The notes beneath the pieces were generated by a model. That model saw nothing but the letters and a program-made list of their open reading frames with translations, did no database searches and was not told where the DNA came from. DNA of 64,000 bases, taken from positions 14,305 to 78,304 of IMG/VR virus record IMGVR_UViG_3300008459_000024; one strand, given 5' to 3'. This document shows positions 1 through 64,000 of the stretch, piece after piece; the stretch's first letter is position 1, and the number at the start of each line of letters is the position of its first letter. The position numbers and the translations under genes were made by a program. Origin of the DNA: a virus.

Positions 1-963
1 ATTAACCGATAATGATTTTTGACAAAGAGCAACATCAGTCACAGTTAGGGTATAACTACCTGAAGATAGATTATTAAAAGTTACAACAGTGTCATAACTA
101 ACTTGAGAATCACCATTACTTAAAAGATAATAGTAAGGACCTGTGCCACCTGTGATACTATACGTTAAAGAACCTGTAGCTCCCGAACATGATGGTGGAG
201 TCTGATTTGTATTAATTATTGATATAGGCAATGCATCTACAATAGTTGCACTTTTTGTTACGGAACACCCATACGAATCTGTGACAGTACAAGAATAATT
301 GTTAGAGGTTAAACCTGTAATAAAATTATTTGTAGTATCACCTGTTATGAATCCTGACCACTGATATGTAAATGGAGACGAACCAGTTAAACCTGTGATA
401 TAAATTTTACCATTCGTTAAAGAACATGACGGGTTATTAATGACATAAAATCCGTAGTCTAATGTTGGCGAATCGTAAATTATTGTGTTTTCAGAAGTTC
501 CAATACATCCTCCGTAATTATTGCAAACAGCATAATAAACCCCCTCACCTAAATTACTAAAGGTATATGAGTCACCAACTGTTGTGACTGCAGAGATTTG
601 TAAACCATCCTTATATAAAGTTAACGTATTTGTACCGTAGTTTGTTGGTGTTGTCGCAACTAATGAACCATTTGAATTGCCACATGTGGTATTGAAAACA
701 CTACCAAGACTTACAGTTGATGAAGATGTTATGTAAAAATTTATTAACTGATTAACGTTATTGGTATCAGTAACAAAAAATGAATAACTTCCTGCGGACA
801 ATGATGTAATTGAGTAGTTGTTACTTGTAGATGCTGACGCATAAGATGACGGTACTGACCAAGTAATGTAAAATGGAGACGCTCCTGATAATGCAATTGA
901 CATTGCACCCGAATTTGTACTCTGACAATCTCCTGTTAATGATATGTTATATTCTAAAGGCAT
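1..963 (-). CDS. SprB-repeat/Ig-like repeat virion protein (partial, runs off window start; not in ORF track)
   Basis: Open frame from ATG at 963 to base 1 (MPLEYNISLTGDC...). Contains repeats such as PSC..GKIYITGLTGSSPFTYQW...GLTSNNYSCTVTDSYGC and TGGTGPYYY...LSSGSYTLTVTD..C, typical of SprB repeats. Confidence 0.8.
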   Translation of the reverse strand, partial: MPLEYNISLTGDCQSTNSGAMSIALSGASPFYITWSVPSSYASASTSNNYSITSLSAGSYSFFVTDTNNVNQLINFYITSSSTVSLGSVFNTTCGNSNGSLVATTPTNYGTNTLTLYKDGLQISAVTTVGDSYTFSNLGEGVYYAVCNNYGGCIGTSENTIIYDSPTLDYGFYVINNPSCSLTNGKIYITGLTGSSPFTYQWSGFITGDTTNNFITGLTSNNYSCTVTDSYGCSVTKSATIVDALPISIINTNQTPPSCSGATGSLTYSITGGTGPYYYLLSNGDSQVSYDTVVTFNNLSSGSYTLTVTDVALCQKSLSVN

Positions 964-965
964 AA

Positions 966-3935
966 TTATGATAAGATGGCGGCAAATGAATATGTTAATG
1001 CGAAGTTACTATAAGGTAAAGTTCCAGGTATAGGTTCGAATTCCGGGTTAATCACAGTTGTAACAATATTACCATTAGAGTCTAAATTAAATTCAAATCC
1101 AGTTTCAGTTATAGATTGCGGATATGTAATTGCGTTAGTCTCTTCATTAGTAACAACTATTTGGCTCACATTACCTTGGATTATGAAATTATTCACAAAG
1201 TTCTCCCACTCTGTCTGAGTAAACTGTTCACCACAATTGTATGTTTCACTATTATTTGACGAAATCTGTATTCTATGTATTTGTCCATTATACAAATATT
1301 TAGTCTTATAATTAATCGCATATACCCAACTTGTTTGTGTTCCCGTACAATTAACAATTGGAACACTTGGGTAAGTAATTGCGGAAGTAAACTCAGGTGC
1401 CGGAGGTTCAATTGGTCCTGTTACCACTGAAGAAGGAGTACTAATAGTTGAAACTTGACATCCTCTTTGTCTTCGGTAAACAAACTTTTGTCTATGAAAT
1501 ACAGAATTCTCAAACTTAGTACCCGTATTCCATATAGTTGTCGCAGGTACAAATTGTTCAACAAGTCTAATCCAAAAATCACCAATACCATTAATATAAC
1601 TAATCATATTTTGGTAATTAAAGTTATTATTAGTTAAACCTGTATCTTGATTCATTGTTAAATACTTGAAAAATATTGACTGTAAAGTTGGGTATCCACT
1701 TGTTTTACCGTCAGATGAATATTGTCTATTTCTAACATTAATCATCTCACTCCAAAATGTATTATAGAATTTAAAGAAACTCTCATTCTGAGGTTTAGGA
1801 TTAATGAATGTAGAGTCCACCCCACCTACTTGCGGGTAAGGACTTGATAATCCAGTAATTGGAATTGGATAGTTTTTTGTTCGTGAAACATACCAAACAT
1901 CATAAGCCAAAGCTTGAGCCGGATTTAAAAATAAATCAACATTTTTTACATTTATAGTTAACCTATCATCACTTTGGTAATAAACCGCATCAAAGATATT
2001 ATCTGTTCCGATTCGATTACCTGTCTCACTATCCGTCCAACTCTTTTTATTGTCAACTTGTTTTTTAATTGAGAACCCTAAATCCATATATGGGAATTCT
2101 CTAAATCTATCTAAATATTTTTGTCCATAAGTGAATCCTTCTAAAGTAGTTTGAACCGAAGTATTTGGACCTGTAAATGTACTATTGTTAACATCAATTA
2201 CCTGAGGACTTCTATGACTTGGTGTTGATTCAAACCATCCTTCCCCTTTTTGGAAAAAGAAATTGTCATTAAAATTAGGATTGGTCGGGTATCCATTTGT
2301 GTCGATTGGATAGTCTCCGGCAGTTGTATCAACACTAATTACTTGTGTTGACGATGTGTAAGCCGTGTATTGTATACCTCTAATTAAAAATAAATTATTA
2401 GGGTCAGATACTGGTGTTGTGGGAATATATGTCCCACCTTCAATCTGTGTAAAGTTTTGATTGAATTGTTCAACATCAATTTTACCGTCAACAAGGTAAA
2501 CATTCTCATTAAATTCTAATAATGCGTCAGGTACACCTATGTTTTCCATTAAAAACTCAATGCTCTTTCTCGTACCTTTTGATTTAAAAAGGTATGCCGA
2601 GTTTAATATTAAGTTTCTATAATACTGGTTATTTAAATCGGTAATTGTTTGTGGTGTCGAGTACGCAGGAAATGCGTTTTCAGTCGTACCATAAACAGAG
2701 TTTAAAAATCCAACATTCGTAATAGGAGATATATTGGTTCCCCACCCTAAGGTCTGAGCTAAATTAACTACCAAATTCGAAGGAATGTCGTTACCAATAT
2801 TATAATTTACTGAATTAGCGTATTGGATAGCGTCAATATACTTTTTATTCTCATCAAAACTTCTACCATAAATTTTGAGAACTTTATCAACTTTAAGGTC
2901 AGGAGTATCGAATTCTTGGAAGGAATCTGTAACATAGAATCTTGAAACCAAGTTTGTTTTAAACACATCAAAATTACTACCAATCTCATTTAAATTATTT
3001 AAATAGAATGTAAATGAGGATGTACGAATATCTATATTCCATTGACCATCCATCGGCCAAGTTAAATTTTGAAAACTAATAAATTGTGTTCCATCGTCAC
3101 CTTCAGTCGGTACTTGGAATTTTGCGGTATACTTTGGGTATGAATATCTATTTAATAGAATCTCTTCAACTTCGTCAAGTTCAAGATTAAACACCTCATT
3201 AACAACAGTATCATTAAGTCTGATAACATAATCATCACTACTTGTAGATGCCCCCGAAAAAGGGTTCCCAATTACTGATATAGTTAATGTTCCTGCACTA
3301 ACTGAAGACGAAGGGGTTAATAAACTAAGTTCATATTTATTATTATTAATATCAAGTATGTAACTTCTAAATGTCTTTTTTAAATTACGGTATTTTGAAA
3401 CTGAATAATCTAAACTACCTAAGTTAATGTCCGCATTTTGTGAGAAATCAATTCCAAATGGATTTCTAATAATCTCAATCGGAACCGTAAAACTTGTAAT
3501 ATTCTCGTTCTGAGTATAAGTAATCCCCGTTGCCGTTGACCCGCTTGTAAAGTTTTGACGATACTTGGAAATCTCTAGCCCAGCAGGAAAAAAGTTAATT
3601 ATATTTGTAACCGCAGCTTCAAATCTCTTAACCAATGAACCATAATTAACAAAGTTTAAAACATTTGTTTGGTCAAAGTTTGGATAAATTCTGAAGTTTT
3701 TATCAAAGATATTTTGAGATTGAGCCTCTGAGGTAACTGATAACGAACTTAACGTAATCGGTTCTGAGAATACACCCGTATCAAAATCTCTGTTTGACTT
3801 TTGAACAACCGATGTGGTAAATGCGAAGTTACCTTGCGTAAGTCCTCCACCATCGGTAATCTGTAAACCGACTAAATTGTCAGAGAATGTACCTGAACCT
3901 GAATCTGTTTGTGGTGGACATGTGTACTTCGCCAT
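966..3935 (-). CDS. baseplate wedge/tail protein with P2 gpI-like core
   Basis: 989 aa. NLAQTLGW...AYLFKSKGTRKSIEFL resembles the gpI-type KGT motif; lies in the baseplate gene block. Confidence 0.6.
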   Translation of the reverse strand: MAKYTCPPQTDSGSGTFSDNLVGLQITDGGGLTQGNFAFTTSVVQKSNRDFDTGVFSEPITLSSLSVTSEAQSQNIFDKNFRIYPNFDQTNVLNFVNYGSLVKRFEAAVTNIINFFPAGLEISKYRQNFTSGSTATGITYTQNENITSFTVPIEIIRNPFGIDFSQNADINLGSLDYSVSKYRNLKKTFRSYILDINNNKYELSLLTPSSSVSAGTLTISVIGNPFSGASTSSDDYVIRLNDTVVNEVFNLELDEVEEILLNRYSYPKYTAKFQVPTEGDDGTQFISFQNLTWPMDGQWNIDIRTSSFTFYLNNLNEIGSNFDVFKTNLVSRFYVTDSFQEFDTPDLKVDKVLKIYGRSFDENKKYIDAIQYANSVNYNIGNDIPSNLVVNLAQTLGWGTNISPITNVGFLNSVYGTTENAFPAYSTPQTITDLNNQYYRNLILNSAYLFKSKGTRKSIEFLMENIGVPDALLEFNENVYLVDGKIDVEQFNQNFTQIEGGTYIPTTPVSDPNNLFLIRGIQYTAYTSSTQVISVDTTAGDYPIDTNGYPTNPNFNDNFFFQKGEGWFESTPSHRSPQVIDVNNSTFTGPNTSVQTTLEGFTYGQKYLDRFREFPYMDLGFSIKKQVDNKKSWTDSETGNRIGTDNIFDAVYYQSDDRLTINVKNVDLFLNPAQALAYDVWYVSRTKNYPIPITGLSSPYPQVGGVDSTFINPKPQNESFFKFYNTFWSEMINVRNRQYSSDGKTSGYPTLQSIFFKYLTMNQDTGLTNNNFNYQNMISYINGIGDFWIRLVEQFVPATTIWNTGTKFENSVFHRQKFVYRRQRGCQVSTISTPSSVVTGPIEPPAPEFTSAITYPSVPIVNCTGTQTSWVYAINYKTKYLYNGQIHRIQISSNNSETYNCGEQFTQTEWENFVNNFIIQGNVSQIVVTNEETNAITYPQSITETGFEFNLDSNGNIVTTVINPEFEPIPGTLPYSNFALTYSFAAILS

Positions 3936-4837
3936 TACGCAATTATGTTGTCAAAATTTTTACTAAAATCAATGTTATTACCTCTATCCTGTCTAACCTC
4001 ATATAACAACTCGTTAAATTGGTCACGGATTTCATACAAGTTGTACTGTTTGTAAATGTTATTACTTGAGTCATAAATTGTATAAACACCATCCTCAATC
4101 GATTTAGTTTGATTACCATAAAGAGCAATTGCCAATGTTGAGATGTCTTGGTCAACGACCTCAACTTCAACGACTGTCGGATTAAAGAATGTATTTGTAA
4201 TCACAATGTCTTGTCCTGCAACTCCGATATTTGGTGTTGCGTTAGGTCTATTAGTAGGTGATGATGATGGTGATAAAGTACAAAACATTAAGTTAGTTAC
4301 TGTATCCGTGTAAATGTATCTTGTTGATTTTAAAATAGTATTTGTAACGTTTTGAGTTACCGGTTCACAAAAAAAGTTTGATGTTATAATTCTAAAGAAG
4401 TTTGGTATTTTAGACCCGTCAGGATTTAAATACTCAACTCTAAATCCTACTAATCTTTGACTAACAAACTTGTTTCTAAACTCAGTAGGTACGTTATTCA
4501 AATCAATAATAATGCCCTTCACATTTGGTAATGAACTTAATACACCACAATCGGTAATTGATGTTCTAATCTGTGCGGGTCGAATCATTAATGTGTAGAT
4601 ACCTAAAGCATTAAATTCTTCTGAAGGTAAATTCAAATTATATAACCCACCTAAAATCTCATTAGCATTACCACCAGTTGACCCATTGTTAAAGTATGGT
4701 GTGATGTTTGAACTGTCTAATTTTTTTAACACGAAATTACTAGTTACATCCCTTGATGGGGTGTAGTTCATTATAATCTCAATATCATCAGGACTAACAT
4801 CTGATGGTCTTATCGTTCCAAAATTACCCGTTGCCAT
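3935..4837 (-). CDS. hypothetical virion structural protein
   Basis: 300 aa, coupled to the neighbouring gene, preceded by the TATTTAT motif. Confidence 0.55.
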   Translation of the reverse strand: MATGNFGTIRPSDVSPDDIEIIMNYTPSRDVTSNFVLKKLDSSNITPYFNNGSTGGNANEILGGLYNLNLPSEEFNALGIYTLMIRPAQIRTSITDCGVLSSLPNVKGIIIDLNNVPTEFRNKFVSQRLVGFRVEYLNPDGSKIPNFFRIITSNFFCEPVTQNVTNTILKSTRYIYTDTVTNLMFCTLSPSSSPTNRPNATPNIGVAGQDIVITNTFFNPTVVEVEVVDQDISTLAIALYGNQTKSIEDGVYTIYDSSNNIYKQYNLYEIRDQFNELLYEVRQDRGNNIDFSKNFDNIIA

Positions 4838-4874
4838 TTTTTTCTATTATTTAATAAATAGTTTATCCTCAATT

Positions 4875-5945
4875 TTAAAACTGAGTTTTAATCACATTAA
4901 AGAATTTATATCCATATTCTTCAAGTGAACTAAGAGTCCTAACTTCCCCTATCCGTCTAAAGTTTTCCAAAGCACTATTCTTACCCCTTTCAACAAAAAC
5001 ATTAGATAACAATTGAGCTTGGTCTATAATATTTAAGTAAACCTCATTCTTCACTATCGGTTCGTGTTCAACAAAAGTTTCAGTCAAACCAGATGAATAA
5101 TATCTAAATATAGATGTACCGTTACTATAGTCTACATATTCCAAATCATTTATTGTGTATGCAGTATATGTGGTAGTGTTTTCAGTCATAACACCCGTTC
5201 CTCCCCCATCAATAGGAACTGAAGTCCCTAACGGAGGAAACCCTCCATAAGTTTTAATATCCCCTATTTTTGATTTAGTATATCCAGTTATAAGATATGG
5301 TAATGCAACCACCTGAACCTCAGAATCTGTTGTTGTATCTGCTGACGTATAAAAATTCATCTCAGTCGGTATTGTTGACCAAGAATTCTCAAAATTCTGA
5401 AACGTAACTGTCCCGTATGGATTATCTACCGAAGTAACTCCGTATGGTACCGTTATGTCTTTAGTCACAATGATTTGCCCAAAGGATGTTATATGAATCA
5501 ATTTGATTTCATAAGTTCCATTATCAGAATATGTGTGGTCGAAATAAGGGTTAACACTATCAATAAATTCAATCGCCGAACCATCACCCCAAGATATTTG
5601 AAAAAGTGATGTTGACAAATAATTAACGTTGGAATTCTTGGACGTATTATAAACTATAATAGAATTTAAGTCGGAGTCGTAAGGGTTTTTAATAAAAATA
5701 AAGTTTTCAGACACGTTAATCTGAGCAATGTTTCCATCAAAAACAGAATAATATCCAACGTCTTGATATTCTTGTTTTAATAAAACAGGAATTGTTAAAT
5801 TCGTCAATAAAGATGAGCCGTTTGTTCCTCCCGATAATATATACGTCAACCCCGAATAAACTCCAAAAGTATTACTATTATATGTCTCTTGTATTATATC
5901 CGAATTTAAAAAACCCGGCGATATTTGTATTTTAAAAGTTTCCAT
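4875..5945 (-). CDS. PKD/Ig-like domain structural protein
   Basis: 356 aa. ISWGDGS...HTYSDNGTYEIKL is a PKD signature. Confidence 0.65.
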   Translation of the reverse strand: METFKIQISPGFLNSDIIQETYNSNTFGVYSGLTYILSGGTNGSSLLTNLTIPVLLKQEYQDVGYYSVFDGNIAQINVSENFIFIKNPYDSDLNSIIVYNTSKNSNVNYLSTSLFQISWGDGSAIEFIDSVNPYFDHTYSDNGTYEIKLIHITSFGQIIVTKDITVPYGVTSVDNPYGTVTFQNFENSWSTIPTEMNFYTSADTTTDSEVQVVALPYLITGYTKSKIGDIKTYGGFPPLGTSVPIDGGGTGVMTENTTTYTAYTINDLEYVDYSNGTSIFRYYSSGLTETFVEHEPIVKNEVYLNIIDQAQLLSNVFVERGKNSALENFRRIGEVRTLSSLEEYGYKFFNVIKTQF

Positions 5946-6727
5946 TATTGAGTTGGTGGGTTAACATATTCATACCATTTAATATGGTTATAATCCTTGG
6001 GTCCATTAGCCGGGAAATTGTATTCGTAAGTATTAAAATCAAAAATAACCTTTTGATAAAATGAATCGTTACTTACAGAATATGGGTTACCCGCATTAAA
6101 ATTTTGAGGAACACCTTTAATAAATGTAGTGAACTGACCTGTCTTACCATTAAAGAATTTAGCTGTCATATACATCGCACTTAAAGACAAAATATTGTAA
6201 TCTTTAAACCAGTGTATAAAATATCCCTCACTACTTTTATTATAATCCAAATTAAAATATGGTTTATAAGTATCAAAGTCAGAACCATTACTTACTAAAA
6301 CCTCAGTAGTATTAGGATTAGATAATATTAATGTAAAATAACTTTTATTCTTTTTCCTATCGGTTGTGTCGTAAAAGTCTAACTTGAAAAACGACTTGTC
6401 AAAACTTTTTGAGTTGTAGTAAACTTCGTCAAAAGTAAACAATCCAGAATTAACATAACTATTATAAAACGACAAATCACTACCATTATAAAAATTAAAC
6501 TCATGTATTACTGATGTATTAATTTGTTGATTTAAAGTGATAGGTTTTTTAGTAAATCTTGCAAGTTCATAATCGACAGGTATACCTAATACTTGCTTAA
6601 TCACATCATCCTGAAATGCGTCAATAGTATCCCCTCTATCTGAAAAATCCCAGTTAATTGATAGTGGTACAACAACTTGTCGGTCACTAACTTTTCTTAA
6701 TATTTTAATTTTATTCGCAATCATCAA
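5945..6727 (-). CDS. hypothetical protein (structural block)
   Basis: About 260 aa, overlaps its neighbours; start uncertain (ATG at 6724). Confidence 0.55.
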   Translation of the reverse strand: MMIANKIKILRKVSDRQVVVPLSINWDFSDRGDTIDAFQDDVIKQVLGIPVDYELARFTKKPITLNQQINTSVIHEFNFYNGSDLSFYNSYVNSGLFTFDEVYYNSKSFDKSFFKLDFYDTTDRKKNKSYFTLILSNPNTTEVLVSNGSDFDTYKPYFNLDYNKSSEGYFIHWFKDYNILSLSAMYMTAKFFNGKTGQFTTFIKGVPQNFNAGNPYSVSNDSFYQKVIFDFNTYEYNFPANGPKDYNHIKWYEYVNPPTQ

Positions 6728-8474
6728 TTAATGGGTCAGGTATGCTTGGAGCTGATATAATATTTGTACCTTCAGGTATAATTCTAAAAATAAAATTATT
6801 ATACGGATAATGTTTATTGTTCATAAATGGATAATCCACACCATTTCCGTTTTCGTCTATGAATCCAAACGGATAAATGTCCCTCCAAATAAACTCTTGA
6901 GTCGCGTTTTTATAGTACGCATAATTAGGTAAATTAGCAATAACCGCACCGTCACTCTCCTCAATGTATGGTGAATACACTTTAATCTGAAACTTATAAT
7001 GAGGCTTATAGTAGTACCCTAATGGATTATTAACTGGTCCTCCGATTGAGAAGTTATCGGAATTAAAACTGAATTTATGATAGTATTCAGAAACAACTCT
7101 TTCCTCTTGGGTGAAATCATTAAACTCACAAAAATCTCCGTGAATTATATCATCAAGATTATACTCATTATTATAATAGAATGTTCTCCCTTGATAAGAG
7201 TTTGTAAAAGGCGTTGTTGTAACATTTGTTAAATTAGTAGGATTGATATTCTCCCACCAAATACTGTTTTGAGTTTCAACATTAAAAGACCACCCATGTT
7301 TTAGTCCAACATTTAAAGGTCCTCCAGTAGGTTTATTAAACCAACCAAATCGTCCTCGATTAACTACTGTAAAATATAATTCAGTTACAGGTCGGTTTAA
7401 ATTATCATACAAACCATTGATATCAACGTTGTTTGTAAATGATAAATTATATGAGTCACTTCCCTCTTTAACCGCAACTCTTGAAACAAAATTTGGAGAT
7501 AACTGTGGAGAAATGAATTTTTTAACCGTCCTAAACGCATTATTCTCAAATCCAGAATAGGTTAAAATAGCATTAGATGGGGTATCAATTATTTTATGTA
7601 ATCTAACATAATACCTTGAAGTTGACTCATTCGCAAAATCTCGATTGGTCACTCTTTTAATTAACCCCACCAACCCATCACCAAAATCAGTAAATCCGAT
7701 GTCGTAAACATTAAACACATACTTTTCAGAATCTTGTGTTCCGTCACCAAAACTATACACATCAAAAAGGTCGATAGAGTTTGATGTAACTGAAGTCCTA
7801 ACACTTTCACCAGGTTTCAATCCGTGAGGCACAGGACATCTAAATTGCCAAACATTTTTACCTCTATAATTAGCCCTTACCATAGTGAATGGTATTCCAT
7901 CACCTGATAAAAAATAAAAGGAACTACCAAGACTCGATTCATATAACATACCTTGACTTGTAGAACTACTAAAAGCATAAGATGTATAAAAAGACCAATT
8001 GAGTTTAGCAGCGTCTTTTGCTAATGGGACATAGTGTGGAGGGTACTGAGTACTATTTAAAGTATATCCTGTAACATCGTAGTCAGTACGAATAAAATCA
8101 AACTCGTTATATTGAGGTAACCCTCCCCACGCAATTTCAGTACCATTAGATTGTATCTGTAGTTGTTTATAATAATTCTCATTAATATAATACAGATTAT
8201 TATTAAATGGTTGGTATGGAGATGCATTAGTCGGAGTTGTCCCTGAATAAGCATTCTCAAAGATGATACTAAACTTAGCCGTCGGATATATATACGTAGA
8301 CCTTTGTCTTTCAGCATCATATAAATCAGCCAAATCAACATTAATATTCCTATCAAACTCTTCAAGTTCTTTAACCGTATTGTTTAACGGTATCTGAAGT
8401 CCAATGTTTTGTTCAGGAGACCCTTTGTATCTTTCCGAACCTTTTAAAAACGATATTTTACCTAAATCACTCAA
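6711..8474 (-). CDS. hypothetical virion/baseplate protein
   Basis: 587 aa, beta-rich and aromatic composition, coupled to neighbours. Confidence 0.55.
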   Translation of the reverse strand: MSDLGKISFLKGSERYKGSPEQNIGLQIPLNNTVKELEEFDRNINVDLADLYDAERQRSTYIYPTAKFSIIFENAYSGTTPTNASPYQPFNNNLYYINENYYKQLQIQSNGTEIAWGGLPQYNEFDFIRTDYDVTGYTLNSTQYPPHYVPLAKDAAKLNWSFYTSYAFSSSTSQGMLYESSLGSSFYFLSGDGIPFTMVRANYRGKNVWQFRCPVPHGLKPGESVRTSVTSNSIDLFDVYSFGDGTQDSEKYVFNVYDIGFTDFGDGLVGLIKRVTNRDFANESTSRYYVRLHKIIDTPSNAILTYSGFENNAFRTVKKFISPQLSPNFVSRVAVKEGSDSYNLSFTNNVDINGLYDNLNRPVTELYFTVVNRGRFGWFNKPTGGPLNVGLKHGWSFNVETQNSIWWENINPTNLTNVTTTPFTNSYQGRTFYYNNEYNLDDIIHGDFCEFNDFTQEERVVSEYYHKFSFNSDNFSIGGPVNNPLGYYYKPHYKFQIKVYSPYIEESDGAVIANLPNYAYYKNATQEFIWRDIYPFGFIDENGNGVDYPFMNNKHYPYNNFIFRIIPEGTNIISAPSIPDPLIDDCE

Positions 8475-11400
8475 TTGTTATATTTGTATCAACGTATTTT
8501 ATGAAAAACTTATCTAACGCACTTGCACCTTTCTTTAATCCAAAATAGAAATGATATGGCGAATTTGATAACACTGTTTGACTATAATTATTTGCCGGCT
8601 TAACTTCAGTTGGGTTACCTGCAGAATCATAGTTAATTATGTACCCTTTGTAATAGAAACTATTGTTTCCATCAACTTGAACATATCTTGACGATGGGTT
8701 TATTCTGTCCAATTCTTGGTATTTAAAACTAAAAAATCTACTTGAAAAATCTCCACTACTGTCAGGATATGTGGTCGCATAATTGTTAGATTGTGTACCA
8801 AAAATTGTGTCAGGGTCGGTGCCATTTAATCCTGTGAAATGCCACAAATAATAAGGAACTTCCTGACTTTTTACCGGAATATTTGTGAAATCATACTGTG
8901 ATGGTGGTATTGGAGTGTTTTCGTTCCATATTGTTCGTCTTGGTGTGATGTAATCTCTATCCTGATTATTACCCTTCATAAATAATCCAAAATAAGGAAA
9001 CTCGTTAGCATTTGAGAAATACAATGATGATGCGTTATATGATTCAGGTGAGAACTCTTGTATACCAAATTCAGAATTGATAGCTATCATCTGAGAATAA
9101 TCTCCATCAACAAACCCAGGAATCAATGTCACACCATCTTCTCTCCATCTCGTATTTGAGAATAACGCTTTAATGGTCGGGTCCGACTGCCCCTCGTTAG
9201 GGTCATCAGATATTGGTATTAATTGTTGCAAGAATGATGTATTAATTAAACGACTCAATATAAAGATGTTTAATATGTCATTTATTTCTTGGTATGAAGT
9301 CGCCTTTAATTTTGCAACAATATAACCATCGTAATCGTCGGAATACACCAATTCTTGTAGGAACGAGTCTCTTGGGCCTAAATCTAAGATTGTAGTTGGA
9401 GCACCTAAATATTTTTTATTACCAACACCATCTTCACCAAAAGAATTGGTTTTACCAATAAAGTACCCATCATTAATATTAGTCAATGACGTTGTTGAGA
9501 ATGGACTACTTCTATAGTAAAAGTTGTTAGATGGATGTAAAATAACTAAGTCTTTACAGTATAAACTATAAGGTTCATTATTCGAATCAAAAACTCTAAC
9601 ATTTCTAAATGGATAAGTATATAATGTACCATTCACATATTGATTATTAAATGTGTGGGAAATGATTTCAAAACAAGCTGCCAAATTCATCTTTAATCTA
9701 GTAATCCATTCAACAACTGATTTAATATCTTTAGGTATTGTCTTAAATGGTTTTGAAACGAGATTATAACATCCATTACCCTTTAAGAAATATTTTTCTT
9801 TACCTGAAGGGTCCATTAATTGGTCACAATTAGGTTTGATAATTGGTTGCCCGTCAGCATCTACATCATAACACTCAAGTGGAACTGCCTTAGAACAATC
9901 ACTTAATGATTCAATAACAGGATTACTACCAAAGAAATATTGAGTGGATTCGTTATTGGTTGTCGGAGTATTTGTTACATTAATTAACGCTTGTTGTGCT
10001 CCCGCATCTGATATTTTGAATATTGCAAATGTACTGTTTTGATGGAGGAAGTAATAATTTTTACCTTCATTACTCTGAACATTGGTTGATGTTGGTAGTC
10101 GGTCTGACCTGAATACTTGTCTTTGTGACGTTAATTGCCATGGGTCAAACGTAAAAGTTGGTGACCCAATTCTTTTAAGGTACGATGTAGAAATATAAGC
10201 AGGTGAACCGTATTTACCATTTTCATATGGAGTATCTCGGTTATAGAAATCATGTGCTCCGTCTTCATCCCCACCATTCATTAATCTCATAGACATTATC
10301 GATGCTCCCGCAACATTCTCACCACCATAATATCCTGTAATATTTCTACCACCATTATCAGGACATGTGTTAGGATACATGTTATAAAAACATTTAGCAC
10401 CTATCGCATCCCCACAATTTAAAGCGTGATATCCACTAGGATAATAGGGTAATGCAAAATATCGAGTGAATGCATTCACATAATTATTCAATGGGTTGGT
10501 GATTGAATTACTACAAATATCACTACTATCAATATATAATTCACCAGCAATTGTCTGAGTATATACATTTGAGGTTCCTCCATCATCGAAAACAGTATTA
10601 GTACCGGGCAAATATGTCACATTAATCCCACCATCATCAATGTCAGAATAATAAGCCGGAAGTAAGGTTTCCCCGTCATTATCAAATTGATTATAATTAA
10701 AACTATAACTTTGGAAAAACACATTTTTATCTAAAACGTTTGTATTAGTATTAACCAAGTGCGATGCGGGTCTCATAGAGTCATTAGTGGACTGTATAGG
10801 TATATTCATTTTAAAATTACCACTGACAACATAATTAGAATTCCACTGATAATCATCAACACCAAATATTCTACTTAAATCTATTTGCTGAGGTATTCTT
10901 GGGGAATTTGGGTCAACTCCTCTCATTAGAATAACAATACCATAATCGTCATAATTTTTGATTGCACTACCCTCAATATTATTCTCATCAAATAGAGGAC
11001 TTTCTCCGGCGTATTTAACCGCACTTCCCTGGTACCCATACCAACAAGAGTAACATGGATACTCACTTTCACCTAAATCAAGTCTGTAATATCTCAGGTT
11101 TCTATATCCGATATCAATACCATTTAGTCTTTGTAAGTATCTAACACCATATGAGAACTCATTCGCATCTGCAGGTGCAATAGATGCAAAGTCACCAATT
11201 GTCATACCTGTAATTACTTGGAAATACTCTACGTCAGCAGGAAATGGATTATCCACATTTGTAGTATTACCACTAGTATATTCAATAGGTATCGTATAGG
11301 TAGTTGATAGTGTGGTCGCGCCAAAGTCGTCAGGATTTGAGTAGTTGACAGTTATTTGAGATGGTGTGGTTATGTCACCAGTTTTAACACCAAAATTAAT

Positions 11401-14046
11401 GTCTCCAGATTGAGCCGAGTCTTGGAATGATAAAATCTGACCTGAAGGTAAAGAGCTAACTTTGTTTTTATCCAACACTAAAATCATAACACTATCTTTA
11501 TGATTTTTAACATCTGGATTATTTGTATTAGGCAACCAGTTAACCCTAATTTGATTATATCCTTTTATATTTCCATCTCCAAAATTTGGTACGTTATTAT
11601 AATATTTTGACTTGGTGTTAAATAAATTATATAACTCAGCCGGAGGTAAGTTTAATGTGAAAAAATATCCGTTATTTGGTGCGGGACTCCATGGGAAACG
11701 TTTTAACGTTGCTTCCGCACCTTGTCCTGTTGATGAATATCCCGCCCATATTTGTCCAACATTAATTAATTCATCTCCAGTAAATCCATTATACGGATTA
11801 GGACTTGTTACATCTATCAATATTGAGGTTTGTACGTCGTATACAGGAGCAGCAATTGACTCCGCTAAACCGTCTAATCCTGATAAATCAACACTTTGTG
11901 GGTCATCTTCAGTTTGGTCAATACCACCATATTCAGCCTGACAATTACATCGTTCACACCCATCATCAGTATATAACACTAAAGGTAATCCAATATTAAG
12001 TAGTTTCTTTGACGCTTCTTTAATTCTGTCAGCATATACTAAAATTAATATAGCAAAAGCGGTAATTATTACACCTTTAGCAATTAACGTAATTGACAAT
12101 GCCACTTGAGGAACTGGAGACGCTAGAGCTGCACCCGCATCAATGTAAAATGACGCCGCCAGTCCTCCCAGATAAATGGAAAACGCAATAATAAAAGGAT
12201 AAAAAATATTTGTTAATAAAAATGCCAATACGTGTAATATTAACATTACAGGTATAGTTAAAAACTTAAAGAAATCTAAGAAAAATGATATTATCACAAA
12301 TAAAACATCCACTCGATAAATTGCGTCGTTAGTTGGGAATGTGTTATAAGTCCCCTCACAATTAGAATCGGTAATCTTTTTAATGATTAATGTATTTCCA
12401 GCAAACCTGTTTGATTGGTACCTGTCAATTAATTGTGAGACAGTATATACTTTATTATATACCATTTCATAGAACGTATCCACACAATTAATAGCTTCGG
12501 TAGGATTTGCGTATTCATTCCAATCTAAACTGAATGCGTATGATGATTGTAATAAAAATAAATCAATCGGAACGTTATCAAAATCTATAGTATACGGATT
12601 ATTTAAATCTTCAACATCAAATGTAAAAATATAAGTTCCTTCAGTTCTTAATGTTGTACCATTTAACTGAACACCATTAGGGTCGGTAATAACTAAATTT
12701 TTTATGTTTTCAATGAATGAAAGTCTATATACAGTTTCGGATGGTAAATCAACATACACCGTTTGAGATAATACTCCTCCCTGTGGGTTTGAGGATATTG
12801 TTACCGTACTAACATTTGATTCTGAGTCAATCGGGTCCGTATCAGGTCCACTCCACCCTCTTTCTTTAATGTTTGGTAATAAGAAATAAGCCCTTTTAAC
12901 TTCTTCAGATAACTGAGGTGATTGTAACCATTTAATTTTGAATCTATATTTACCTTTTGTTGGTACCCCTAAATCAGGATTATTACTAACTCTTTGTTGT
13001 CCATATTCATCAGTATAAACATAGTTTAAGTTCATAGGGACTTCTAATACCCATGTACCATCTATGTCTATTACCTTACCGTCATTATCTAATCTATGTT
13101 CCTCTAATATTGGTCTACCATTGTCATCTGAGAATATTGTCTGTCGAATAGCAACAATTTGTCCAGGACCTGTGGTCATATCACATAACTGTCCCGCCTT
13201 TGATTTAACTTTACATTTTGAGCCTGAAAAAGAACTACCTATTTTTTTCTTATCATCAATAGAGATAAGTGACCCCATGAATATTGCGGTTGGTTGTAAC
13301 TTAATATTTGCTATTGTCGATAAATCATAATCCGTTCTTGTAATAGAGTAATTACAAACTTCAGGTTCACCATAAAATGGTTCCACTTGTATTGTTTTGG
13401 TAACAGTTATGATTTGAGGTAATTCAGAGTAATTCTCAGAGAATTTGAATTTAGTCCCGTCCACTTGGTCTTCGGTAGCCAATCCCAATCTAATTAAATC
13501 TTGTGGAGTTAAAGAGAATTGTCCAATATCTGACAAATCAATCTGCATAAACAAATCATGTTGTCCCACAGGAACTCCAAAAATCATAAAGTCACCAGCG
13601 TCATTTGTCTTTACAGTATACTTGTAATATTTGTCATAAACTTCGACAACTGATTTGTCAATTAAAGCATCACTTCTTTCAGGAAAAGTTCCGACAGGTA
13701 CGTGTGCCGAGTGAGATTGTGTATATGGTAATAAATTATACTTATAACCATCTTCGTTCACTGTAGTAAAATCTTTATAAGGATATAATACAGATATGAT
13801 TGAATTTGTTTCGTCTTGTTGTTCTAATGGTATAAAAATAGATATTCTAGCGTTTGGTAATCCAAACCCATTATTAACATAAACTCTACCGCAAACAACG
13901 CCAAACGGAGCACAAGTACGTAAGTATTCTTGTTCAGGATTAATTGACATCGACAGGATTTCAAGTGAATCAAAATTTTGTTCTAATTTTACTTGTAATA
14001 CCTTGTCTGTACCTAAATCTGACTTTATTCTAAATGAATTTGGCAT
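8467..14046 (-). CDS. large baseplate-associated protein with N-terminal prealbumin/carboxypeptidase-regulatory-like domain and internal hydrophobic segment
   Basis: 1859 aa. GVVCGRV..NGFGLPNARISI and TNDAGDFMIFGVPVG motifs; about 95-aa hydrophobic stretch at roughly aa 580-672. Confidence 0.55.
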   Translation of the reverse strand: MPNSFRIKSDLGTDKVLQVKLEQNFDSLEILSMSINPEQEYLRTCAPFGVVCGRVYVNNGFGLPNARISIFIPLEQQDETNSIISVLYPYKDFTTVNEDGYKYNLLPYTQSHSAHVPVGTFPERSDALIDKSVVEVYDKYYKYTVKTNDAGDFMIFGVPVGQHDLFMQIDLSDIGQFSLTPQDLIRLGLATEDQVDGTKFKFSENYSELPQIITVTKTIQVEPFYGEPEVCNYSITRTDYDLSTIANIKLQPTAIFMGSLISIDDKKKIGSSFSGSKCKVKSKAGQLCDMTTGPGQIVAIRQTIFSDDNGRPILEEHRLDNDGKVIDIDGTWVLEVPMNLNYVYTDEYGQQRVSNNPDLGVPTKGKYRFKIKWLQSPQLSEEVKRAYFLLPNIKERGWSGPDTDPIDSESNVSTVTISSNPQGGVLSQTVYVDLPSETVYRLSFIENIKNLVITDPNGVQLNGTTLRTEGTYIFTFDVEDLNNPYTIDFDNVPIDLFLLQSSYAFSLDWNEYANPTEAINCVDTFYEMVYNKVYTVSQLIDRYQSNRFAGNTLIIKKITDSNCEGTYNTFPTNDAIYRVDVLFVIISFFLDFFKFLTIPVMLILHVLAFLLTNIFYPFIIAFSIYLGGLAASFYIDAGAALASPVPQVALSITLIAKGVIITAFAILILVYADRIKEASKKLLNIGLPLVLYTDDGCERCNCQAEYGGIDQTEDDPQSVDLSGLDGLAESIAAPVYDVQTSILIDVTSPNPYNGFTGDELINVGQIWAGYSSTGQGAEATLKRFPWSPAPNNGYFFTLNLPPAELYNLFNTKSKYYNNVPNFGDGNIKGYNQIRVNWLPNTNNPDVKNHKDSVMILVLDKNKVSSLPSGQILSFQDSAQSGDINFGVKTGDITTPSQITVNYSNPDDFGATTLSTTYTIPIEYTSGNTTNVDNPFPADVEYFQVITGMTIGDFASIAPADANEFSYGVRYLQRLNGIDIGYRNLRYYRLDLGESEYPCYSCWYGYQGSAVKYAGESPLFDENNIEGSAIKNYDDYGIVILMRGVDPNSPRIPQQIDLSRIFGVDDYQWNSNYVVSGNFKMNIPIQSTNDSMRPASHLVNTNTNVLDKNVFFQSYSFNYNQFDNDGETLLPAYYSDIDDGGINVTYLPGTNTVFDDGGTSNVYTQTIAGELYIDSSDICSNSITNPLNNYVNAFTRYFALPYYPSGYHALNCGDAIGAKCFYNMYPNTCPDNGGRNITGYYGGENVAGASIMSMRLMNGGDEDGAHDFYNRDTPYENGKYGSPAYISTSYLKRIGSPTFTFDPWQLTSQRQVFRSDRLPTSTNVQSNEGKNYYFLHQNSTFAIFKISDAGAQQALINVTNTPTTNNESTQYFFGSNPVIESLSDCSKAVPLECYDVDADGQPIIKPNCDQLMDPSGKEKYFLKGNGCYNLVSKPFKTIPKDIKSVVEWITRLKMNLAACFEIISHTFNNQYVNGTLYTYPFRNVRVFDSNNEPYSLYCKDLVILHPSNNFYYRSSPFSTTSLTNINDGYFIGKTNSFGEDGVGNKKYLGAPTTILDLGPRDSFLQELVYSDDYDGYIVAKLKATSYQEINDILNIFILSRLINTSFLQQLIPISDDPNEGQSDPTIKALFSNTRWREDGVTLIPGFVDGDYSQMIAINSEFGIQEFSPESYNASSLYFSNANEFPYFGLFMKGNNQDRDYITPRRTIWNENTPIPPSQYDFTNIPVKSQEVPYYLWHFTGLNGTDPDTIFGTQSNNYATTYPDSSGDFSSRFFSFKYQELDRINPSSRYVQVDGNNSFYYKGYIINYDSAGNPTEVKPANNYSQTVLSNSPYHFYFGLKKGASALDKFFIKYVDTNITIE

Positions 14047-14096
14047 TCTCTTTTTTGATAAATAGTTTAGACACTAATTTCAAAAAATAAATAATC

Positions 14097-15932
14097 TTAA
14101 CTGAAATTGGTTGTAGACAAATTCTTAACTCTAATTTGAATATCCGTATTTGGATACCTAACTTGATAAATTTGATTAGGTTCCGCAAAAAGAGTATCGT
14201 CAATTAATTGAATCTCTTTTGTTGACTCTGAAGAATATCGTTGGGACGTTTGAGCTGAAGAATATAACCCCCCTACTTTATTATAAACTTTCAAGTCAGA
14301 TATTGTAATCACCCCATTCTCTTGTTGTATAATTCTTCTTATCTCAGAAATGAAAACATTACCCCCCATATTTTGATTCGCAGGACTCATGTAATTAGAA
14401 ATTAAATTAACAACATTTGTTATAACTGTACCCTGATTTTGAGTTGCGTCAAGTACTAAAGATATATCAAATGACACATCAATAACGTTTGCGGAACTAA
14501 TAAAAATATAATCATTCATCATTCTATAATTTGACAAATAATTAGATAAATTAGTTTTTAAGGTATTTGAAACCACGCTAGTTAATTTACCATTAACGTC
14601 GTAAGATAATAAATTAATTTTAATTTTATTATCCTCTTCAGTTATTGCAACTTTAGCAGGTGCTCCAAATTGTGAAGGCATTTTTCTAATTAATGTTTCG
14701 TAGTCATTAATCGTAACCGCTCTGTTTTGAGCCGAAAAGTTAAATGAAACTAAATTTCTAACTTCCTCAATTGAAGGAACACTCGCACCTCCAATCGCAG
14801 CGGTCACGTTATTACAAGTTAACGAATTAATTACTTGTTGCCTAACATTTGCAGAACTACCATTCACCGCAAAACTTACAGTTCCGACTTGGTTGATGAC
14901 ATTGACCCCAACATTAGTTCCTAACCCCCCACCAATTCTATACTGAATAAATAACGTACTATTAGGTTTTAATACTGAACCTAAACTATAATTGTTTTGG
15001 TATTTAGATAAATCTAATGGTGTTCCATTTGCAGCAAATTCTCTTAATAATTCATCTGTAGACGTATTACCTCCACCAAAAGTAACCTTCATAAATCCTT
15101 GTGGTGTAAACTCGGTAATAAAACGACTACTTGTTTGAACATATTTCCCAACTTTAATTCCAGGAGTATCACTTGGTTTTGTAGGGTCCTCAATAAAAAT
15201 TCTATCTTGAGCCAAAGCTTCAACTTCATACCATCTGTTAGCCGAACCTAAAAACTCTTGTACCGATGGAACATTAGTATACGTTGTACCATCTTTTAAT
15301 AAAACACTTGTAACTCCTAAAACATTTTTTTCAGGTAAGAATAATTCTAAAAATGGTCTTGAGTCAGCTTGATTAATTACCTTTTTAAATACTTTTGTAA
15401 TACCATTAACAACAGGCTCACGTTTAACAATTGTATAATTAACCAACTGATTATTTACAAAATTTGGTATAACTTTTCTATTCGGATAACCCTCGTTGTT
15501 GAATCTTGAAGTGAAGTCAATGTCATACAATGTTTCAAATACCTGTCCAGCACCGATTACCTGACTACCTCTTCTTAATATACCACAATAAGTTAAGTCT
15601 TCTTTATCCCCAAAGGCAGGTACTGTAATTGAAAAATCAACAAGAGCAACTGACGGTCTTTGACCCGGAATCTTTAGTCCATATGTTCGAGCAATATTAT
15701 AGATTGATGACCTTTGTTGGGCATATTGTAATACAGTTTCTTGTAAACTTCTGTCAATGTGATAATGAAGGTTGTCCGTAACCGCTGCGTTTAAATCTAA
15801 AAACACCGAGAATACCGAAGCGTCATTAACGTTCTGTATTAAATCAGGATAATAAGTTCTTACAAAATTTATAAGTTCTTGTCTTATTGACTGAAAGTCT
15901 CTTGTGGTATATGAAATTTGTTTATTAGCCAT
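14097..15932 (-). CDS. baseplate wedge protein (T4 gp6/baseplate J-like)
   Basis: 611 aa. YTTRDFQSIR N-terminus, YRIGGG..TNV, GGAS..SIEEVR, QNRAVTINDY; adjacent to a gp25-like gene. Confidence 0.85.
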   Translation of the reverse strand: MANKQISYTTRDFQSIRQELINFVRTYYPDLIQNVNDASVFSVFLDLNAAVTDNLHYHIDRSLQETVLQYAQQRSSIYNIARTYGLKIPGQRPSVALVDFSITVPAFGDKEDLTYCGILRRGSQVIGAGQVFETLYDIDFTSRFNNEGYPNRKVIPNFVNNQLVNYTIVKREPVVNGITKVFKKVINQADSRPFLELFLPEKNVLGVTSVLLKDGTTYTNVPSVQEFLGSANRWYEVEALAQDRIFIEDPTKPSDTPGIKVGKYVQTSSRFITEFTPQGFMKVTFGGGNTSTDELLREFAANGTPLDLSKYQNNYSLGSVLKPNSTLFIQYRIGGGLGTNVGVNVINQVGTVSFAVNGSSANVRQQVINSLTCNNVTAAIGGASVPSIEEVRNLVSFNFSAQNRAVTINDYETLIRKMPSQFGAPAKVAITEEDNKIKINLLSYDVNGKLTSVVSNTLKTNLSNYLSNYRMMNDYIFISSANVIDVSFDISLVLDATQNQGTVITNVVNLISNYMSPANQNMGGNVFISEIRRIIQQENGVITISDLKVYNKVGGLYSSAQTSQRYSSESTKEIQLIDDTLFAEPNQIYQVRYPNTDIQIRVKNLSTTNFS

Positions 15933-15933
15933 C

Positions 15934-16392
15934 TTATATATTAATTATTACAAAATCTTTTGAGTTAAAGACATCTGAGGTTATTGAGTAATCTATCCTA
16001 ACTTTAGCGGTATATTCTCTTGTTGCCATCCCTGGTAAATCGTAAGTATTGTTTTCAACATTACCATTAGTTGTAACATCAGTCCCTTCTTCAGTTGCAA
16101 TGGCAGTAACACTTATTGATGTAACTAACAGATTTGGAATATACTTTTCAACAGAATCTTTAATCTCTAATTCAATATCATTAAATGTTGGTCCATCCAA
16201 TGGTTCAAAAATATACTCATATAAACGAGTTCCAAAATCAGGTAAAAAATATCTTGAACCTTTTCTAGTTAAAAGTAAGTGTATCAAACTACTCCTAATT
16301 TCTTCATTAGTGTAATCTGACAAGTCAAGGTACTTACCATCAAAAGAATCTCTAAAAGGGAAATTTATACCGTATGTAACTCCGTTAGCCAT
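15934..16392 (-). CDS. baseplate wedge/sheath initiator (gp25/GPW-like)
   Basis: IRSSLIHLLLTRKGSRYFLPDFGTRLYEYIFEP. Likely start MANGV at 16392. Confidence 0.9.
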   Translation of the reverse strand: MANGVTYGINFPFRDSFDGKYLDLSDYTNEEIRSSLIHLLLTRKGSRYFLPDFGTRLYEYIFEPLDGPTFNDIELEIKDSVEKYIPNLLVTSISVTAIATEEGTDVTTNGNVENNTYDLPGMATREYTAKVRIDYSITSDVFNSKDFVIINI

Positions 16393-16441
16393 ATGATATA
16401 AATATAATGTCACATTTTTTTCAGTAAATCACTTATAAAAT

Positions 16442-16466
16442 AAAAAATCCCGACGAATCGGGATTT
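16442..16466 (-). terminator. Rho-independent terminator after nrdA
   Basis: AAATCCCGA-TTCG-TCGGGATTT followed by a T-run on the minus strand (UUCG loop). Confidence 0.8.
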
Positions 16467-16470
16467 AAAT

Positions 16471-18903
16471 TTAAGATGAACATCCAAAACAATCAAAATC
16501 ACTATTCTCAGGTTTTGGAGGTAAATTCATATAACTGTAATCTACCTTTGGCGGTTCAGGTGTTGGTTTTGGCTGGTTGATTTTTGAAACGTCGACAGCC
16601 AAATGTTTTGCACCAGTTGAAATCGCCTTTGTTCTAACGTAGTAACAAAGTGTTTTCAATCCTTTTTCCCATCCATAGAAGTGAGAAGATGAAATCTTTG
16701 ACAATGTTGGGTTACCCATATAAATGTTCATTGATTGTGATTGGTCAATGAATGGTGCTCTATCCGCAGCCATTTCAATCAACGATTTCTGAGAAATTTC
16801 CCAAATTGTTTTATACTTCTGAATCAAATGTTCAGTTCTTTTAACTTTTGAGTTGTATTTTTTATCCTCTTGGTCCAAGTAATTATTAAAATTAACATTC
16901 TGAATTGACCCTTCGTTCATAATAATTTCATTCTTTAAATCTTCTGACCAAATTCCAATTTTTTCAAAATCGTTAATCAAGTATTTGTTAACAATCATAA
17001 TTTCACCACCAACAACACGACGGTTAAAAATTGCTGAATGAGCAGGTTCTGTCATTTCATATGAACCTGTAATCTTAGCAGAAGATGCCACAGGCATTTG
17101 AGCCGCGAATAAAGAATTACAAACACCATATTTTTCAACATTTTGTTTTAGAATACCCCAAGGCCATCTTCCTGATAACTCATCTTCCTTTAATCCCCAC
17201 ATATCAAATTGGAAATTACCTTGTGACATAGGAGAACCTTCAAAGTGTGAGTAAGGTTTGTATTTACCGTCCATACACAATCTATTACTTTCAGTAATTG
17301 CCGCGAAATAGATTGTTTCAAAAATTTCTTTATTCAACTTACGAGCGTCATCTGATGTAAAGATATAGTCCATTAAATAGAATACATCCGCAAGTCCTTG
17401 TGTACCGATTGCAATTGCTCTTTGAGCCAATCCACCAATTCTACCCTTTTCAGTTGAGTAGTTGTTAATATCAATAACTTTGTTCAACGCTCTTACCACC
17501 TTACGAGTTTCTTCGTATAAAAGTTTGTGGTCAAATTCACCATCCTTAACAAAGTTTTTCAATACCATAGATGATAAGGTGCAAATTGCTGTAGTATCTT
17601 CATCGGTATATTGATAAATCTCATTACAAAGATTTGATTGTTTAATTACCCCAATGTTTTGGTGATTAGTTTTCTTATTAGCATTGTCTTTAGAACATAG
17701 GTATGGAACTCCTGTTTCAATTTGGGATTCAATGATTTTATTCCAAATGTCCTGAGCTTTAACTTTTTTACCGATTCCTAATTCAACCGCCTTGTTATAG
17801 TTTGACTCATATTCATCACCATAACATTCTTGTAATGCCTTAATCCCTGACTTCTTAATGTCATTAGGACAGAACAAATACCAATCGTCATTGTTCTTAA
17901 CCGCTCTCATAAAATTATCAGGAATCCAAAGTGCGGTAAACAAATCTCTTGCCCTTAATTCTTCAGCACCTGTATTCTTTTTAATCTCCAATAAATCGAA
18001 GATATCTTTGTGCCAAGGTTCCAAGTAAATCGCCGCAGAACCAGGTCTTCTTCCTTGTTGGTTAAAGAAACGAAGTGACTCATTAACAATCTTTAGATAT
18101 TTCAATAATCCACCGGCATATCCGCCTGATGAATTAATACGACTTTCTTTACTACGAATATTTGACATACAAAGTCCAATACCTGCAGCGTCAGATGAAT
18201 AGGTTGAGATATCTCTCATTGTATCCAAAAGACCTTCACGTGAATCCTCATCATTGTATTTTAACACACAAGATGCAAGTTGTGGAGTCTTTGTCCCAGC
18301 ATTAATCATGATTGGAGTCGCAGGAGATATAAGTTGCGATGATAAAGACTTATAGTATTCCACAGCCTCCTCAAATGATTTTGTCACCCACAAAGCCACA
18401 CGCATATACATGTGTTGTGGTCTTTCAATTACTTTACCTGTTGGTTCTTTTAAAAGATACATCTCTTGTAATGACCTCCAAGCAAAATAGTCAAAATTAT
18501 AATCATTATCGTGATTAATAACTGCGTCGATATTACTTGGTCCGTATTCTTCAATTGTTTCCATTAACTTATCGTTAATGACACCATCAACATGTAATGT
18601 GTGCATTACATTAGAAAAACTTTCATCAGTTTCTTTGTGATAAGATGAAATAGCAACTGACGACGCCAAACGGGAATAGTCATGGTGACTACCTGTAAAC
18701 GCCGCAGCTATTTCATAAATTAGCTTATCTAATTCTTTGGTTGTGATAATACCCTCAGTCGGAACTGAGGTTATTACCTTGATGAATATTTCGTCAGAAT
18801 TAACATTCAAACCTTTTGAGGCTCTTTTAATTCTGTTATAAATTTTTTGTGGGTTAAACGACGCATCGTCTCCACTACGTTTTTTAATTCTAAGTGACAT
18901 CAT
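16471..18903 (-). CDS. nrdA: ribonucleotide reductase class Ia alpha subunit with ATP cone
   Basis: SPATP, QLASC, SNLCNE, MPVASS, CYYVR, C-terminal CFGC. Confidence 0.97.
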   Translation of the reverse strand: MMSLRIKKRSGDDASFNPQKIYNRIKRASKGLNVNSDEIFIKVITSVPTEGIITTKELDKLIYEIAAAFTGSHHDYSRLASSVAISSYHKETDESFSNVMHTLHVDGVINDKLMETIEEYGPSNIDAVINHDNDYNFDYFAWRSLQEMYLLKEPTGKVIERPQHMYMRVALWVTKSFEEAVEYYKSLSSQLISPATPIMINAGTKTPQLASCVLKYNDEDSREGLLDTMRDISTYSSDAAGIGLCMSNIRSKESRINSSGGYAGGLLKYLKIVNESLRFFNQQGRRPGSAAIYLEPWHKDIFDLLEIKKNTGAEELRARDLFTALWIPDNFMRAVKNNDDWYLFCPNDIKKSGIKALQECYGDEYESNYNKAVELGIGKKVKAQDIWNKIIESQIETGVPYLCSKDNANKKTNHQNIGVIKQSNLCNEIYQYTDEDTTAICTLSSMVLKNFVKDGEFDHKLLYEETRKVVRALNKVIDINNYSTEKGRIGGLAQRAIAIGTQGLADVFYLMDYIFTSDDARKLNKEIFETIYFAAITESNRLCMDGKYKPYSHFEGSPMSQGNFQFDMWGLKEDELSGRWPWGILKQNVEKYGVCNSLFAAQMPVASSAKITGSYEMTEPAHSAIFNRRVVGGEIMIVNKYLINDFEKIGIWSEDLKNEIIMNEGSIQNVNFNNYLDQEDKKYNSKVKRTEHLIQKYKTIWEISQKSLIEMAADRAPFIDQSQSMNIYMGNPTLSKISSSHFYGWEKGLKTLCYYVRTKAISTGAKHLAVDVSKINQPKPTPEPPKVDYSYMNLPPKPENSDFDCFGCSS

Positions 18904-18922
18904 AGTTTATAAAGATAGTAAA

Positions 18923-19873
18923 TTAAAAGTCATCAGTAAATGAGAGGGACTCATTTAATTTTGCTTTTTGATATTCAACTGTTCTTGACTCAAAGAAATT
19001 ACCTTTTGTTTCAACGGCAATTTGTTCCATAAATTTGAATGGTTGTTCTACATTAAATTGTTTCTTACATCCCAATTTAACAAGTAACCCATCAACCACA
19101 AACTCCAAGTATTGTTTCATCAAATTTTGGTTCATACCAATAAGTGAAACAGGTAATGATTCAGTAATAAATTCTTTTTCTATCTCAAGTGCCGATAAAA
19201 GAATCTCTTTAATTCTTTTTTCACTCGGTTTGTTCTCAACGTGATTATTCAATAAATGAATTGCAAAGTCACAATGTAAGTTTTCATCTTTAAAAATCAA
19301 AGAATTTGCATTACATAATCCTTGCATAATTCCACGAGATTTCAACCAAAAGATTGAACAAAATGAACCTGAGAAGAAGATACCTTCAACCGCGGCAAAT
19401 GCCACAAGTCTCTCTTGGAAGGATGCGTTTTCAATCCAATCCAAAGCCCATTTAGCCTTCTTTTGAACCGCAGGTAAGTTATCCAATGCCGTAAAACATT
19501 TGTTCTTTTCTTCTTCGTTTGAGATGTAGGTATCAATCAATAATGAGTACATTAGTGAGTGAATGTTTTCCATCGCAAGTTGCATTCCGTAGAAAAACTT
19601 AGCTTCAGGGTATTGTACTTCTCTGTAGAAGTTTTCTGCCAAATTCTCGTTTACAATACCATCAGATGCCGCAAAAAATGACAATACATTTTTAACAAAA
19701 TACTGCTCATTTTCTGAAAGATTTTCCCAATCTCTAATATCACCACTTAAATCAACTTCTTCTGCGGTCCAAAATGCCGCTTGGTGCATTTTGTAATATT
19801 CCCATATATCATTGTATTGAATGGGGAAAATCACAAATCTGTTCGGATTCATTTCTAAAATTTTTTCTTTCAT
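18923..19873 (-). CDS. nrdB: ribonucleotide reductase class Ia beta subunit
   Basis: [26 protein letters not shown] (radical Tyr), [14 protein letters not shown]. Confidence 0.97.
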
Positions 19874-19886
19874 TTTTTTTATTTTT

Positions 19887-20615
19887 TTAATTATTCACAT
19901 ACTCCCAAAAAAAACCACCACACGAATTTCTAACTCCTTTACAAACTGAAACAATATTACCTTTATTTTTAATATTATTTTTTTTAGAAGCAATTTCTAA
20001 CGATGGATATATTTCTAAAACTTTTTTTGTTTTTAAACATATTTTTTTTACTTTTCTAACATTTTTTGCAGGTTTCCCTTTTAAGTAACTATTCTGACTA
20101 AGTTTTAATTTATGTTCTTTTGTTAATTTTTTCCCAATCAAAGAATTACTTATATTTTTTTTAGTTTGTTGAGTTCTTTTTTTCCCCTTACCGGATTTTC
20201 CAATTTTTTCTTTATGTTCGTCAGACAATTTTTTACCTTTCCAATAATTATGTTTCCCTTTATTACTTTTTGATATTTTTTTTTTAGTCTCCTCACTCGG
20301 AACATAATTAAGATTTGACTCACCTCCATCGGTTAAATTAAGCAATTGATTATTTTTTTTATAATTTTTTATCCAATAAATTTCTTTTTCAACCCATTCA
20401 TTATCATTTGTTTCTTCAATTACTCTTATTCCAGGGATTTTATTTTCTTTTAACATTTTTATTATCCACAAATATAGAGGTCTTTTGACATTTTTTTTAC
20501 TTAAATAAATGTGTTGTCGTAACCTTTCATTTATACTTTTTTTTGTTTTTCCAACATACCTTATTATATCAGGTTTGTCTGGATGAAAAATTCCATAAAT
20601 CACAATTGTTTCCAT
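19887..20615 (-). CDS. free-standing GIY-YIG homing endonuclease with NUMOD3/NUMOD1-like DNA-binding repeats
   Basis: VIYGIF...[21 protein letters not shown], repeated [22 protein letters not shown] units; extremely A-rich coding strand. Confidence 0.9.
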
Positions 20616-20666
20616 ATTAATAAATATCTGAATATTTTTAATATGACTAATTTATTTAAGTTTTCT

Positions 20667-22037
20667 TTATACCTGTTGTTGTTTTCGTTTCTCCATAATT
20701 TCTTTAATCCTATTTCGATTTCTTTCTTCTTTTTGTTCTTCAAGACCTAAGAATGTTGTAGTACTTTCAGTATCAATATCTAACATTTCGTTATTGAATT
20801 TACAATTCTCAAATACTACCCCGTCTTTACCAATACGTGATTTTGTAATAGCAATTGTTGCCAAATTTAATTCTTTTTGTTGTAAGGATTTAGCAACGGT
20901 AATAATAACGTGACCTACTTGAGCTTTCTTAATTGAACCTCCCATTTGGTCTGTCGTTACAACATCTGAAGATATTGAACTTCTATTACCTTGTGTTGCC
21001 GTCCATCCAACAATATTTAATTCATGACACATTGCCTCAAATGCTCTCATTACCGAACCCTCACTTTTCCACTCATCTTCCAAAGCCTTTTCAGGTGTTA
21101 CACAATCAATATAATCCAAAATAATCATATCAATATGTGTCCCATCGGCAATCATCTTACGAATTTGATTCTTAATCTGACTCATAGTGAATGTATCAGA
21201 CTGAAGTTTTTTAAGGATTAATTTGTTTGACATCTTTTCCTCAATCTCAGCAACTTTCTTAAACACCTCTTCCCTATGAGCACTAAGGTCATCGGGAGCA
21301 ATCCCTGTCCAACAAGTAAAATGTTTCCTTTGGATAATCTTTGGGTTGTCCTCAAAAAATACCTGTAAAACATTAAATCCTAGATTGAACGCATTGTTTG
21401 CAATCTTCGTAGTAAGAGTTGATTTACCAACACCAGTGGGAGCTAATATAACACCAATTTCACCTTTAGCCAAACCACCTTTTAACAAATTGTCAATACC
21501 AGGTATTCCCATAGGAATTGGGTGTCTATAATCATCCGCTAATACATCTTCTAAGTTCTCAAATACATCACCAGTTCCTCTATCAACATTACCGACTTGT
21601 AACGCTTCTCGAACCATTTCTTCTAATGTGTCATAGTTCTCAAATTCTCCGTGGTCGATAATCTTTTTCGCCTTCTCCATTACCTTCTGTAACTCTTGTT
21701 GTTTACAGAACTTTAAAGCCTTCTCCTGAACAAACTGAGTACCACTCTCATCAATATTTTTAATATCGGAAATAGTGTCAAGAGTTATCTTTAACAATAA
21801 CTCTTGAGCAATTTCACTTTTAGCAACTTGATTAAGGGTATCAAAACTTGGAGAATGTTCGAACTTTTGATAGTATTCCTTAACCATTTGCACGATTAAC
21901 TTAAAATACTTGTTTTCAAAATAGTTTGGTTCTAATACTTCAATAATGGAATGGGCGAAATCCTTATCAACAATCAATTGATTCAATAATTGTAACTGAA
22001 ATGTTTGTCCTAAGTATTCAAAATTTTTGTCCGCCAT
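20667..22037 (-). CDS. dnaB: replicative DNA helicase (DnaB/gp41-like)
   Basis: APTGVGKST Walker A, IILDYID, WTATQGNR, KSRIG. Confidence 0.92.
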   Translation of the reverse strand: MADKNFEYLGQTFQLQLLNQLIVDKDFAHSIIEVLEPNYFENKYFKLIVQMVKEYYQKFEHSPSFDTLNQVAKSEIAQELLLKITLDTISDIKNIDESGTQFVQEKALKFCKQQELQKVMEKAKKIIDHGEFENYDTLEEMVREALQVGNVDRGTGDVFENLEDVLADDYRHPIPMGIPGIDNLLKGGLAKGEIGVILAPTGVGKSTLTTKIANNAFNLGFNVLQVFFEDNPKIIQRKHFTCWTGIAPDDLSAHREEVFKKVAEIEEKMSNKLILKKLQSDTFTMSQIKNQIRKMIADGTHIDMIILDYIDCVTPEKALEDEWKSEGSVMRAFEAMCHELNIVGWTATQGNRSSISSDVVTTDQMGGSIKKAQVGHVIITVAKSLQQKELNLATIAITKSRIGKDGVVFENCKFNNEMLDIDTESTTTFLGLEEQKEERNRNRIKEIMEKRKQQQV

Positions 22038-22061
22038 ATATCCTTTTTTTATTAAATATCA

Positions 22062-22514
22062 TTAAACCAAGTAGTAACCCATGTAGAATTGTGTTAATTT
22101 TTTTGACGACAATACCTCAGTCAATGAGAATAAAATATTCTTCAAATAAGGTCTAACATCAACCGTGTATCTAACTTTTGGTGGGTATAATTTAGCGTCA
22201 AAGGTATAGTGACACAATAAATGTTCTCCGTTTCTAACGTAGATATTAAACGTCTCAGGACCATCAGTAAATGATGTATTTAGAATCTCGGGGTCCTCAG
22301 TAATCTGATACTGATTATCCAACATATAACCCAATGTCTTCATTTTAAAATCACGTTTTAAATCTTCGACAAATCCACCCATAATCTCGTTCATTTCAAC
22401 CGAGCGATGAGCTTTTGGGTTATACCCTTTCACGTTAAAAAATCTCTGAACAATAAAATTGTTGTTCACTGTCATTAGAAACTCTAGTTTCGTAATGTCT
22501 TGCTGTTCTCTCAT
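22062..22514 (-). CDS. hypothetical protein
   Basis: 150 aa ORF within the replication block. Confidence 0.6.
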   Translation of the reverse strand: MREQQDITKLEFLMTVNNNFIVQRFFNVKGYNPKAHRSVEMNEIMGGFVEDLKRDFKMKTLGYMLDNQYQITEDPEILNTSFTDGPETFNIYVRNGEHLLCHYTFDAKLYPPKVRYTVDVRPYLKNILFSLTEVLSSKKLTQFYMGYYLV

Positions 22515-22526
22515 AATTTTTGATTT

Positions 22527-23522
22527 TTACTTTTTGTTTTTTTCTTTTCTGGTTAACTTCATAAATGGTTTTAAAAAATATGTCCATGAGTCGTCACCCT
22601 TAGGGAGATACTTGAATAATCCGTCCTCAACCATATAACGGATAATATTCTTGTAACTTCTTCCTTCAGTTTCTAATGTTTCATTGACAATTTGGGAAAT
22701 TTCTTCTTTGTCCTCGTCTTTGAGGAGTGGGTTTGATAAATCAACGATTTGCTCATTTACTTCAAAAAATTCGTTTTCAAATATACCTGACTTTGTTTTT
22801 CCTGTTAGAAGATTTTTTAAAGTTTGATTATCTTTATTCTCCTTTAATAAATCTTCAGCTCTTATTAAAATATCGGAATAACTAACCTCTTTTTCAAGTA
22901 TCTCAGGAAAAAATTTCACTAATGTTTTTTCTCCAAGCAAATAGATACCCTCTATATTATCAGATTTATCACCTGTTAATATTTTTAAAGTTTTCACATT
23001 ATAGTGAGGGTATTCAAAGTCGTCAAATTTAATCTTATCTCCGTGTTTAAACGTAGCTTTAAGTGAAGGTGAGTATACTGACACCTTTTCGGAAATTAAT
23101 TGGGTTAAATCCCTGTCTGATGAAAAAATTAATTTTTGTTCATTCTCAGATATGTGACAATAGTGAGCAATTAAATCGTCAGCTTCTCTGCCGGCAATTT
23201 CAAGTTGTCTAATGTATACTTCTTCGAGATATTGTTTAATCCTATTTTTCTGTTTTAGATAAGACATAAAAATAGGTTCTTCCATAGTTAATCTACGGTT
23301 CTGTTTGTATTTGGGGTAAAGAACTCCACGAATACTCGTAGAGTCCTCTCCATCCCAAAGTACCACCACTTTATCAAAGTTTTGTTCTTCAATAAACTTT
23401 CTTAATGTGTTGATGAAGTGATAAATTGCCCCAATATGTTCCCCATTGTGGAAGTAATCCTTCACACCATGAAACCCAATCTTCATCAAATTATTCCCAT
23501 CAACAAGGAGCGTTTTTTTCAC
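22527..23522 (-). CDS. 5'-3' exonuclease/flap endonuclease (T4 RNase H-like)
   Basis: LLVDGNNL, YPKYKQNR, EADD, SSDRD, GDKSDNIEG. Alternative start codon (GTG). Confidence 0.92.
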   Translation of the reverse strand: MKKTLLVDGNNLMKIGFHGVKDYFHNGEHIGAIYHFINTLRKFIEEQNFDKVVVLWDGEDSTSIRGVLYPKYKQNRRLTMEEPIFMSYLKQKNRIKQYLEEVYIRQLEIAGREADDLIAHYCHISENEQKLIFSSDRDLTQLISEKVSVYSPSLKATFKHGDKIKFDDFEYPHYNVKTLKILTGDKSDNIEGIYLLGEKTLVKFFPEILEKEVSYSDILIRAEDLLKENKDNQTLKNLLTGKTKSGIFENEFFEVNEQIVDLSNPLLKDEDKEEISQIVNETLETEGRSYKNIIRYMVEDGLFKYLPKGDDSWTYFLKPFMKLTRKEKNKK

Positions 23523-23531
23523 AAAAAAATA

Positions 23532-24530
23532 TTAAAATGATTCGTTTTCGTTTTCAAAAGTTTCTTCAGTTTCATCAAGAGTGATTTCTCCTGTACCTGA
23601 AAGAATTGCGTTCCAATATTGAGAATACTCCTTTTTATATTTTTCAAGAGCATCTTTATCATCAACAATATATCCTTGAGGTGTTGCAATAATCTTACCA
23701 TCTTTATATCCCAAACCATTAATGTGATTTTTTAATACTGAGATTTTAGTTCTAATAGCATAAGATACCGTTCTACCATTTTTAGTTGCCGTAATATGGT
23801 TAATACCTGCATTTTTCTGATTACCAAACAAGAATACAAGTGCCGATGCTAACCACATCGCCTCTCCACCTTTCGCTTTAATTGTTGGTTGCCCAAATGG
23901 ATTATCTGGTAATTCAACCCAAGGTTGATTAACAACAACCATTGTGTTTGTGTATGGATAATCTTCTTTACGAGACTTAGTGATACGAGCTTGGATACCC
24001 ATACCGATTTTATCCGCCAATACTGATGCGTTATGTTGCTTTCCACCCTTACCATCAAAAGTCATTTTACAAGGGATTGACCCAACTGAATCCCAAAGGA
24101 AACAAAGTGAATAAGGAATATTACCTTTTTCTTGTTCATCTAATAATTCATTGATGTAATCGGTAACTTGCTCAATGTAGTCAAAATTATCATTAAAAAT
24201 AAATTGACCGTCCCATTCTCCGTCAACCATTTTAGCTTCAAGTCCTAACTCCACGGCGTGGTCCCACGACCACTTTTTTTCGCTAATAATGAAAACGGGT
24301 AAATGCCCCTTCTTCTGAGCCGAAACAGCAGCTTTAACAAGAGCTGTGGTTTTTGAAGAGTTCGAATGACCGAGGAACATATTGATGTTACCCAAAGCAG
24401 GACCAGGTAGACCACAAGCACTATGAAAAGCTTCGTCGACTTCATAGAACTCCGTATCTTTGTATTTAGTTTTTGTAGAATACTTGTTTTTGATTGCATC
24501 TAATGAGAATTCTTTTTTCTTTATCGCCAT
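23532..24530 (-). CDS. recA: RecA/UvsX-like recombinase
   Basis: Walker A variant GHSNSSKTT, FLWDSVG Walker B, VVVNQ, KGGEA, KNHI. Confidence 0.85.
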   Translation of the reverse strand: MAIKKKEFSLDAIKNKYSTKTKYKDTEFYEVDEAFHSACGLPGPALGNINMFLGHSNSSKTTALVKAAVSAQKKGHLPVFIISEKKWSWDHAVELGLEAKMVDGEWDGQFIFNDNFDYIEQVTDYINELLDEQEKGNIPYSLCFLWDSVGSIPCKMTFDGKGGKQHNASVLADKIGMGIQARITKSRKEDYPYTNTMVVVNQPWVELPDNPFGQPTIKAKGGEAMWLASALVFLFGNQKNAGINHITATKNGRTVSYAIRTKISVLKNHINGLGYKDGKIIATPQGYIVDDKDALEKYKKEYSQYWNAILSGTGEITLDETEETFENENESF

Positions 24531-24566
24531 AAATGTCTATGCGTTTTAATTGTTAGTATAAAAATG

Positions 24567-24604
24567 AAAAAGGATGGACACTTTGTCTATGCTAGTGTCC
24601 ATCC
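24567..24604 (-). terminator. terminator-like hairpin between ssb and recA
   Basis: 11-bp perfect stem GGATGGACACT/AGTGTCCATCC followed by TTTTT. Confidence 0.75.
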
Positions 24605-24611
24605 GTATAAA

Positions 24612-25457
24612 TTAGAATGGTAAATCACCATCAGGTTCGTCACCAGCTTGTGGGTCAACAATTGACATGTTTCCACCACCAACACTCATTTCAGAAGCCT
24701 CGTCACCGTAGACATACTTACCTAATTCAGATGACCATCTTGGTGTTTCTCCACGAGCGATTGCTTCCAAATACTCAACAGGTTTTTTAGAGTAAACATC
24801 TGCCCAAGTAAGTGGGTCTTCAATCCATGATTTAGCAGTCTCAGCATCTGCATGAACAGGAGATGGGTCATCGTGCATCACAGTCTGAATAACTGTGTAG
24901 GTAGCACCTTTTGGAGTTTTTGCCTTAGTCAACTCGATGATTAAGTCACGACCATTAGTAGGGTCAGTAATATCTCCTTTAGCTTTCCAAATTGGGATGA
25001 TTTTGTCCAAGATACCCTCGTTCTTGTAATTGTGTTTGAATCTCCAAAACTTAACACCGTCCGCCTCATTGTCTCGGTCAATAACCTTAACGATATAGAA
25101 TTTACGAGGTTTATAAGATTTTGCAAGTTCCTTATCGGACTCTTTACCTGTTGACATAAGTTCATCATGAATTTCTGTCAAAGGAGAACGTTCATTGTCG
25201 TTTTTACCTGGGTCATAGATTTTATTCCATTTACCTTCAACTTGAACCTCGTGGTACCATACTTCTTTAAAAGGAGATGAACCATCAGGTGTTGGCAAAA
25301 TACGAAGACGTTTTTGTCCCGAGTTCTCATTCTGCGTCAAGATAGCCGCAAAATATTTTTTCATTCTGTCTTCTTGAGACATTTTGTTCGCAGAGCTTCC
25401 TCCGCTTTTCGCTTTTTCATACTGAGCGAGTACAGCATCTAGTGAATTTGTCGCCAT
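24612..25457 (-). CDS. single-stranded DNA-binding protein (gp32-like)
   Basis: RLRILP, EVWYH, YIVKVIDR, GDITDPTNGRDL, acidic tail ending DGDLPF. Confidence 0.85.
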   Translation of the reverse strand: MATNSLDAVLAQYEKAKSGGSSANKMSQEDRMKKYFAAILTQNENSGQKRLRILPTPDGSSPFKEVWYHEVQVEGKWNKIYDPGKNDNERSPLTEIHDELMSTGKESDKELAKSYKPRKFYIVKVIDRDNEADGVKFWRFKHNYKNEGILDKIIPIWKAKGDITDPTNGRDLIIELTKAKTPKGATYTVIQTVMHDDPSPVHADAETAKSWIEDPLTWADVYSKKPVEYLEAIARGETPRWSSELGKYVYGDEASEMSVGGGNMSIVDPQAGDEPDGDLPF

Positions 25458-25486
25458 GATATATATAAATTAATAGTTAATAAACA

Positions 25487-25515
25487 AGTATAAGTGTGTC
25501 AGCCGTAATAGTCAA
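25487..25515 (-). promoter_or_regulatory. host-sigma (early/middle) promoter for ssb-recA-exo-dnaB
   Basis: TTGACT-N17-TATACT. Also fits the Bacteroidota TTTG-N20-TAnnTTTG pattern with one mismatch. Confidence 0.7.
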
Positions 25516-25524
25516 ATATTTTGA

Positions 25525-26190
25525 TTAAGACTTAACTGGTTGGTATTCTCCAGGTTCAGAATAATCATTGAATGTTCCTTTGATTTCATTGGGTGAGAAG
25601 TCTTGAATCTCGTCTGTAGTTAAAACATACTCATTTTTACCCGACTTTTTCATATCTTCTTCCTTATCTTCAAAAAAATCACTTAATTTTTGGTTGTATG
25701 GTCCCGAATCCAAACTTCTCAATTCCAACTTTTCTTCAGGAGTTTTTTCTCTATATTTCTCAATTTTCGCTTCAATGTCGTTTAACTTTTGTACAAGTCC
25801 GTCCATTTCAGATAATTTACTTTCCAAGTTTGAAATTTGAGTAAATAAATTATTAAAATATTCCTCTTGTTTAGTTTCAACATTTTTTTGAGAATTTACC
25901 AAATCAGTTATATCTAATTCCTCAGTTGACTCTTCTTCTGAACCGATTTTTTCAACTTCAGGGTCATTTGCAACATCTATTGGTTGTGGTTCAGTTGTTT
26001 CAGGTGCCGGTGGAGGTGTTGTACCAGCATCGGGAGCCGGTGCCGTTGCGTCAGTTGCAGGTTCTTCAACAGGAGGTAAATCGGTAGGTAATGCTTCTTG
26101 CTCTGTGATATAATTATTAATTTTATTATACCTTGTCAATTCCTCAAGAATCGCATTTGATATTTCTGATTTGTTTTTCATATTATCCAT
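25525..26190 (-). CDS. hypothetical acidic coiled-coil protein with Pro/Ala linker
   Basis: 221 aa. Confidence 0.6.
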   Translation of the reverse strand: MDNMKNKSEISNAILEELTRYNKINNYITEQEALPTDLPPVEEPATDATAPAPDAGTTPPPAPETTEPQPIDVANDPEVEKIGSEEESTEELDITDLVNSQKNVETKQEEYFNNLFTQISNLESKLSEMDGLVQKLNDIEAKIEKYREKTPEEKLELRSLDSGPYNQKLSDFFEDKEEDMKKSGKNEYVLTTDEIQDFSPNEIKGTFNDYSEPGEYQPVKS

Positions 26191-26407
26191 TTAATAACTG
26201 TTTTATACCAGTTGTAGTTTCTACTTTTATTTTTTTGTTTGTATACATAGTGTTGTCAACTCTTTCAATTAAACCATCCTTCATTCTGATAGTGTAACAG
26301 TCACCAGTATCTAAATCACACACTTCTTTAAACCCATTACCTTTGTCGGTCTCAGTGATTCTTGTATTTCTTCCAAGATATCTATCAAGTATTTCTTTTG
26401 TGCTCAT
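26183..26407 (-). CDS. small hypothetical protein
   Basis: 74 aa, preceded by TATTTAT, contains EVCDLDTGDC. Confidence 0.6.
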   Translation of the reverse strand: MSTKEILDRYLGRNTRITETDKGNGFKEVCDLDTGDCYTIRMKDGLIERVDNTMYTNKKIKVETTTGIKQLLNG

Positions 26408-26450
26408 ATTATTTTTATATATAAATATGTAGTTTATTTCATTTTTTCAA

Positions 26451-29400
26451 TTATATACCGTTAGCGCTAGCCAAATTAAAATAAGTTTTCACGTTAGTTT
26501 CTAATTGTGTAACACTATCCGGATTATTTGTTTTGTAAGTATCGTAATAATTTGTAGTTGTTCCCGTATCATTAATCAATTGTTTAACAAACTGTGTCGC
26601 AAATTCATTAATATCTGTAAAATTAGTTACTGAATTAAGATATACCGGAACAAACTTACTATTAATAAAAGTCAAAGATTTTTCAGGTGTTTCAAAAACC
26701 GCATATGTATTAGTACTACCATTCTCATCATCCAAACAAATAAACTCCTCATTAAAGAATGATGATAAAGTTCCACCCCATATTCCCCCATCAAGTCTTG
26801 CTAATATTAAATTGTTATTCCAAGTTTTTATTTTAGTAGAAGCCGCATCATAACTAAACGATAATATAAGAGTTAGTAAAATTTTTCTTGAGTTTACATC
26901 AGTTGTTAATCCATTAATCTTACTAACAATATCCGAAATAGTGAAATTAGTTTCAACTGGATTTGTAGATGCGTAAGTACTGTAGGGTTGAGCAGGTTCA
27001 CAAATTTGTGAGGATGCGGGTTTTCTTTTTTGAATTAATGACTTAGTTGTATTCGTTTGTTGTTGGTTAATATTAGTGGTAGTATTTGTCGCAGTTGCGG
27101 CTCTAGAAACTTTATTAGAATAATTATTTCTAGCGTCAGTTATTAACTGTCGTTTAAGTGACATTAATATTGGATTGACATACGGTAATGTTGTTACTTT
27201 TTGTCTTTGTCCCGTGAAATCGGTACTGAACTCACCAGGCGCAATTGTGTGAACAACTTCTGTAATATAATAAGAACCAGCAAACATAGGAACATTTCGT
27301 AACACAAAATAGTTTGTTGGTTGAATCATCATATTACCTAGACACCGTATTCTCGCCTTGTATTGTCGAGTTTTAAATACATTATATAAACTAACAGACT
27401 GTGTGTTTGTTCTCGACCCTGACTGACTTGTTGCCAATCTAAAATTAGCATCCAAAGATTCACTTGTTGCCTCCCCATTATCTTGTGATACATTAATTGA
27501 CGTAAAAACATTTTGATTTTGTAATCCAAAGTCAACCGCAAATCCAACAGTCTTATTAGATAACGCCCAATCAGTTTTACCAAATTGATTCTCAATTATA
27601 GGATTTGCGCTAGTTTTTGATAAATCAAAACTATCCGAATTATACCCATTATTAATATTTTTATTATTCAATTGTTCGGAAGGCTTTTGTTGGTAAACAC
27701 AAACCATTTTTGGTTTGGTTTCTTGGAAATCGACATTATCAAATACCCCAAATAATTTATCGGCAAACAACTCTTCAGGGTCCTCATTATTTTGATTATC
27801 CCCCTGCGGAGTTATTGAGTTATAATAATTAATATAGATAGGGTTATAAGAAATAATAAAACCATTCTCTCTAATTATATTCTCAATAATTTCGTAAGTT
27901 TGAGTTTTTTGACTTGAGTTTTTTAAAGTTTTAGTAAGTTCTGTCACATTAACAATTATTTGGTCGGATATGTTTCTATTGGCTCTATCCAACAACAACA
28001 CGTCTTCCAATAATGTTTGTGAACTATAGTTATTTCCCGCAACCCATTTATCATTTAAAGATTTAAATAAATCATAAAGTTCAACTTTAGTTAAATAAGA
28101 TTTTAATGGAGAATCACTTAAATCGTTCTCAGTTTTAACTGTTTGTGGTAATTTACCAGTTAATGTTTGGAATGTCTGAGTGAATAAGTTATTTTGGAAA
28201 TCCTCAATATCCGCAAAATAACTATCTAATAAAGTAACAAAAGAATCTTTAGTTAATGTTGGGTCAAGTAATTTTTGACTCGCAAATACTTTAATTAGTG
28301 AGGAATAATATTCGATATTATTAATTGTAAATCCGATATTCATCACAGGGAAAAAGTCAGTAATATATGACCCAGTATCTGAGTACACTAATTCATTTAT
28401 CGTTGAGAACCCTACATGTGTTTTAAGTGTTTTCCACTCTTCAGGGTAGTTCGCTAACGATACTGATAATGTGATTGTATTTGCCGTAGTAGGTACTGCG
28501 TTTGGCGTTCCACTATTGTAATCCACCTCAACTTGTGAGTAATTTAATGGATTAGAAGATAAAGAACTAAATGATTGAGGGTTAAAATTATTAGGATTAC
28601 CCTTAACCATGATAAAGTTTTCTGAAAGCAATCCTGCCATAGTTGACACAAAATTATTTATTTGGTCGTTCTGAATTTTGATAACTACATCATCATCATT
28701 ATTACCAAGTACTTTGTAGTCGTATTGGAATAAATCAATCATGTTTTGGTGTAAGGTAAAATTGTTTGTAACCTCGAATCTTGTCTTAGAGTAATTTAAA
28801 AATTCCTGTTCAATAATATCAAGTTCATCTTTTTGGAAAACTGAGAATAATTCTTCAATTTTTGAATACGTTGAGTCACTTACCAAATCAAAAGATGACT
28901 GTAAAGTTGAGTTAGTATTAATTACTTTGAAGTACTCGTCGGGGGCGGGTAATGATATAGTTGAAGTGTTAAAATATCCATAGTTTGGTGCCCCCCATAA
29001 CAATCTCGCTGAACCGTTATACATAGAAGAATTACCCATTATAGGATTAACTAAACCTGTCACTGAAAAACATTCTTTTTCTGTCTGATTCACAGTTCCT
29101 CCAAACGAAGGTACCGTAACATATTTATTAGTTGCAATGTTTTTAATTAATATACTCCAGGCATTTAGGAATAACGATGATGTTGCTGTGTAATTAACTC
29201 TATTAATTTTAGAAGAATTAGGTAACAATATTATAATTTCACCACTTTGTATTCTATTATTAATAGCGTCCTGTATTGTTTGTACGGTAAGACCCGCATC
29301 TGATGGGTTATATATATTAACACCATTTACCAAATAAAAGAAATCATTAATTAATTTTGGATAAAATCCAATATTCACATAATCAATATCACCAACATCC

Positions 29401-32400
29401 GAACCTATTGTGGATTCTAACTTTATATTAACCGTATTTGAATTATATAAAATATTATACTGTGTTCCGTATAAACCATTTATTGGGTCGTATGCGTTTA
29501 ATTTATCAAAATCAGTTAAAGAATTACTTAAAATGTCAGTTCCAGTTTCAATATACTTCTTATATCTATACCACACACTTCCAAGTTTCGCAACCCATAA
29601 TTTTGGAACGGAATGAACCCCTCCAAACTTTTTAATAGTTGCCGCAATATAATCTAAATCATTACCAATGGATTCGTTAGAACTTTTATATTTTTCTTTT
29701 AACGTAGCCAAAGGCAAACTATTCAAAAAGAAGTAAGAACTTGTAACAAATGGATTCTCAGTTGTTTGTCTAACACTTTCAATATCCTGTATTAATGCAT
29801 TAATAAAATAAGGGGTGTTTAATATGGAGGTTGTTTGAGTATCACTCAATAAACTTGTATTTGTAGAATACAATAAATTACCCTCAGTGAAAACTTGAGT
29901 ATCTGTTCTATCAATATAAAAACTATTAATATTAACAGGGATAACAATAGTGTTTGTTAATACTTCGAAATTTGTATATGGTCTATTAAAGTTGTTATCA
30001 CCTGTCTTACCTGTAGTTTTTGGAGTTGTATAATTCGCAAACTTCTTAATGTTTGAGTTATAAATTAACGAATCTGAAGTTTTGTTAAAACTAACAAATT
30101 CGAATCCATCCACACTTGATGCTAAATTATTTTGGTTCCATGTATTAGAAATAAATGGATAAGTGTCGGTGAAATAAACAGGGTTTGTAGCACTTTGCCC
30201 TAAATATGATTCAATCACCCCTTCACTTTCTAAAGTAACTTTAACTTCAGGTAAGTCAGTATCTAAAATCTTAAAGTTATTATCAATTTCACTTTTTAAA
30301 TATTCAGTATTAAGAATACCATTTTGAAGTTTAATCCATTTATCAGTAGTCCCATTTAAAGTAATGCTCTTCAAATAGTTTTTAAATTCTATTGGACTAA
30401 ATTTGAAGTTTTTTAATAATTCAACTAAATCATAACTCTGTTTAGATATCCCATTTACAATATTCTCAGATTCCGCATCGGGTAAATATTTTAATATCAC
30501 ATCTGATATTAATCGAGTAAAACCTTGGTACTGAGAAATTGTAAGTATACGTTCATAAATCTCAAAAAGGAAATTGACAGTTTCTAAGTTAGAGTAAGGA
30601 TTATTCGTTGACGGTGTGTCAAATCCCGATATTATATTTCTATTTACTGCGGTTAAATTTATGGTTTGATTATTCGCAGGGGGGTCTAAATCTCTTTTCA
30701 AGTATCCTTTAACAAATTCTTCAACAAATTCAACTTCAGGCCAAATAGTAAAATCATTAGCCCTTGTAACTGAAATATAATCAGAATCACCAGGATACGC
30801 ATTCTCATAAACAGTATTATTGTTAACCTTTTTTTCTACAACAAACTGAGGCCAAGGATAAACTGGTGAATCCGGCAAATTTTCAATTATGTCAGATAAT
30901 TCAGGACTACCACCTGACGAGACGGCATTTCTTCTAAAAGTACTATCTCGGTTATCAAAAGCTTTGGTGTGTACGTCATCTAAAAGTAATAAAAAAGCCT
31001 CGGCTGAAGCTAAAATGACAGCAATTACATTTTTAACAGTAGGTTTAAATCCAAGTCCACTACTTGATTCTAAAATTCTATCTAATTCTTCAGATAAGTT
31101 GTTTTCAATTTCGTTTTCACTAGCCTTTAAATCTTGTCTAATTTTTTCACTTAAATTTGCATAATACCCATCCCCATCAAGTCGATAAAATGGTGAAACC
31201 TCAACATCCAATAAGCTATTAGCATTTGCAAATATTAACTCTAACTCAGTCCCAAATAAATCAATTTGTTCCTGAGTCGGAGGGGTCCCATTTCTTTTAG
31301 TTAATGTTTTTAAAATATCAACTTGTGAGATACTTAAAGTCGGCATTATTAAAGACGATAATGTTATAGGAACTTTAATCTCTTTACTTCCTCCCTCACC
31401 AAAAGTTGGATTGTTGTTCAAAATTTGATTATTTCTACTAATAGTTTCCTCAAGAACACTTAACGCCGTTACAGAATTTGTTAATTGTTCGGGTTTAAAT
31501 GTATAAATTTCATAATCCACATCATTCTCAGTAATTATGAATGGATTTTTAAGGTCCATATATGTTGAGAACCAAGAATTACTTTTAGTGAATATTTCTC
31601 CGTTATAGTTTATTATTGAACTTCTATAATTCTCAAAGTCTGTAAATGAATTAAATGATAATTTACCATATTCTCCCAAAGTAATATTAACAAAATTATC
31701 AAGTTTATTTATTAATTGGGGAACCGTAAGTTCGGGAAAACTTTCAGGAATCAATCCCTTTTTTTTGTAATTAGAATAAACTAATTTAATTTTTTCATAT
31801 CCCCTGTATGTGGTTATTTCAGATACAGACTTATTGTTACCTCCTATTTGAGTAGTTTGGTCAACTTGTTGGTTATTAGAGAACTTTTTAGTGTACATTT
31901 GAGGAACCGCAAATAAATCCGCATATTGCACATCTTTTAAAACACTAAACTGTTCAGTTCTAAATGTTAATTCTATTTCAAAATTACCAGAATTAGCATT
32001 CATCGAGGTGTAAAAATTGTTTAAGTATAATCGAGTTTTTGTCGCTTTACCATAATATCCTTTAAGTGTTAAATAAAAAACAGGCCATGGATAATTAAAA
32101 AATACAGAATACGCCGAGTCGTCCCCACCTTCAAAAAGTGACCTACCTCTGATATCCTCTAATGTTACTTGTACTTCAGGTACGAAACTTAATCCAACAT
32201 TAAACACGATTCTTGTAATACCAAGTAATTCTTTATTTATCGTATTCTGATTTGGTATACCTTCTTGTAGGTCGGTCCAATTTGTTGTTAATTCTTGGTT
32301 TCCATTTGGATTAAGGAAGTTGACCGTACCAGCAGCGACTTGGATTAATTGCCCTGAATTACCTTCGGTTCCTCTTACAAGCCTACTTCTAGGAACTAAG

Positions 32401-32546
32401 TCACATTCTAAATTAACATACATTACCAAGTCTTCTTGGTTAATTGTTCTTGGTTCGGGTAAATTTTGGTCATTATAAACCCTATTAGGGTCTACAACAA
32501 ATATATTATCAAAATTACTCTCTACATATATGTTTTTACTTGCCAT
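26451..32546 (-). CDS. very large baseplate hub protein (gp27/gpD-like termini)
   Basis: About 2030 aa. N-terminal LLGITRI...VQVTLEDIRG and C-terminal CLGNMMIQP...GSYYITEVVHTI...FSTDFTG fit hub proteins. Likely start MASKN. Confidence 0.65.
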   Translation of the reverse strand: MASKNIYVESNFDNIFVVDPNRVYNDQNLPEPRTINQEDLVMYVNLECDLVPRSRLVRGTEGNSGQLIQVAAGTVNFLNPNGNQELTTNWTDLQEGIPNQNTINKELLGITRIVFNVGLSFVPEVQVTLEDIRGRSLFEGGDDSAYSVFFNYPWPVFYLTLKGYYGKATKTRLYLNNFYTSMNANSGNFEIELTFRTEQFSVLKDVQYADLFAVPQMYTKKFSNNQQVDQTTQIGGNNKSVSEITTYRGYEKIKLVYSNYKKKGLIPESFPELTVPQLINKLDNFVNITLGEYGKLSFNSFTDFENYRSSIINYNGEIFTKSNSWFSTYMDLKNPFIITENDVDYEIYTFKPEQLTNSVTALSVLEETISRNNQILNNNPTFGEGGSKEIKVPITLSSLIMPTLSISQVDILKTLTKRNGTPPTQEQIDLFGTELELIFANANSLLDVEVSPFYRLDGDGYYANLSEKIRQDLKASENEIENNLSEELDRILESSSGLGFKPTVKNVIAVILASAEAFLLLLDDVHTKAFDNRDSTFRRNAVSSGGSPELSDIIENLPDSPVYPWPQFVVEKKVNNNTVYENAYPGDSDYISVTRANDFTIWPEVEFVEEFVKGYLKRDLDPPANNQTINLTAVNRNIISGFDTPSTNNPYSNLETVNFLFEIYERILTISQYQGFTRLISDVILKYLPDAESENIVNGISKQSYDLVELLKNFKFSPIEFKNYLKSITLNGTTDKWIKLQNGILNTEYLKSEIDNNFKILDTDLPEVKVTLESEGVIESYLGQSATNPVYFTDTYPFISNTWNQNNLASSVDGFEFVSFNKTSDSLIYNSNIKKFANYTTPKTTGKTGDNNFNRPYTNFEVLTNTIVIPVNINSFYIDRTDTQVFTEGNLLYSTNTSLLSDTQTTSILNTPYFINALIQDIESVRQTTENPFVTSSYFFLNSLPLATLKEKYKSSNESIGNDLDYIAATIKKFGGVHSVPKLWVAKLGSVWYRYKKYIETGTDILSNSLTDFDKLNAYDPINGLYGTQYNILYNSNTVNIKLESTIGSDVGDIDYVNIGFYPKLINDFFYLVNGVNIYNPSDAGLTVQTIQDAINNRIQSGEIIILLPNSSKINRVNYTATSSLFLNAWSILIKNIATNKYVTVPSFGGTVNQTEKECFSVTGLVNPIMGNSSMYNGSARLLWGAPNYGYFNTSTISLPAPDEYFKVINTNSTLQSSFDLVSDSTYSKIEELFSVFQKDELDIIEQEFLNYSKTRFEVTNNFTLHQNMIDLFQYDYKVLGNNDDDVVIKIQNDQINNFVSTMAGLLSENFIMVKGNPNNFNPQSFSSLSSNPLNYSQVEVDYNSGTPNAVPTTANTITLSVSLANYPEEWKTLKTHVGFSTINELVYSDTGSYITDFFPVMNIGFTINNIEYYSSLIKVFASQKLLDPTLTKDSFVTLLDSYFADIEDFQNNLFTQTFQTLTGKLPQTVKTENDLSDSPLKSYLTKVELYDLFKSLNDKWVAGNNYSSQTLLEDVLLLDRANRNISDQIIVNVTELTKTLKNSSQKTQTYEIIENIIRENGFIISYNPIYINYYNSITPQGDNQNNEDPEELFADKLFGVFDNVDFQETKPKMVCVYQQKPSEQLNNKNINNGYNSDSFDLSKTSANPIIENQFGKTDWALSNKTVGFAVDFGLQNQNVFTSINVSQDNGEATSESLDANFRLATSQSGSRTNTQSVSLYNVFKTRQYKARIRCLGNMMIQPTNYFVLRNVPMFAGSYYITEVVHTIAPGEFSTDFTGQRQKVTTLPYVNPILMSLKRQLITDARNNYSNKVSRAATATNTTTNINQQQTNTTKSLIQKRKPASSQICEPAQPYSTYASTNPVETNFTISDIVSKINGLTTDVNSRKILLTLILSFSYDAASTKIKTWNNNLILARLDGGIWGGTLSSFFNEEFICLDDENGSTNTYAVFETPEKSLTFINSKFVPVYLNSVTNFTDINEFATQFVKQLINDTGTTTNYYDTYKTNNPDSVTQLETNVKTYFNLASANGI

Positions 32547-32859
32547 AATAATAAAAATATTGGTCAATTGCCGACTTATAATCTAACAAAGACGGTGTTA
32601 AAGGAAACGGTATAGTCAATATGGTATTATCAGTAATGTTTAATTCAGAACCTCCTTGTATCCCATTTGCTTGTAATATTAACCATCCAAAAAAAGGAGT
32701 TCCGTAATATAGTTGGGATATCTTATCTAATCTTGATGTGTTGATTTTATATACGTGAGTTTTGTCTGTAGATTTTGAAGGTAACTTAACATACGGTACC
32801 ACAGTTTGCATACCATTAGAAACTAAGTTTTGATATCGATTATAATATAAATCAGCCAT
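32536..32859 (-). CDS. LysM-like baseplate protein (gpX/gp53-like)
   Basis: RLDKISQLYYGTPFFGWLILQAN...LTIP. Confidence 0.8.
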   Translation of the reverse strand: MADLYYNRYQNLVSNGMQTVVPYVKLPSKSTDKTHVYKINTSRLDKISQLYYGTPFFGWLILQANGIQGGSELNITDNTILTIPFPLTPSLLDYKSAIDQYFYYYGK

Positions 32860-35800
32860 TATTCAAATATTTTTTTACCATTATATGTTGATAGGTCACT
32901 ATTCTCATTAACTGTTTGGTAGATAGATTTAATCTGAGTACCTTGTGTTTCCGTGGCACCTGATGTATTAAATGTAAACAATCTTTCTTTATTTGATATA
33001 GTAATTCCATTAACTTGCGGGTTATAATCTTTATACGTTTGGTAATCAGTTCCTTCAATAAATGTATTGAATTGAGTTAACCATAAGTTATATTCCTCAT
33101 CAAAAATGGTTGCCAAGTTTTCACAAATATTGTCAACTAATCCAACAGTTGTCCCTGAAGAACTTGAACTTAAATTCTCAGTTAATTTACTCTTAAAGTT
33201 ATTTCTTAAATCAATATCTAAAAATACTTTAGATAATAGTGTAAATGTTCGGTTATTATACTCGTCGGATAACCCACCGCTTATTGGTGTGAATAATGTA
33301 CTATTCTCAAGTCCATCAACAATAATGTTATTACTTCCAAGTAACGTATAATAATTTTGGAAATTTGTCGCAATTTCTGTATAGTCAGTAGTTAGCTCAA
33401 CATCTGAAGATGAAATACCTGATATAATGTAAACTTTAGGTTGACCGTTTGTTAATATTTTACCATCAGTTAAATTAGATATTAAATCTAACTTTCTAAA
33501 CACTTGATATGATTCCGCTTGTAAATCTGAAACAGACTGAATTGTTGTAAATATTGAACTAATTTCACTTGAGTAATAATCATTAATAAAATTAGTATAG
33601 TTATTTTTAACAACATTTACATCTGAATTAGTAACGTATGGGTCAGAATCCAATGAACTAATTATAGTATCATTCTCCGAATCAATATCACTAATAATTT
33701 GGTCTTTTAAAGCTAGTAATCTTTGTTCAACATTTTTAGGTTTACCTAAAATTTTAACTTCATTAGTTGATGGATTTTTCAAATTATCAAAATATCCTGT
33801 AGAGTAATTTCTTTCAGTAATAATTTGTTTCCAAATACCATAATTGTATTCTTCAATAATTGTCTTATACGTATTTGTAATATTCGTGAAATAACTTTTT
33901 GCCGACTCAACTGCTGTACCAAAGAATTGTGTATATTGGATATCTCCTGTCTGAGTTGCCCCACTAGGTACATTAAGTGTTATTGTTCCAATAGTCGTTC
34001 CTCCATCATTTTGTAAAATATTGTTCACATCATTTAATCCTGCCAAAGGTTCTTGGTTAACAATTGCATTTAAAAATGCAGAATCTAATACGGTTGTATC
34101 TTCAGTAACATCCGCCCTATCATCATACATTTCAGTGTTAGCATAATAATTAAACGACAAAGCATTTTGTAATTTTGCTACAGGTTCTTTTAACCCGTGA
34201 CCACCTATCATATCAAAAGACATCGTAACTGAAGCAATCATCGGTTGGATTCCAATCCCTTCGGGATTTAAATCTAATAAATCCTCATCGTAATCAAACT
34301 TGATAGAATTAGGAACGATTTTAGTATTAAAAAAATCACCAATTCTCAAAATTAAAATTGGTGGTCTACCAAAATTAGTATTGAACGAATCAGATGTAAT
34401 TAATTTACCTGTATCCGTTTTTGTAGGTATTGTATTTCCAGGTCTTGTACATTGATTCAAAAAAACCAATCTTGAGTTCAATCCTTCAGGAGTAATTGAG
34501 TGGAATGCCGGATGGAAATATTTAATCTTCGTTTTAATTGAGTCGTAAACAAAAGGTGATTGAGCGTTTAACATCTCAAAATAATCAGATTCCTTTAATA
34601 ATCCCCTCAATACTTTTTTAGTTATGTTTTGACTAATATTAGTTTCGTTAATTGTTTGTTTTGGTTTATTACCAATTAACGTTTGTTGATTTGGATTAGA
34701 CTGATTAGTTTGATTGTCCCCCTGTACCGAATTATCAGGAGGAAATGGTGTAATAATAATATTTTTAAACCTAAGAGCTCTACATGCCATTGCCGTAGGG
34801 GAATACACATCTTGTAAACCTCCGAGTGTTTGGTTACAATTAATTGCATCAAAATTACCACCTTTAATTTCAGCATTAGAACTTAACTCAGGTTCTGAAA
34901 CAATGATTAATTCCTTATCTCCATATTTTTCCAAGGTACCACCTTCAATAACTCGACTATATATCCAAGTTTTAACACTTTCCAATTCACTATTAACAAA
35001 ATTTTGTGAGCCAGCATCTGAAGTACCAATCTTTTTAGTTCCGTATAAAATAACTTTAACCTGACCTTTTTTACTTGTAAGGATTGATGAGATTTCATCA
35101 ATTATAGTATCAACTTGTGAATTGTTTGTTTCAATAACTGTATTAAAAAATGTTTCACATTGTCCTGATAAATCACCACTTTGTTGTAAAAATACAGGTA
35201 AATTATTTACATATTCGTCATACGCATTCCCATAACCACCACCACCAATTGTATCATTAAAATAAAACCCATAATTCTCATACTCGGAATTGAATGTTTG
35301 TTCAGGATTTTGAACAGGACTATCATTATTACTATTAATAGCTTGCCCGACTAACTGTAATTGTTCATTTGTCGAGTTGGGGTTCTGTAGCACTTCTTGG
35401 TATGCCTCTTGTAATGTCTTTAAATCTAATGTATTAAATCTTCTTGCAAGTTCATAAATATCATATTTTTTAAGCCCCGCAAAAAATGAATCAACAACTT
35501 CATTTACAGTTTGTGAGTTTTCATTTTGCAACGCTTTGTTAACAATTAAATTTAACACTGAAGGATGGTCAACCACAATTTTAAAACTTAGGTTACCACT
35601 TCTCTTAGTATTTTTGTATGTATAAATTGGTTCGGGTCTACCTAAAAATTCATTATCAGTAAAACTAGGTGTCGAATCATCGTCAAAACTTAATTCATAT
35701 GGTGGAAACCACATAACTCTACCTCCATTTGGTCCCTTTTCACATTCAGGTAATTCATTATATTCAGCACTTCCCTTCCAAGCTAAATTCTCAATTGAGA

Positions 35801-37490
35801 ACATATACTTTTTAACACTAGCATTTGGTGATTGTGGATTTAAAATATTTGTAGAACCTTTTTTATTTACAGGGGCAATGTTTAAGTTATAAGTAGAATC
35901 TAATACCGAATACGAGAATCTTCTAATATTACCATTAGTTTCATTACCACTTGTATTTGCAATTGTTGATTGGAGATTAGAATACGTAAAATATGGAGTA
36001 TCTTTTGTGAAAACTCTTCCGTACTCTTGACCTACTTCCTTACCATTTTTATTAACAAATCTTCTTACTTTTGAACCTTTAGTTATTTCTTTATATCCAT
36101 CAAAAAACACTTTAGATACTTGGTTAATTGCGTTACCTACGTGACTTAGTCTATCTCCACCTTTTTTAGGTGTTGAATCAATAATTCTTTGAGTCTCGTC
36201 TAAAATTGAACCGGGTTTAAACTCATAGTTACTTGATAAAACTTGTTCGTAAAATGGAGATATTTGGTTAAAAGTATCACTCTGTCCAAAAGATTCTCCC
36301 CCTTGTCCTATTTTTTTACCAGCATCCGCATTTGTATCAGTACTACCCCAAACAAATCCCCCGTCAAAACTTGGTCTCTCCGTGTAAGATTTACCGGCCA
36401 AACCAAACTGATAGTTATTATCACCTTCATAAAGTTTACCAGCTCTGTCAGGACCATAAACAATGGTACCTGTAACATTACCATAAGCATCTGTCGGAAC
36501 TTGGTCAGGTGGAGAATTAATTTCTTGTAACTCAGCCTGTTCAGAACCAATATAATAATTCGTTAAACTTTCACCCTTATTGAATAAATTGGCAACCGCC
36601 TGTATTCCTTGTATTTGACTTACATATGGAGGTTTAAATCTATTGTATCCTATGTTATTAAACATAGCACTTCTCTGTCCACTTCCTGTATTTTGTAAGA
36701 ACTTCTCAGAAGGATTTACTAAATTCTTTAATTTATTAAAAAATTTACCCGTAAGTTTACCGACAGTAGTATTAGCGAGTAACTGACCCGCTTTAGTTTT
36801 TTGTCTCTCAGGTTGTGTAAAATATTCACCCTCAATTGGAGAAACAGGGAAATAGGTTCCCGTTAGTCTTTCCAACCAAAAAACACTCATGTCAATCGCA
36901 CCATCAGGTACTGTAATTGTATAATCTTGATAAACTAATGGTTGTTGTCCTGATACTAATAAAGACGCACTGAATGGGTCCTCAAAGGCTTGGAAGTTAA
37001 CTCGTCCCACCGTATATCTTTCAACCTGAACCGCGATTCTTTCTTCAAAAAGTCCTCTTAACTGAGCGGCCGCCAATTGTTGTAAGTAGGAATCCTGACT
37101 AATAACCGGATTACTATTTAGAATATCCACAGGACTATAATTTGAAATAACAAACTGAGGATATTCTGAAGATTGTCTTAGAGCATTTGCAGTTCTTAAA
37201 TCAAGAGAAACAGGTGTAGGTCTTATTGGGTATCCGACAATAGTACCTGCATCGATATAATCATTAGTATGATATCTATTTGGAATAGTCGATGACTTAG
37301 CCTCAGTTTCAACTTCAGTACTTATATCATCTAAATCAATCGGAACTTGTACTCCCTGTACTACCTCATAGTTTTGAGGGTCCACAGACGAAGTAAATGA
37401 ACCCTCAATATTGTAAGGTTTTAGATTAAATTTAATTAATCTTTTTCTAAACTCCTCTGAACCATTAAATGAAAGTATATTCTCAGACAT
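32859..37490 (-). CDS. large tail tube initiator/baseplate protein
   Basis: About 1543 aa. FLGRPEPIYTYKNTKRSGNLSF and PPILILRIGDF motifs; sits between tape measure and LysM-like genes. Confidence 0.65.
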   Translation of the reverse strand: MSENILSFNGSEEFRKRLIKFNLKPYNIEGSFTSSVDPQNYEVVQGVQVPIDLDDISTEVETEAKSSTIPNRYHTNDYIDAGTIVGYPIRPTPVSLDLRTANALRQSSEYPQFVISNYSPVDILNSNPVISQDSYLQQLAAAQLRGLFEERIAVQVERYTVGRVNFQAFEDPFSASLLVSGQQPLVYQDYTITVPDGAIDMSVFWLERLTGTYFPVSPIEGEYFTQPERQKTKAGQLLANTTVGKLTGKFFNKLKNLVNPSEKFLQNTGSGQRSAMFNNIGYNRFKPPYVSQIQGIQAVANLFNKGESLTNYYIGSEQAELQEINSPPDQVPTDAYGNVTGTIVYGPDRAGKLYEGDNNYQFGLAGKSYTERPSFDGGFVWGSTDTNADAGKKIGQGGESFGQSDTFNQISPFYEQVLSSNYEFKPGSILDETQRIIDSTPKKGGDRLSHVGNAINQVSKVFFDGYKEITKGSKVRRFVNKNGKEVGQEYGRVFTKDTPYFTYSNLQSTIANTSGNETNGNIRRFSYSVLDSTYNLNIAPVNKKGSTNILNPQSPNASVKKYMFSIENLAWKGSAEYNELPECEKGPNGGRVMWFPPYELSFDDDSTPSFTDNEFLGRPEPIYTYKNTKRSGNLSFKIVVDHPSVLNLIVNKALQNENSQTVNEVVDSFFAGLKKYDIYELARRFNTLDLKTLQEAYQEVLQNPNSTNEQLQLVGQAINSNNDSPVQNPEQTFNSEYENYGFYFNDTIGGGGYGNAYDEYVNNLPVFLQQSGDLSGQCETFFNTVIETNNSQVDTIIDEISSILTSKKGQVKVILYGTKKIGTSDAGSQNFVNSELESVKTWIYSRVIEGGTLEKYGDKELIIVSEPELSSNAEIKGGNFDAINCNQTLGGLQDVYSPTAMACRALRFKNIIITPFPPDNSVQGDNQTNQSNPNQQTLIGNKPKQTINETNISQNITKKVLRGLLKESDYFEMLNAQSPFVYDSIKTKIKYFHPAFHSITPEGLNSRLVFLNQCTRPGNTIPTKTDTGKLITSDSFNTNFGRPPILILRIGDFFNTKIVPNSIKFDYDEDLLDLNPEGIGIQPMIASVTMSFDMIGGHGLKEPVAKLQNALSFNYYANTEMYDDRADVTEDTTVLDSAFLNAIVNQEPLAGLNDVNNILQNDGGTTIGTITLNVPSGATQTGDIQYTQFFGTAVESAKSYFTNITNTYKTIIEEYNYGIWKQIITERNYSTGYFDNLKNPSTNEVKILGKPKNVEQRLLALKDQIISDIDSENDTIISSLDSDPYVTNSDVNVVKNNYTNFINDYYSSEISSIFTTIQSVSDLQAESYQVFRKLDLISNLTDGKILTNGQPKVYIISGISSSDVELTTDYTEIATNFQNYYTLLGSNNIIVDGLENSTLFTPISGGLSDEYNNRTFTLLSKVFLDIDLRNNFKSKLTENLSSSSSGTTVGLVDNICENLATIFDEEYNLWLTQFNTFIEGTDYQTYKDYNPQVNGITISNKERLFTFNTSGATETQGTQIKSIYQTVNENSDLSTYNGKKIFE

Positions 37491-37531
37491 CAAACATTTT
37501 TATTATAAATAGAATCTAAAATGTTTTTTAA

Positions 37532-39418
37532 TTATGCAGTTCGTGTCTCAGACGCCTTTTCAATCGCGAGTGATAATTTCTGTGCGTTTCCCGGTTTAGT
37601 TAACGCCGCCGCCATATCATCAACTTGTTTTTGGGTAAAGGTTCCGTCAGTCTTAAATATTAACTCCACTTTTCCGTTAACGTTTGTGTTATTTGTATTT
37701 TGAGATGCTGGTTCAGTTGTAATTCCAGGAATATTTATTTCAGGTAATGATAATTGTGGGATTAAACTAGTTTCACCACCAAGGTTTAAACTTTTAGTAA
37801 AATTTTCCAAAGCGGCTTTAGCTGCATCTATTTGAGTTTGGAATCCTGAAAAATCAACACCAGTAAATCCTTGTAAACTTGTTGTTAGATTAGATAAAGC
37901 TCCTGTTAAGGCCCCTAATCCAGCAGAACCGGCAAACGACGCCAACGAAGTTGTTGCCTCCTTTAATTGTCCAAGAGCACCACTTATGTCAGCACTAGCT
38001 AAACTAGTAACAACACCTTGTAAATTATTATTGAATCCTGTTAAAAAAGTTTTAAAATCAGCATTACTCAAACTAAAATTATCAACGAACGCCTTTGAAG
38101 TTGATTGGTAAACAGTTAATGCCGATTTTAATATGTCCACCCCACCAAATTCAGCAAGGGCAAGACCAATAGCATTTTTATTTGCCATCTCAGTTTCTTT
38201 CTGTTGAGCCTCAATAGATTTTGTACTTTTATACCCCCCTTTAACGAATTCATCCGCACTTTGATTAATTTGATTGCTGGCCGTAATATACTCTTCTAAT
38301 TCTATTTTTTGTCTATCGGTTAATTTATCCAACTCTTTTGTTATAGTTTCACCATCAGATGTTGTAAATGTAACTTGATACGAAAGTCCACCTTCTTTAT
38401 TAGGTAATAACTCCATCATACCTTCTAACTGCTGTAATTGACTTTGACTATAATCAAGATTTAATTCACTAAGTTGTTTAGTTCTTGACTGCATTTTAAG
38501 TAACTCACCTCCAGAACGTACTAAGTCTTGGTATGCAATTCCTGTCTGTTTTGATATCGCCTGTAAATCGTCAACAGAACTTGCAGGTACCTTAAATTGT
38601 TGTGTTTCCTCATCAAACTCTAAGAATGTTGACGCCATGTCGGCAATTGCGGTTTGTAAATCATCAACCCTATTACGAGCAATATCTTGTAATGCAAAAG
38701 CATCTGTTAACTCAGCATTAACCACTCCCATTCTTTGGAAAAATGCCGCAGTTTCTAATGCCTTTTCAGGTGAGAATAAATCAGTTGCAAGACTAAAGGT
38801 TTCACTCATATCCAATTTCAACCTTCTCGATTGGATAGACATTTTGGTTAATCCTTCAATTCCATTATTAAATCCAAATTCATTTAATTTTGATAAATTA
38901 GGAATAACATCGTCAGCAACTTGCGATAACGGTACTGAAAAATTCATAGCCTGTACCGCCATTACTTTGGTGTACTCACTAACGGAAGATATTTCTTTAC
39001 CGATAGATGCAAAATTAGATATTAATTCTTTAGATGATACCCCAAGAACTTTAGAGTTTGCCAACAAATCAACCATTGATTTTTGTGAAATCACGGTTCG
39101 TCTACCAAACTCATCCATGTACTCTGACATATACTGAGTCGCCAAAGTAACTCCGTTGGCACCTTCTCCCATCACATTTAATTCCGTTGCCGCTTGTGCC
39201 AAATACCCTTGTAATGATTCGGCAAATTTATCAGAAGCACCGAGGGTTCTTTGGAAGTCTTTGGCGAAACTTTCAATCTGTGCGGCAGGGGTCAGTATGT
39301 TCTTAATTTCAGAACCTGCATCTAAAAATGGCTGAGTAACATTCGCCATTTTTCCAACAGTCCCAATATCGAATGAAGACGCACTACCCGAATTATCACC
39401 TGGTTTGAGTTGTAACAT
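37532..39418 (-). CDS. tape measure protein
   Basis: 628 aa, helical Ala/Leu/Ser/Gln-rich, directly downstream of tube and chaperone genes. Confidence 0.75.
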   Translation of the reverse strand: MLQLKPGDNSGSASSFDIGTVGKMANVTQPFLDAGSEIKNILTPAAQIESFAKDFQRTLGASDKFAESLQGYLAQAATELNVMGEGANGVTLATQYMSEYMDEFGRRTVISQKSMVDLLANSKVLGVSSKELISNFASIGKEISSVSEYTKVMAVQAMNFSVPLSQVADDVIPNLSKLNEFGFNNGIEGLTKMSIQSRRLKLDMSETFSLATDLFSPEKALETAAFFQRMGVVNAELTDAFALQDIARNRVDDLQTAIADMASTFLEFDEETQQFKVPASSVDDLQAISKQTGIAYQDLVRSGGELLKMQSRTKQLSELNLDYSQSQLQQLEGMMELLPNKEGGLSYQVTFTTSDGETITKELDKLTDRQKIELEEYITASNQINQSADEFVKGGYKSTKSIEAQQKETEMANKNAIGLALAEFGGVDILKSALTVYQSTSKAFVDNFSLSNADFKTFLTGFNNNLQGVVTSLASADISGALGQLKEATTSLASFAGSAGLGALTGALSNLTTSLQGFTGVDFSGFQTQIDAAKAALENFTKSLNLGGETSLIPQLSLPEINIPGITTEPASQNTNNTNVNGKVELIFKTDGTFTQKQVDDMAAALTKPGNAQKLSLAIEKASETRTA

Positions 39419-39438
39419 TACTTATAAATAATGCGTTT

Positions 39439-39594
39439 TTAGTTTTCCGTCGCAGAACCAATTAGTCTATTGACAAGATAATTTCTCATATAGATAGGCA
39501 TTAACATAAAATCAGAATAAGATGTGTGTAGTCTTGAACCTAATATCATATATTGGTCCAATAAATTACTTAAATAATCAGAAGAAAGGACGAA
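39439..39594 (-). CDS. tail chaperone C-terminal extension (gp51/gpT-like), probably reached by +1 frameshift; not in ORF track
   Basis: Open frame FVLSSDYLSNLLDQYMILGSRLHTSYSDFMLMPIYMRNYLVNRLIGSATEN* overlapping the upstream stop; MP..xR motif. Confidence 0.7.
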   Translation of the reverse strand, partial: FVLSSDYLSNLLDQYMILGSRLHTSYSDFMLMPIYMRNYLVNRLIGSATEN

Positions 39595-40327
39595 AAAACT
39601 CCGCCCCAAAGGATATTCTTGCCAATACCTTTTTTCCTGACGGGGCTAAAACTTCTCTGTTTAAATCTAATTTAGGTTCATTCTCCATTATGAAGTTTGA
39701 AATAAACTTAGAATCCATGATTGGCATTTTACTTACAAAATCTTGAATGTCAGATATTTCTTTTGACCCGTCAATCTCAACAATTTGTTTTAATAATTTA
39801 TTAGTGACTGTAGGAGCGTATGATGAACCAACATAACCCTTACCATATTTGTTTAGTTCGTTTAACTCACCAAATGTCAATACTTTTAATTTAACAGACT
39901 TACCTGATTTTGGTAACACGACATTAAATAATCCGTTACTATCAGGTTCAACTGAAGGTTTTCTAAACTCAATTTCATCCAAACTAATTTCTCTTTGGAA
40001 TTGTTTTCCCGTTTCAGGGTCAATTAATGTAAACTTATATTCACTACCAAATGATGTATTTCTTAGAAAAACTAAAATCGCCTCAATATCACCCTCCAAC
40101 ATATCTTCAGGTCTTAAATCGGGTTCATACATTTTTCCCCTAACTAAATTAATAATTAATTGTTGTCCGTCCATATTAGCCGCAGATGCCAACATGTTTT
40201 CGTCAACCGCAGTTAAGTAACCAACTTTAACACTTTTTTTATTAGTTTTGTAAAATTTACCTTCGCTAGGTAATTTTACAATATCATGAGGTAAGTTTAA
40301 ATGTTCTTGAGCAATTTTGTTGTCCAT
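39578..40327 (-). CDS. tail assembly chaperone/baseplate hub assembly protein (gp26-like)
   Basis: VKLPSEGKFY, LTAVDENML, LRNTSFG, VLPKSG, ends EFFRP; lies between tube and tape measure genes. Confidence 0.8.
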   Translation of the reverse strand: MDNKIAQEHLNLPHDIVKLPSEGKFYKTNKKSVKVGYLTAVDENMLASAANMDGQQLIINLVRGKMYEPDLRPEDMLEGDIEAILVFLRNTSFGSEYKFTLIDPETGKQFQREISLDEIEFRKPSVEPDSNGLFNVVLPKSGKSVKLKVLTFGELNELNKYGKGYVGSSYAPTVTNKLLKQIVEIDGSKEISDIQDFVSKMPIMDSKFISNFIMENEPKLDLNREVLAPSGKKVLARISFGAEFFRPFF

Positions 40328-40343
40328 AAATGTTTTTTATTTA

Positions 40344-40372
40344 AAAATATCTTTACATACCACTTTTGTAAA
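40344..40372 (-). promoter_or_regulatory. possible host-sigma promoter for the chaperone gene
   Basis: TTTACA-N17-TATTTT immediately after the tube terminator. Confidence 0.4.
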
Positions 40373-40373
40373 C

Positions 40374-40398
40374 AAAAAAAGTCCCATTTAGGGACTTT
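40374..40398 (-). terminator. Rho-independent terminator after tail tube gene
   Basis: AAAGTCCC-TAAAT-GGGACTTT followed by TTTT. Confidence 0.8.
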
Positions 40399-40421
40399 AA
40401 TTTTGAATATTTGTAAGTTTT

Positions 40422-40907
40422 TTAGTATACTAAGACACAATAGTCAGGTCTAAGAGTTGCTTTGATGTCGGCTAATTTATCATCATCATAAGATAATGAA
40501 CCAAAATCAACGTTAGTTAAGAATGTACCAATTAATAACCATTTTTCGATTACAACACCGGTTGGGTCTAACATGTCCAATTCAAGGTCTCTCTTGTATC
40601 CTGCGGCATATCCCATACGTCCTGTTACAGACTCAGCATGTAAACGAACCCATTCCATCAAGGCTTGAGCTGCTGAAGGTCCAATCGGGTCTCTAAACGT
40701 AACGTCTATGGATTCCCAGTTATATCTTCCAGCTACGTATCTTGACGTATTTAAAAATGGAATTTCAGTTTCAGCAATTTTAATGTTTGGTCTAGAAGTT
40801 GATTCAACAAACCATTCATTAATACCTAAGTTATCAAACTTTAAAATGAACCTGTTTTTTCTTTTTGGCTCATACGGTATCGGCATTTTCATTAGTAAAT
40901 CAGCCAT
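40422..40907 (-). CDS. tail tube protein (gp19-like)
   Basis: EPKRKNRF, YVAGRYNW, AAQALMEWVR, YKRDLELDMLDPTG. Confidence 0.9.
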   Translation of the reverse strand: MADLLMKMPIPYEPKRKNRFILKFDNLGINEWFVESTSRPNIKIAETEIPFLNTSRYVAGRYNWESIDVTFRDPIGPSAAQALMEWVRLHAESVTGRMGYAAGYKRDLELDMLDPTGVVIEKWLLIGTFLTNVDFGSLSYDDDKLADIKATLRPDYCVLVY

Positions 40908-41015
40908 ATTTTTTTTCTTTAGTTTCTTTTATTTTTTATATAAATAGTGGTGTTATTTTTTTTTTCTATTTACTTTGGTTTTTTTTATTGGAAATTTGCA
41001 ATAAGACCAGTTTAA

Positions 41016-41831
41016 TTAATAATCTTTCTTAACTCCTCCATGTGTTGAAATTGTTTTAATTATATTGTCTGGGTCTTTTTCTAATTCTTTCTTAACTTTT
41101 TCTAAATTTCTTAAATCATCATCTGAGAATCCTATTTGTGGTATAAATCGGTTAGATATGTCGTTCTTGAACATACCTGGTTTTTGTAAGGTCTTGGAAA
41201 TATATTTAACATAATTTTGGAACTCCCTAAGAGCGTTAACTTTACCTACTTCGGGATTCTGTGCTGAACCTTCACCAAATGTTACAGGATAATACTTATT
41301 CATGTCCATGTAAGCATCAATCAATTCATCATTTGACATATCTTCTTCACCTGCAATATCTCTAAACTTCCTTAAATTTTTCACCAACTCTTTCTTAGAA
41401 ATTCCTTTAAAGTTGGTTTCAATCATGTTTTCAATTGCTCGTCTAATAACCAATGGAGAATGTCCTCGAGCAGTTACTATAGAGAAGATTGAACCCCCAT
41501 TAATCGCTTCAACAAAGTCATCCCATGCAGGACCTGGTTTTGCCAACATTGAATCAACTATAAACCTCTTATCCCCCTTGGTTGAGAAGTTTCTAAATGG
41601 GTCTTCAGCAAATCCAACAATTGTTTTACCTTTATATTCAAAAGGTTCTTTACCGACATGAATTCTATGTTCGGCAAAATCTTCGGTACCCATAGGAACT
41701 TCATTACCGTTATCATCTTTTAATATGATTTGTGTTGGCATGTACATAATATTATCGTCCCAATCAAATGCATAATACTTTAACTCAGGTGTAATCTCTT
41801 CTTTAAAATTCTCAACAAGATAAACTTTCAT
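41016..41831 (-). CDS. HAD-superfamily hydrolase/phosphatase
   Basis: AFDWDDN (motif I), IVTARG (II), K (III), GFSDDD (IV). Confidence 0.75.
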   Translation of the reverse strand: MKVYLVENFKEEITPELKYYAFDWDDNIMYMPTQIILKDDNGNEVPMGTEDFAEHRIHVGKEPFEYKGKTIVGFAEDPFRNFSTKGDKRFIVDSMLAKPGPAWDDFVEAINGGSIFSIVTARGHSPLVIRRAIENMIETNFKGISKKELVKNLRKFRDIAGEEDMSNDELIDAYMDMNKYYPVTFGEGSAQNPEVGKVNALREFQNYVKYISKTLQKPGMFKNDISNRFIPQIGFSDDDLRNLEKVKKELEKDPDNIIKTISTHGGVKKDY

Positions 41832-41853
41832 ATTACATAAATATCTGTTAAAT

Positions 41854-41883
41854 AAAAAACCCCCACTTTTGGTGAGGGTTTTT
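41854..41883 (-). terminator. Rho-independent terminator after sheath gene
   Basis: AAAACCCTCAC-CAAAA-GTGGGGGTTTT followed by TT. Confidence 0.75.
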
Positions 41884-41901
41884 AAGATTATTAATTTTTA
41901 A

Positions 41902-44900
41902 TTAAATGTTTTCAAAAGACGCTCCTGTTGGAGTGATTAAGAACTCAATGTCGATGAATTCTAACGCTTTAGTTGGTTTGATGTAAATCTTACCTACTAA
42001 TTGGTTTCTATCCAAATCCTCAGGTGTGTTAGAAACAGTTACTCTAAAGTCATATAAACCTCTATCTCTACGAATAGCATCTAAGATTGGGTTAACTGAA
42101 TCTAAGAATTGTTGTCTAACGATATTATCGTTTTGTTCAAACAATAATCTTACCGCCACCGCTGAAATCAACTTACGAGCTTGTAACAACAAACGTCTTA
42201 CGTTGATTCTATCAAGAGCTGATTCCGCAACTTGTAAAGTTTTGTTACCCCAAATTACAGTTCCAACGTCGTTAAATGTTGCAATTGGGTTAATTCTACC
42301 TTTATACAACGTATCTCTATCTTCTTGAGTTAATCTTCTTCTCGCTCTGATTGCGTTTACAACACCTCTTGTGTAACCTGCAGTTGCGAACCAAGGGAAT
42401 GCGATGTTATCAGTTAACGCTAAGTTTCTTGTAACTTCAGCAGTTGCTGGAAGATAAATTTGTGTGTTATTAACCGTATCACGAGTCAATACCCATGGAT
42501 AGTAAGTTGCTGTGTAGTTTGAATCTATACCTGAAGTTTCCAACTCGTCAACAATTTCTTGTGGGTAAATTAAATTATCCATTGAAGTTGTCGGTTGTAA
42601 TAAATCAAAGTCAGGTGATGTCATGATGTAGATAGAGTCAGCTCTATCGTTTTCTACCATGTCGATTGCCGACTCACAAAGGTTAGAGTTGTTAACAAAG
42701 TCAACACCAGGTGTAACGAACACATTAATATTAGTTACCTCAGGATTATTGAACGATTGAATACCTAACAAGTATGCGTAATAGTCAGTATTTGCATAAT
42801 CTGTAGTATTATCTTCTACCGTAATTGGTTTGAATAATCCCCATCCTGTTGAGTCGGGGTAACGTGTACAACCTGCTAATTGACCAGCTTTGTAACCACT
42901 TTGTCCTAAAACAAATGTATCACCATTAGTTCTATATTCTCTATAGATATCCCATCCGTCAAATCCGCCTTGTACTAAGAAAGTGAACTTTCTTGAGAAT
43001 ATTTTGTAATATGGATTATCAGAATTACTTGGGTCAGATTGGAATGATGCGTCACCAACCTGGAAGGCTGATTGTCCTGATGTTACATATGAGTTGGCAA
43101 TTGTTACAACAGTTGCTCCACTATCCATGTGGAAACCTTTAGTTAACTTACTCCAATCACTGTATGAACCTTCAACACACCAACTTCCTGTATAGTTTTG
43201 TTTTCCTTTATACGCGAAGAAGTCAGGGTCAAATCCAATACTGTCAGAGATACCTAAGTAAGTTCTACGAATATTGTCACCAGGACTAATTACTGCATCG
43301 TCTCCAGCAGTTGAACCGAATGGAGGGTTAAATATTTCTTCACCTGGGATATCGTAGTGAGTTTTATAGATTGGGAATGGAGAATCTTTACCTGAATAAG
43401 TACGAGTAACGTATCCTTCAAAACCACAAGGTAATGAGTCAATTGGAGCGTCAGCATTTAATTCCAACATAATGAATTTAGAATTTACTGCGAACTCACC
43501 ATCATTACTACCTACTTTTTTACCGACATAACTATTAAGACTTGGGTCCATAGTACAGTTAGTAAATTTCTCTAAAACAACAGGGTTGGCATCTGTATCA
43601 AAGTAATCTCTTACGATTAAATCAAATGTTCCATTGTTGAATGACATGTTAGCCACAGATACTTTAACTTCGTAGTTTGCGCTATTACCATCAGAAATTG
43701 TGTGAACTCTAAATAATTGATAAACTAAATTACCTCTTAATTCAGAAACAACCCATGGTGATTTTGGAGTTTGGTATCTCTCTAAGTAAAAACCTATAGA
43801 TGTAGTATTTTGGTTTCTTGCTTCAGGTAAGTAAGTTAATGACGTATTCAATCCTCTAATATACCCTTTATTATATCCGTAAGTTAACAAGTTTTGATAT
43901 CTTTCTTCAACAAACAAAGGAACTTCAGTTCTATCTTTTTCAAAGTTTTGTGTTCCGAATACCTTACTAATGTAATTTGTACTAGCCTGAGTAAATGATG
44001 TTTCAAAACTAAATGTTTGACTATCAATATCAGTACCTGAAATTACAAAAGTTGCAAATGGATTTTGAGTAATTGCGGAATATGAACCTGAAGATACTAA
44101 ACTAGCGGTGTCACCGGTTAATTGATATTGGTCCCCAAGATTTGCACTACTGAATGTTGAAATACCTCTTGAACGTAATGTGGCGATTACTAATCCGTTA
44201 TAATCTGTGTGTGCAGTAGCGGTGTAAGATAGAACTGAACCTTCGGTTGCTCCTGTGAAAGAACCGCCTCCTATTGATTGTAAATACTTAAATTCTAAAT
44301 AGAATGAATATCCACTATAACCATCTCCTGAAGTAACATCAAAATTAGCATAATACCATGCATCATTTAATCTATCACAAAAATCTATTGTGTTTGCACT
44401 GATACTTGTTACCGAGTATTTGTTTGTTACTCCGGTAATTGTTGGTAAATTCCCTAATTGTGTATTACTTAAAGGTCCGTATACTAAAGATGTTGTTGCA
44501 GATAGTGAGTTAGTTAAAACCGCAGAAGTGATAAAAGAATTAATATCTGAACGATAAGATGATGTGGTACCATCAAATTTAGTATAAACTCTATCAAAAT
44601 CTGAATATACTGTAGTTCCTGTAAAATCAACTGAGTCGGGTCCCGATGTTGAGTAGGTCACAGTTCCCGCGGTTGTCGCGGTGAAATATATGATAACTCC
44701 CGGAATTACACTACTAACTGCCACAGTTTCACAGTTAACATTACCCACAGTACTAATTGACCAAGAAGGTCCCGCATCATAACCTGATAATCCAAGTACA
44801 CGAGTTACGAAAAGTTGATTTGATTGTTGTAAATATGATTTTGCAATGTATGCGGCCTCATATTTAGGAATTTGTGTATTAACAAATTTTTCAGGAGTTG

Positions 44901-45084
44901 TTCCACCGAAATAAGTAGAAAACTCGTCATAGCTGGTAACAAAAATAGGTTCAAAGGCAGGACCTTTTAAAGTCTCACCAACAATACCTAAAGTTGTAAC
45001 ACCAACACTTTGAGAAACAAATGATAAGTCCCTTTCTGACGTGTAAACACCAGGAGAAACAAATATTTTACTGTTTGATGCCAT
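41902..45084 (-). CDS. tail sheath protein (gp18-like) with large insertions
   Basis: SPGVYTSERD N-terminus; PWFATAGYTRG, LYKGRINPI, WGNKTL, RINVRRL, KPTKALEFI. Confidence 0.95.
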   Translation of the reverse strand: MASNSKIFVSPGVYTSERDLSFVSQSVGVTTLGIVGETLKGPAFEPIFVTSYDEFSTYFGGTTPEKFVNTQIPKYEAAYIAKSYLQQSNQLFVTRVLGLSGYDAGPSWSISTVGNVNCETVAVSSVIPGVIIYFTATTAGTVTYSTSGPDSVDFTGTTVYSDFDRVYTKFDGTTSSYRSDINSFITSAVLTNSLSATTSLVYGPLSNTQLGNLPTITGVTNKYSVTSISANTIDFCDRLNDAWYYANFDVTSGDGYSGYSFYLEFKYLQSIGGGSFTGATEGSVLSYTATAHTDYNGLVIATLRSRGISTFSSANLGDQYQLTGDTASLVSSGSYSAITQNPFATFVISGTDIDSQTFSFETSFTQASTNYISKVFGTQNFEKDRTEVPLFVEERYQNLLTYGYNKGYIRGLNTSLTYLPEARNQNTTSIGFYLERYQTPKSPWVVSELRGNLVYQLFRVHTISDGNSANYEVKVSVANMSFNNGTFDLIVRDYFDTDANPVVLEKFTNCTMDPSLNSYVGKKVGSNDGEFAVNSKFIMLELNADAPIDSLPCGFEGYVTRTYSGKDSPFPIYKTHYDIPGEEIFNPPFGSTAGDDAVISPGDNIRRTYLGISDSIGFDPDFFAYKGKQNYTGSWCVEGSYSDWSKLTKGFHMDSGATVVTIANSYVTSGQSAFQVGDASFQSDPSNSDNPYYKIFSRKFTFLVQGGFDGWDIYREYRTNGDTFVLGQSGYKAGQLAGCTRYPDSTGWGLFKPITVEDNTTDYANTDYYAYLLGIQSFNNPEVTNINVFVTPGVDFVNNSNLCESAIDMVENDRADSIYIMTSPDFDLLQPTTSMDNLIYPQEIVDELETSGIDSNYTATYYPWVLTRDTVNNTQIYLPATAEVTRNLALTDNIAFPWFATAGYTRGVVNAIRARRRLTQEDRDTLYKGRINPIATFNDVGTVIWGNKTLQVAESALDRINVRRLLLQARKLISAVAVRLLFEQNDNIVRQQFLDSVNPILDAIRRDRGLYDFRVTVSNTPEDLDRNQLVGKIYIKPTKALEFIDIEFLITPTGASFENI

Positions 45085-45171
45085 TTAATTTGTGTTTTTT
45101 TAAATTTATTTTATTGATAAATATTCTCCGATTTATGAAAAATTTATAAATTAAAAAACTATTTACTTTAT

Positions 45172-45201
45172 AGGAAGAATAAATTCTACCTTTTTTCTAC
45201 C
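45172..45201 (+). promoter_or_regulatory. candidate RHH operator
   Basis: TTCTACC twice, 11 bp apart, plus inverted near-copy GGAAGAA, abutting the ATG. Confidence 0.45.
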
Positions 45202-45351
45202 ATGAAAATTAAGAATCTAAAAATATCTGAAGACTCTCACAAACTACTTAAAAAGTATTGTAATAAAAAAGGATATAAAATTCACAAATTTATTGAAAAG
45301 TTAATCTACGATAACTGTGAGGAAATAAAAGATATATACGGAGAAGATTAG
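45202..45351 (+). CDS. small ribbon-helix-helix DNA-binding protein (not in ORF track)
   Basis: MKIKNLKISEDSHKLLKKYCNKKGYKIHKFIEKLIYDNCEEIKDIYGED*, a beta-alpha-alpha RHH pattern. Confidence 0.7.
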   Translation: MKIKNLKISEDSHKLLKKYCNKKGYKIHKFIEKLIYDNCEEIKDIYGED

Positions 45352-46403
45352 AGAATTTTAGACTCTAATGATATTTGAGACACCTCTGAAGGATTACTTT
45401 TTACAATATCAATTCTTAAAATATCGTTAGTATTCACTTGAACTTCTCCAGCGACCAATTGCGGAATATCATTACCATAGAATAAATCATTAATGTATAC
45501 TGAATAAGATGTAATATTATCAGCATTGACTAATTTTAAATTAGTGGTGTATGTGAATGTTTGACTATAACTTGTAACTCCAACAGGGTAACTAAATTCA
45601 ACATTAACAATATCTGAGTTCTTAGGGAACTTTTTAAGTTTTCTCCTTTTTGATGAAGTATTTGTTTCAAATATCTGAAGAGCTCTTGTTATTCCTGGCT
45701 TAACCTCAAACTCTTCTTCATCAATCAAAAATCCCATTAATGTAAATTCATAAGACTGCATATAATACTTTCTCTTTTCTAAATCTAAAACAGATTCATC
45801 TGAGATGTCTTCCATTTGTATCGGAATATAATGTCCTTTAATTTGAGTATATGCTTGTCGAGATGCGAACTTTTCAAGTATAATCTTATTAAACTTATTA
45901 AGTTCTCTCATTCTATTACAAATGATTTTTACCGAATATTTTATATCAACAGGGACTGGCTGTGGTATGGTGTAAATGTCCACACCTTTTCTATCTCCAT
46001 CCCATGTGGGTACCGCTGCGTAATAGTACTGTTTTCTATTGGGTATGTTATATCTAAGTGACGGAATTGTGCCAAACTTAACTTCAGGTGTTCTTACCGT
46101 TGTGATAAATGGTACGGATACGTTTTTATCAATATTTCTAAAATCCCATGTTTGAGTAAACTGAGCCCAATTTTGAGTTGTAATTAATATGTCAACAACA
46201 GGTACGGTCTTACCTTCGGAAGTTATCTTTAAATCGTTTTTAACAAAATCTAAAAACCCTCTATCCAAATCCTCATGTAATAATGATTTAGGTAAATACG
46301 TATCGTGACGATTAATATCGTCAAGTAATTCCACACGTCTATCATATCCCGTTTTTTCAGGATAAAGGTTTAAAGTCTTTTTTATTTTTTTAGGTAATGC
46401 CAT
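45348..46403 (-). CDS. tail terminator/completion protein (gp15-like) with C-terminal extension
   Basis: 351 aa. PQPVPVDIKYSV...MRELN; position next to sheath and neck genes. Confidence 0.6.
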   Translation of the reverse strand: MALPKKIKKTLNLYPEKTGYDRRVELLDDINRHDTYLPKSLLHEDLDRGFLDFVKNDLKITSEGKTVPVVDILITTQNWAQFTQTWDFRNIDKNVSVPFITTVRTPEVKFGTIPSLRYNIPNRKQYYYAAVPTWDGDRKGVDIYTIPQPVPVDIKYSVKIICNRMRELNKFNKIILEKFASRQAYTQIKGHYIPIQMEDISDESVLDLEKRKYYMQSYEFTLMGFLIDEEEFEVKPGITRALQIFETNTSSKRRKLKKFPKNSDIVNVEFSYPVGVTSYSQTFTYTTNLKLVNADNITSYSVYINDLFYGNDIPQLVAGEVQVNTNDILRIDIVKSNPSEVSQISLESKIL

Positions 46404-46918
46404 TATAATCCTCTAAATTCGTTTTCAGTCACAGGTGATGCAATAATTGTACGATAAAATGGTTTATATCCACCATAAGTGTGTTTATTATCCGACACAA
46501 TCCTACCATCATTATTAACTGTATAATATCTAACTCTGTTTTCAGTTTCGTAATACCCTATGTAATCACCAAACTCAATTTCAATACCAAGTTCGTCTAA
46601 GTGAGATTGATATACAGATATTCTTGCATTACCCGGCTCCAATTGGTCAACCATACTTTTACCTAAATATTTGTTTTCAGGTGCAGATACCTGCAAGTAA
46701 GCTTTAAATTCAACAGGTGGTAAAAACTTAATACCATCCATTGTGGCTTCACCGTACACATCGTCAGTGTTAGTTTTCTTTTTGTCAACTTTATACAAAA
46801 CAAGTGTAAAATTCATATCTCCCTCTAACCATTCTCTCCCCATATTAATGTCTAAGGCGTAGTCCTCAGCCCCAAAAAATTTACTTAATCTTGTAATTGG
46901 TACAACTCTATTTGACAT
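46403..46918 (-). CDS. neck/head-closure protein (gp14-like)
   Basis: Likely start MSNRV, 4 nt after TATTTAT; YKVD....DDVYGE, GDYIG motifs. Confidence 0.65.
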   Translation of the reverse strand: MSNRVVPITRLSKFFGAEDYALDINMGREWLEGDMNFTLVLYKVDKKKTNTDDVYGEATMDGIKFLPPVEFKAYLQVSAPENKYLGKSMVDQLEPGNARISVYQSHLDELGIEIEFGDYIGYYETENRVRYYTVNNDGRIVSDNKHTYGGYKPFYRTIIASPVTENEFRGL

Positions 46919-46970
46919 ATTGATAAATATCTTATTTTTATTATTATTGTAATAATGTATTTTAACTAAC

Positions 46971-48731
46971 TTGGAAAACCAAAAACAACACATAAGTATT
47001 GAGCAAGAGGCCATAAAGGTTTTAGAGGAATATAATGGGTCAAACAACTATATCCTTAAAATAAAAAAACAGTGTGAGGTCAATAAAAAATATGTACCCA
47101 CACGAGCCCAATGTGACTATGTTTTATCCTTTAAGGATATTACACCTAAGGTTGCAAAAAAATGGGTAGACATAGACTCGTACTTTTCAAAAAAGTTAGT
47201 TGAGGATAATCCCTTTATTAAAGAACCCGATAAAATTTACATTGAAAAATTACTAGTCGAAAAGGATAAATCATACCACATATGGGGTAAGGTTTTTAGT
47301 GCAGAGACTATTCATGATTTTTGGGTTCCTAAAGCCGCGGTTATTAAAGAGTATAAGGAAAACGTTGTTGATGTTGATTATTCAAAGTATGAGAATCGAC
47401 CTCCTTTATCTCACCAAAAAGAGGCTATCGAAAAATTATTAAAAAATGATAAGTTTATTTTGGCAGATGATATGGGGCTTGGTAAGACAACATCAACCGT
47501 AATTGCATCATTAGAAAGTGGTGCTAAAAAAGTATTAATTATTTGTCCAGCATCTTTAAAAATAAATTGGGAACGGGAAATTCGTAATTACACCGAAAAG
47601 AGTGTATATATCTGTGAAGGTAAAAAATTTGAAGATGCCGATTATATCATTGCAAATTACGACATTCTAAAAAACTTCCACGACCCAAAGGATAAAGACA
47701 ACTCAATCATTTTAAAATCAAAATTTGATTTGGTTGTTATTGACGAAGCTCATTATGTTTCAAACGCTCAGGCTCAACGTACAAAAATCATAATGGATTT
47801 AACCAAAAATATTAAAAAACTTTGGTTATTGACTGGTACTCCTATGACTTCTCGCCCAATGAATTATTACAATATTCTTAAATTAATCGATAGTCCTGTT
47901 AGTCAGAATTGGATGGCTTATGCAATTCGTTATTGTGGTGGATATCAATTTAGGGTTGGTAATAAAAAGGTGTGGAATGTTACAGGTGCGTCTAATTTAG
48001 AGGAACTTCGAGACAGGACTTCTCGTCAAATATTAAGAAGACTAAAAACGGATGTTTTAGATTTACCCGAAAAAATTATGACCCCTGTTTATCTTAGATT
48101 AAAATCTCGACTATATGAAGGTTTAATGGGCGAGTACTACGATTGGTATAATAATCGTCAAGATGAATCAAAATCATTGTCAGTTCAATTTACAAAACTA
48201 ATGAAAGTTAGACAGGTTATTGCTGAGGAAAAAATTTCACATACTATCGAACTTGCTGAGAATATTATCGAGCAAGGTAAAAAGGTTATTATTTTTAGTA
48301 ACTTTACGGAACCTTTAAAAAAGATACATGAACATTTTGGTAAGAAGTCAGTTTATTTAGATGGGTCAACCCCAAAACCGGCAAGACAAGAAGCTGTGGA
48401 TAAGTTTCAGGAAAGTGATAAAGTACAAGTGTTTTGTGGTAATATAAAAGCAGCTGGTGTTGGTTTAACATTGACGGCTGCCGAGGCGGTAATCATGAAT
48501 GACTTATCATTTGTTCCGGCTGAACACAGCCAATCCGAAGATAGAGCCTATCGATATGGTCAAAAAAACTCAGTTTCAATCTACTATCCAATATTTGAGA
48601 ACACGATTGAAGGTTTTATTTATGATATTTTAGATAGAAAAAAGAAGATTATCGGTACTGTGATGGGAGATATTCAAGAAACCGATGCAGATATCGTAGA
48701 ACAAATCCTGAACGAAATCAACAATAAGTAA
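46971..48731 (+). CDS. SNF2-family helicase (SMARCAL1/HARP-like)
   Basis: LADDMGLGKT, DEAH, LTGTP, LRRLK, AGVGLTL, QSEDRAYRYGQ. TTG start. Confidence 0.93.
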   Translation: MENQKQHISIEQEAIKVLEEYNGSNNYILKIKKQCEVNKKYVPTRAQCDYVLSFKDITPKVAKKWVDIDSYFSKKLVEDNPFIKEPDKIYIEKLLVEKDKSYHIWGKVFSAETIHDFWVPKAAVIKEYKENVVDVDYSKYENRPPLSHQKEAIEKLLKNDKFILADDMGLGKTTSTVIASLESGAKKVLIICPASLKINWEREIRNYTEKSVYICEGKKFEDADYIIANYDILKNFHDPKDKDNSIILKSKFDLVVIDEAHYVSNAQAQRTKIIMDLTKNIKKLWLLTGTPMTSRPMNYYNILKLIDSPVSQNWMAYAIRYCGGYQFRVGNKKVWNVTGASNLEELRDRTSRQILRRLKTDVLDLPEKIMTPVYLRLKSRLYEGLMGEYYDWYNNRQDESKSLSVQFTKLMKVRQVIAEEKISHTIELAENIIEQGKKVIIFSNFTEPLKKIHEHFGKKSVYLDGSTPKPARQEAVDKFQESDKVQVFCGNIKAAGVGLTLTAAEAVIMNDLSFVPAEHSQSEDRAYRYGQKNSVSIYYPIFENTIEGFIYDILDRKKKIIGTVMGDIQETDADIVEQILNEINNK

Positions 48732-48744
48732 GTATTTATTATTG

Positions 48745-50277
48745 ATGAAATCGTTAAATTTATTATCTGAGTCTTTAATACAAAAAATAACAGGGGAAAA
48801 AAGTTTACCTGAAACCAAGTTTTTTATCAACGAGATGAAAACTATTGGTATTGAAAAATTACCTTATGGTTATGCATCATTAAGAAGATTTATTGACCCT
48901 GAAACAATGAAGTTTCATTATCAGAAACACTACAAGGGTTATGTAAATAAATTAAACTCCGCATTACGAAAAAAAGATTATGGTGATGTTGAGTTAGAAA
49001 AAATTGTTAGACAAATATCAAAATATAATACAACTATAAGAAATAATGCAGGTGGTGCATTTAACCACGCATTATTTTGGAAGATGTTGTCACCCACACC
49101 TCAGAAACCAAGTGGTGATGTTTTTAACAAAATAAAAAAGGATTTTGGGAGTTATAGAGAATTCAAAGAACGATTTGAATCGGTTGCTAAAAAAAGATTC
49201 GGTTCAGGTTGGGTTTGGTTAGTTCTTAATAAGAATGGGAATTTAAAAGTTATGTCCACATCAAACCAAGACAACCCATTAATGAATATTTTTGACAGAG
49301 GAGGATTTCCAATATTAGGTTTGGATTTATGGGAACATGCGTATTATTTAAAATATCAAAACAAACGAGACGAGTATATTAAAAACTTTTGGGACGCAAT
49401 TAACTGGAAGTTCATCAATGAATTATATTTGTCAAAAACAAAAAAAGAAAAAACGATTAAAGAGTCTTACATGATTAATGAACAAAAAGAGTCGTACAAT
49501 CCTAAACGAGAAGAATCTCAAAACTATTCGTTCATATTAAGTAATAACAAACCTTTGTTATGGACATTTAGGAAATGTATCGATTCAATTCTCAAAGATG
49601 TATATGGTAAACAATATTATGAAAAAGGCGAATATGGTCCCGATGAAATGGCGGGAGTTTATGATATTAATGGGGAACAAGGACGTTCAGTTATTAATAA
49701 ATTAAATACAAATTATATCGCATTTACCATTTTACTCAATGACGTAAATAAAGCCTTAAAAAAATATAATATACCTGAAATTGAGATTATTGGTAAAACA
49801 CCTCAAGAACAACAAAAAGAGGTAAATCGATTCTGTGATTACTTGAAAAAATTTAAAAACAGAATATTTCCATCATCAAATACTTTAACAAACATAATGT
49901 CGGTATTAGGTAAAACTCACGCTTCGGGTGGTAAACTTGAATCTGAGATTGCCGATAGATTGAAAAAAGAATTTGGTGAAGATAATGTTAAGGCGGAAGG
50001 TCGATTGGGAAGTAAGGAAGATATGTCAGGTATTGACATATTTTTAACAATCAATGGTAAAACATTATCAGGACAAGTAAAACCGATTTATTCAATAGAC
50101 AAAACAGAAGATGAATATATTATCAAAATAAAAGGATTTGTAAAAAAATATTACACGGACTTACTGATTTTTGGTAACCCTAAATCTAAAATCTATATTT
50201 TTAAAAACGAAAACGTAGACTCATCAGGTGACTCATTTAAAATCCCAACCAAAAACTTGATTAATTCGTTCGATTGA
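48745..50277 (+). CDS. sod: Mn/Fe superoxide dismutase fused to a C-terminal PD-(D/E)xK-like domain
   Basis: HYQKH, NNAGGAFNHALFW, FGSGWVWL, NQD, DLWEHAYY, then about 280 extra aa with E..EDMSGID...QVK. Confidence 0.85.
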   Translation: MKSLNLLSESLIQKITGEKSLPETKFFINEMKTIGIEKLPYGYASLRRFIDPETMKFHYQKHYKGYVNKLNSALRKKDYGDVELEKIVRQISKYNTTIRNNAGGAFNHALFWKMLSPTPQKPSGDVFNKIKKDFGSYREFKERFESVAKKRFGSGWVWLVLNKNGNLKVMSTSNQDNPLMNIFDRGGFPILGLDLWEHAYYLKYQNKRDEYIKNFWDAINWKFINELYLSKTKKEKTIKESYMINEQKESYNPKREESQNYSFILSNNKPLLWTFRKCIDSILKDVYGKQYYEKGEYGPDEMAGVYDINGEQGRSVINKLNTNYIAFTILLNDVNKALKKYNIPEIEIIGKTPQEQQKEVNRFCDYLKKFKNRIFPSSNTLTNIMSVLGKTHASGGKLESEIADRLKKEFGEDNVKAEGRLGSKEDMSGIDIFLTINGKTLSGQVKPIYSIDKTEDEYIIKIKGFVKKYYTDLLIFGNPKSKIYIFKNENVDSSGDSFKIPTKNLINSFD

Positions 50278-50299
50278 TATTTATAGTAAAATATCAATT

Positions 50300-51427
50300 A
50301 TGACAATTATTCAAGAGCCTTTCAGAAGTCAGTTATATACTAAAGTTAGACACGTATTAGGTGCTCCAATTCGTTCAATTGAATTGGAAGATGAACAAAT
50401 GGATTCTATTTTAGAATTCTCTATTGGTGATTATTCACAGTATGTTCAAGATTGGCTTATTGAATCTCAATGGACATCGTTAAACAATCTTAATTTAGAC
50501 ACACAGTCTTTATCAAGAGCGTTTCTCACCAAGAGTTTAGATTATGAGAATAGATATGCTCAAGCATATTCAAAAATTGTTGGTCTTCAGTCATCCCCAC
50601 TTGGAGATTGGGAACTTAAAAAAGATTATATTACATTGGTCCCAAATCAACAAATTTATGAAATACCCGCAGGTAGAGAAGTAAATGAACTGTTATGGTT
50701 TACTCCTACAGCACTTAACAATGTGTTATTTGACCCGTGGTCATTTGGAGCCTTAGGGGGGTATGGTATGGGAGGACCTGCGGGATACTCACAAATGGGT
50801 TATACTGGTTCATACTTTATGATGCCAGCATTTGATATGTTATTAAGGTTACAAGAAATTAATATACAAAGAAGAATCATTGCTGGCGATTTAACTTATA
50901 GAATTACAGGTTTACCTGGTGGTAAAAAAGCAATTCATTTAATGCAAACACCCGGAGGTAAATTTGACTTCGGAAATTCATCACTAATGAATTCCCAAGT
51001 ATGGTATTGGTATTACGATGTTGGTCCTCAAGATAGAGACTCATGTTTGAAAGCAAATCCTGAAATTATAAAACTTCCATCTGATGTTCCTATGAGCTCA
51101 ATTTCTTGGGGGGATTTAAATGAGCCGGCTCAACAGTGGGTTAGAAGGTATTTTGTCGCAAGTTGTAAAGAAACTCTATCTAAAGTTAGAGGTAAGTACT
51201 CAGGTAATTTAAAAACACCTGATTCTGAATTAACTATGGATTACGCATCATTGGCAACTGAAGGTAAGGATGAAAAAACAAAATTAATTGAGGAATTAAT
51301 TGGTGCTGATGGTAGGTTGACAAGATTAAGACCTGAAAAAATAATGGAGAGGGAGGCGTTAATTGCTGAAAACCTTAACAAACAAATGAAGTTTAGAGCG
51401 TTCCCTAGAAATATGTATGTTATCTAA
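50300..51427 (+). CDS. neck/head-tail adaptor protein (gp13-like)
   Basis: LGAPIRSIELEDEQ N-terminus; WVRRY...KETLSKVRGKYSG...GKDEK C-terminus. Confidence 0.8.
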   Translation: MTIIQEPFRSQLYTKVRHVLGAPIRSIELEDEQMDSILEFSIGDYSQYVQDWLIESQWTSLNNLNLDTQSLSRAFLTKSLDYENRYAQAYSKIVGLQSSPLGDWELKKDYITLVPNQQIYEIPAGREVNELLWFTPTALNNVLFDPWSFGALGGYGMGGPAGYSQMGYTGSYFMMPAFDMLLRLQEINIQRRIIAGDLTYRITGLPGGKKAIHLMQTPGGKFDFGNSSLMNSQVWYWYYDVGPQDRDSCLKANPEIIKLPSDVPMSSISWGDLNEPAQQWVRRYFVASCKETLSKVRGKYSGNLKTPDSELTMDYASLATEGKDEKTKLIEELIGADGRLTRLRPEKIMEREALIAENLNKQMKFRAFPRNMYVI

Positions 51428-51428
51428 A

Positions 51429-51764
51429 ATGGCAGTTCAAAAATCAATACCTATGTCCCGAGTAATATCGGGAAAAGTTTTGACAACATCTGAGATATGT
51501 GTTGTATCTGAAAACAAATATATAACTGAAGGTGAGTCAGTAATTATTACAAAAATTGTGGATAACTGTGAAGTTATTATAAATCATGAAAACACCGACC
51601 ACGTAATAATTAAAGCATTAACTAATACAAAAATTAGACCCATTACAGGTCTAATTGATGAAGAGTTTAATGAGATTAATATTGAAAAAGGAGCGTGTGT
51701 TGAGTTATACTACGGATTTGGTTCATGGTATATTGTTTCATCTGATGGATTAAAACAATCTTAA
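51429..51764 (+). CDS. small hypothetical beta-rich protein
   Basis: Likely start MAVQK; follows the neck gene. Confidence 0.55.
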   Translation: MAVQKSIPMSRVISGKVLTTSEICVVSENKYITEGESVIITKIVDNCEVIINHENTDHVIIKALTNTKIRPITGLIDEEFNEINIEKGACVELYYGFGSWYIVSSDGLKQS

Positions 51765-52330
51765 ATAATCTTATCACCTTTACTTAAATTATCATACGCC
51801 CATAGCGGTTGTAAATTAGTGTAATGACATAATTTATTTATATCTTCTGAACAATTCGCTGATGATAGGGGGGTTATGTGGTCAATATGCCAACTCCCGT
51901 AGTTGTCCCACGACATCCCATCTCTAAATTGTTTTTCCAAATGTTCTCTTAAAAATTCAGTGGTACACCCAACCAAATCCAACGTCTTGTTGTCCTTGTG
52001 AATTTTTTTACTTTTCATAAATTGGACAATTCTACTTCTCAAATTAGACATCATCCTCAATGTTACGTTTTCTCTTTTTTTAACCCTAAGTTTATTAATT
52101 ATGTCTTCTTTATTTTTTCTGTAATATTGTTTAATTCTTACTTGTTCTTTTTCAGTATTCTCATGATACCTATCCACTCTTCTTTTTTTTAATTTTTCGG
52201 AGTTAATCAAGTAATATTTTTTTTGACATTCTTTACACTCAGCCCTTAAACCATTTTTATTTCTAGATGAATATGAAAATTCACAAATTAATTTGTCTTC
52301 ACCACATTTTGAACAAATTTTATTTATCAT
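51761..52330 (-). CDS. HNH/endonuclease VII-like homing endonuclease
   Basis: CSKC..CKEC zinc finger; GMSWDNYGSWHIDHITPL...HYTNLQPLWAYDNLSK. Confidence 0.85.
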   Translation of the reverse strand: MINKICSKCGEDKLICEFSYSSRNKNGLRAECKECQKKYYLINSEKLKKRRVDRYHENTEKEQVRIKQYYRKNKEDIINKLRVKKRENVTLRMMSNLRSRIVQFMKSKKIHKDNKTLDLVGCTTEFLREHLEKQFRDGMSWDNYGSWHIDHITPLSSANCSEDINKLCHYTNLQPLWAYDNLSKGDKII

Positions 52331-52466
52331 AATATTCTCTTATCAATTTTTCAATTATACGGGAAGGTTTAAAATTATCTGACTTTATTTTATCATATAA
52401 TTCTCTGTCTAAACTTATACTAACTTTTATTTTTTTATCATTAGTGTCTTTTTTTGGTCTTCCCAT
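52320..52466 (-). CDS. small ribbon-helix-helix protein
   Basis: MGRPKK..KIKVSISLDRELYDKI...PSRIIEKLIREY; start 4 nt after TATTTAT. Confidence 0.75.
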   Translation of the reverse strand: MGRPKKDTNDKKIKVSISLDRELYDKIKSDNFKPSRIIEKLIREYYDK

Positions 52467-52503
52467 AACTATAAATATTAGGTAATTAGTAAAAGTAGTA
52501 TTT

Positions 52504-55302
52504 TTATTTAATAAATTTTTCCCATCCTTCTTCAGCGAAATCATAAATGTGATTTGGGTCACCATTTATTGATTCCCAAAATTTCCATTCCTCTGGAGAT
52601 ATGGTTAAAACATCTTCAACCTTATCTTGGTCACCTTCTTCAAATGGAAGTCCATTAATTAATTTACATTGTTCCTTTGTGAATATACCTCTTTTACTTG
52701 GGTCATCCACAATAAGATTATTTCTTACTTCTTCACCAAATACAATCAACAATGGTTCAATACGTTTGTTAAATGTTACCACAGCTCTTGGGACATTATA
52801 TTCACCTAACACATTTGGGGTGTTTTCAATTTCTGATGGGTCCAAACGGTAACAATTAAGTTGCACAAATGAATCCATTTTATCATCTAAAACTTTACCA
52901 TAATTTCTGAAATAGGTGTCAATGTGGTCTTGTTTCCACCCTGTTTTTGGTTTGTTAACTTTTTGAACGTCCCCATGAGAGGCTTTAACACCATTATTCA
53001 CATAGAAAATAACGTCTCCCAAACTAACTGCGATGCCGTCTCTCATAGCTAATTCCATATGACTCATTCTTGACATCTCATTACCGGCTTTGGTCTTTTC
53101 TTTTGAACGTTTCAAATAATCATCAATTGATAACTTAACCTTAGCTCTTTGGGCAATCTTCATAAGTGGAATTTGTCTGTTGTAGATAATCTCTAAATAC
53201 TCATAATACCACTCAACAAACTCCTGCCCATTACCTTCTAACAACATTTTAATTCCTTTATCCAAAAAGTCCTCAATGTATAATGGTAACTTTTTACTCT
53301 TGATTGAGTTACCTGTAAGTTTAATCTTCCCGTTGTGTTCCATTGTTGCATAGTTCTTACGAGCAATGTTCATACAGGATTTCCAAGTCCCGTCGTTATC
53401 TAAAGACATTGCCCCTTTCATAAATGTGTCATTATATTCCGCAACATCTGCATCATACCCCCTGTATTCTTTACCTTCTTTAACTCCCCAATTAGTCCCT
53501 TTACCAATATAAATTCTATCATCCACCCCTTCTTTTGGTAAACTAAAATTGACTCCATCAGTGTCAAGAACCAAGGGAGTATATCCTTTAGATATGAAAA
53601 AATTCATCATTTGTCTTAAATACTGACGGCCAGTACACGTAATCATTTGACCCTTATCCATATCACCCCAATGGAAAACCTGAGGTGCTGACAAAGCCCC
53701 GAAAAGTGAGTTGATAAAAATCTTAATTGGTAATTGTTTTCTATCGTATGATGTTGCTTGTTTCTTATCAATATCCTGATATTCTTTGGCCAAGTTTTTA
53801 TACTTGATACGAGTATTACGGAAGTAATTTAACATTCCCTTCATCGCTCCTGTGATATCACAAGTTGGGAATACGTCGTGAACCAACTGAATGGATGGAT
53901 AAAGTGACGAGAAGTCAAGTTTCAATACATCGGTAGAAAATCCAACTTTAAGTAATCGTGATAATCCTCCTACGAAATCTGTCTTTTCATTTTTAGCAGG
54001 AATTGCAAGTCCGTGTTTATAAGACCAAGCTCTCATTTGGATTTCCCACAATGTCGCAGTTCCCATAGTAGAAACCCGTTCATATGTTGTTGGGACCAAA
54101 GACGCAAGTAGGAATGAACCCTGATTGAACTCTTCGTCAACAGTTAGAGTTTCCTCCAAGTCATCGTCAAGATATCTCTCAACCAAATCATCACCTGTTG
54201 TCTTAATATAAACTTTTGAGTGTTTTGAACATGCCTCATCAATTGTGGGGTCAATCCCCACTTTCTTATATTTACCATTTTGGATATTTAACCAAAACTC
54301 TTCTTTCTTCGCATAAAACGGACCAATGTCTGTGTGGTCAATATAAACACGGTCAGGAGCTTCAGCTTTGATATATTGAGTAATATACTTCAAACCTGCA
54401 GATTTAATAGATGAATTAATTGCCTGTGCTCGTCTAACGGCATGTAATGTATCCACAACATTGTAACCCCACATTGATGTCTGGTTAAACCTCTCAACTT
54501 CATTTGCCAATTTCAACATTGACTCAGATTGTTTGATTGGGTTTGCGGGATTTAGAGTTTTGGCAATCTTTTTAATATCCAATTTTAAAGCCTTAGCCCT
54601 TTCAAATATCCAAAACCAGTCAAAGTTAAATCCGTTATAAGACGCGATAATACTTGGTTTAAGTTCATCTATTGTGTTGAAGAACTTTATAATACCTTCT
54701 CTTTCTTGTTCTTCAGTTGAACATTCAATTACTTGACTAAAACCTTTATTGGTTTTCATTCCTATCATAAAAATACGACCATCCTTTGGTTCAAGTGATG
54801 TCGTCTCCAAGTCAAATACAAACCTTGTGATACTATTGTAATCGTCAAACCCTTTGAATAATCGTTTTTCTTTTGTGACCAAAAACTGCTCAACAGGGGG
54901 TAGGATTAGAATCAATCCTTTAGTTTTTTCTCCCCAAGGGTCAACTCCCCCGTCTCTGAAAAATTGTATTAATGAACGATATCCGTTCAATGATTTAACC
55001 ATATAGGTCAATCCTCTTTCCAATCTATCATTACCATCGGTACGTAGTTTTTCAATGACAATCTTATGTTTTGTCATCGCCTCTTTTTGTAATGCTTTTG
55101 AGGATTGGTAAAAATTTAATCCACGTAAATCACCGACCCAAGCAAATGGGACAAACGTGTCTTTTTTAATTTGTTTTCCGTGGAGGGGGTGTTCGATAAT
55201 CTTCCAAACACAATCTTTGACATAATCGTATTCAACACCGATTATATACTTTTCATCATCATTTCCTTGTAGGAAATTCTCAATTTCTTCATTAGATATC
55301 AT
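52504..55302 (-). CDS. polB: family B DNA polymerase
   Basis: FDLETT, YNGFNFD, DFSSLYPS, KIFINSLFG, DTDG, KNYA. Confidence 0.95.
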   Translation of the reverse strand: MISNEEIENFLQGNDDEKYIIGVEYDYVKDCVWKIIEHPLHGKQIKKDTFVPFAWVGDLRGLNFYQSSKALQKEAMTKHKIVIEKLRTDGNDRLERGLTYMVKSLNGYRSLIQFFRDGGVDPWGEKTKGLILILPPVEQFLVTKEKRLFKGFDDYNSITRFVFDLETTSLEPKDGRIFMIGMKTNKGFSQVIECSTEEQEREGIIKFFNTIDELKPSIIASYNGFNFDWFWIFERAKALKLDIKKIAKTLNPANPIKQSESMLKLANEVERFNQTSMWGYNVVDTLHAVRRAQAINSSIKSAGLKYITQYIKAEAPDRVYIDHTDIGPFYAKKEEFWLNIQNGKYKKVGIDPTIDEACSKHSKVYIKTTGDDLVERYLDDDLEETLTVDEEFNQGSFLLASLVPTTYERVSTMGTATLWEIQMRAWSYKHGLAIPAKNEKTDFVGGLSRLLKVGFSTDVLKLDFSSLYPSIQLVHDVFPTCDITGAMKGMLNYFRNTRIKYKNLAKEYQDIDKKQATSYDRKQLPIKIFINSLFGALSAPQVFHWGDMDKGQMITCTGRQYLRQMMNFFISKGYTPLVLDTDGVNFSLPKEGVDDRIYIGKGTNWGVKEGKEYRGYDADVAEYNDTFMKGAMSLDNDGTWKSCMNIARKNYATMEHNGKIKLTGNSIKSKKLPLYIEDFLDKGIKMLLEGNGQEFVEWYYEYLEIIYNRQIPLMKIAQRAKVKLSIDDYLKRSKEKTKAGNEMSRMSHMELAMRDGIAVSLGDVIFYVNNGVKASHGDVQKVNKPKTGWKQDHIDTYFRNYGKVLDDKMDSFVQLNCYRLDPSEIENTPNVLGEYNVPRAVVTFNKRIEPLLIVFGEEVRNNLIVDDPSKRGIFTKEQCKLINGLPFEEGDQDKVEDVLTISPEEWKFWESINGDPNHIYDFAEEGWEKFIK

Positions 55303-55362
55303 AAATTAAACTTTTGGTGTATTAGCTTCCGAATTATAGGTCGGAGTTTACCTTCAGAATTA

Positions 55363-55391
55363 AGTTTAATAAAATAAAATCCCCTTGTCAA
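55363..55391 (-). promoter_or_regulatory. sigma70-like promoter of polB
   Basis: TTGACA-N17-TAAACT. Confidence 0.7.
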
Positions 55392-55798
55392 CAACAGGGT
55401 CTAACAATCACATAGTCGTTATTAAATGAAGTATAGTCTAAAGAAAAACTATCAATAATATTTACGAACACATCTTCTTTTAATGGTAGAACTACTTCAC
55501 CTTGTGAATCACTTAATGAAATTTTAACTTTAAATCTACCTTCTTTAGATACTTCTCTGTTCGTAAATTGATAATTTAAATAATATATGATATTTTGAGA
55601 ATTAGTTGTGGAGGCACTTGTTGTAATATAGCATGGTTTAGATGTTACCCTATATTTTTCAGTCTCACTATCAAATAACGATATATATGCAGTTACTCCA
55701 CTTAAATTTTGAATCTCATTAAAATCGCTTCTACCATTTTGAGAAATCTCAACTTGGAATATAGGTAATGTTGAATTTTTTTTAATAAACCATTCCAT
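55388..55798 (-). CDS. BppU-like Ig-fold structural protein, paralog 2
   Basis: MEWFIKKNSTLP...YQF....EGRF...VLP. Confidence 0.55.
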   Translation of the reverse strand: MEWFIKKNSTLPIFQVEISQNGRSDFNEIQNLSGVTAYISLFDSETEKYRVTSKPCYITTSASTTNSQNIIYYLNYQFTNREVSKEGRFKVKISLSDSQGEVVLPLKEDVFVNIIDSFSLDYTSFNNDYVIVRPCC

Positions 55799-55799
55799 A

Positions 55800-56165
55800 T
55801 TAGTTCACGTATTTTTTACCTATTCTTATGAATAATTTATCTTGAATTGGTAGTATTTGTGTACCACTATCATTAAGTAATGTAAATTCTCCTTCGTATA
55901 ATCCAGGTGTATTCGTATCCGAAGAGTTAAATCTATAATACACATAATACTCGGGTTTAGAGTTAGGGTCAATAAAAGTTTTTTCAACAAATCCAGATAT
56001 ACTGTTCAATATTTTGTACGACCCGTTCTCAACATTTTTCATGGAAAAATAGATGGTAGAACTCTCAATCAACGAATTGAATTCATCAATATTTGCAACT
56101 CCGTCTTTGACGTATTGCATCTTTAAGATTGGTAATGTTGCCCCTTCTGAAATATAAAACTCCAT
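55800..56165 (-). CDS. BppU-like Ig-fold structural protein, paralog 1
   Basis: MEFYISEGATLP...YRFNSSDTNTPGLYEGEF...ILP. Confidence 0.6.
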   Translation of the reverse strand: MEFYISEGATLPILKMQYVKDGVANIDEFNSLIESSTIYFSMKNVENGSYKILNSISGFVEKTFIDPNSKPEYYVYYRFNSSDTNTPGLYEGEFTLLNDSGTQILPIQDKLFIRIGKKYVN

Positions 56166-56191
56166 GAATATTTTTATTATAAATATTCATC

Positions 56192-57859
56192 CTAACATTC
56201 TTTCCTTAAATTACTTGAATAATGTTCAAATCTATTGTGTTCAGTTGGGGTTAATAATAAAATTCCCGAACTCAATAATCCTTTTACCGTCTGTTGGTAA
56301 TTGTGGGACATTATTGTCTGTTCATATGGGTGTTGGAATTTTGTCTCTAAATAACACTTATAACTTCCTGACTTAGATAATACAATTGGCCAATTACACA
56401 AATAGATTTCACCTGAAGCGTATGGAATTCCCTTATGTGATTTTATATTGTTGAAATTTGTTTTGGGAGCGTTCTCATCAATACCTTGTTTTGGTAGTTT
56501 CTTATTTTTAGGCCAATGGATTTCTCTAAAGTGTTGTGGAACGTTGTACCAACTCCATTGGACGCTATTATCCCCATAAAATTCAGTAAAGTTCAGTTTT
56601 AAAAAATCAAATTTTTCTTTATGGACTATCTCTAAACTTTTTTGATAAAGTTTTTCGGTATATCTCAAAAACCCATTTTTACAGGATTCTCCTTTTTTCG
56701 GATAGAAGAACATATCATCCTCAAAAAAATACATGAAATCTAATCCTGTTTCTTCAAAATGTTCGGCAATCCACTGTCGTCCACCTGTAATACCTATATT
56801 GTCTTTTTTAATATGTTCAAAACCATATGTTTCACATAATTCAAGATATTTTGGGGTTGTGTCTAAATCAACAGAATTGTCTAAAAGATATTTTTTAGGT
56901 TTATCAATAAAGTCTCTATCGTATTCAATCATTGATTTAATCAAAGTTTCAAATTGATTAGGACTATTAAAGGTTATAACATAAAGAGCAACATTATTTA
57001 AATCTAACGGATTGTCAAATTGAACAAATTCTGTTTTTTTTACTAAGGTTTCATTTTTTAAATCTTCAAAAAATTTACCAAATAATCCGTTTGAATCTAT
57101 TTCAAAATAGTTAATTTTTGACGGATGTTTATAAACCATTATCGAGAATATGGATTCTTCAGTGCCCATATATCCTTTAGATAATGTCTCATTCATTAAA
57201 TTATAATAATCCGAATTAATCTCACCTATAGTATCTTTTGGACCTCCAAAAAATCCTCCTCTGGCCACTTTTTTAATATCTGAACCTGAAAACTCATTTA
57301 TTTCAGGATAAGTAAATCCATGAATTTCGTTTTCAGCATCATATGGAAAACAAACAAATGTAAATTTATCTATGTATTTGTCCAACTTTTCTATAACCTT
57401 ATCGTGTGTAAAGTATCCTGGATGTACAGTATTTGTTAAACCCGCATCAATCCAAAATAAATTATCTGAATTAAATTTGTCTAAAATTCTAGCATCATTA
57501 AGTAGAAACATTTTAGACATAACTAAAGGATTATACATATCAAGTCTTGATTGAGTCGAATCCTTTAACCATCCTGACTGATTATACCAGTTTGGGTTAT
57601 TTCGTATATTTTGTATCTTATCGTAAAAATCGTTATTAGTGAACCATGTTTTGTCACGAATAATAAATTGAGTGTTTAACACATCTCTCCTTTCCCATAC
57701 AAAATCTTCTAACTCTTTCTCACCAAAGATTATTAAGTTTTCTTCAACTTTAAGTAATTGTTCAAACTTATCTAAGTAGTGTTTAAAAGTTCGTGACCAT
57801 CCTTCAGATAGTTCGTCTCTACCAATATTCCAAAGTCCTGTAACTAATGTAATACTCAT
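56192..57859 (-). CDS. two-domain glycosyltransferase: HtrL/YibB-like plus GT2-like
   Basis: ITLVTGLWNIGR, SKMFLL, FWIDAG, GGFFGG, GTEE; second domain VITFN..DNS..FFEDD. Confidence 0.8.
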   Translation of the reverse strand: MSITLVTGLWNIGRDELSEGWSRTFKHYLDKFEQLLKVEENLIIFGEKELEDFVWERRDVLNTQFIIRDKTWFTNNDFYDKIQNIRNNPNWYNQSGWLKDSTQSRLDMYNPLVMSKMFLLNDARILDKFNSDNLFWIDAGLTNTVHPGYFTHDKVIEKLDKYIDKFTFVCFPYDAENEIHGFTYPEINEFSGSDIKKVARGGFFGGPKDTIGEINSDYYNLMNETLSKGYMGTEESIFSIMVYKHPSKINYFEIDSNGLFGKFFEDLKNETLVKKTEFVQFDNPLDLNNVALYVITFNSPNQFETLIKSMIEYDRDFIDKPKKYLLDNSVDLDTTPKYLELCETYGFEHIKKDNIGITGGRQWIAEHFEETGLDFMYFFEDDMFFYPKKGESCKNGFLRYTEKLYQKSLEIVHKEKFDFLKLNFTEFYGDNSVQWSWYNVPQHFREIHWPKNKKLPKQGIDENAPKTNFNNIKSHKGIPYASGEIYLCNWPIVLSKSGSYKCYLETKFQHPYEQTIMSHNYQQTVKGLLSSGILLLTPTEHNRFEHYSSNLRKEC

Positions 57860-58419
57860 TCTGTGTCTCTAACTTTATAAATTATGTGGTCAACAAACTC
57901 ACTTTCAAACATTTTACCTATTTCTTCGTAAAAATAAACATCACCTAAAACGTCTTCTCTAAAATTTGGTAAATTATGAGTGTTTGGAATTACTCCCATA
58001 CACTTACCAACATTTCCAATAGTAAAATCTTTTAGTTTCCAATTAATATCCCCGCCCCATTTGTGTTTAAAAATATACAATGTATTAGGATTAGTTATCG
58101 TCTCCTTAATCACCTTAAATGCTTCGGGAGTATATCTGTCATCATCATCCGCAAACATTATAAAATCACCTTCTAAATTGTTCATGTGTTGGTTCAGTAA
58201 TGGGTGTCCATATTTCCATAATTGTTCCCCTTCATTTTTAATGTGGTTAACTTTAAATTTGAAATTAAATAATTTTAAAACTTCGGAAACATATAAATGA
58301 TTAGTGTCGGATATAATTGTAAAAATATCACTCTCATCTAATTGGTCTTTAAACGATTCAATTAATCTTGGTAAGGTTATTCTACCAACTGAAGTACAAA
58401 CAATATTAATATTATACAT
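57856..58419 (-). CDS. GT2-like glycosyltransferase
   Basis: TSVGR.TL.R, IISD, IMFADDDD, GDVYF. Confidence 0.75.
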   Translation of the reverse strand: MYNINIVCTSVGRITLPRLIESFKDQLDESDIFTIISDTNHLYVSEVLKLFNFKFKVNHIKNEGEQLWKYGHPLLNQHMNNLEGDFIMFADDDDRYTPEAFKVIKETITNPNTLYIFKHKWGGDINWKLKDFTIGNVGKCMGVIPNTHNLPNFREDVLGDVYFYEEIGKMFESEFVDHIIYKVRDTE

Positions 58420-59275
58420 AACACTTTTCTCTTAGGTATTTTGATTCATCATAAATGTCTAAAATCTGTAAAAACCCCTTTTGTAAATCTAACCAATCAC
58501 CAAACTCAAATGAGTAACAACTGTCAGATTTCTTGGATGTTAGTACCGTGAGGACCTCTTGTTCACTTATTAACTGATTGTATTTTTCTAAGTAACTTGT
58601 AAAAATGTCTAAATAACCATCTAATAAATGTCTAACATCTTTAGACTTCCCACCAAATAGACATCCAGGAACTACTTTTAGTTCTACACCAAATAACGAC
58701 TGAAACCTTTCTTTTATTTCGTAATTCATAACAATTGAATTACCTTTTAAATGTATAAATCCGTGAGAATTTATTTTATCTGTAATCTTATCTAAAAAAT
58801 TCTTTGAGTTGATTATTGGAGCCATGTAATCTCTCCACCCATCGTGACATGATGTTCCTATTAATCCAGCGTCAATCCAAAATAACTTCTCACAATCAAC
58901 CGACTCATCAATTAAGAATTGTAATTTGTTTAAAACTACCTCCAAATAATTGTTAACACAATAAATTCTATCATAGTTCATTCCGCCTGATAATTCTTTG
59001 TGTCTCACTTTATCGATTAACTCACAAGAAGGTGAAGTGTTTAATTCTTTAAACTTGAATTGAACGTTAGGATAATTAAACTCATCTTTTAGATTAAATT
59101 TATCATATGAATTTTGGTCAGTGTAAATTACGTAATTATAGTCAGGAAAAATAATATTTTTTATTGTTGCAACTAATAATGGGAAATTTTTGTATCTCTC
59201 ACCGTTTCTTTCTGTTACGTAATTTAGTTCATAGATTGAACTAACTATTTTAGTACCATTTGTCATGTTCGGCAT
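58412..59275 (-). CDS. HtrL-like glycosyltransferase
   Basis: VIYTD, KLQFL, FWIDAG, GCLFGG, SEQ; paralogous to the N-domain of 56192..57859. Start uncertain. Confidence 0.7.
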   Translation of the reverse strand: MPNMTNGTKIVSSIYELNYVTERNGERYKNFPLLVATIKNIIFPDYNYVIYTDQNSYDKFNLKDEFNYPNVQFKFKELNTSPSCELIDKVRHKELSGGMNYDRIYCVNNYLEVVLNKLQFLIDESVDCEKLFWIDAGLIGTSCHDGWRDYMAPIINSKNFLDKITDKINSHGFIHLKGNSIVMNYEIKERFQSLFGVELKVVPGCLFGGKSKDVRHLLDGYLDIFTSYLEKYNQLISEQEVLTVLTSKKSDSCYSFEFGDWLDLQKGFLQILDIYDESKYLREKCYV

Positions 59276-59960
59276 AAATTATATTTAATGATTTATTTGA
59301 GTTATTACCAACATCAATTCCGTTAATTAATGCGGAAAAACACATCTCATCGATATTTCCGGCTGGTATGTTTCTTAAAGGTTTTGTTTTCTTATATTCG
59401 ATACATCTATCCCATGATGATAAAAAATGTGAAATTCTATCTTCATCAATACTGATATATTGTATACAATCTTCCGGCATAAACGATAGTTTATCCTTAT
59501 CAACAGGATTATTAAAGTACCTCTCGTACTCAACTAAACGATTACCTAACTCACTATTAGTATTAATTTGTTCTGAAAAATTATAAGTCACTGGTCCTAA
59601 AATTGAATTTTTCTTAAATGAGTTAATTATGTTTTCCTCATTGAATAGTCCGTGATTAACTCTCATGTCTGCATCTGTTAAAATAATATTAGTATACCCT
59701 AATTTAAACGCCGCAAAAACAGAGAATCTTTTTACTGAAAAATCAAAGTCGTAATAATTTTTAGCATAATTAGAGTAGTCAGGATTAAAATCATTAATAT
59801 TGAATACTGTAACAAAAGATTCTTGATTAATTTTATTAGGGTTATCAGTCATAACCACTAAACTCGGATGATACTCAGATTTACTAATATCACCAATAAA
59901 CCTATTAACTTGTTCATAGTATCTGTCTCCGAAACAGAAGGTTGCAAAACAAAATTTCAT
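59250..59960 (-). CDS. GT-A fold glycosyltransferase
   Basis: FATFCFG.RY, VMTD, KRF, ILTDAD (DxD), DE motif. Confidence 0.65.
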   Translation of the reverse strand: MKFCFATFCFGDRYYEQVNRFIGDISKSEYHPSLVVMTDNPNKINQESFVTVFNINDFNPDYSNYAKNYYDFDFSVKRFSVFAAFKLGYTNIILTDADMRVNHGLFNEENIINSFKKNSILGPVTYNFSEQINTNSELGNRLVEYERYFNNPVDKDKLSFMPEDCIQYISIDEDRISHFLSSWDRCIEYKKTKPLRNIPAGNIDEMCFSALINGIDVGNNSNKSLNIIYAEHDKWY

Positions 59961-61204
59961 AATTTACCACTTAATCTTTCACACCATCCTTTAGATTCTG
60001 AGTGAGGCCACACAACCCAGTAAGATGGTTTTTTATTTGTATCAAATGACCTCCATATTTTACCATATCCATCAGGGTCATTTAAAATTCTATTAACTTC
60101 TCCTTTTTCAGCGTCTTTTCTGAAAAGAGTCTCATCGTTCTCATCATGGAAGGCAACAACCCAAAAATCATAGTCTGGTTCAGGAACACTACTAAATGGA
60201 ATATCGATACAATGTTTAAAAATAATTGAGAATGAATTAATCCATTCCTCCTCAGATTCATAATCATATGAACATGGTGGGTATTCTTTATCTATGGTCG
60301 CCCTTTGTACTCCTCGTTTTGAGAATAAAATACCGGAATATTTTTCATAGTCTCGTAATGTTCGTTCAGACCCAAAACCGTATTTACCAAATTCCATAGG
60401 TTCTTCACCATCCATACCAAATAAGGACCTGTTTTTTTTGTGACAAAACTCATTTTTCTTACCCCATTCTTTGTCATCGTCCCATTGTTTTGTCCTTCCA
60501 TTACGAGTATATTCATGCCAAATTAATGTCTTATGAGGGTGAAATAAATCATAACCATGAGTATAAGCTCTAACCGCAATTGAAATTTCTTCCCCGTGGA
60601 AATAGTATTCAGGGTCATGCTGAACCTCTTCTGAGAATTGTCCTAAAGTGAAACAAAAATGGGCCGAGTAGAATCTTGAAGGGACGGGTTTAGTTAACTG
60701 TTTATAGTTAGGAATTGTTTCAGGTAAAAAGAATATCGCACCTTCAGGGATAAATCTATCAAAAACCATTCTCCATGGGTCGTATACTCTATCCTGAGGG
60801 TCATTGTCGGGATTGAATGATGAAACATATGAAGTTAGTAACGGTTTTTTATATCCGTCTTTTTGTAGTTGTTTAATCATATCAATTAGTTCAGTATCCC
60901 ACCCACCTGCAAATCTCATGTGAGAATCAATTTGAAGTGTGTATTCCTCACCATTATATTGTTGTTGGATTAAGTTTCTTGCCCAACAAGCACCTTTAGA
61001 TTCGGTGTAGGGAATGTCGATAATTTTAAAACGACTATCGTTTCGATATTCATCTAAATTATCAAATTTGTCATCTTCATGATATTGTCGAGCAATTGAG
61101 AAAACCAAATTCTGTGGGGAATTTGCCATTTTAATTGCCGACTGTATAGTTGGTATTAATTGCGGGTCCCGATAAGATGCAATTTGAATAAAAATCCTAC
61201 TCAT
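59957..61204 (-). CDS. GT60-like (Skp1 GlcNAc-transferase family) glycosyltransferase
   Basis: IFIQIASYRDP, SKGACWAR, LQIDSHMRF..WD, FHGEE...RAYTHGYDLF.P, WHEY. Confidence 0.85.
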   Translation of the reverse strand: MSRIFIQIASYRDPQLIPTIQSAIKMANSPQNLVFSIARQYHEDDKFDNLDEYRNDSRFKIIDIPYTESKGACWARNLIQQQYNGEEYTLQIDSHMRFAGGWDTELIDMIKQLQKDGYKKPLLTSYVSSFNPDNDPQDRVYDPWRMVFDRFIPEGAIFFLPETIPNYKQLTKPVPSRFYSAHFCFTLGQFSEEVQHDPEYYFHGEEISIAVRAYTHGYDLFHPHKTLIWHEYTRNGRTKQWDDDKEWGKKNEFCHKKNRSLFGMDGEEPMEFGKYGFGSERTLRDYEKYSGILFSKRGVQRATIDKEYPPCSYDYESEEEWINSFSIIFKHCIDIPFSSVPEPDYDFWVVAFHDENDETLFRKDAEKGEVNRILNDPDGYGKIWRSFDTNKKPSYWVVWPHSESKGWCERLSGKL

Positions 61205-61245
61205 TTTTTCTTTTTGTTGAAAAAATAAATAACAATCAATAATAA

Positions 61246-63369
61246 TTAAATAGTGAAGGTAACTTTTAATGTTTGGTCAATACCACTAAAATAGAAATAG
61301 TAATTAGAGTTCTCATAAGTTGTGGGAGTAACAACATTACTAAACGATAATCCATTACCAACATAAGTTCTATTAGGATATGTTGCTGATGAATATGATA
61401 GATTAAAAATTTGAGAACTTAGAGTAGTTGAGCTAAATTTAATACTTGTACCATTACCACTATAACCAATATCATTAATTAGAGTCGTTGTGCAGTTTGG
61501 ACATCTGTAATCAAATAAACTAAACGTGTTTTTTAATATGTCAAAGTTGTGAATTACTTCAGGGTATGATAATGGTTCGGTATACATTCTAAACTGAGAT
61601 ATCGCACCATCAAATGAACCGGCAAAATTTGGTTCTATAAATATATCTGTCGTTAATGCGGATAATGAAGTACCTGATAAAGTTTGGTTTGGCATACACT
61701 CAGGGTCCTGTTGGTAGGTTAGTCCTGATAGGGTTTGAGGACATGCTGAAAAAGTTAAACTTTCTCTTAATCCTTGTGTTCCTCCTCCCCATGAAATATT
61801 AAATGGTACACCTATTTGTTTTTCTTTTTCTGTGTTTAAACCTCTAGGTATAACTTCCTCAAACCCATTTATTACATAAAATAATCGACCATTAACATAT
61901 AATTTTAAAGAACCTAATCTATAATCACTCTCAATTAACCATTTTTCATTTAAATTAACAATCTCAACTTGTTCAGGTACTGTACCATCAATTTGAGTGT
62001 ATGGTGGTTGAATTAAACTTACAGTATTTTGAGCCAATGAGTTCACATAATATGTGTTTGAAATAATGTCCAATCCTCCTCGGTATAATAAATCACAGTT
62101 ATCAAAGTATGTATTTCTTTCCCATACACAATCAACTAAAAACCAATGTTCTTTAGTTAGAAATCCTGGGTTCACATCTGAACAGTAATTAAAAATTTGA
62201 TTACTTGAACAATATTCAGTCACCGTATACCCTGTGGTATATGTTATACCTGAAGTATCGCAACTACCGGTTGTTTCACATCCACCTGTGAATTTTAATA
62301 CTTTAACACAAATTTTAGGATTTTTAGGGTCGCCTGACAATCTAAGTGAAAAAGTATTAGACATCGAATCGTATAACGGGTCCTTATCGGGAGATTCGAC
62401 AGTTGTTTCAGAACACCCACAATTACAAGTTGTATTATGTTGGCTAGTATAAGTTGTTGGTTCGTAAATATAATCTAAACATCTCGATATTGTCTCGGCG
62501 GTGTTACTACAAGCACAAGTCGATAAACATCCCGATAACGAAGATGTTACTCTTGTATAACCCGAATCAGATAAAGGAGACCCTGTAACATGATGATAAA
62601 ATTTATTCTCAGCTCTGGTTCCAAAATAGAAAAACGTATTATCATTTTGGGGGTAGGTTAAATTAAGAGTTGTTTGAGCCGACGTAGGATAATACTCATC
62701 TTCCTGTCTGGCTCTTAATAACATTTCAACCGACCATCCTAAATTACATCTATTTGGAAAAGTTTCATAATCATACCCAAATAGTTTAAAGAATCCTTGG
62801 TTAAACCCTCCGTATAATTGATTATATATTCCTTCAGTCCCTCCGCTTTTTGATACAATATTATAAACAGTTTGTTTAGTATTACCACTAAATCTATCTG
62901 AATTTGTTGTGTAGGCGGTTATTGGTATTAACTTAGTTCTCCTGTCAAAATGGTATCTATCCCATTTACTTGTACCGGTATATAATCCCATACTGAAATA
63001 TATGGTTTCACCTGACATTTCAGGAACTAATCCATTATCAATACCCGTTAAACCAATATCACATAAAGTATTTCCAGTATAACAACTTAAATCAACATTG
63101 TTAGGATTATAGTAATTTAATGAAACTAATGTGTTACCACTTATAAACGACCCATAGTTTAAATTAAATAATTGAGATGAGTTAGCATTATTTAAATCAA
63201 AATAAATTGGTAATCGATTACCATCATTTACCCCGATAAGTTCGGTTGAAAAGACAACTTCTTCATTGTAATCTTTTTCATCTGAAGACAATGAAATATC
63301 GAAAACTTTTCTTACTGGTTTAATATACCATTTAGGGAAATTGTATTGATTTATATTCTGTTGAGCCAT
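61246..63369 (-). CDS. Cys-rich LamG/concanavalin-like virion protein
   Basis: 707 aa. WSVE, LKLYVNG, FDGAISQFRMY..PLS..EV..NF; about 21 Cys. Confidence 0.65.
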   Translation of the reverse strand: MAQQNINQYNFPKWYIKPVRKVFDISLSSDEKDYNEEVVFSTELIGVNDGNRLPIYFDLNNANSSQLFNLNYGSFISGNTLVSLNYYNPNNVDLSCYTGNTLCDIGLTGIDNGLVPEMSGETIYFSMGLYTGTSKWDRYHFDRRTKLIPITAYTTNSDRFSGNTKQTVYNIVSKSGGTEGIYNQLYGGFNQGFFKLFGYDYETFPNRCNLGWSVEMLLRARQEDEYYPTSAQTTLNLTYPQNDNTFFYFGTRAENKFYHHVTGSPLSDSGYTRVTSSLSGCLSTCACSNTAETISRCLDYIYEPTTYTSQHNTTCNCGCSETTVESPDKDPLYDSMSNTFSLRLSGDPKNPKICVKVLKFTGGCETTGSCDTSGITYTTGYTVTEYCSSNQIFNYCSDVNPGFLTKEHWFLVDCVWERNTYFDNCDLLYRGGLDIISNTYYVNSLAQNTVSLIQPPYTQIDGTVPEQVEIVNLNEKWLIESDYRLGSLKLYVNGRLFYVINGFEEVIPRGLNTEKEKQIGVPFNISWGGGTQGLRESLTFSACPQTLSGLTYQQDPECMPNQTLSGTSLSALTTDIFIEPNFAGSFDGAISQFRMYTEPLSYPEVIHNFDILKNTFSLFDYRCPNCTTTLINDIGYSGNGTSIKFSSTTLSSQIFNLSYSSATYPNRTYVGNGLSFSNVVTPTTYENSNYYFYFSGIDQTLKVTFTI

Positions 63370-63418
63370 TACATATGATAAATAGTTAAATGAGGATATT
63401 TATACATAAAGGATTGAA

Positions 63419-64000
63419 ATGGATTTCAGAAAAGAATATTTTTTATCACCGTACTACTTTTTTCTTAAAGAGAATAAAGAGGAAATAACTCTTTATTTTA
63501 ACGTGTCCGAAACTTTAACTGAGGCAAGAAGAAATGACGAGTTGTTTAATTTTAAAAAAGAACAAAAGAATTTTTTTGATTCTTTTATTATGGAAATTGC
63601 AAAAAAGAAAAAAATTAAAACGTCTAAGGAGTTAAAAAAAGTTTTAGAAAAAAAGAAATCTGAAATTGAGGAGTTGGTTGATTACGACGGAACCTTATCA
63701 AGTTCAAAAATTCCAATAATTAACCCATACCTAACACCAAAAGGTACTACAGACCAAGAAGTTGTTGCAACACACCAAACAAATAATCCTGTTACTCGTG
63801 GTTATAGAGTTTATTGGGGGGAATCTACGGACAAAGAAGATGAGGTGATTAATGAAACTGACATGTCAGATGCGTTTGGATATGAGGAAACTAAAGATAT
63901 GACAGGTCCTGAAACTTTTAAAACCTATATTGATGACTTTGAAATGGACCCTATTGAGGCGGTTAAGCGTACAAAACAACAAGGTAAAGAACCAAATCCT
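63419..64000 (+). CDS. hypothetical protein (partial, runs off window end; not in ORF track)
   Basis: Open frame MDFRKEYFLSPYYFFLKE... to the end of the window, preceded by TATTTAT. Confidence 0.65.
   Translation, partial: MDFRKEYFLSPYYFFLKENKEEITLYFNVSETLTEARRNDELFNFKKEQKNFFDSFIMEIAKKKKIKTSKELKKVLEKKKSEIEELVDYDGTLSSSKIPIINPYLTPKGTTDQEVVATHQTNNPVTRGYRVYWGESTDKEDEVINETDMSDAFGYEETKDMTGPETFKTYIDDFEMDPIEAVKRTKQQGKEPNP

Follow-up and report, generated by a model that had tools for sequence, protein, structure and literature searches.

Background

To our knowledge, virion glycosylation by phage-encoded enzymes has been shown mainly for mycobacteriophages, and we know of no short acceptor motif for it. 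In mycobacteriophages, virion proteins are O-glycosylated by phage-encoded glycosyltransferases (Freeman et al. 2023, as cited in PMC12619734). In the Xanthomonas jumbo phage XacN1, at least two virion proteins were Schiff-stained as glycoproteins, and BssHII, NaeI and SpeI were used to digest its DNA (Yoshikawa et al. 2018, PMC5852040). The TibC/AAH heptosyltransferases act in the cytoplasm on TibA and AIDA-I, hyperglycosylating Ser residues in short recurring motifs of a beta-helical repeat protein (PMC4358343). The chlorovirus PBCV-1 builds its virion glycans with several virus-encoded glycosyltransferases, at non-canonical sites and independently of the host (PMC5408694, PMC9614988). Finally, the 'Moraphages', freshwater jumbo phages with predicted Flavobacteriia hosts, have four core groups of putative glycosyltransferases of unassigned role, and the paper on them describes no motif (PMC12619734).

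The locus analysed here lies in a window of 64,000 nucleotides, part of a 78,304-bp contig whose 14.3 kb upstream of the window were also counted. It carries an operon homologous to one of XacN1 (the GT60 enzyme being 48% identical, ORF330 42% and ORF332 24%). The phage group is a widespread one of uncultured freshwater jumbo myoviruses, with Bacteroidota as their probable hosts, and glutamine synthetase was encoded in all four relatives checked.

Excess of the motif in virion proteins

An earlier note on this DNA had proposed that the motif [ST][GA].T marks virion proteins as the acceptor site of a glycosyltransferase cluster. Its hand counts in five carrier proteins (13, 11, 7, 6 and 6) were all reproduced exactly by a program. 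The 43 pooled motifs compare with 8.9 expected from global shuffles (z=12) and with 10.7-11.4 when shuffling was confined to blocks of 20 or 10 residues (z=10), and the enrichment thus stands against composition-preserving shuffles. The excess was about 5-fold on the outer parts of the tail and fibre proteins, and the whole contig contained 104 motifs against 41 expected. Further carriers were found in the 14.3 kb upstream of the window, namely proteins of 831, 734 and 280 aa with 12, 11 and 8 motifs, respectively.

The signal depends on the order of the residues. In the carriers, the reversed motif, the permuted motifs, [ST][GA].S and [^ST][GA].T were all at expectation and [ST][GA].[^ST] was not enriched either, the three positions being tightly coupled. 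Position 4 is strictly Thr, not Ser, and positions -1 and +4 favour hydrophobic or beta-branched residues. When all gapped patterns of three residues were scanned without bias, SA.T (z=7.2) and SG.T (z=6.4) came out on top once Thr-Pro low-complexity patterns were excluded. The block shuffles, together with the reversed and permuted motifs, rule out a local S/T/G-rich composition as the cause. The codons used at the motif are diverse, which places the signal at the protein level and rules out a DNA-level origin. Since the carriers have no BLASTP similarity to one another, an inherited domain common to them is ruled out, at the BLASTP level only.

Neither of two known sequons was enriched in the carriers: the general O-glycosylation sequon of Bacteroidota, D-[ST]-[AILMVT], occurred 17 times against 13.8 expected and the N-glycosylation sequon N-x-[ST] 47 times against 58, in agreement with the earlier view that the motif differs from both. 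The absence of the motif from NrdA, PolB, DnaB and the RecA-like protein and its single copy in SNF2 were also recovered as first counted; this is not a depletion, because only about 2 motifs are expected across these proteins.

Outside the group no excess was detected. The outgroup jumbo phages Mel-JY01 and XacN1 had 72 motifs against 68 expected and 164 against 172, respectively, and T9SS surface proteins of Ferruginibacter had 80 forward and 80 reverse motifs. These counts rule out a general trait of myovirus structural proteins or of Bacteroidota surface proteins. The excess is peculiar to this phage group and is a genuine signal: it depends on residue order, is under selection and is found on virion proteins only.

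Carrier proteins

The carriers of the window, all on the minus strand, are the following.

61246..63369, minus strand: LamG/concanavalin-like virion protein by its predicted fold, 707 aa, top carrier with 13 motifs against 1.5 expected
41902..45084, minus strand: tail sheath, 1060 aa (Pfam Phage_sheath_1/1C, phrog_23), 11 motifs against 2.9 expected
44068..44682, minus strand: insertion region of the sheath, aa 135-339, with 10 of the 11 sheath motifs
1..963, minus strand: N-terminal 321 aa of a 712-aa SprB-repeat, Hoc-like protein (Pfam SprB 3.7e-9, phrog_2973), 7 motifs in this piece against 1.9 expected, 14 in the full 712 aa
4875..5945, minus strand: 356-aa protein with a weak PKD match (PKD_4, E=0.003, under the Pfam cut-off), 6 motifs against 0.8 expected
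966..3935, minus strand: 989-aa protein after the baseplate wedge genes, 6 motifs against 1.7 expected
55388..55798, minus strand: 136-aa protein between the glycosyltransferase operon and PolB, 2 motifs against 0.09 expected

The 707-aa protein had been labelled LamG. A Pfam search of it gave no LamG domain, and none of its homologues (at least 1770) has a Pfam domain; the label is supported instead by a fold search and by a protein atlas, in which Laminin_G_3 occurs in related clusters. An AlphaFold model was obtained with a pLDDT of 89 from a 99-sequence alignment, and with a pLDDT of 46 from 46 close homologues. Foldseek matched its fold to LamG-like jellyroll viral proteins with a probability of about 1.0, including virion structural proteins of Synechococcus phage S-PM2, with low TM-scores for the whole multi-domain chain, and the PDB matches were concanavalin-like receptor-binding domains. 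By structure comparison, the modelled protein has a LamG / concanavalin A-like lectin fold. In the pLDDT-89 model the sites take a recurring loop-to-strand position: 11 of the 13 start in coil, mostly just ahead of a strand, the strand begins inside the motif or at most 2 residues after it at 7 of the 13, and one site forms a hairpin turn.

The earlier statement that the carriers have unrelated folds holds at the BLASTP level only, and several motif positions of the SprB-repeat protein coincide with what we take to be the SprB repeat consensus. The 989-aa protein, without a match in Pfam or PHROG, owes its 'wedge' label to its position near gp6-like and gp25-like genes only. At the locus of the 136-aa protein, relatives encode motif-rich proteins of up to 1644 aa. 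No motif was found in the tail tube of the window. The major capsid protein, counted in the relative G006 only, has 4 motifs (hand count) against roughly 1.2 (a rough estimate), a mild enrichment.

Conservation in related phages

Compared with the complete relative G006, 41 of 80 sites were retained against 19.7 expected, about twice the background. Many changes were swaps between S and T or between G and A, and the x position was free. The same swaps occur in the family of the 707-aa protein, whose sites are conserved across 46 homologues, each with 7-17 motifs against 0.6-6.4 expected. Sheath sites shift in position from one orthologue to the next while the excess persists: among 26 orthologues, motifs start only at aa 124-366 and 564-669, which are insertion regions, and none in the first 100 residues or in the C-terminal core. 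The motif is thus under protein-level selection.

In G006, where 93 motifs would be expected, 227 were counted; they cluster in 12 proteins, of which the annotated ones are virion proteins. Relatives also exhibit tandem motif runs with hydrophobic flanks, resembling fibre or solenoid repeats (56 motifs in a 907-aa protein, 36 in a 640-aa protein). A tblastn search of the 907-aa and 280-aa fibre-like carriers against isolated phages gave no match.

The glycosyltransferase operon

The operon comes after the gene of the 707-aa virion protein and lies near PolB. Its features are listed in the order of transcription.

61225..61231, minus strand: the word TATTTAT (coding strand), 21-27 nt ahead of the GT60 start codon
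59957..61204, minus strand: GT60-family glycosyltransferase, 415 aa, first gene of the operon (PF11397, E=6e-69)
59250..59960, minus strand: accessory protein, 236 aa, a possible GT-A enzyme with a TDAD motif (weak match to XacN1 ORF331, E=0.004)
58412..59275, minus strand: HtrL-like protein, 287 aa (BLASTP match to the N-terminal half of the 555-aa enzyme)
57856..58419, minus strand: GT2-like protein, 187 aa (PF00535, E=2e-5)
56192..57859, minus strand: HtrL_YibB enzyme, 555 aa, with a second, C-terminal domain (PF09612, E=2e-13; weak TAGT match, E=0.0096)

The GT60 enzyme that the earlier note had placed in this cluster is a firm assignment. The 415-aa protein scores 233.6 bits against PF11397 (cut-off 21), over profile positions 92-349 and an N-terminal stretch, and on this sequence evidence it belongs to GT60/PF11397. 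It is 45-50% identical to genes of XacN1, Xoo-sp13, CM1 and RAS14, and a sequence search against the PDB gave no match. Read from its own sequence rather than from an alignment to a characterised member, it has an IDSH near aa 92-95 and several D.D triplets. The 555-aa enzyme matches XacN1 ORF330 over its full length (42% identity, E=2e-163), as does the 287-aa protein XacN1 ORF332 (24% identity, E=2e-8).

The GT60 and the 555-aa HtrL-like enzymes recur across related phages, and their distribution identifies them, by homology, as core genes of the group. The other members are less constant: the 236-aa protein, for which Pfam gave no match, is absent from the near-complete relatives G007 and G008, and the 187-aa GT2-like gene is absent from these two and from XacN1. 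The sheath pieces of G007 and G008 are still motif-enriched with both genes missing.

The TATTTAT word is also found 5-39 nt ahead of the starts of the sheath, tube, 707-aa and several tail genes, and not ahead of NrdA, NrdB, DnaB, UvsX, SSB and PolB. Lineage-conserved glycosyltransferases are thus grouped with the 707-aa gene and share an upstream word with structural genes, as would be looked for in a phage virion glycosylation system.

We considered relatives in which the 707-aa gene abuts PolB as candidates lacking the enzymes. They were rejected: where the cluster was missing beside PolB, GT60 and HtrL genes were found elsewhere in 4 of the 5 records, the fifth being 30% complete. No relative without GT60/HtrL was therefore found among the five records checked, with this completeness of the fifth. 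Across genomes, motif enrichment does not track the enzymes, XacN1 having GT60 and HtrL genes and no enrichment; Mel-JY01 has neither the enzymes nor the enrichment.

Interpretation of the motif

[ST]-[GA]-x-T is a selected short linear motif on the probably exposed parts of many BLASTP-dissimilar virion proteins. Of the readings considered, we find it most likely that its copies are the recognition sites of a phage-encoded factor. First among the candidates would be cytoplasmic O-glycosylation of Ser or Thr by the operon, which shares its TATTTAT word with structural genes and has the GT60 and 555-aa HtrL-like enzymes as core members. Here we infer the attachment of a sugar, the enzyme that would read the motif and the residue that would accept the sugar. 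That the motif is a glycosylation site for the operon is quite possible while falling short of probable; that the phage GT60 or HtrL-like core enzyme reads it in the cytoplasm as a genuine O-glycosylation sequon is a tentative proposal, on balance doubtful.

The earlier claim that the motif is the acceptor site of the cluster is therefore partly supported. In its favour are the selection of the motif on virion proteins, the firm GT60 assignment and the homologous operon in XacN1, whose virions stain for glycoproteins. Against it are the lack of a link between motif and enzymes, the XacN1 count, the fibre-like tandem repeats and the closer resemblance of Thr-Pro tracts to GT60 acceptors.

A purely structural role, free of any modification, is a serious possibility that we nevertheless hold to be unlikely. 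The motif, with the pattern hydrophobic-[ST]-small-x-Thr-hydrophobic, would then serve as a small turn or as the entry into a strand in the beta-rich modules (fibre, Ig-like and lectin-like) from which these phages make their outer virion proteins. The glycosyltransferases would have other targets, such as DNA, the host envelope, Thr-Pro linkers or certain individual proteins. An SGGT-x-TG motif is found in tail fibres of phages generally. The predicted loop-to-strand position of the sites in the 707-aa model can also be explained in this way, as can the tandem, pentapeptide-like arrays in the fibre proteins of relatives. The residues preferred at -1 and +4, the strict Thr at position 4, which fits beta propensity, the agreement of part of the SprB matches with the presumed repeat consensus and the XacN1 operon without motif excess point the same way. 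However, a general preference of this kind would be expected in other beta-rich virion and surface proteins, and Mel-JY01, XacN1 and the Bacteroidota T9SS proteins do not exhibit it. The tight coupling of the positions, with neither [^ST][GA].T nor [ST][GA].[^ST] enriched, and the lack of sequence homology between carriers also argue against it. Moreover, the sheath sites move while their density is kept, unlike fold-critical residues, and an interchange of G and A is unusual for a glycine-dependent turn.

It is improbable, in our estimation, that the GT60/HtrL operon glycosylates Thr-Pro, mucin-like linkers while the tetrapeptide is a separate matter, either structural or read by a fibre chaperone or another modifying enzyme. 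Characterised GT60 enzymes transfer GlcNAc to polypeptides and so start O-glycans directly on proteins, their known acceptors being Thr-rich mucin tracts in T. cruzi and hydroxyproline in Skp1; Thr-Pro linkers resemble these acceptors more than [ST][GA]xT does. Long Thr-Pro tracts occur in the 831-aa and 332-aa proteins just upstream of the window and in G006 orthologues, including the protein adjoining the operon. XacN1, with only about two stained bands (PMC5852040) and no tetrapeptide excess, would also fit. But the tracts are found in few carriers and could be mere flexible linkers, the prolyl hydroxylase family PF13640 was not found in four relatives, and the tetrapeptide is left unexplained.

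As for a modification of phage DNA, as in T4, or of the host envelope, unrelated to virion proteins, several observations could be invoked: the vicinity of the operon to PolB here and in XacN1, the weak TAGT match of the 555-aa enzyme, and the frequency of DNA-glycosylating enzymes in phages (10.1101/2023.12.21.572611; PMC13326640). By the residue criteria of PMC13326640, the ThyA homologue of the group keeps the canonical residues for dTMP synthesis (equivalents of E. coli L143, D169 and N177). Three genomes of 93-100% completeness gave no match to a C5 DNA methyltransferase (PF00145 had none in G006, G007, G008 and G001), and none to Tet_JBP (PF12851) either, in a search that had no positive control. 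No enzyme making a hydroxylated or hydroxymethylated pyrimidine, the mark of T4-type or TET-type DNA glycosylation, was thus found. The location of E. coli HtrL, within the gene cluster for the LPS core, speaks for this explanation. With an operon that carries the upstream word of structural genes, lacking at replication genes, and with XacN1 DNA analysed by cytosine-sensitive restriction enzymes and XacN1 virions staining as glycoprotein (PMC5852040), we consider this explanation highly improbable.

Significance and comparison with known systems

If the motif were indeed a sequon, no short sequon would have been defined for the glycosylation of phage virions before it. The sheath, fibres and lectin-like proteins of a large and widespread lineage of freshwater jumbo phages would in that case bear a glycan coat of the phage's own making, and sugar-coated phage surfaces could be predicted from sequence alone. 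Adsorption, stability, grazing and recognition might be influenced by this coat. Were the motif structural instead, it would represent an unusual rule, peculiar to the lineage, for how phage fibres and surface domains are built. A four-residue tag on BLASTP-dissimilar virion proteins of an abundant lake phage lineage would make the question directly testable with peptides and recombinant enzymes.

The phage resembles the 'Moraphages' in habitat, genome size and glutamine synthetase (PMC12619734), a likeness by these traits. PBCV-1 differs in being a eukaryotic virus with N-linked glycans on its major capsid protein and other enzymes. Like mycobacteriophages, the phage has glycosyltransferases near structural genes; those of mycobacteriophages, in the account cited above, decorate virion proteins in the cytoplasm. 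According to the same account, their glycans sit on C-terminal extensions of capsid and tail-tube subunits, whereas here there are dozens of candidate sites, all internal, on sheath, fibre and lectin-like proteins, and the enzyme families differ.

In XacN1, too, the homologous operon lies near PolB and baseplate genes. XacN1 differs in having a carbamoyltransferase, no GT2-like gene and no motif excess, and in its host and G+C content, and its virion stain consists of glycoprotein bands whose acceptor sites and responsible enzyme were not assigned there.

By sequence, the 415-aa enzyme resembles the polypeptide alpha-GlcNAc transferases of CAZy GT60/PF11397 (Dictyostelium Skp1 Gnt1 and the T. 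cruzi mucin enzyme), and we know of no characterised phage or bacterial member. The known acceptors of this family, hydroxyproline or Thr in Thr/Pro-rich tracts, are unlike [ST][GA]xT. TibC/AAH differ from the enzymes here in family (heptosyltransferase), sugar, substrates and organisms, so that the likeness would be one of working and not of membership. They nevertheless provide a precedent in which one sequence can be both structural repeat and sequon, as may hold for the tandem arrays of the relatives.

Gene content and lineage

The window covers bases 14305-78304 of one virus contig of 78,304 bp. Family scans of it identified three types of genes: a T4-like tail and baseplate set (sheath, tube, hub, gp6-like and gp25-like wedge), a replication block (NrdA/B, DnaB, UvsX-like, SSB, exonuclease, SNF2 helicase and PolB) and an overlapping five-gene operon:

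56192-61204 (-), GT60/PF11397 (415 aa), a 236-aa protein, a 287-aa HtrL-like protein, a GT2-like protein and a 555-aa HtrL_YibB enzyme (HtrL-555)

Searching IMG/VR with PolB yielded 200 related stretches, 80 of which were kept (70-94% identical). Since the related contigs include 272-294 kb records rated 93-100% complete, and since one relative, G006 (293,850 bp), is syntenic with the 78,304-bp contig, the lineage is, judged from these comparisons, an uncultured jumbo myovirus group. Among isolated phages, Microcystis phage Mel-JY01 has the most similar sheath (33% identity). A glutamine synthetase-like protein (PF00120) is encoded by all four relatives G001, G006, G007 and G008; freshwater jumbo phages of the 'moraphage' lineage are also reported to encode one (PMC12619734), and the two groups may be the same or related.

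PolB counts 975 aa in some relatives (L006, L009, L023-L027, L037 and others) and 926-932 aa here. The difference of about 44 residues points to an insertion in some lineages. A GIY-YIG-type homing endonuclease gene at 19887-20615 (-), between NrdB and DnaB, is probably a mobile insertion because the syntenic, complete G006 has no orthologue. An endonuclease VII-like gene (51761-52330) and an 81-aa ORF (52320-52565) are likewise missing from G006, and present in the related stretch L049.

Excess and specificity of the motif

The motif [ST]-[GA]-x-T had been counted by hand in the earlier note, and all counts in the named proteins were reproduced. In the five carriers pooled (the 707-aa protein, the sheath, the SprB-repeat piece and the 356-aa and 989-aa proteins), the supposed enrichment held against composition-preserving shuffles, with 43 motifs for 8.9 expected (z=12); shuffling within 20- or 10-residue blocks gave 10.7-11.4 expected (z=10). 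The reverse motif (9), its permuted forms (9-14), [ST][GA].S (10 vs 8.5 expected) and [^ST][GA].T (29 vs 32) were all at expectation in these carriers. Thus, the signal needs three positions in order, with Thr and not Ser at position 4. To guard against post hoc choice of the motif, all three-residue gapped patterns were scored over all contig proteins: SA.T (27 vs 7.5) and SG.T (34 vs 12) ranked at the top after Thr-Pro low-complexity patterns. Every Ser, Thr, Gly and Ala codon family is used at the motif, which rules out a DNA word. Upstream of the window, the remaining 14.3 kb adds further carriers, the whole contig holding 104 motifs for 41 expected. The near absence of the motif from replication proteins stood as a count (1 motif) but not as a depletion, only about 2 being expected.

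Two control counts rule out a generic feature. Mel-JY01 (35% G+C) showed no excess over its proteome (72 vs 68 expected) or in its sheath homologue (1 vs 1.5), and neither PF11397 nor PF09612 was found in it. In 31 T9SS-secreted/SprB-like surface pieces of Ferruginibacter (Bacteroidota), 80 motifs were counted for 58.5 expected, but the reverse motif also reached 80, so this excess is compositional clustering only.

Carrier proteins

The G006 proteome contains 227 motifs for 93 expected, and 12 proteins are individually significant:

block after the baseplate genes; one of its members (1154 aa, 34 motifs) matches 'virion structural' and 'tail spike' PHROGs
orthologue of the 707-aa protein
phrog_1645 virion protein
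two proteins flanking the head module

Outside these 12, the G006 sheath is enriched (8 vs about 3 expected). The G006 major capsid protein (Gp23 family) is at most mildly enriched (4 by hand count, against roughly 1.2 by our own estimate). The tail tube encoded in the window has no motif. No BLASTP similarity was detected between carriers, bearing out at that level the claim that they are unrelated. Separately, the 484-kb uncultured phage L114 (LR756508.1) has two adjacent 824-aa ORFs (19620-22094 and 23109-25583), possibly sheath paralogues, at and beside the sheath match; one contains 5 motifs for 1.1 expected, though the genome lacks PF11397 and PF09612.

The extremes are found in relatives (54-56 motifs in about 907 aa; 36 in 640 aa), some of which carry a run of very motif-rich fibre-like genes between HtrL and PolB:

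L021:2669-5392 (+), motif-rich fibre-like protein
L030:2704-5430 (+), motif-rich fibre-like protein
L022:3493-5415 (+), motif-rich fibre-like protein

Their motifs are arranged in tandem, in units of five or six residues flanked by hydrophobic ones, and also occur within internal repeats of roughly 93 aa. Between PolB and the operon the window has two small adjacent paralogues that share 25% identity (55388-55798 and 55800-56165, both -), one with a faint tail-tube gp19-like match (E=0.08); relatives encode proteins of 138 to 1644 aa at this position.

The 707-aa protein had been labelled LamG. No Pfam domain was matched; the label survives as a fold, the model (pLDDT 89, 99-sequence alignment) matching viral jellyroll proteins of the LamG/concanavalin-like type, among them virion structural proteins of Synechococcus phage S-PM2. 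PDB matches to clostridial neurotoxin binding domains reflect the common lectin fold only. On this model 11 of the 13 sites begin in coil; a strand starts inside the motif or at most 2 residues after it at 7 sites, the others being one hairpin turn, one site inside a strand and four in longer loops.

Selection on the sites

Nine carriers were aligned to their G006 orthologues (29-75% identity), retention being predicted from how often non-motif S/T, G/A and T residues are kept in the same proteins. Motif sites were kept in 41 of 80 cases for 19.7 predicted, many with S and T exchanged at position 1 or G and A at position 2, and with the third position free. Among 46 aligned sequences of the 707-aa family, sites 269, 290, 373 and 379 are retained by 45-46 and most of the remaining sites by 22-42, each homologue having 7-17 motifs for 0.6-6.4 expected. 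The sheath shares only 3 of its 11 sites with G006. Over 26 sheath orthologues, motifs begin at 37 alignment columns, every one of them at aa 124-366 or 564-669, which leaves the first 100 residues and the conserved C-terminal core empty; the insertion region at aa 100-360 has at least twice the expected motifs in all but four. Sheath insertion domains face outward, as established for T4 gp18. A surface tag would behave in this way, its sites turning over while their density on such insertions is kept; fold-critical residues would not. We regard the motif as real and under selection, a trait of outer virion proteins that is particular to this phage group.

That carriers without sequence similarity share the motif in one lineage, that its three positions are tightly coupled and that its sites turn over all speak for a motif recognised by a factor that would act on many proteins. 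A serious rival is a motif with a structural role only, at strand entry or in fibres. The tandem units of the relatives resemble fibre repeats, and a similar SGGT-x-TG motif occurs in tail fibres of many phages; given the turnover in the sheath, we consider this explanation somewhat less likely than the glycosylation proposed below.

The glycosyltransferase operon

If one factor reads the motif, the conserved operon would be its best candidate, and we tentatively propose the motif as a glycosylation site of this operon, at somewhat less than even odds. The 415-aa enzyme is firmly assigned by sequence to GT60, whose characterised members glycosylate polypeptides. GT60 and HtrL-555 recur across related phages. 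Where the 707-aa gene abuts PolB, they sit elsewhere in 4 of 5 records, the fifth being 30% complete; no member without them was found among these five candidates, so co-occurrence of motif and enzymes is uninformative inside the group. The two accessory enzymes, GT2-like and 236 aa, are missing from the near-complete G007 and G008, whose sheath pieces are still enriched; a group-wide reader could thus only be GT60 or the 555-aa enzyme.

The operon lies directly downstream of the 707-aa gene in the same orientation. TATTTAT precedes it. The word also stands upstream of the sheath, tube, 707-aa and other tail genes, at 5-39 nt from their starts (3-39 nt when further structural and late-looking genes of the window are included), and before none of six replication genes (NrdA, NrdB, DnaB, UvsX, SSB, PolB). 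Examples on the coding strand are:

4854, 14058, 37505, 39424, 40940, 41837, 45117, 56179, 61225, 63378 (-), TATTTAT
48733, 50278, 63397 (+), TATTTAT

It may be a late promoter, a reading kept conditional because its total in the window is not above chance (32 vs 48 expected) and its placement alone is notable.

The enzymes might instead glycosylate Thr-Pro linkers, which are closer to known GT60 acceptors than the motif and form long tracts in several carriers, in G006 orthologues and in a G006 protein adjoining the glycosyltransferase operon. Two such proteins lie upstream of the window (L145):

contig 3078-5573 (+), 831-aa protein, about 42 TPT triplets in long mucin-like Thr-Pro linkers, followed by a C-terminal region resembling YVTN beta-propeller repeats
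contig 12103-13101 (-), 332-aa protein, similar Thr-Pro linker

These tracts are possible GT60 acceptors, but glycosylation there in place of the motif seems unlikely. That the enzymes act on DNA or on the host envelope is quite improbable. For DNA, the usual routes to glycosylatable bases were not found: the group's ThyA homologue (in G006, L093:1483-2619 (+), 378 aa with a ~38-residue insertion between two conserved halves) keeps the canonical active-site residues of ordinary dTMP synthases (criteria from PMC13326640), and neither a C5 methyltransferase nor, in a search without positive control, Tet_JBP was detected in the searched relatives. These readings overlap, and their odds do not add to one.

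Comparison with phage XacN1

The Xanthomonas jumbo phage XacN1, with at least two Schiff-stained virion proteins (PMC5852040), differs from the present phage in lacking a motif excess (164 for 172 expected), and none of its proteins is strongly enriched; possession of the operon does not predict the motif. Of the earlier reading of the motif as acceptor site, GT60 membership stands; the motif excess does not extend to XacN1. In favour of the enzyme link, XacN1 carries an operon homologous to the present one, with 48% identity for GT60, 42% over the full length of the 555-aa enzyme and 24% for the 287-aa protein.

Follow-up and report, generated by a model that had tools for sequence, protein, structure and literature searches.

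We describe a glycosyltransferase gene cassette in a freshwater jumbo phage. Its most likely task is to attach mucin-like O-glycans to fibre and surface proteins of the phage itself, and on balance O-glycosylation of virion surface proteins in the cytoplasm is the probable function. Support for this comes from the placement of the cassette in fibre or baseplate regions of two distant phage lineages, from its co-occurrence with mucin-like (TPTx)n linkers, from a variable middle that may be likened to an O-antigen locus, and from glycoprotein-positive virions and restriction-cut DNA in the related phage XacN1. It is further supported by the enzymes themselves (a strong GT60 member, a fusion resembling bifunctional glycan-extending enzymes, and five proteins without hydrophobic segments) and by a TATTTAT motif that the operon has in common with the sheath gene and other structural genes.

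The window analysed here is the whole 64,000-nucleotide stretch at positions 14,305 to 78,304 of IMG/VR record IMGVR_UViG_3300008459_000024. The source contig is a linear fragment (27% complete by CheckV) of a myophage with a genome of about 300 kb, so absent genes cannot be inferred from it, and the original prediction's argument from a lack of base-modification genes cannot stand. Five overlapping genes had been proposed, and all five minus-strand ORFs (A to E, Table 1) are real, lying head to tail from 56192 to 61204 with overlaps of 4 to 26 nt between neighbours. Across the five proteins the top Kyte-Doolittle 19-residue mean is 1.14, in agreement with the claim of no obvious transmembrane segments. 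The assignments of A as GT60-like, C as HtrL-like, D as GT2-like and E as an HtrL+GT2 fusion hold, whereas that of B as a GT-A enzyme is not confirmed. The description of the operon as embedded among structural genes is half true, since the genes that come next downstream encode PolB and endonuclease VII, and further on lies an SNF2 helicase.

Table 1 Features of the cassette region, in window coordinates.
Feature	Coordinates	Strand	Description
136-aa protein	55388..55798	-	Paralogue of the 121-aa protein (BLASTP 1e-11)
121-aa protein	55800..56165	-	BppU_N/Ig-like baseplate-anchor domain; own TATTTAT motif
Gene E	56192..57859	-	555 aa; HtrL/GT6-like GT-A + GT2-like GT-A fusion; conserved last cassette gene
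Gene D	57856..58419	-	187 aa; small GT2-like transferase; exchangeable middle gene
Gene C	58412..59275	-	287 aa; stand-alone HtrL-like GT-A domain
Gene B	59250..59960	-	236 aa; unclassified family; exchangeable middle gene; DxD motif
Gene A	59957..61204	-	415 aa; GT60-like polypeptide HexNAc-transferase homologue; conserved first cassette gene
TATTTAT	61225..61231	-	Promoter-like motif, 27 nt before gene A ATG
707-aa protein	61246..63369	-	Cys- and Ser/Thr-rich, variable, upstream of A; own TATTTAT motif

Gene A scores 233.6 bits (6e-69) with the GT60 family PF11397 (GlcNAc), for which the cut-off is 21, and matches phrog_24687 at 2.7e-176. It was found in 70 of 80 related loci, and its D92-S93-H94 motif is invariant across 28 homologues (mean column identity 79%). 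The same Pfam family holds Gnt1/GntB of Dictyostelium and Trypanosoma cruzi OGNT; like the CAZy GT60 polypeptide alpha-GlcNAc-transferases, gene A retains an invariant D-x-H type motif, and like Gnt1 it is soluble. Protist GT60 enzymes start mucin-type O-GlcNAc on Ser/Thr-rich domains (PMC8724618), and comparable (TPTx)n sequences are abundant in cassette-bearing phages. Unlike the known GT60s, gene A is viral and in a prokaryotic setting, carries about 120 extra conserved C-terminal residues past the Pfam domain, and shares an operon with its predicted extension enzymes.

At the other end of the operon, the N-terminal part of gene E matches PF09612 HtrL_YibB (2e-13, 51 bits against a cut-off of 24.1), and an AlphaFold model (pLDDT 78) contains two GT-A domains. 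In this model, residues 1-267 are GT6-like (Z about 13, rmsd 3.4 A, ~195 residues aligned) and residues 282-547 resemble GT2, GT12 and GT27 enzymes, among them B4GALNT1, BcsA, GalNAc-T2 and RmlT (Z 13-14). As a whole, the modelled chain resembles the two-domain enzymes LARGE1, LH3, K4CP, PmHS2 and Mimivirus R699, although a different domain orientation keeps whole-chain TM-scores against LARGE1, K4CP and PmHS2 down to 0.2-0.3. Gene E also differs from these three in having an N-terminal domain of the uncharacterised HtrL/YibB family. By family likeness, we take it to pair a retaining-type with an inverting-type half, as in LARGE1. Its relatives in IMG/VR number at least 525.

The middle genes are more diverse. 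Gene B has no match in Pfam, PHROG, NCBIfam or PDB sequences, and its family counts 511 homologues that carry no Pfam domain and 204 representatives at 50% identity; some relatives are fused to methyltransferase domains. A GT-A transferase is its probable identity, to judge from a D96-x-D98 (DxD) motif whose two Asp are invariant among homologues and from weak leads, by language model, to clusters of GT6, GT8 and Nucleotid_trans. Gene C has no Pfam match but is homologous to the HtrL domain of gene E (residues 109-253 of E, BLASTP 1e-6), is 24% identical to XacN1 ORF332 (BLASTP 5e-7), and groups with the HtrL family across loci. Gene D passes the PF00535 GT2 cut-off marginally (2e-5, 25.0 bits against 23.3), weakly matches the PglI model and was found in 18 of 80 loci.

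At least 525 viral contigs carry the cassette, as do the jumbo phages XacN1, Xoo-sp13 and CM1/RAS14. In every case a GT60 gene opens it and the E fusion closes it; the 1 to 8 exchangeable transferase and methyltransferase genes between them give 29 architectures among 71 complete cassettes. Relatives may carry GT25, GT10, GT7, PLOD-type or RXYLT1-like transferases and sugar O-methyltransferases in this middle section. In the phages of the XacN1 type, which infect Xanthomonas and Stenotrophomonas, gene order is preserved (GT60, variable, HtrL-like, small gene, HtrL+GT fusion; ORF334-330 in XacN1), and gene A (ORF334 in XacN1) is 45-50% and gene E 40-42% identical to that of the contig. However, a 765-aa carbamoyltransferase takes position 2 in place of gene B, and these phages lack homologues of both anchor proteins (121 and 136 aa). 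In XacN1, baseplate wedge genes and the gene for a 3313-aa protein precede the cassette, RNase H and DNA polymerase are nearby, and a GT9 gene whose best match is to the host lies beside it. The authors of the XacN1 study name only ORF334 and the neighbouring GT9 as glycosyltransferases, annotate ORF333 as a carbamoyltransferase and ORF330-332 as hypothetical, and do not treat ORF334-330 as one cassette (PMC5852040). In the same study, virions gave bands positive by periodic acid-Schiff, that is, glycoproteins, for which the phage's own glycosyltransferases were suggested as the cause (PMC5852040).

The candidate acceptors are Thr-rich linkers. Long (TPTx)n linkers are plentiful in 7 of 7 cassette-bearing genomes and in 0 of 5 cassette-less jumbo phages, a correlation drawn from about two independent phage lineages and from hand-picked control phages. 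Stretches coding for TPTxTPT number 51 in XacN1, 51 in Xoo-sp13, 22 in CM1 and 14 in our own contig, compared with 0 each in RaK2, 121Q, RSL1, phiKZ and phage G, and reversed-pattern controls gave 0-1. A longer PT pattern has 3-58 copies in four large IMG/VR relatives. The XacN1 stretches are in large proteins next to sheath and baseplate genes, and 70 of 83 loci encode a linker protein within 10 kb of the cassette. Counting against the proposed function, the 64-kb window has no PT-linker protein, the two on the contig lying upstream of it. Moreover, proteins of environmental phages often have PT linkers, which do not have to carry glycans.

The operon is preceded by TATTTAT, as had been predicted. 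This is a genuine upstream element: of the 41 copies on the contig, 18 are in sense and no more than 45 nt ahead of a gene start, whereas shuffling gave a mean of 2.5 (maximum 8) and the opposite orientation a single copy. In 21 of the 29 distinct PolB upstream regions of relatives, the motif is likewise present within 110 nt. For this reason the motif cannot separate late from replication genes, and late expression of the operon is not established.

A cytoplasmic pathway for protein O-glycans, as originally proposed, is still the best reading, but the arguments from absent genes, missing transmembrane segments and TATTTAT are weaker than stated; missing transmembrane segments do not exclude action on lipid-linked glycans at the cytoplasmic face. 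In the model that we infer for acceptor, sugars, order of action and biological role, the soluble cytoplasmic operon would decorate the phage's own fibres, adhesins and baseplate appendages before or during assembly. Gene A would place the first sugar on Thr or Ser hydroxyls, most probably in the long mucin-like linkers. The middle enzymes B, C and D would extend the glycan, a step that other mixes of transferases and O-methyltransferases may carry out in relatives, with the carbamoyltransferase in XacN1. Gene E would then use its GT6-like half (retaining-type) and its GT2-like half (inverting-type) to add two more sugars. Alternatively, it could build an alternating repeat in the style of LARGE1/K4CP. 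Such a glycan would be likely to shield linkers from proteases or to stiffen them, or else to change adhesion and recognition.

Virion glycosylation occurs in mycobacteriophages and in chlorovirus PBCV-1 (capsid glycans), where virus-encoded soluble glycosyltransferases act in the cytoplasm on structural proteins. Like giant viruses and mycobacteriophages, the cassette family has multi-domain glycosyltransferases and glycosyltransferase-methyltransferase enzymes. The gene E model matches LH3 and Mimivirus R699, the latter described in fibril and collagen glycosylation (PMC9546862, PMC12279948), and, as in giant-virus collagen glycosylation, cassette relatives carry PLOD-type and GT25 transferases beside collagen-like fibres. 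The differences are that the initiating family is GT60, that the candidate acceptors are fibre PT linkers and not the capsid, tail-tube termini or N-linked sites, that gene content is modular and hypervariable, and that the carriers are jumbo phages of Gram-negative, probably aquatic, hosts.

It is conceivable, though unlikely, that the cassette modifies or makes a host envelope glycan, with soluble transferases working at the cytoplasmic face on lipid-linked intermediates of LPS core, O-antigen or capsule. This would either alter the surface of the infected cell (superinfection exclusion, progeny release) or give the virion a non-covalent polysaccharide coat. Several families known from LPS loci count in this direction and against a protein acceptor: HtrL/YibB, which takes its name from the LPS-core cluster of E. 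coli and is matched by gene E, the GT25 'LPS biosynthesis' family among the middle genes, and the host-like GT9 neighbour in XacN1. PglI-like matches in the middle and the resemblance of gene E to the polysaccharide polymerases K4CP and PmHS2 agree with this, and peripheral cytoplasmic transferases of such pathways also lack transmembrane segments. However, gene E falls well short of the equivalog cut-off for YibB (67 against 265 bits), the cassette genes and scanned neighbour clusters include no priming phosphoglycosyl transferase, flippase, polymerase or ligase, and the invariant first enzyme is from a polypeptide-glycosylating family. Hosts and GC content also differ widely between carriers, from Xanthomonas and Stenotrophomonas phages to 32%-GC freshwater phages, so that a phage-borne acceptor fits better than a host-specific lipid-linked one.

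Glycosylation of phage DNA, an oligosaccharide base hypermodification against restriction that would explain a position beside replication genes, is improbable. Two observations favour it over a protein acceptor: the cassette adjoins PolB in most relatives and lies near RNase H and DNA polymerase in XacN1, and the second domain of gene E has sub-threshold matches to DNA glucosyltransferase models (TET-associated glycosyltransferase, TAGT, E = 0.0096; beta-glucosyl-HMC alpha-glucosyltransferase, 8e-4). The TAGT match, however, scores 16.3 bits against a Pfam cut-off of 27.5 and covers the generic DxD region only, and we know of no GT60 that acts on DNA. The contig, at 27% completeness, has no Tet/JBP or thymidylate-synthase homologue, and the thymidylate-synthase homologue in complete relatives has canonical ThyA motifs (PCH, FNIAS; 314 bits). 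An arms race with restriction systems would likewise account for the variable gene content, and phage YerA41 provides a precedent in its bulky, possibly oligosaccharide, thymidine modification (PMC9023294). XacN1 DNA, by contrast, was mapped by BssHII, NaeI and SpeI digests and sequenced normally (PMC5852040). The stretch studied here was found in ordinary shotgun metagenomes of at least six freshwater studies, and the contigs bearing the cassette are assembled ones, whereas YerA41 DNA reportedly resisted handling of this kind. Least probable of all is glycosylation of a cytoplasmic host or phage protein or small molecule for take-over with no virion link (for instance an inactivated host factor or defence protein, or a modified metabolite): the gene A family has the PHROG category 'moron, auxiliary metabolic gene and host takeover' and Gnt1, the founding GT60 member, modifies the cytoplasmic regulatory protein Skp1, but up to ten enzymes, methylation or carbamoylation and so many architectures are out of proportion for one target, and the constant fibre/baseplate placement and PT-linker correlation would be left unexplained.

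The proteins that flank the cassette are of variable types, including, in relatives, collagen-like tail fibres, Laminin_G_3 'virion structural' proteins, DUF285 proteins and BppU_N-like anchors. The 121-aa protein immediately follows gene E in 80 of 80 loci, and its 136-aa paralogue was likewise found in all 80. A model of the former (pLDDT 82) was matched by Foldseek to T5/DT57C and NF5 baseplate proteins, BppU N-terminal domain proteins and minor tail proteins, and the domain heads proteins of 121-442 aa in relatives. The 707-aa protein is probably a fibre or adhesin; it has no Pfam or PHROG match, and family members elsewhere have C-terminal (TPTx)n linkers. Flanking LamG and BppU-like genes had been predicted; model likeness bears out the latter, while the LamG label is weak, with one of eight family members reaching Laminin_G_3 (E = 0.042). 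The pattern [ST][GA]xT occurs 13 times in the 707-aa protein against 1.5 expected, and as a glycosylation sequon it is confounded by a structural fibre repeat.

The operon consists of five minus-strand open reading frames, genes A to E, arranged head to tail with overlaps of 4 to 26 nt, and the original prediction that they encode glycosyltransferases has largely been borne out. Pfam searches place A in GlcNAc (PF11397, GT60) and E in HtrL_YibB (PF09612). Gene A matches its model in two stretches with 233.6 bits (cut-off 21, E = 6e-69), the stronger stretch covering profile positions 92-349 of 352, and it also matches phrog_24687 at 2.7e-176; on these matches it belongs unambiguously to PF11397, as had been proposed. 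The hallmark activity of GT60, putative in A, is transfer of alpha-GlcNAc from UDP-GlcNAc to Ser, Thr or Hyp hydroxyls of proteins. Residues D92-S93-H94, invariant in 28 homologues, form a DxD/DxH-type motif, which binds metal in GT-A enzymes. We can only infer that this motif is catalytic, because searching the PDB by sequence gave no GT60 structure; phmmer and profile searches with A, B, E and the anchor domain (see below) found no usable match there. For gene E, residues 2-251 match PF09612 with 51 bits (cut-off 24.1) but fall below the equivalog cut-offs for YibB itself (TIGR02192, 67.3 versus 264.9 bits; NF008462, 36.5 versus 342), scores that make E a distant member of the HtrL_YibB family and not a YibB orthologue. 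The AlphaFold model of E (pLDDT 78) contains two GT-A domains, one matching GT6 and the other GT2/GT12/GT27 enzymes (Z about 13-14), and the whole chain is closest to two-domain enzymes such as LARGE1, LH3, K4CP, PmHS2 and Mimivirus R699. The description of E as an HtrL+GT2 fusion thus holds for the HtrL part and at the level of fold, but the C-terminal domain, which carries an E-D-D-M motif, has no Pfam GT2 match. Gene C, labelled HtrL-like, has no direct PF09612 match and aligns by BLASTP to the HtrL domain of E (1e-6), which makes it a free-standing version of the first domain of E. Gene D passes the GT2 threshold (PF00535) as expected, but only marginally (25.0 versus 23.3 bits). Gene B belongs to an unnamed family of 511 homologues (204 representatives at 50% identity). 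Its DxD motif is invariant, as befits the GT-A enzyme it was taken for, but the pointers towards retaining GT-A families are weak, and Pfam scans of its distant relatives revealed fused methyltransferase domains only and no GT family. Comparing B with the E family by hhalign showed no relation (probability 0.1). NCBIfam added only sub-threshold YibB and PglI matches, and literature searches on phage GT60 or HtrL enzymes yielded no relevant paper.

Positions of the operon and of other features discussed (window coordinates unless marked as record coordinates)
Feature	Position	Strand	Length or remark
Gene A	59957-61204	-	415 aa
Gene B	59250-59960	-	236 aa
Gene C	58412-59275	-	287 aa
Gene D	57856-58419	-	187 aa
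Gene E	56192-57859	-	555 aa
Tail sheath	41902-45084	-	1060 aa
Leader ahead of PolB	55303-55345	-	between 136-aa gene and PolB
Superoxide dismutase fusion	48742-50277	+	511 aa
TATTTAT examples (motif starts)	45123, 41843, 39430, 14064	-	contig scan
PT-linker protein	3078-5573 (record)	+	831 aa, (TPTx)n linker
PT-linker protein	12103-13101 (record)	-	332 aa, (TPTx)n linker

The window covers bases 14305-78304 of the contig, an IMG/VR virus record. The contig (78,304 bp, linear, ~32% GC) is a piece of a freshwater jumbo myophage genome, since it encodes a tail sheath, is rated 27% complete by CheckV, has close relatives that include complete genomes of 294-322 kb, and belongs to a stretch recovered in lake and freshwater metagenomes from at least six studies. 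Genes missing from such a fragment therefore allow few conclusions on the phage as a whole. When the region was compared by megablast with 50,697 phage records, no nucleotide match emerged, and relatives are found at the protein level only. Directly downstream of the operon lie genes for two paralogous small putative anchor proteins of 121 and 136 aa, neither with a Pfam match. In Foldseek searches the model of their shared domain resembles BppU N-terminal domain proteins (E about 1e-4, TM 0.47-0.58) and T5/DT57C and NF5 baseplate proteins (E about 1e-3), the fold being a generic Ig-like sandwich. Upstream of A is a Cys/Ser/Thr-rich protein of 707 aa with a faint LamG signal: it does not itself match PF13385 (Laminin_G_3), one of eight family members does so at E = 0.042, and when its family was compared with the LamG family by hhalign, the alignment was confined to the PT linkers, which are (TPTx)n stretches. 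Other loci have clear LamG proteins (4.7e-26) upstream of the cassette, not always adjoining the GT60 gene. The anchor genes are followed by PolB and endonuclease VII and, beyond these on the other strand, by genes for an SNF2 helicase and a fused superoxide dismutase. The operon had been described as embedded among structural genes; this holds in part, as it sits at the border of a fibre/baseplate-type and a replication block.

The TATTTAT sequence noted ahead of the operon is a genuine upstream element, found in sense 9-39 nt upstream of 18 of the 56 gene starts on the whole contig (shuffle mean 2.5). It heads gene A, the 121-aa and 707-aa genes, the sheath gene and further structural genes. 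Among relatives, anchor-domain genes (46/63), the protein cluster c4 (24/26) and the superoxide dismutase fusion (19/24) have it upstream, whereas SNF2 and EndoVII do not. As proof of late expression it had to be discarded, since in 21 of 29 relatives it also stands about 60 nt before PolB.

At least 525 relatives of E can be found in IMG/VR. Across the best 80 loci, to which the layout survey refers, the GT60 gene comes first, the E fusion last, and an anchor-domain protein directly after E in all 80. The one to eight genes in between are exchangeable, giving 29 architectures among 71 complete cassettes, and include GT25, GT10 fucosyltransferase-like, GT7-like, PLOD-type, RXYLT1-like and rhamnosyl-O-methyltransferase-like enzymes. 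Around the cassette lie large, variable genes for collagen-like tail fibres, Laminin_G_3 'virion structural' proteins, DUF285 proteins and glycine-rich tandem paralogues; the anchor domain also heads longer flank proteins of up to 442 aa. In animals and Mimivirus, hydroxylysine residues of collagen are glycosylated by enzymes of the PLOD and GT25 types. Among loci L005-L009, L026, L052 and L066, some combine the cassette with a gene for a collagen-like tail fibre, and in others the cassette includes PLOD-type GT and GT25 genes. The cultured jumbo phages XacN1, Xoo-sp13, CM1 and RAS14 share the cassette of the contig, with a carbamoyltransferase at position 2. In XacN1 it is immediately preceded by the baseplate wedge genes and a gene for a 3313-aa protein; searches of XacN1 and Xoo-sp13 for the anchor proteins of 121 and 136 aa gave no homologue.

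The synthesis of protein O-glycans is the best-supported reading of the cassette, and on inferential grounds a probable one. Long (TPTx)n linker proteins occur within 10 kb of the cassette in 70 of 83 loci; all are of the fibre, LamG, DUF285 or anchor-domain kind, and none is an enzyme. Counted as a codon-neutral DNA pattern (reversed-pattern controls 0-1), TPTxTPT-coding stretches number 51 in XacN1, 51 in Xoo-sp13, 22 in CM1 and 14 in this contig, all with the cassette, and zero in RaK2, 121Q, RSL1, phiKZ and phage G, which lack it. A longer version of the pattern is present in all four large IMG/VR relatives (3-58 copies each). Drawn from about two independent lineages and hand-picked control phages, this correlation is suggestive and makes the linkers a candidate acceptor. 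The contig's only candidate mucin-like acceptors are the 831-aa and 332-aa proteins of locus L003, just upstream of the window, with linkers of 37-73 residues. Protist GT60 enzymes start mucin-type O-glycosylation on Ser/Thr-rich domains (PMC8724618). XacN1 virions give periodic acid-Schiff-positive bands (PMC5852040, Supplementary Fig. S4), which count indirectly for virion glycoproteins.

The motif [ST][GA]xT was considered as a glycosylation sequon and rejected. It is enriched over composition shuffles in the 707-aa protein (13 versus 1.5), the sheath (11 versus 2.8) and flank proteins of other loci (cluster c23, 250 versus 40). However, it recurs in repeats of the type L-P-L-S-G-G-T-x-T-G, presumably a tail-fibre repeat, which explains the enrichment at least as well, and so we take it as a structural signature. 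In the sheath, 10 of the 11 motifs fall in an insertion region at about residues 134-335, and the conserved C-terminal core has none.

Glycan work on the host envelope is an unlikely alternative to protein O-glycan synthesis. No families of Und-P-linked loci (priming transferase, flippase, polymerase) appeared in the part of the cassette and flank clusters that was scanned, and no membrane-type hydrophobic segment in the five enzymes and three flanking proteins, in line with the earlier claims that flippase and transmembrane segments are missing. Glycosylation of DNA is very improbable. E scores 16.3 bits against TAGT (PF20691, cut-off 27.5), and no stretch passes alone against phrog_842. The contig, at 27% completeness, contains no Tet_JBP or thymidylate-synthase homologue, and in a complete relative the latter is a canonical ThyA; the Tet_JBP search in relatives is uninformative, since control genomes gave no match either. 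In addition, XacN1 DNA could be mapped by BssHII, NaeI and SpeI digests (PMC5852040), and cassette phages assemble readily from shotgun data. A cytoplasmic target outside the virion is about equally improbable.

Virus-encoded virion glycosylation is a known kind of system; new here would be the GT60 initiator, the modular cassette and the PT linker as candidate acceptor. In the proposed mechanism, the GT60 enzyme would seed HexNAc on the (TPTx)n linkers that fibre and adhesin proteins carry. Exchangeable, O-antigen-like extension enzymes, capped by the bifunctional two-domain transferase, would then build strain-specific glycans, and the result would be a variable virion sugar coat evolving through cassette swapping. 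Taken jointly, widespread jumbo phages with mucin-type O-glycosylation, GT60 seeding, swapped extension genes and a variable coat make a tentative picture, with chances somewhat below even. To our knowledge, glycosylated phage particles have been documented in few systems only. If the cassette does glycosylate fibres, hundreds of environmental jumbo phages would have a modular, fast-evolving sugar coat, with consequences for host recognition, for the stability of particles and their resistance to proteases, and for how visible therapeutic phages are to the immune system. Two unnamed protein families, and HtrL/YibB as a family so far uncharacterised, would also gain a testable function. Tests are already feasible, since the four phages with a homologous cassette are in culture.

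Several minor observations concern the neighbouring genes. A conserved leader precedes the PolB start, with the form A-A-G-G-T-A-A-A, a 5-bp hairpin and A-G-C-T-A-A-T-A-C-A-C-C-A. Compensatory double changes occur at all five hairpin pairs (20 sequences), and by eye the outer GGT...ACC changes to GAC...GTC as a joint switch; by analogy with T4 gene 43 mRNA, the leader may be a translational operator. In relative genomes G001 and G002 (loci L085-L088), matches to the thymidylate synthase homologue are split into two or three separate segments of long open frames, suggesting that an intein, intron or homing element has been inserted. The superoxide dismutase fusion comprises a complete Fe/Mn enzyme (Sod_Fe_N and Sod_Fe_C) followed by about 280 residues without assignment; it has TATTTAT upstream and is conserved in 39 related loci.
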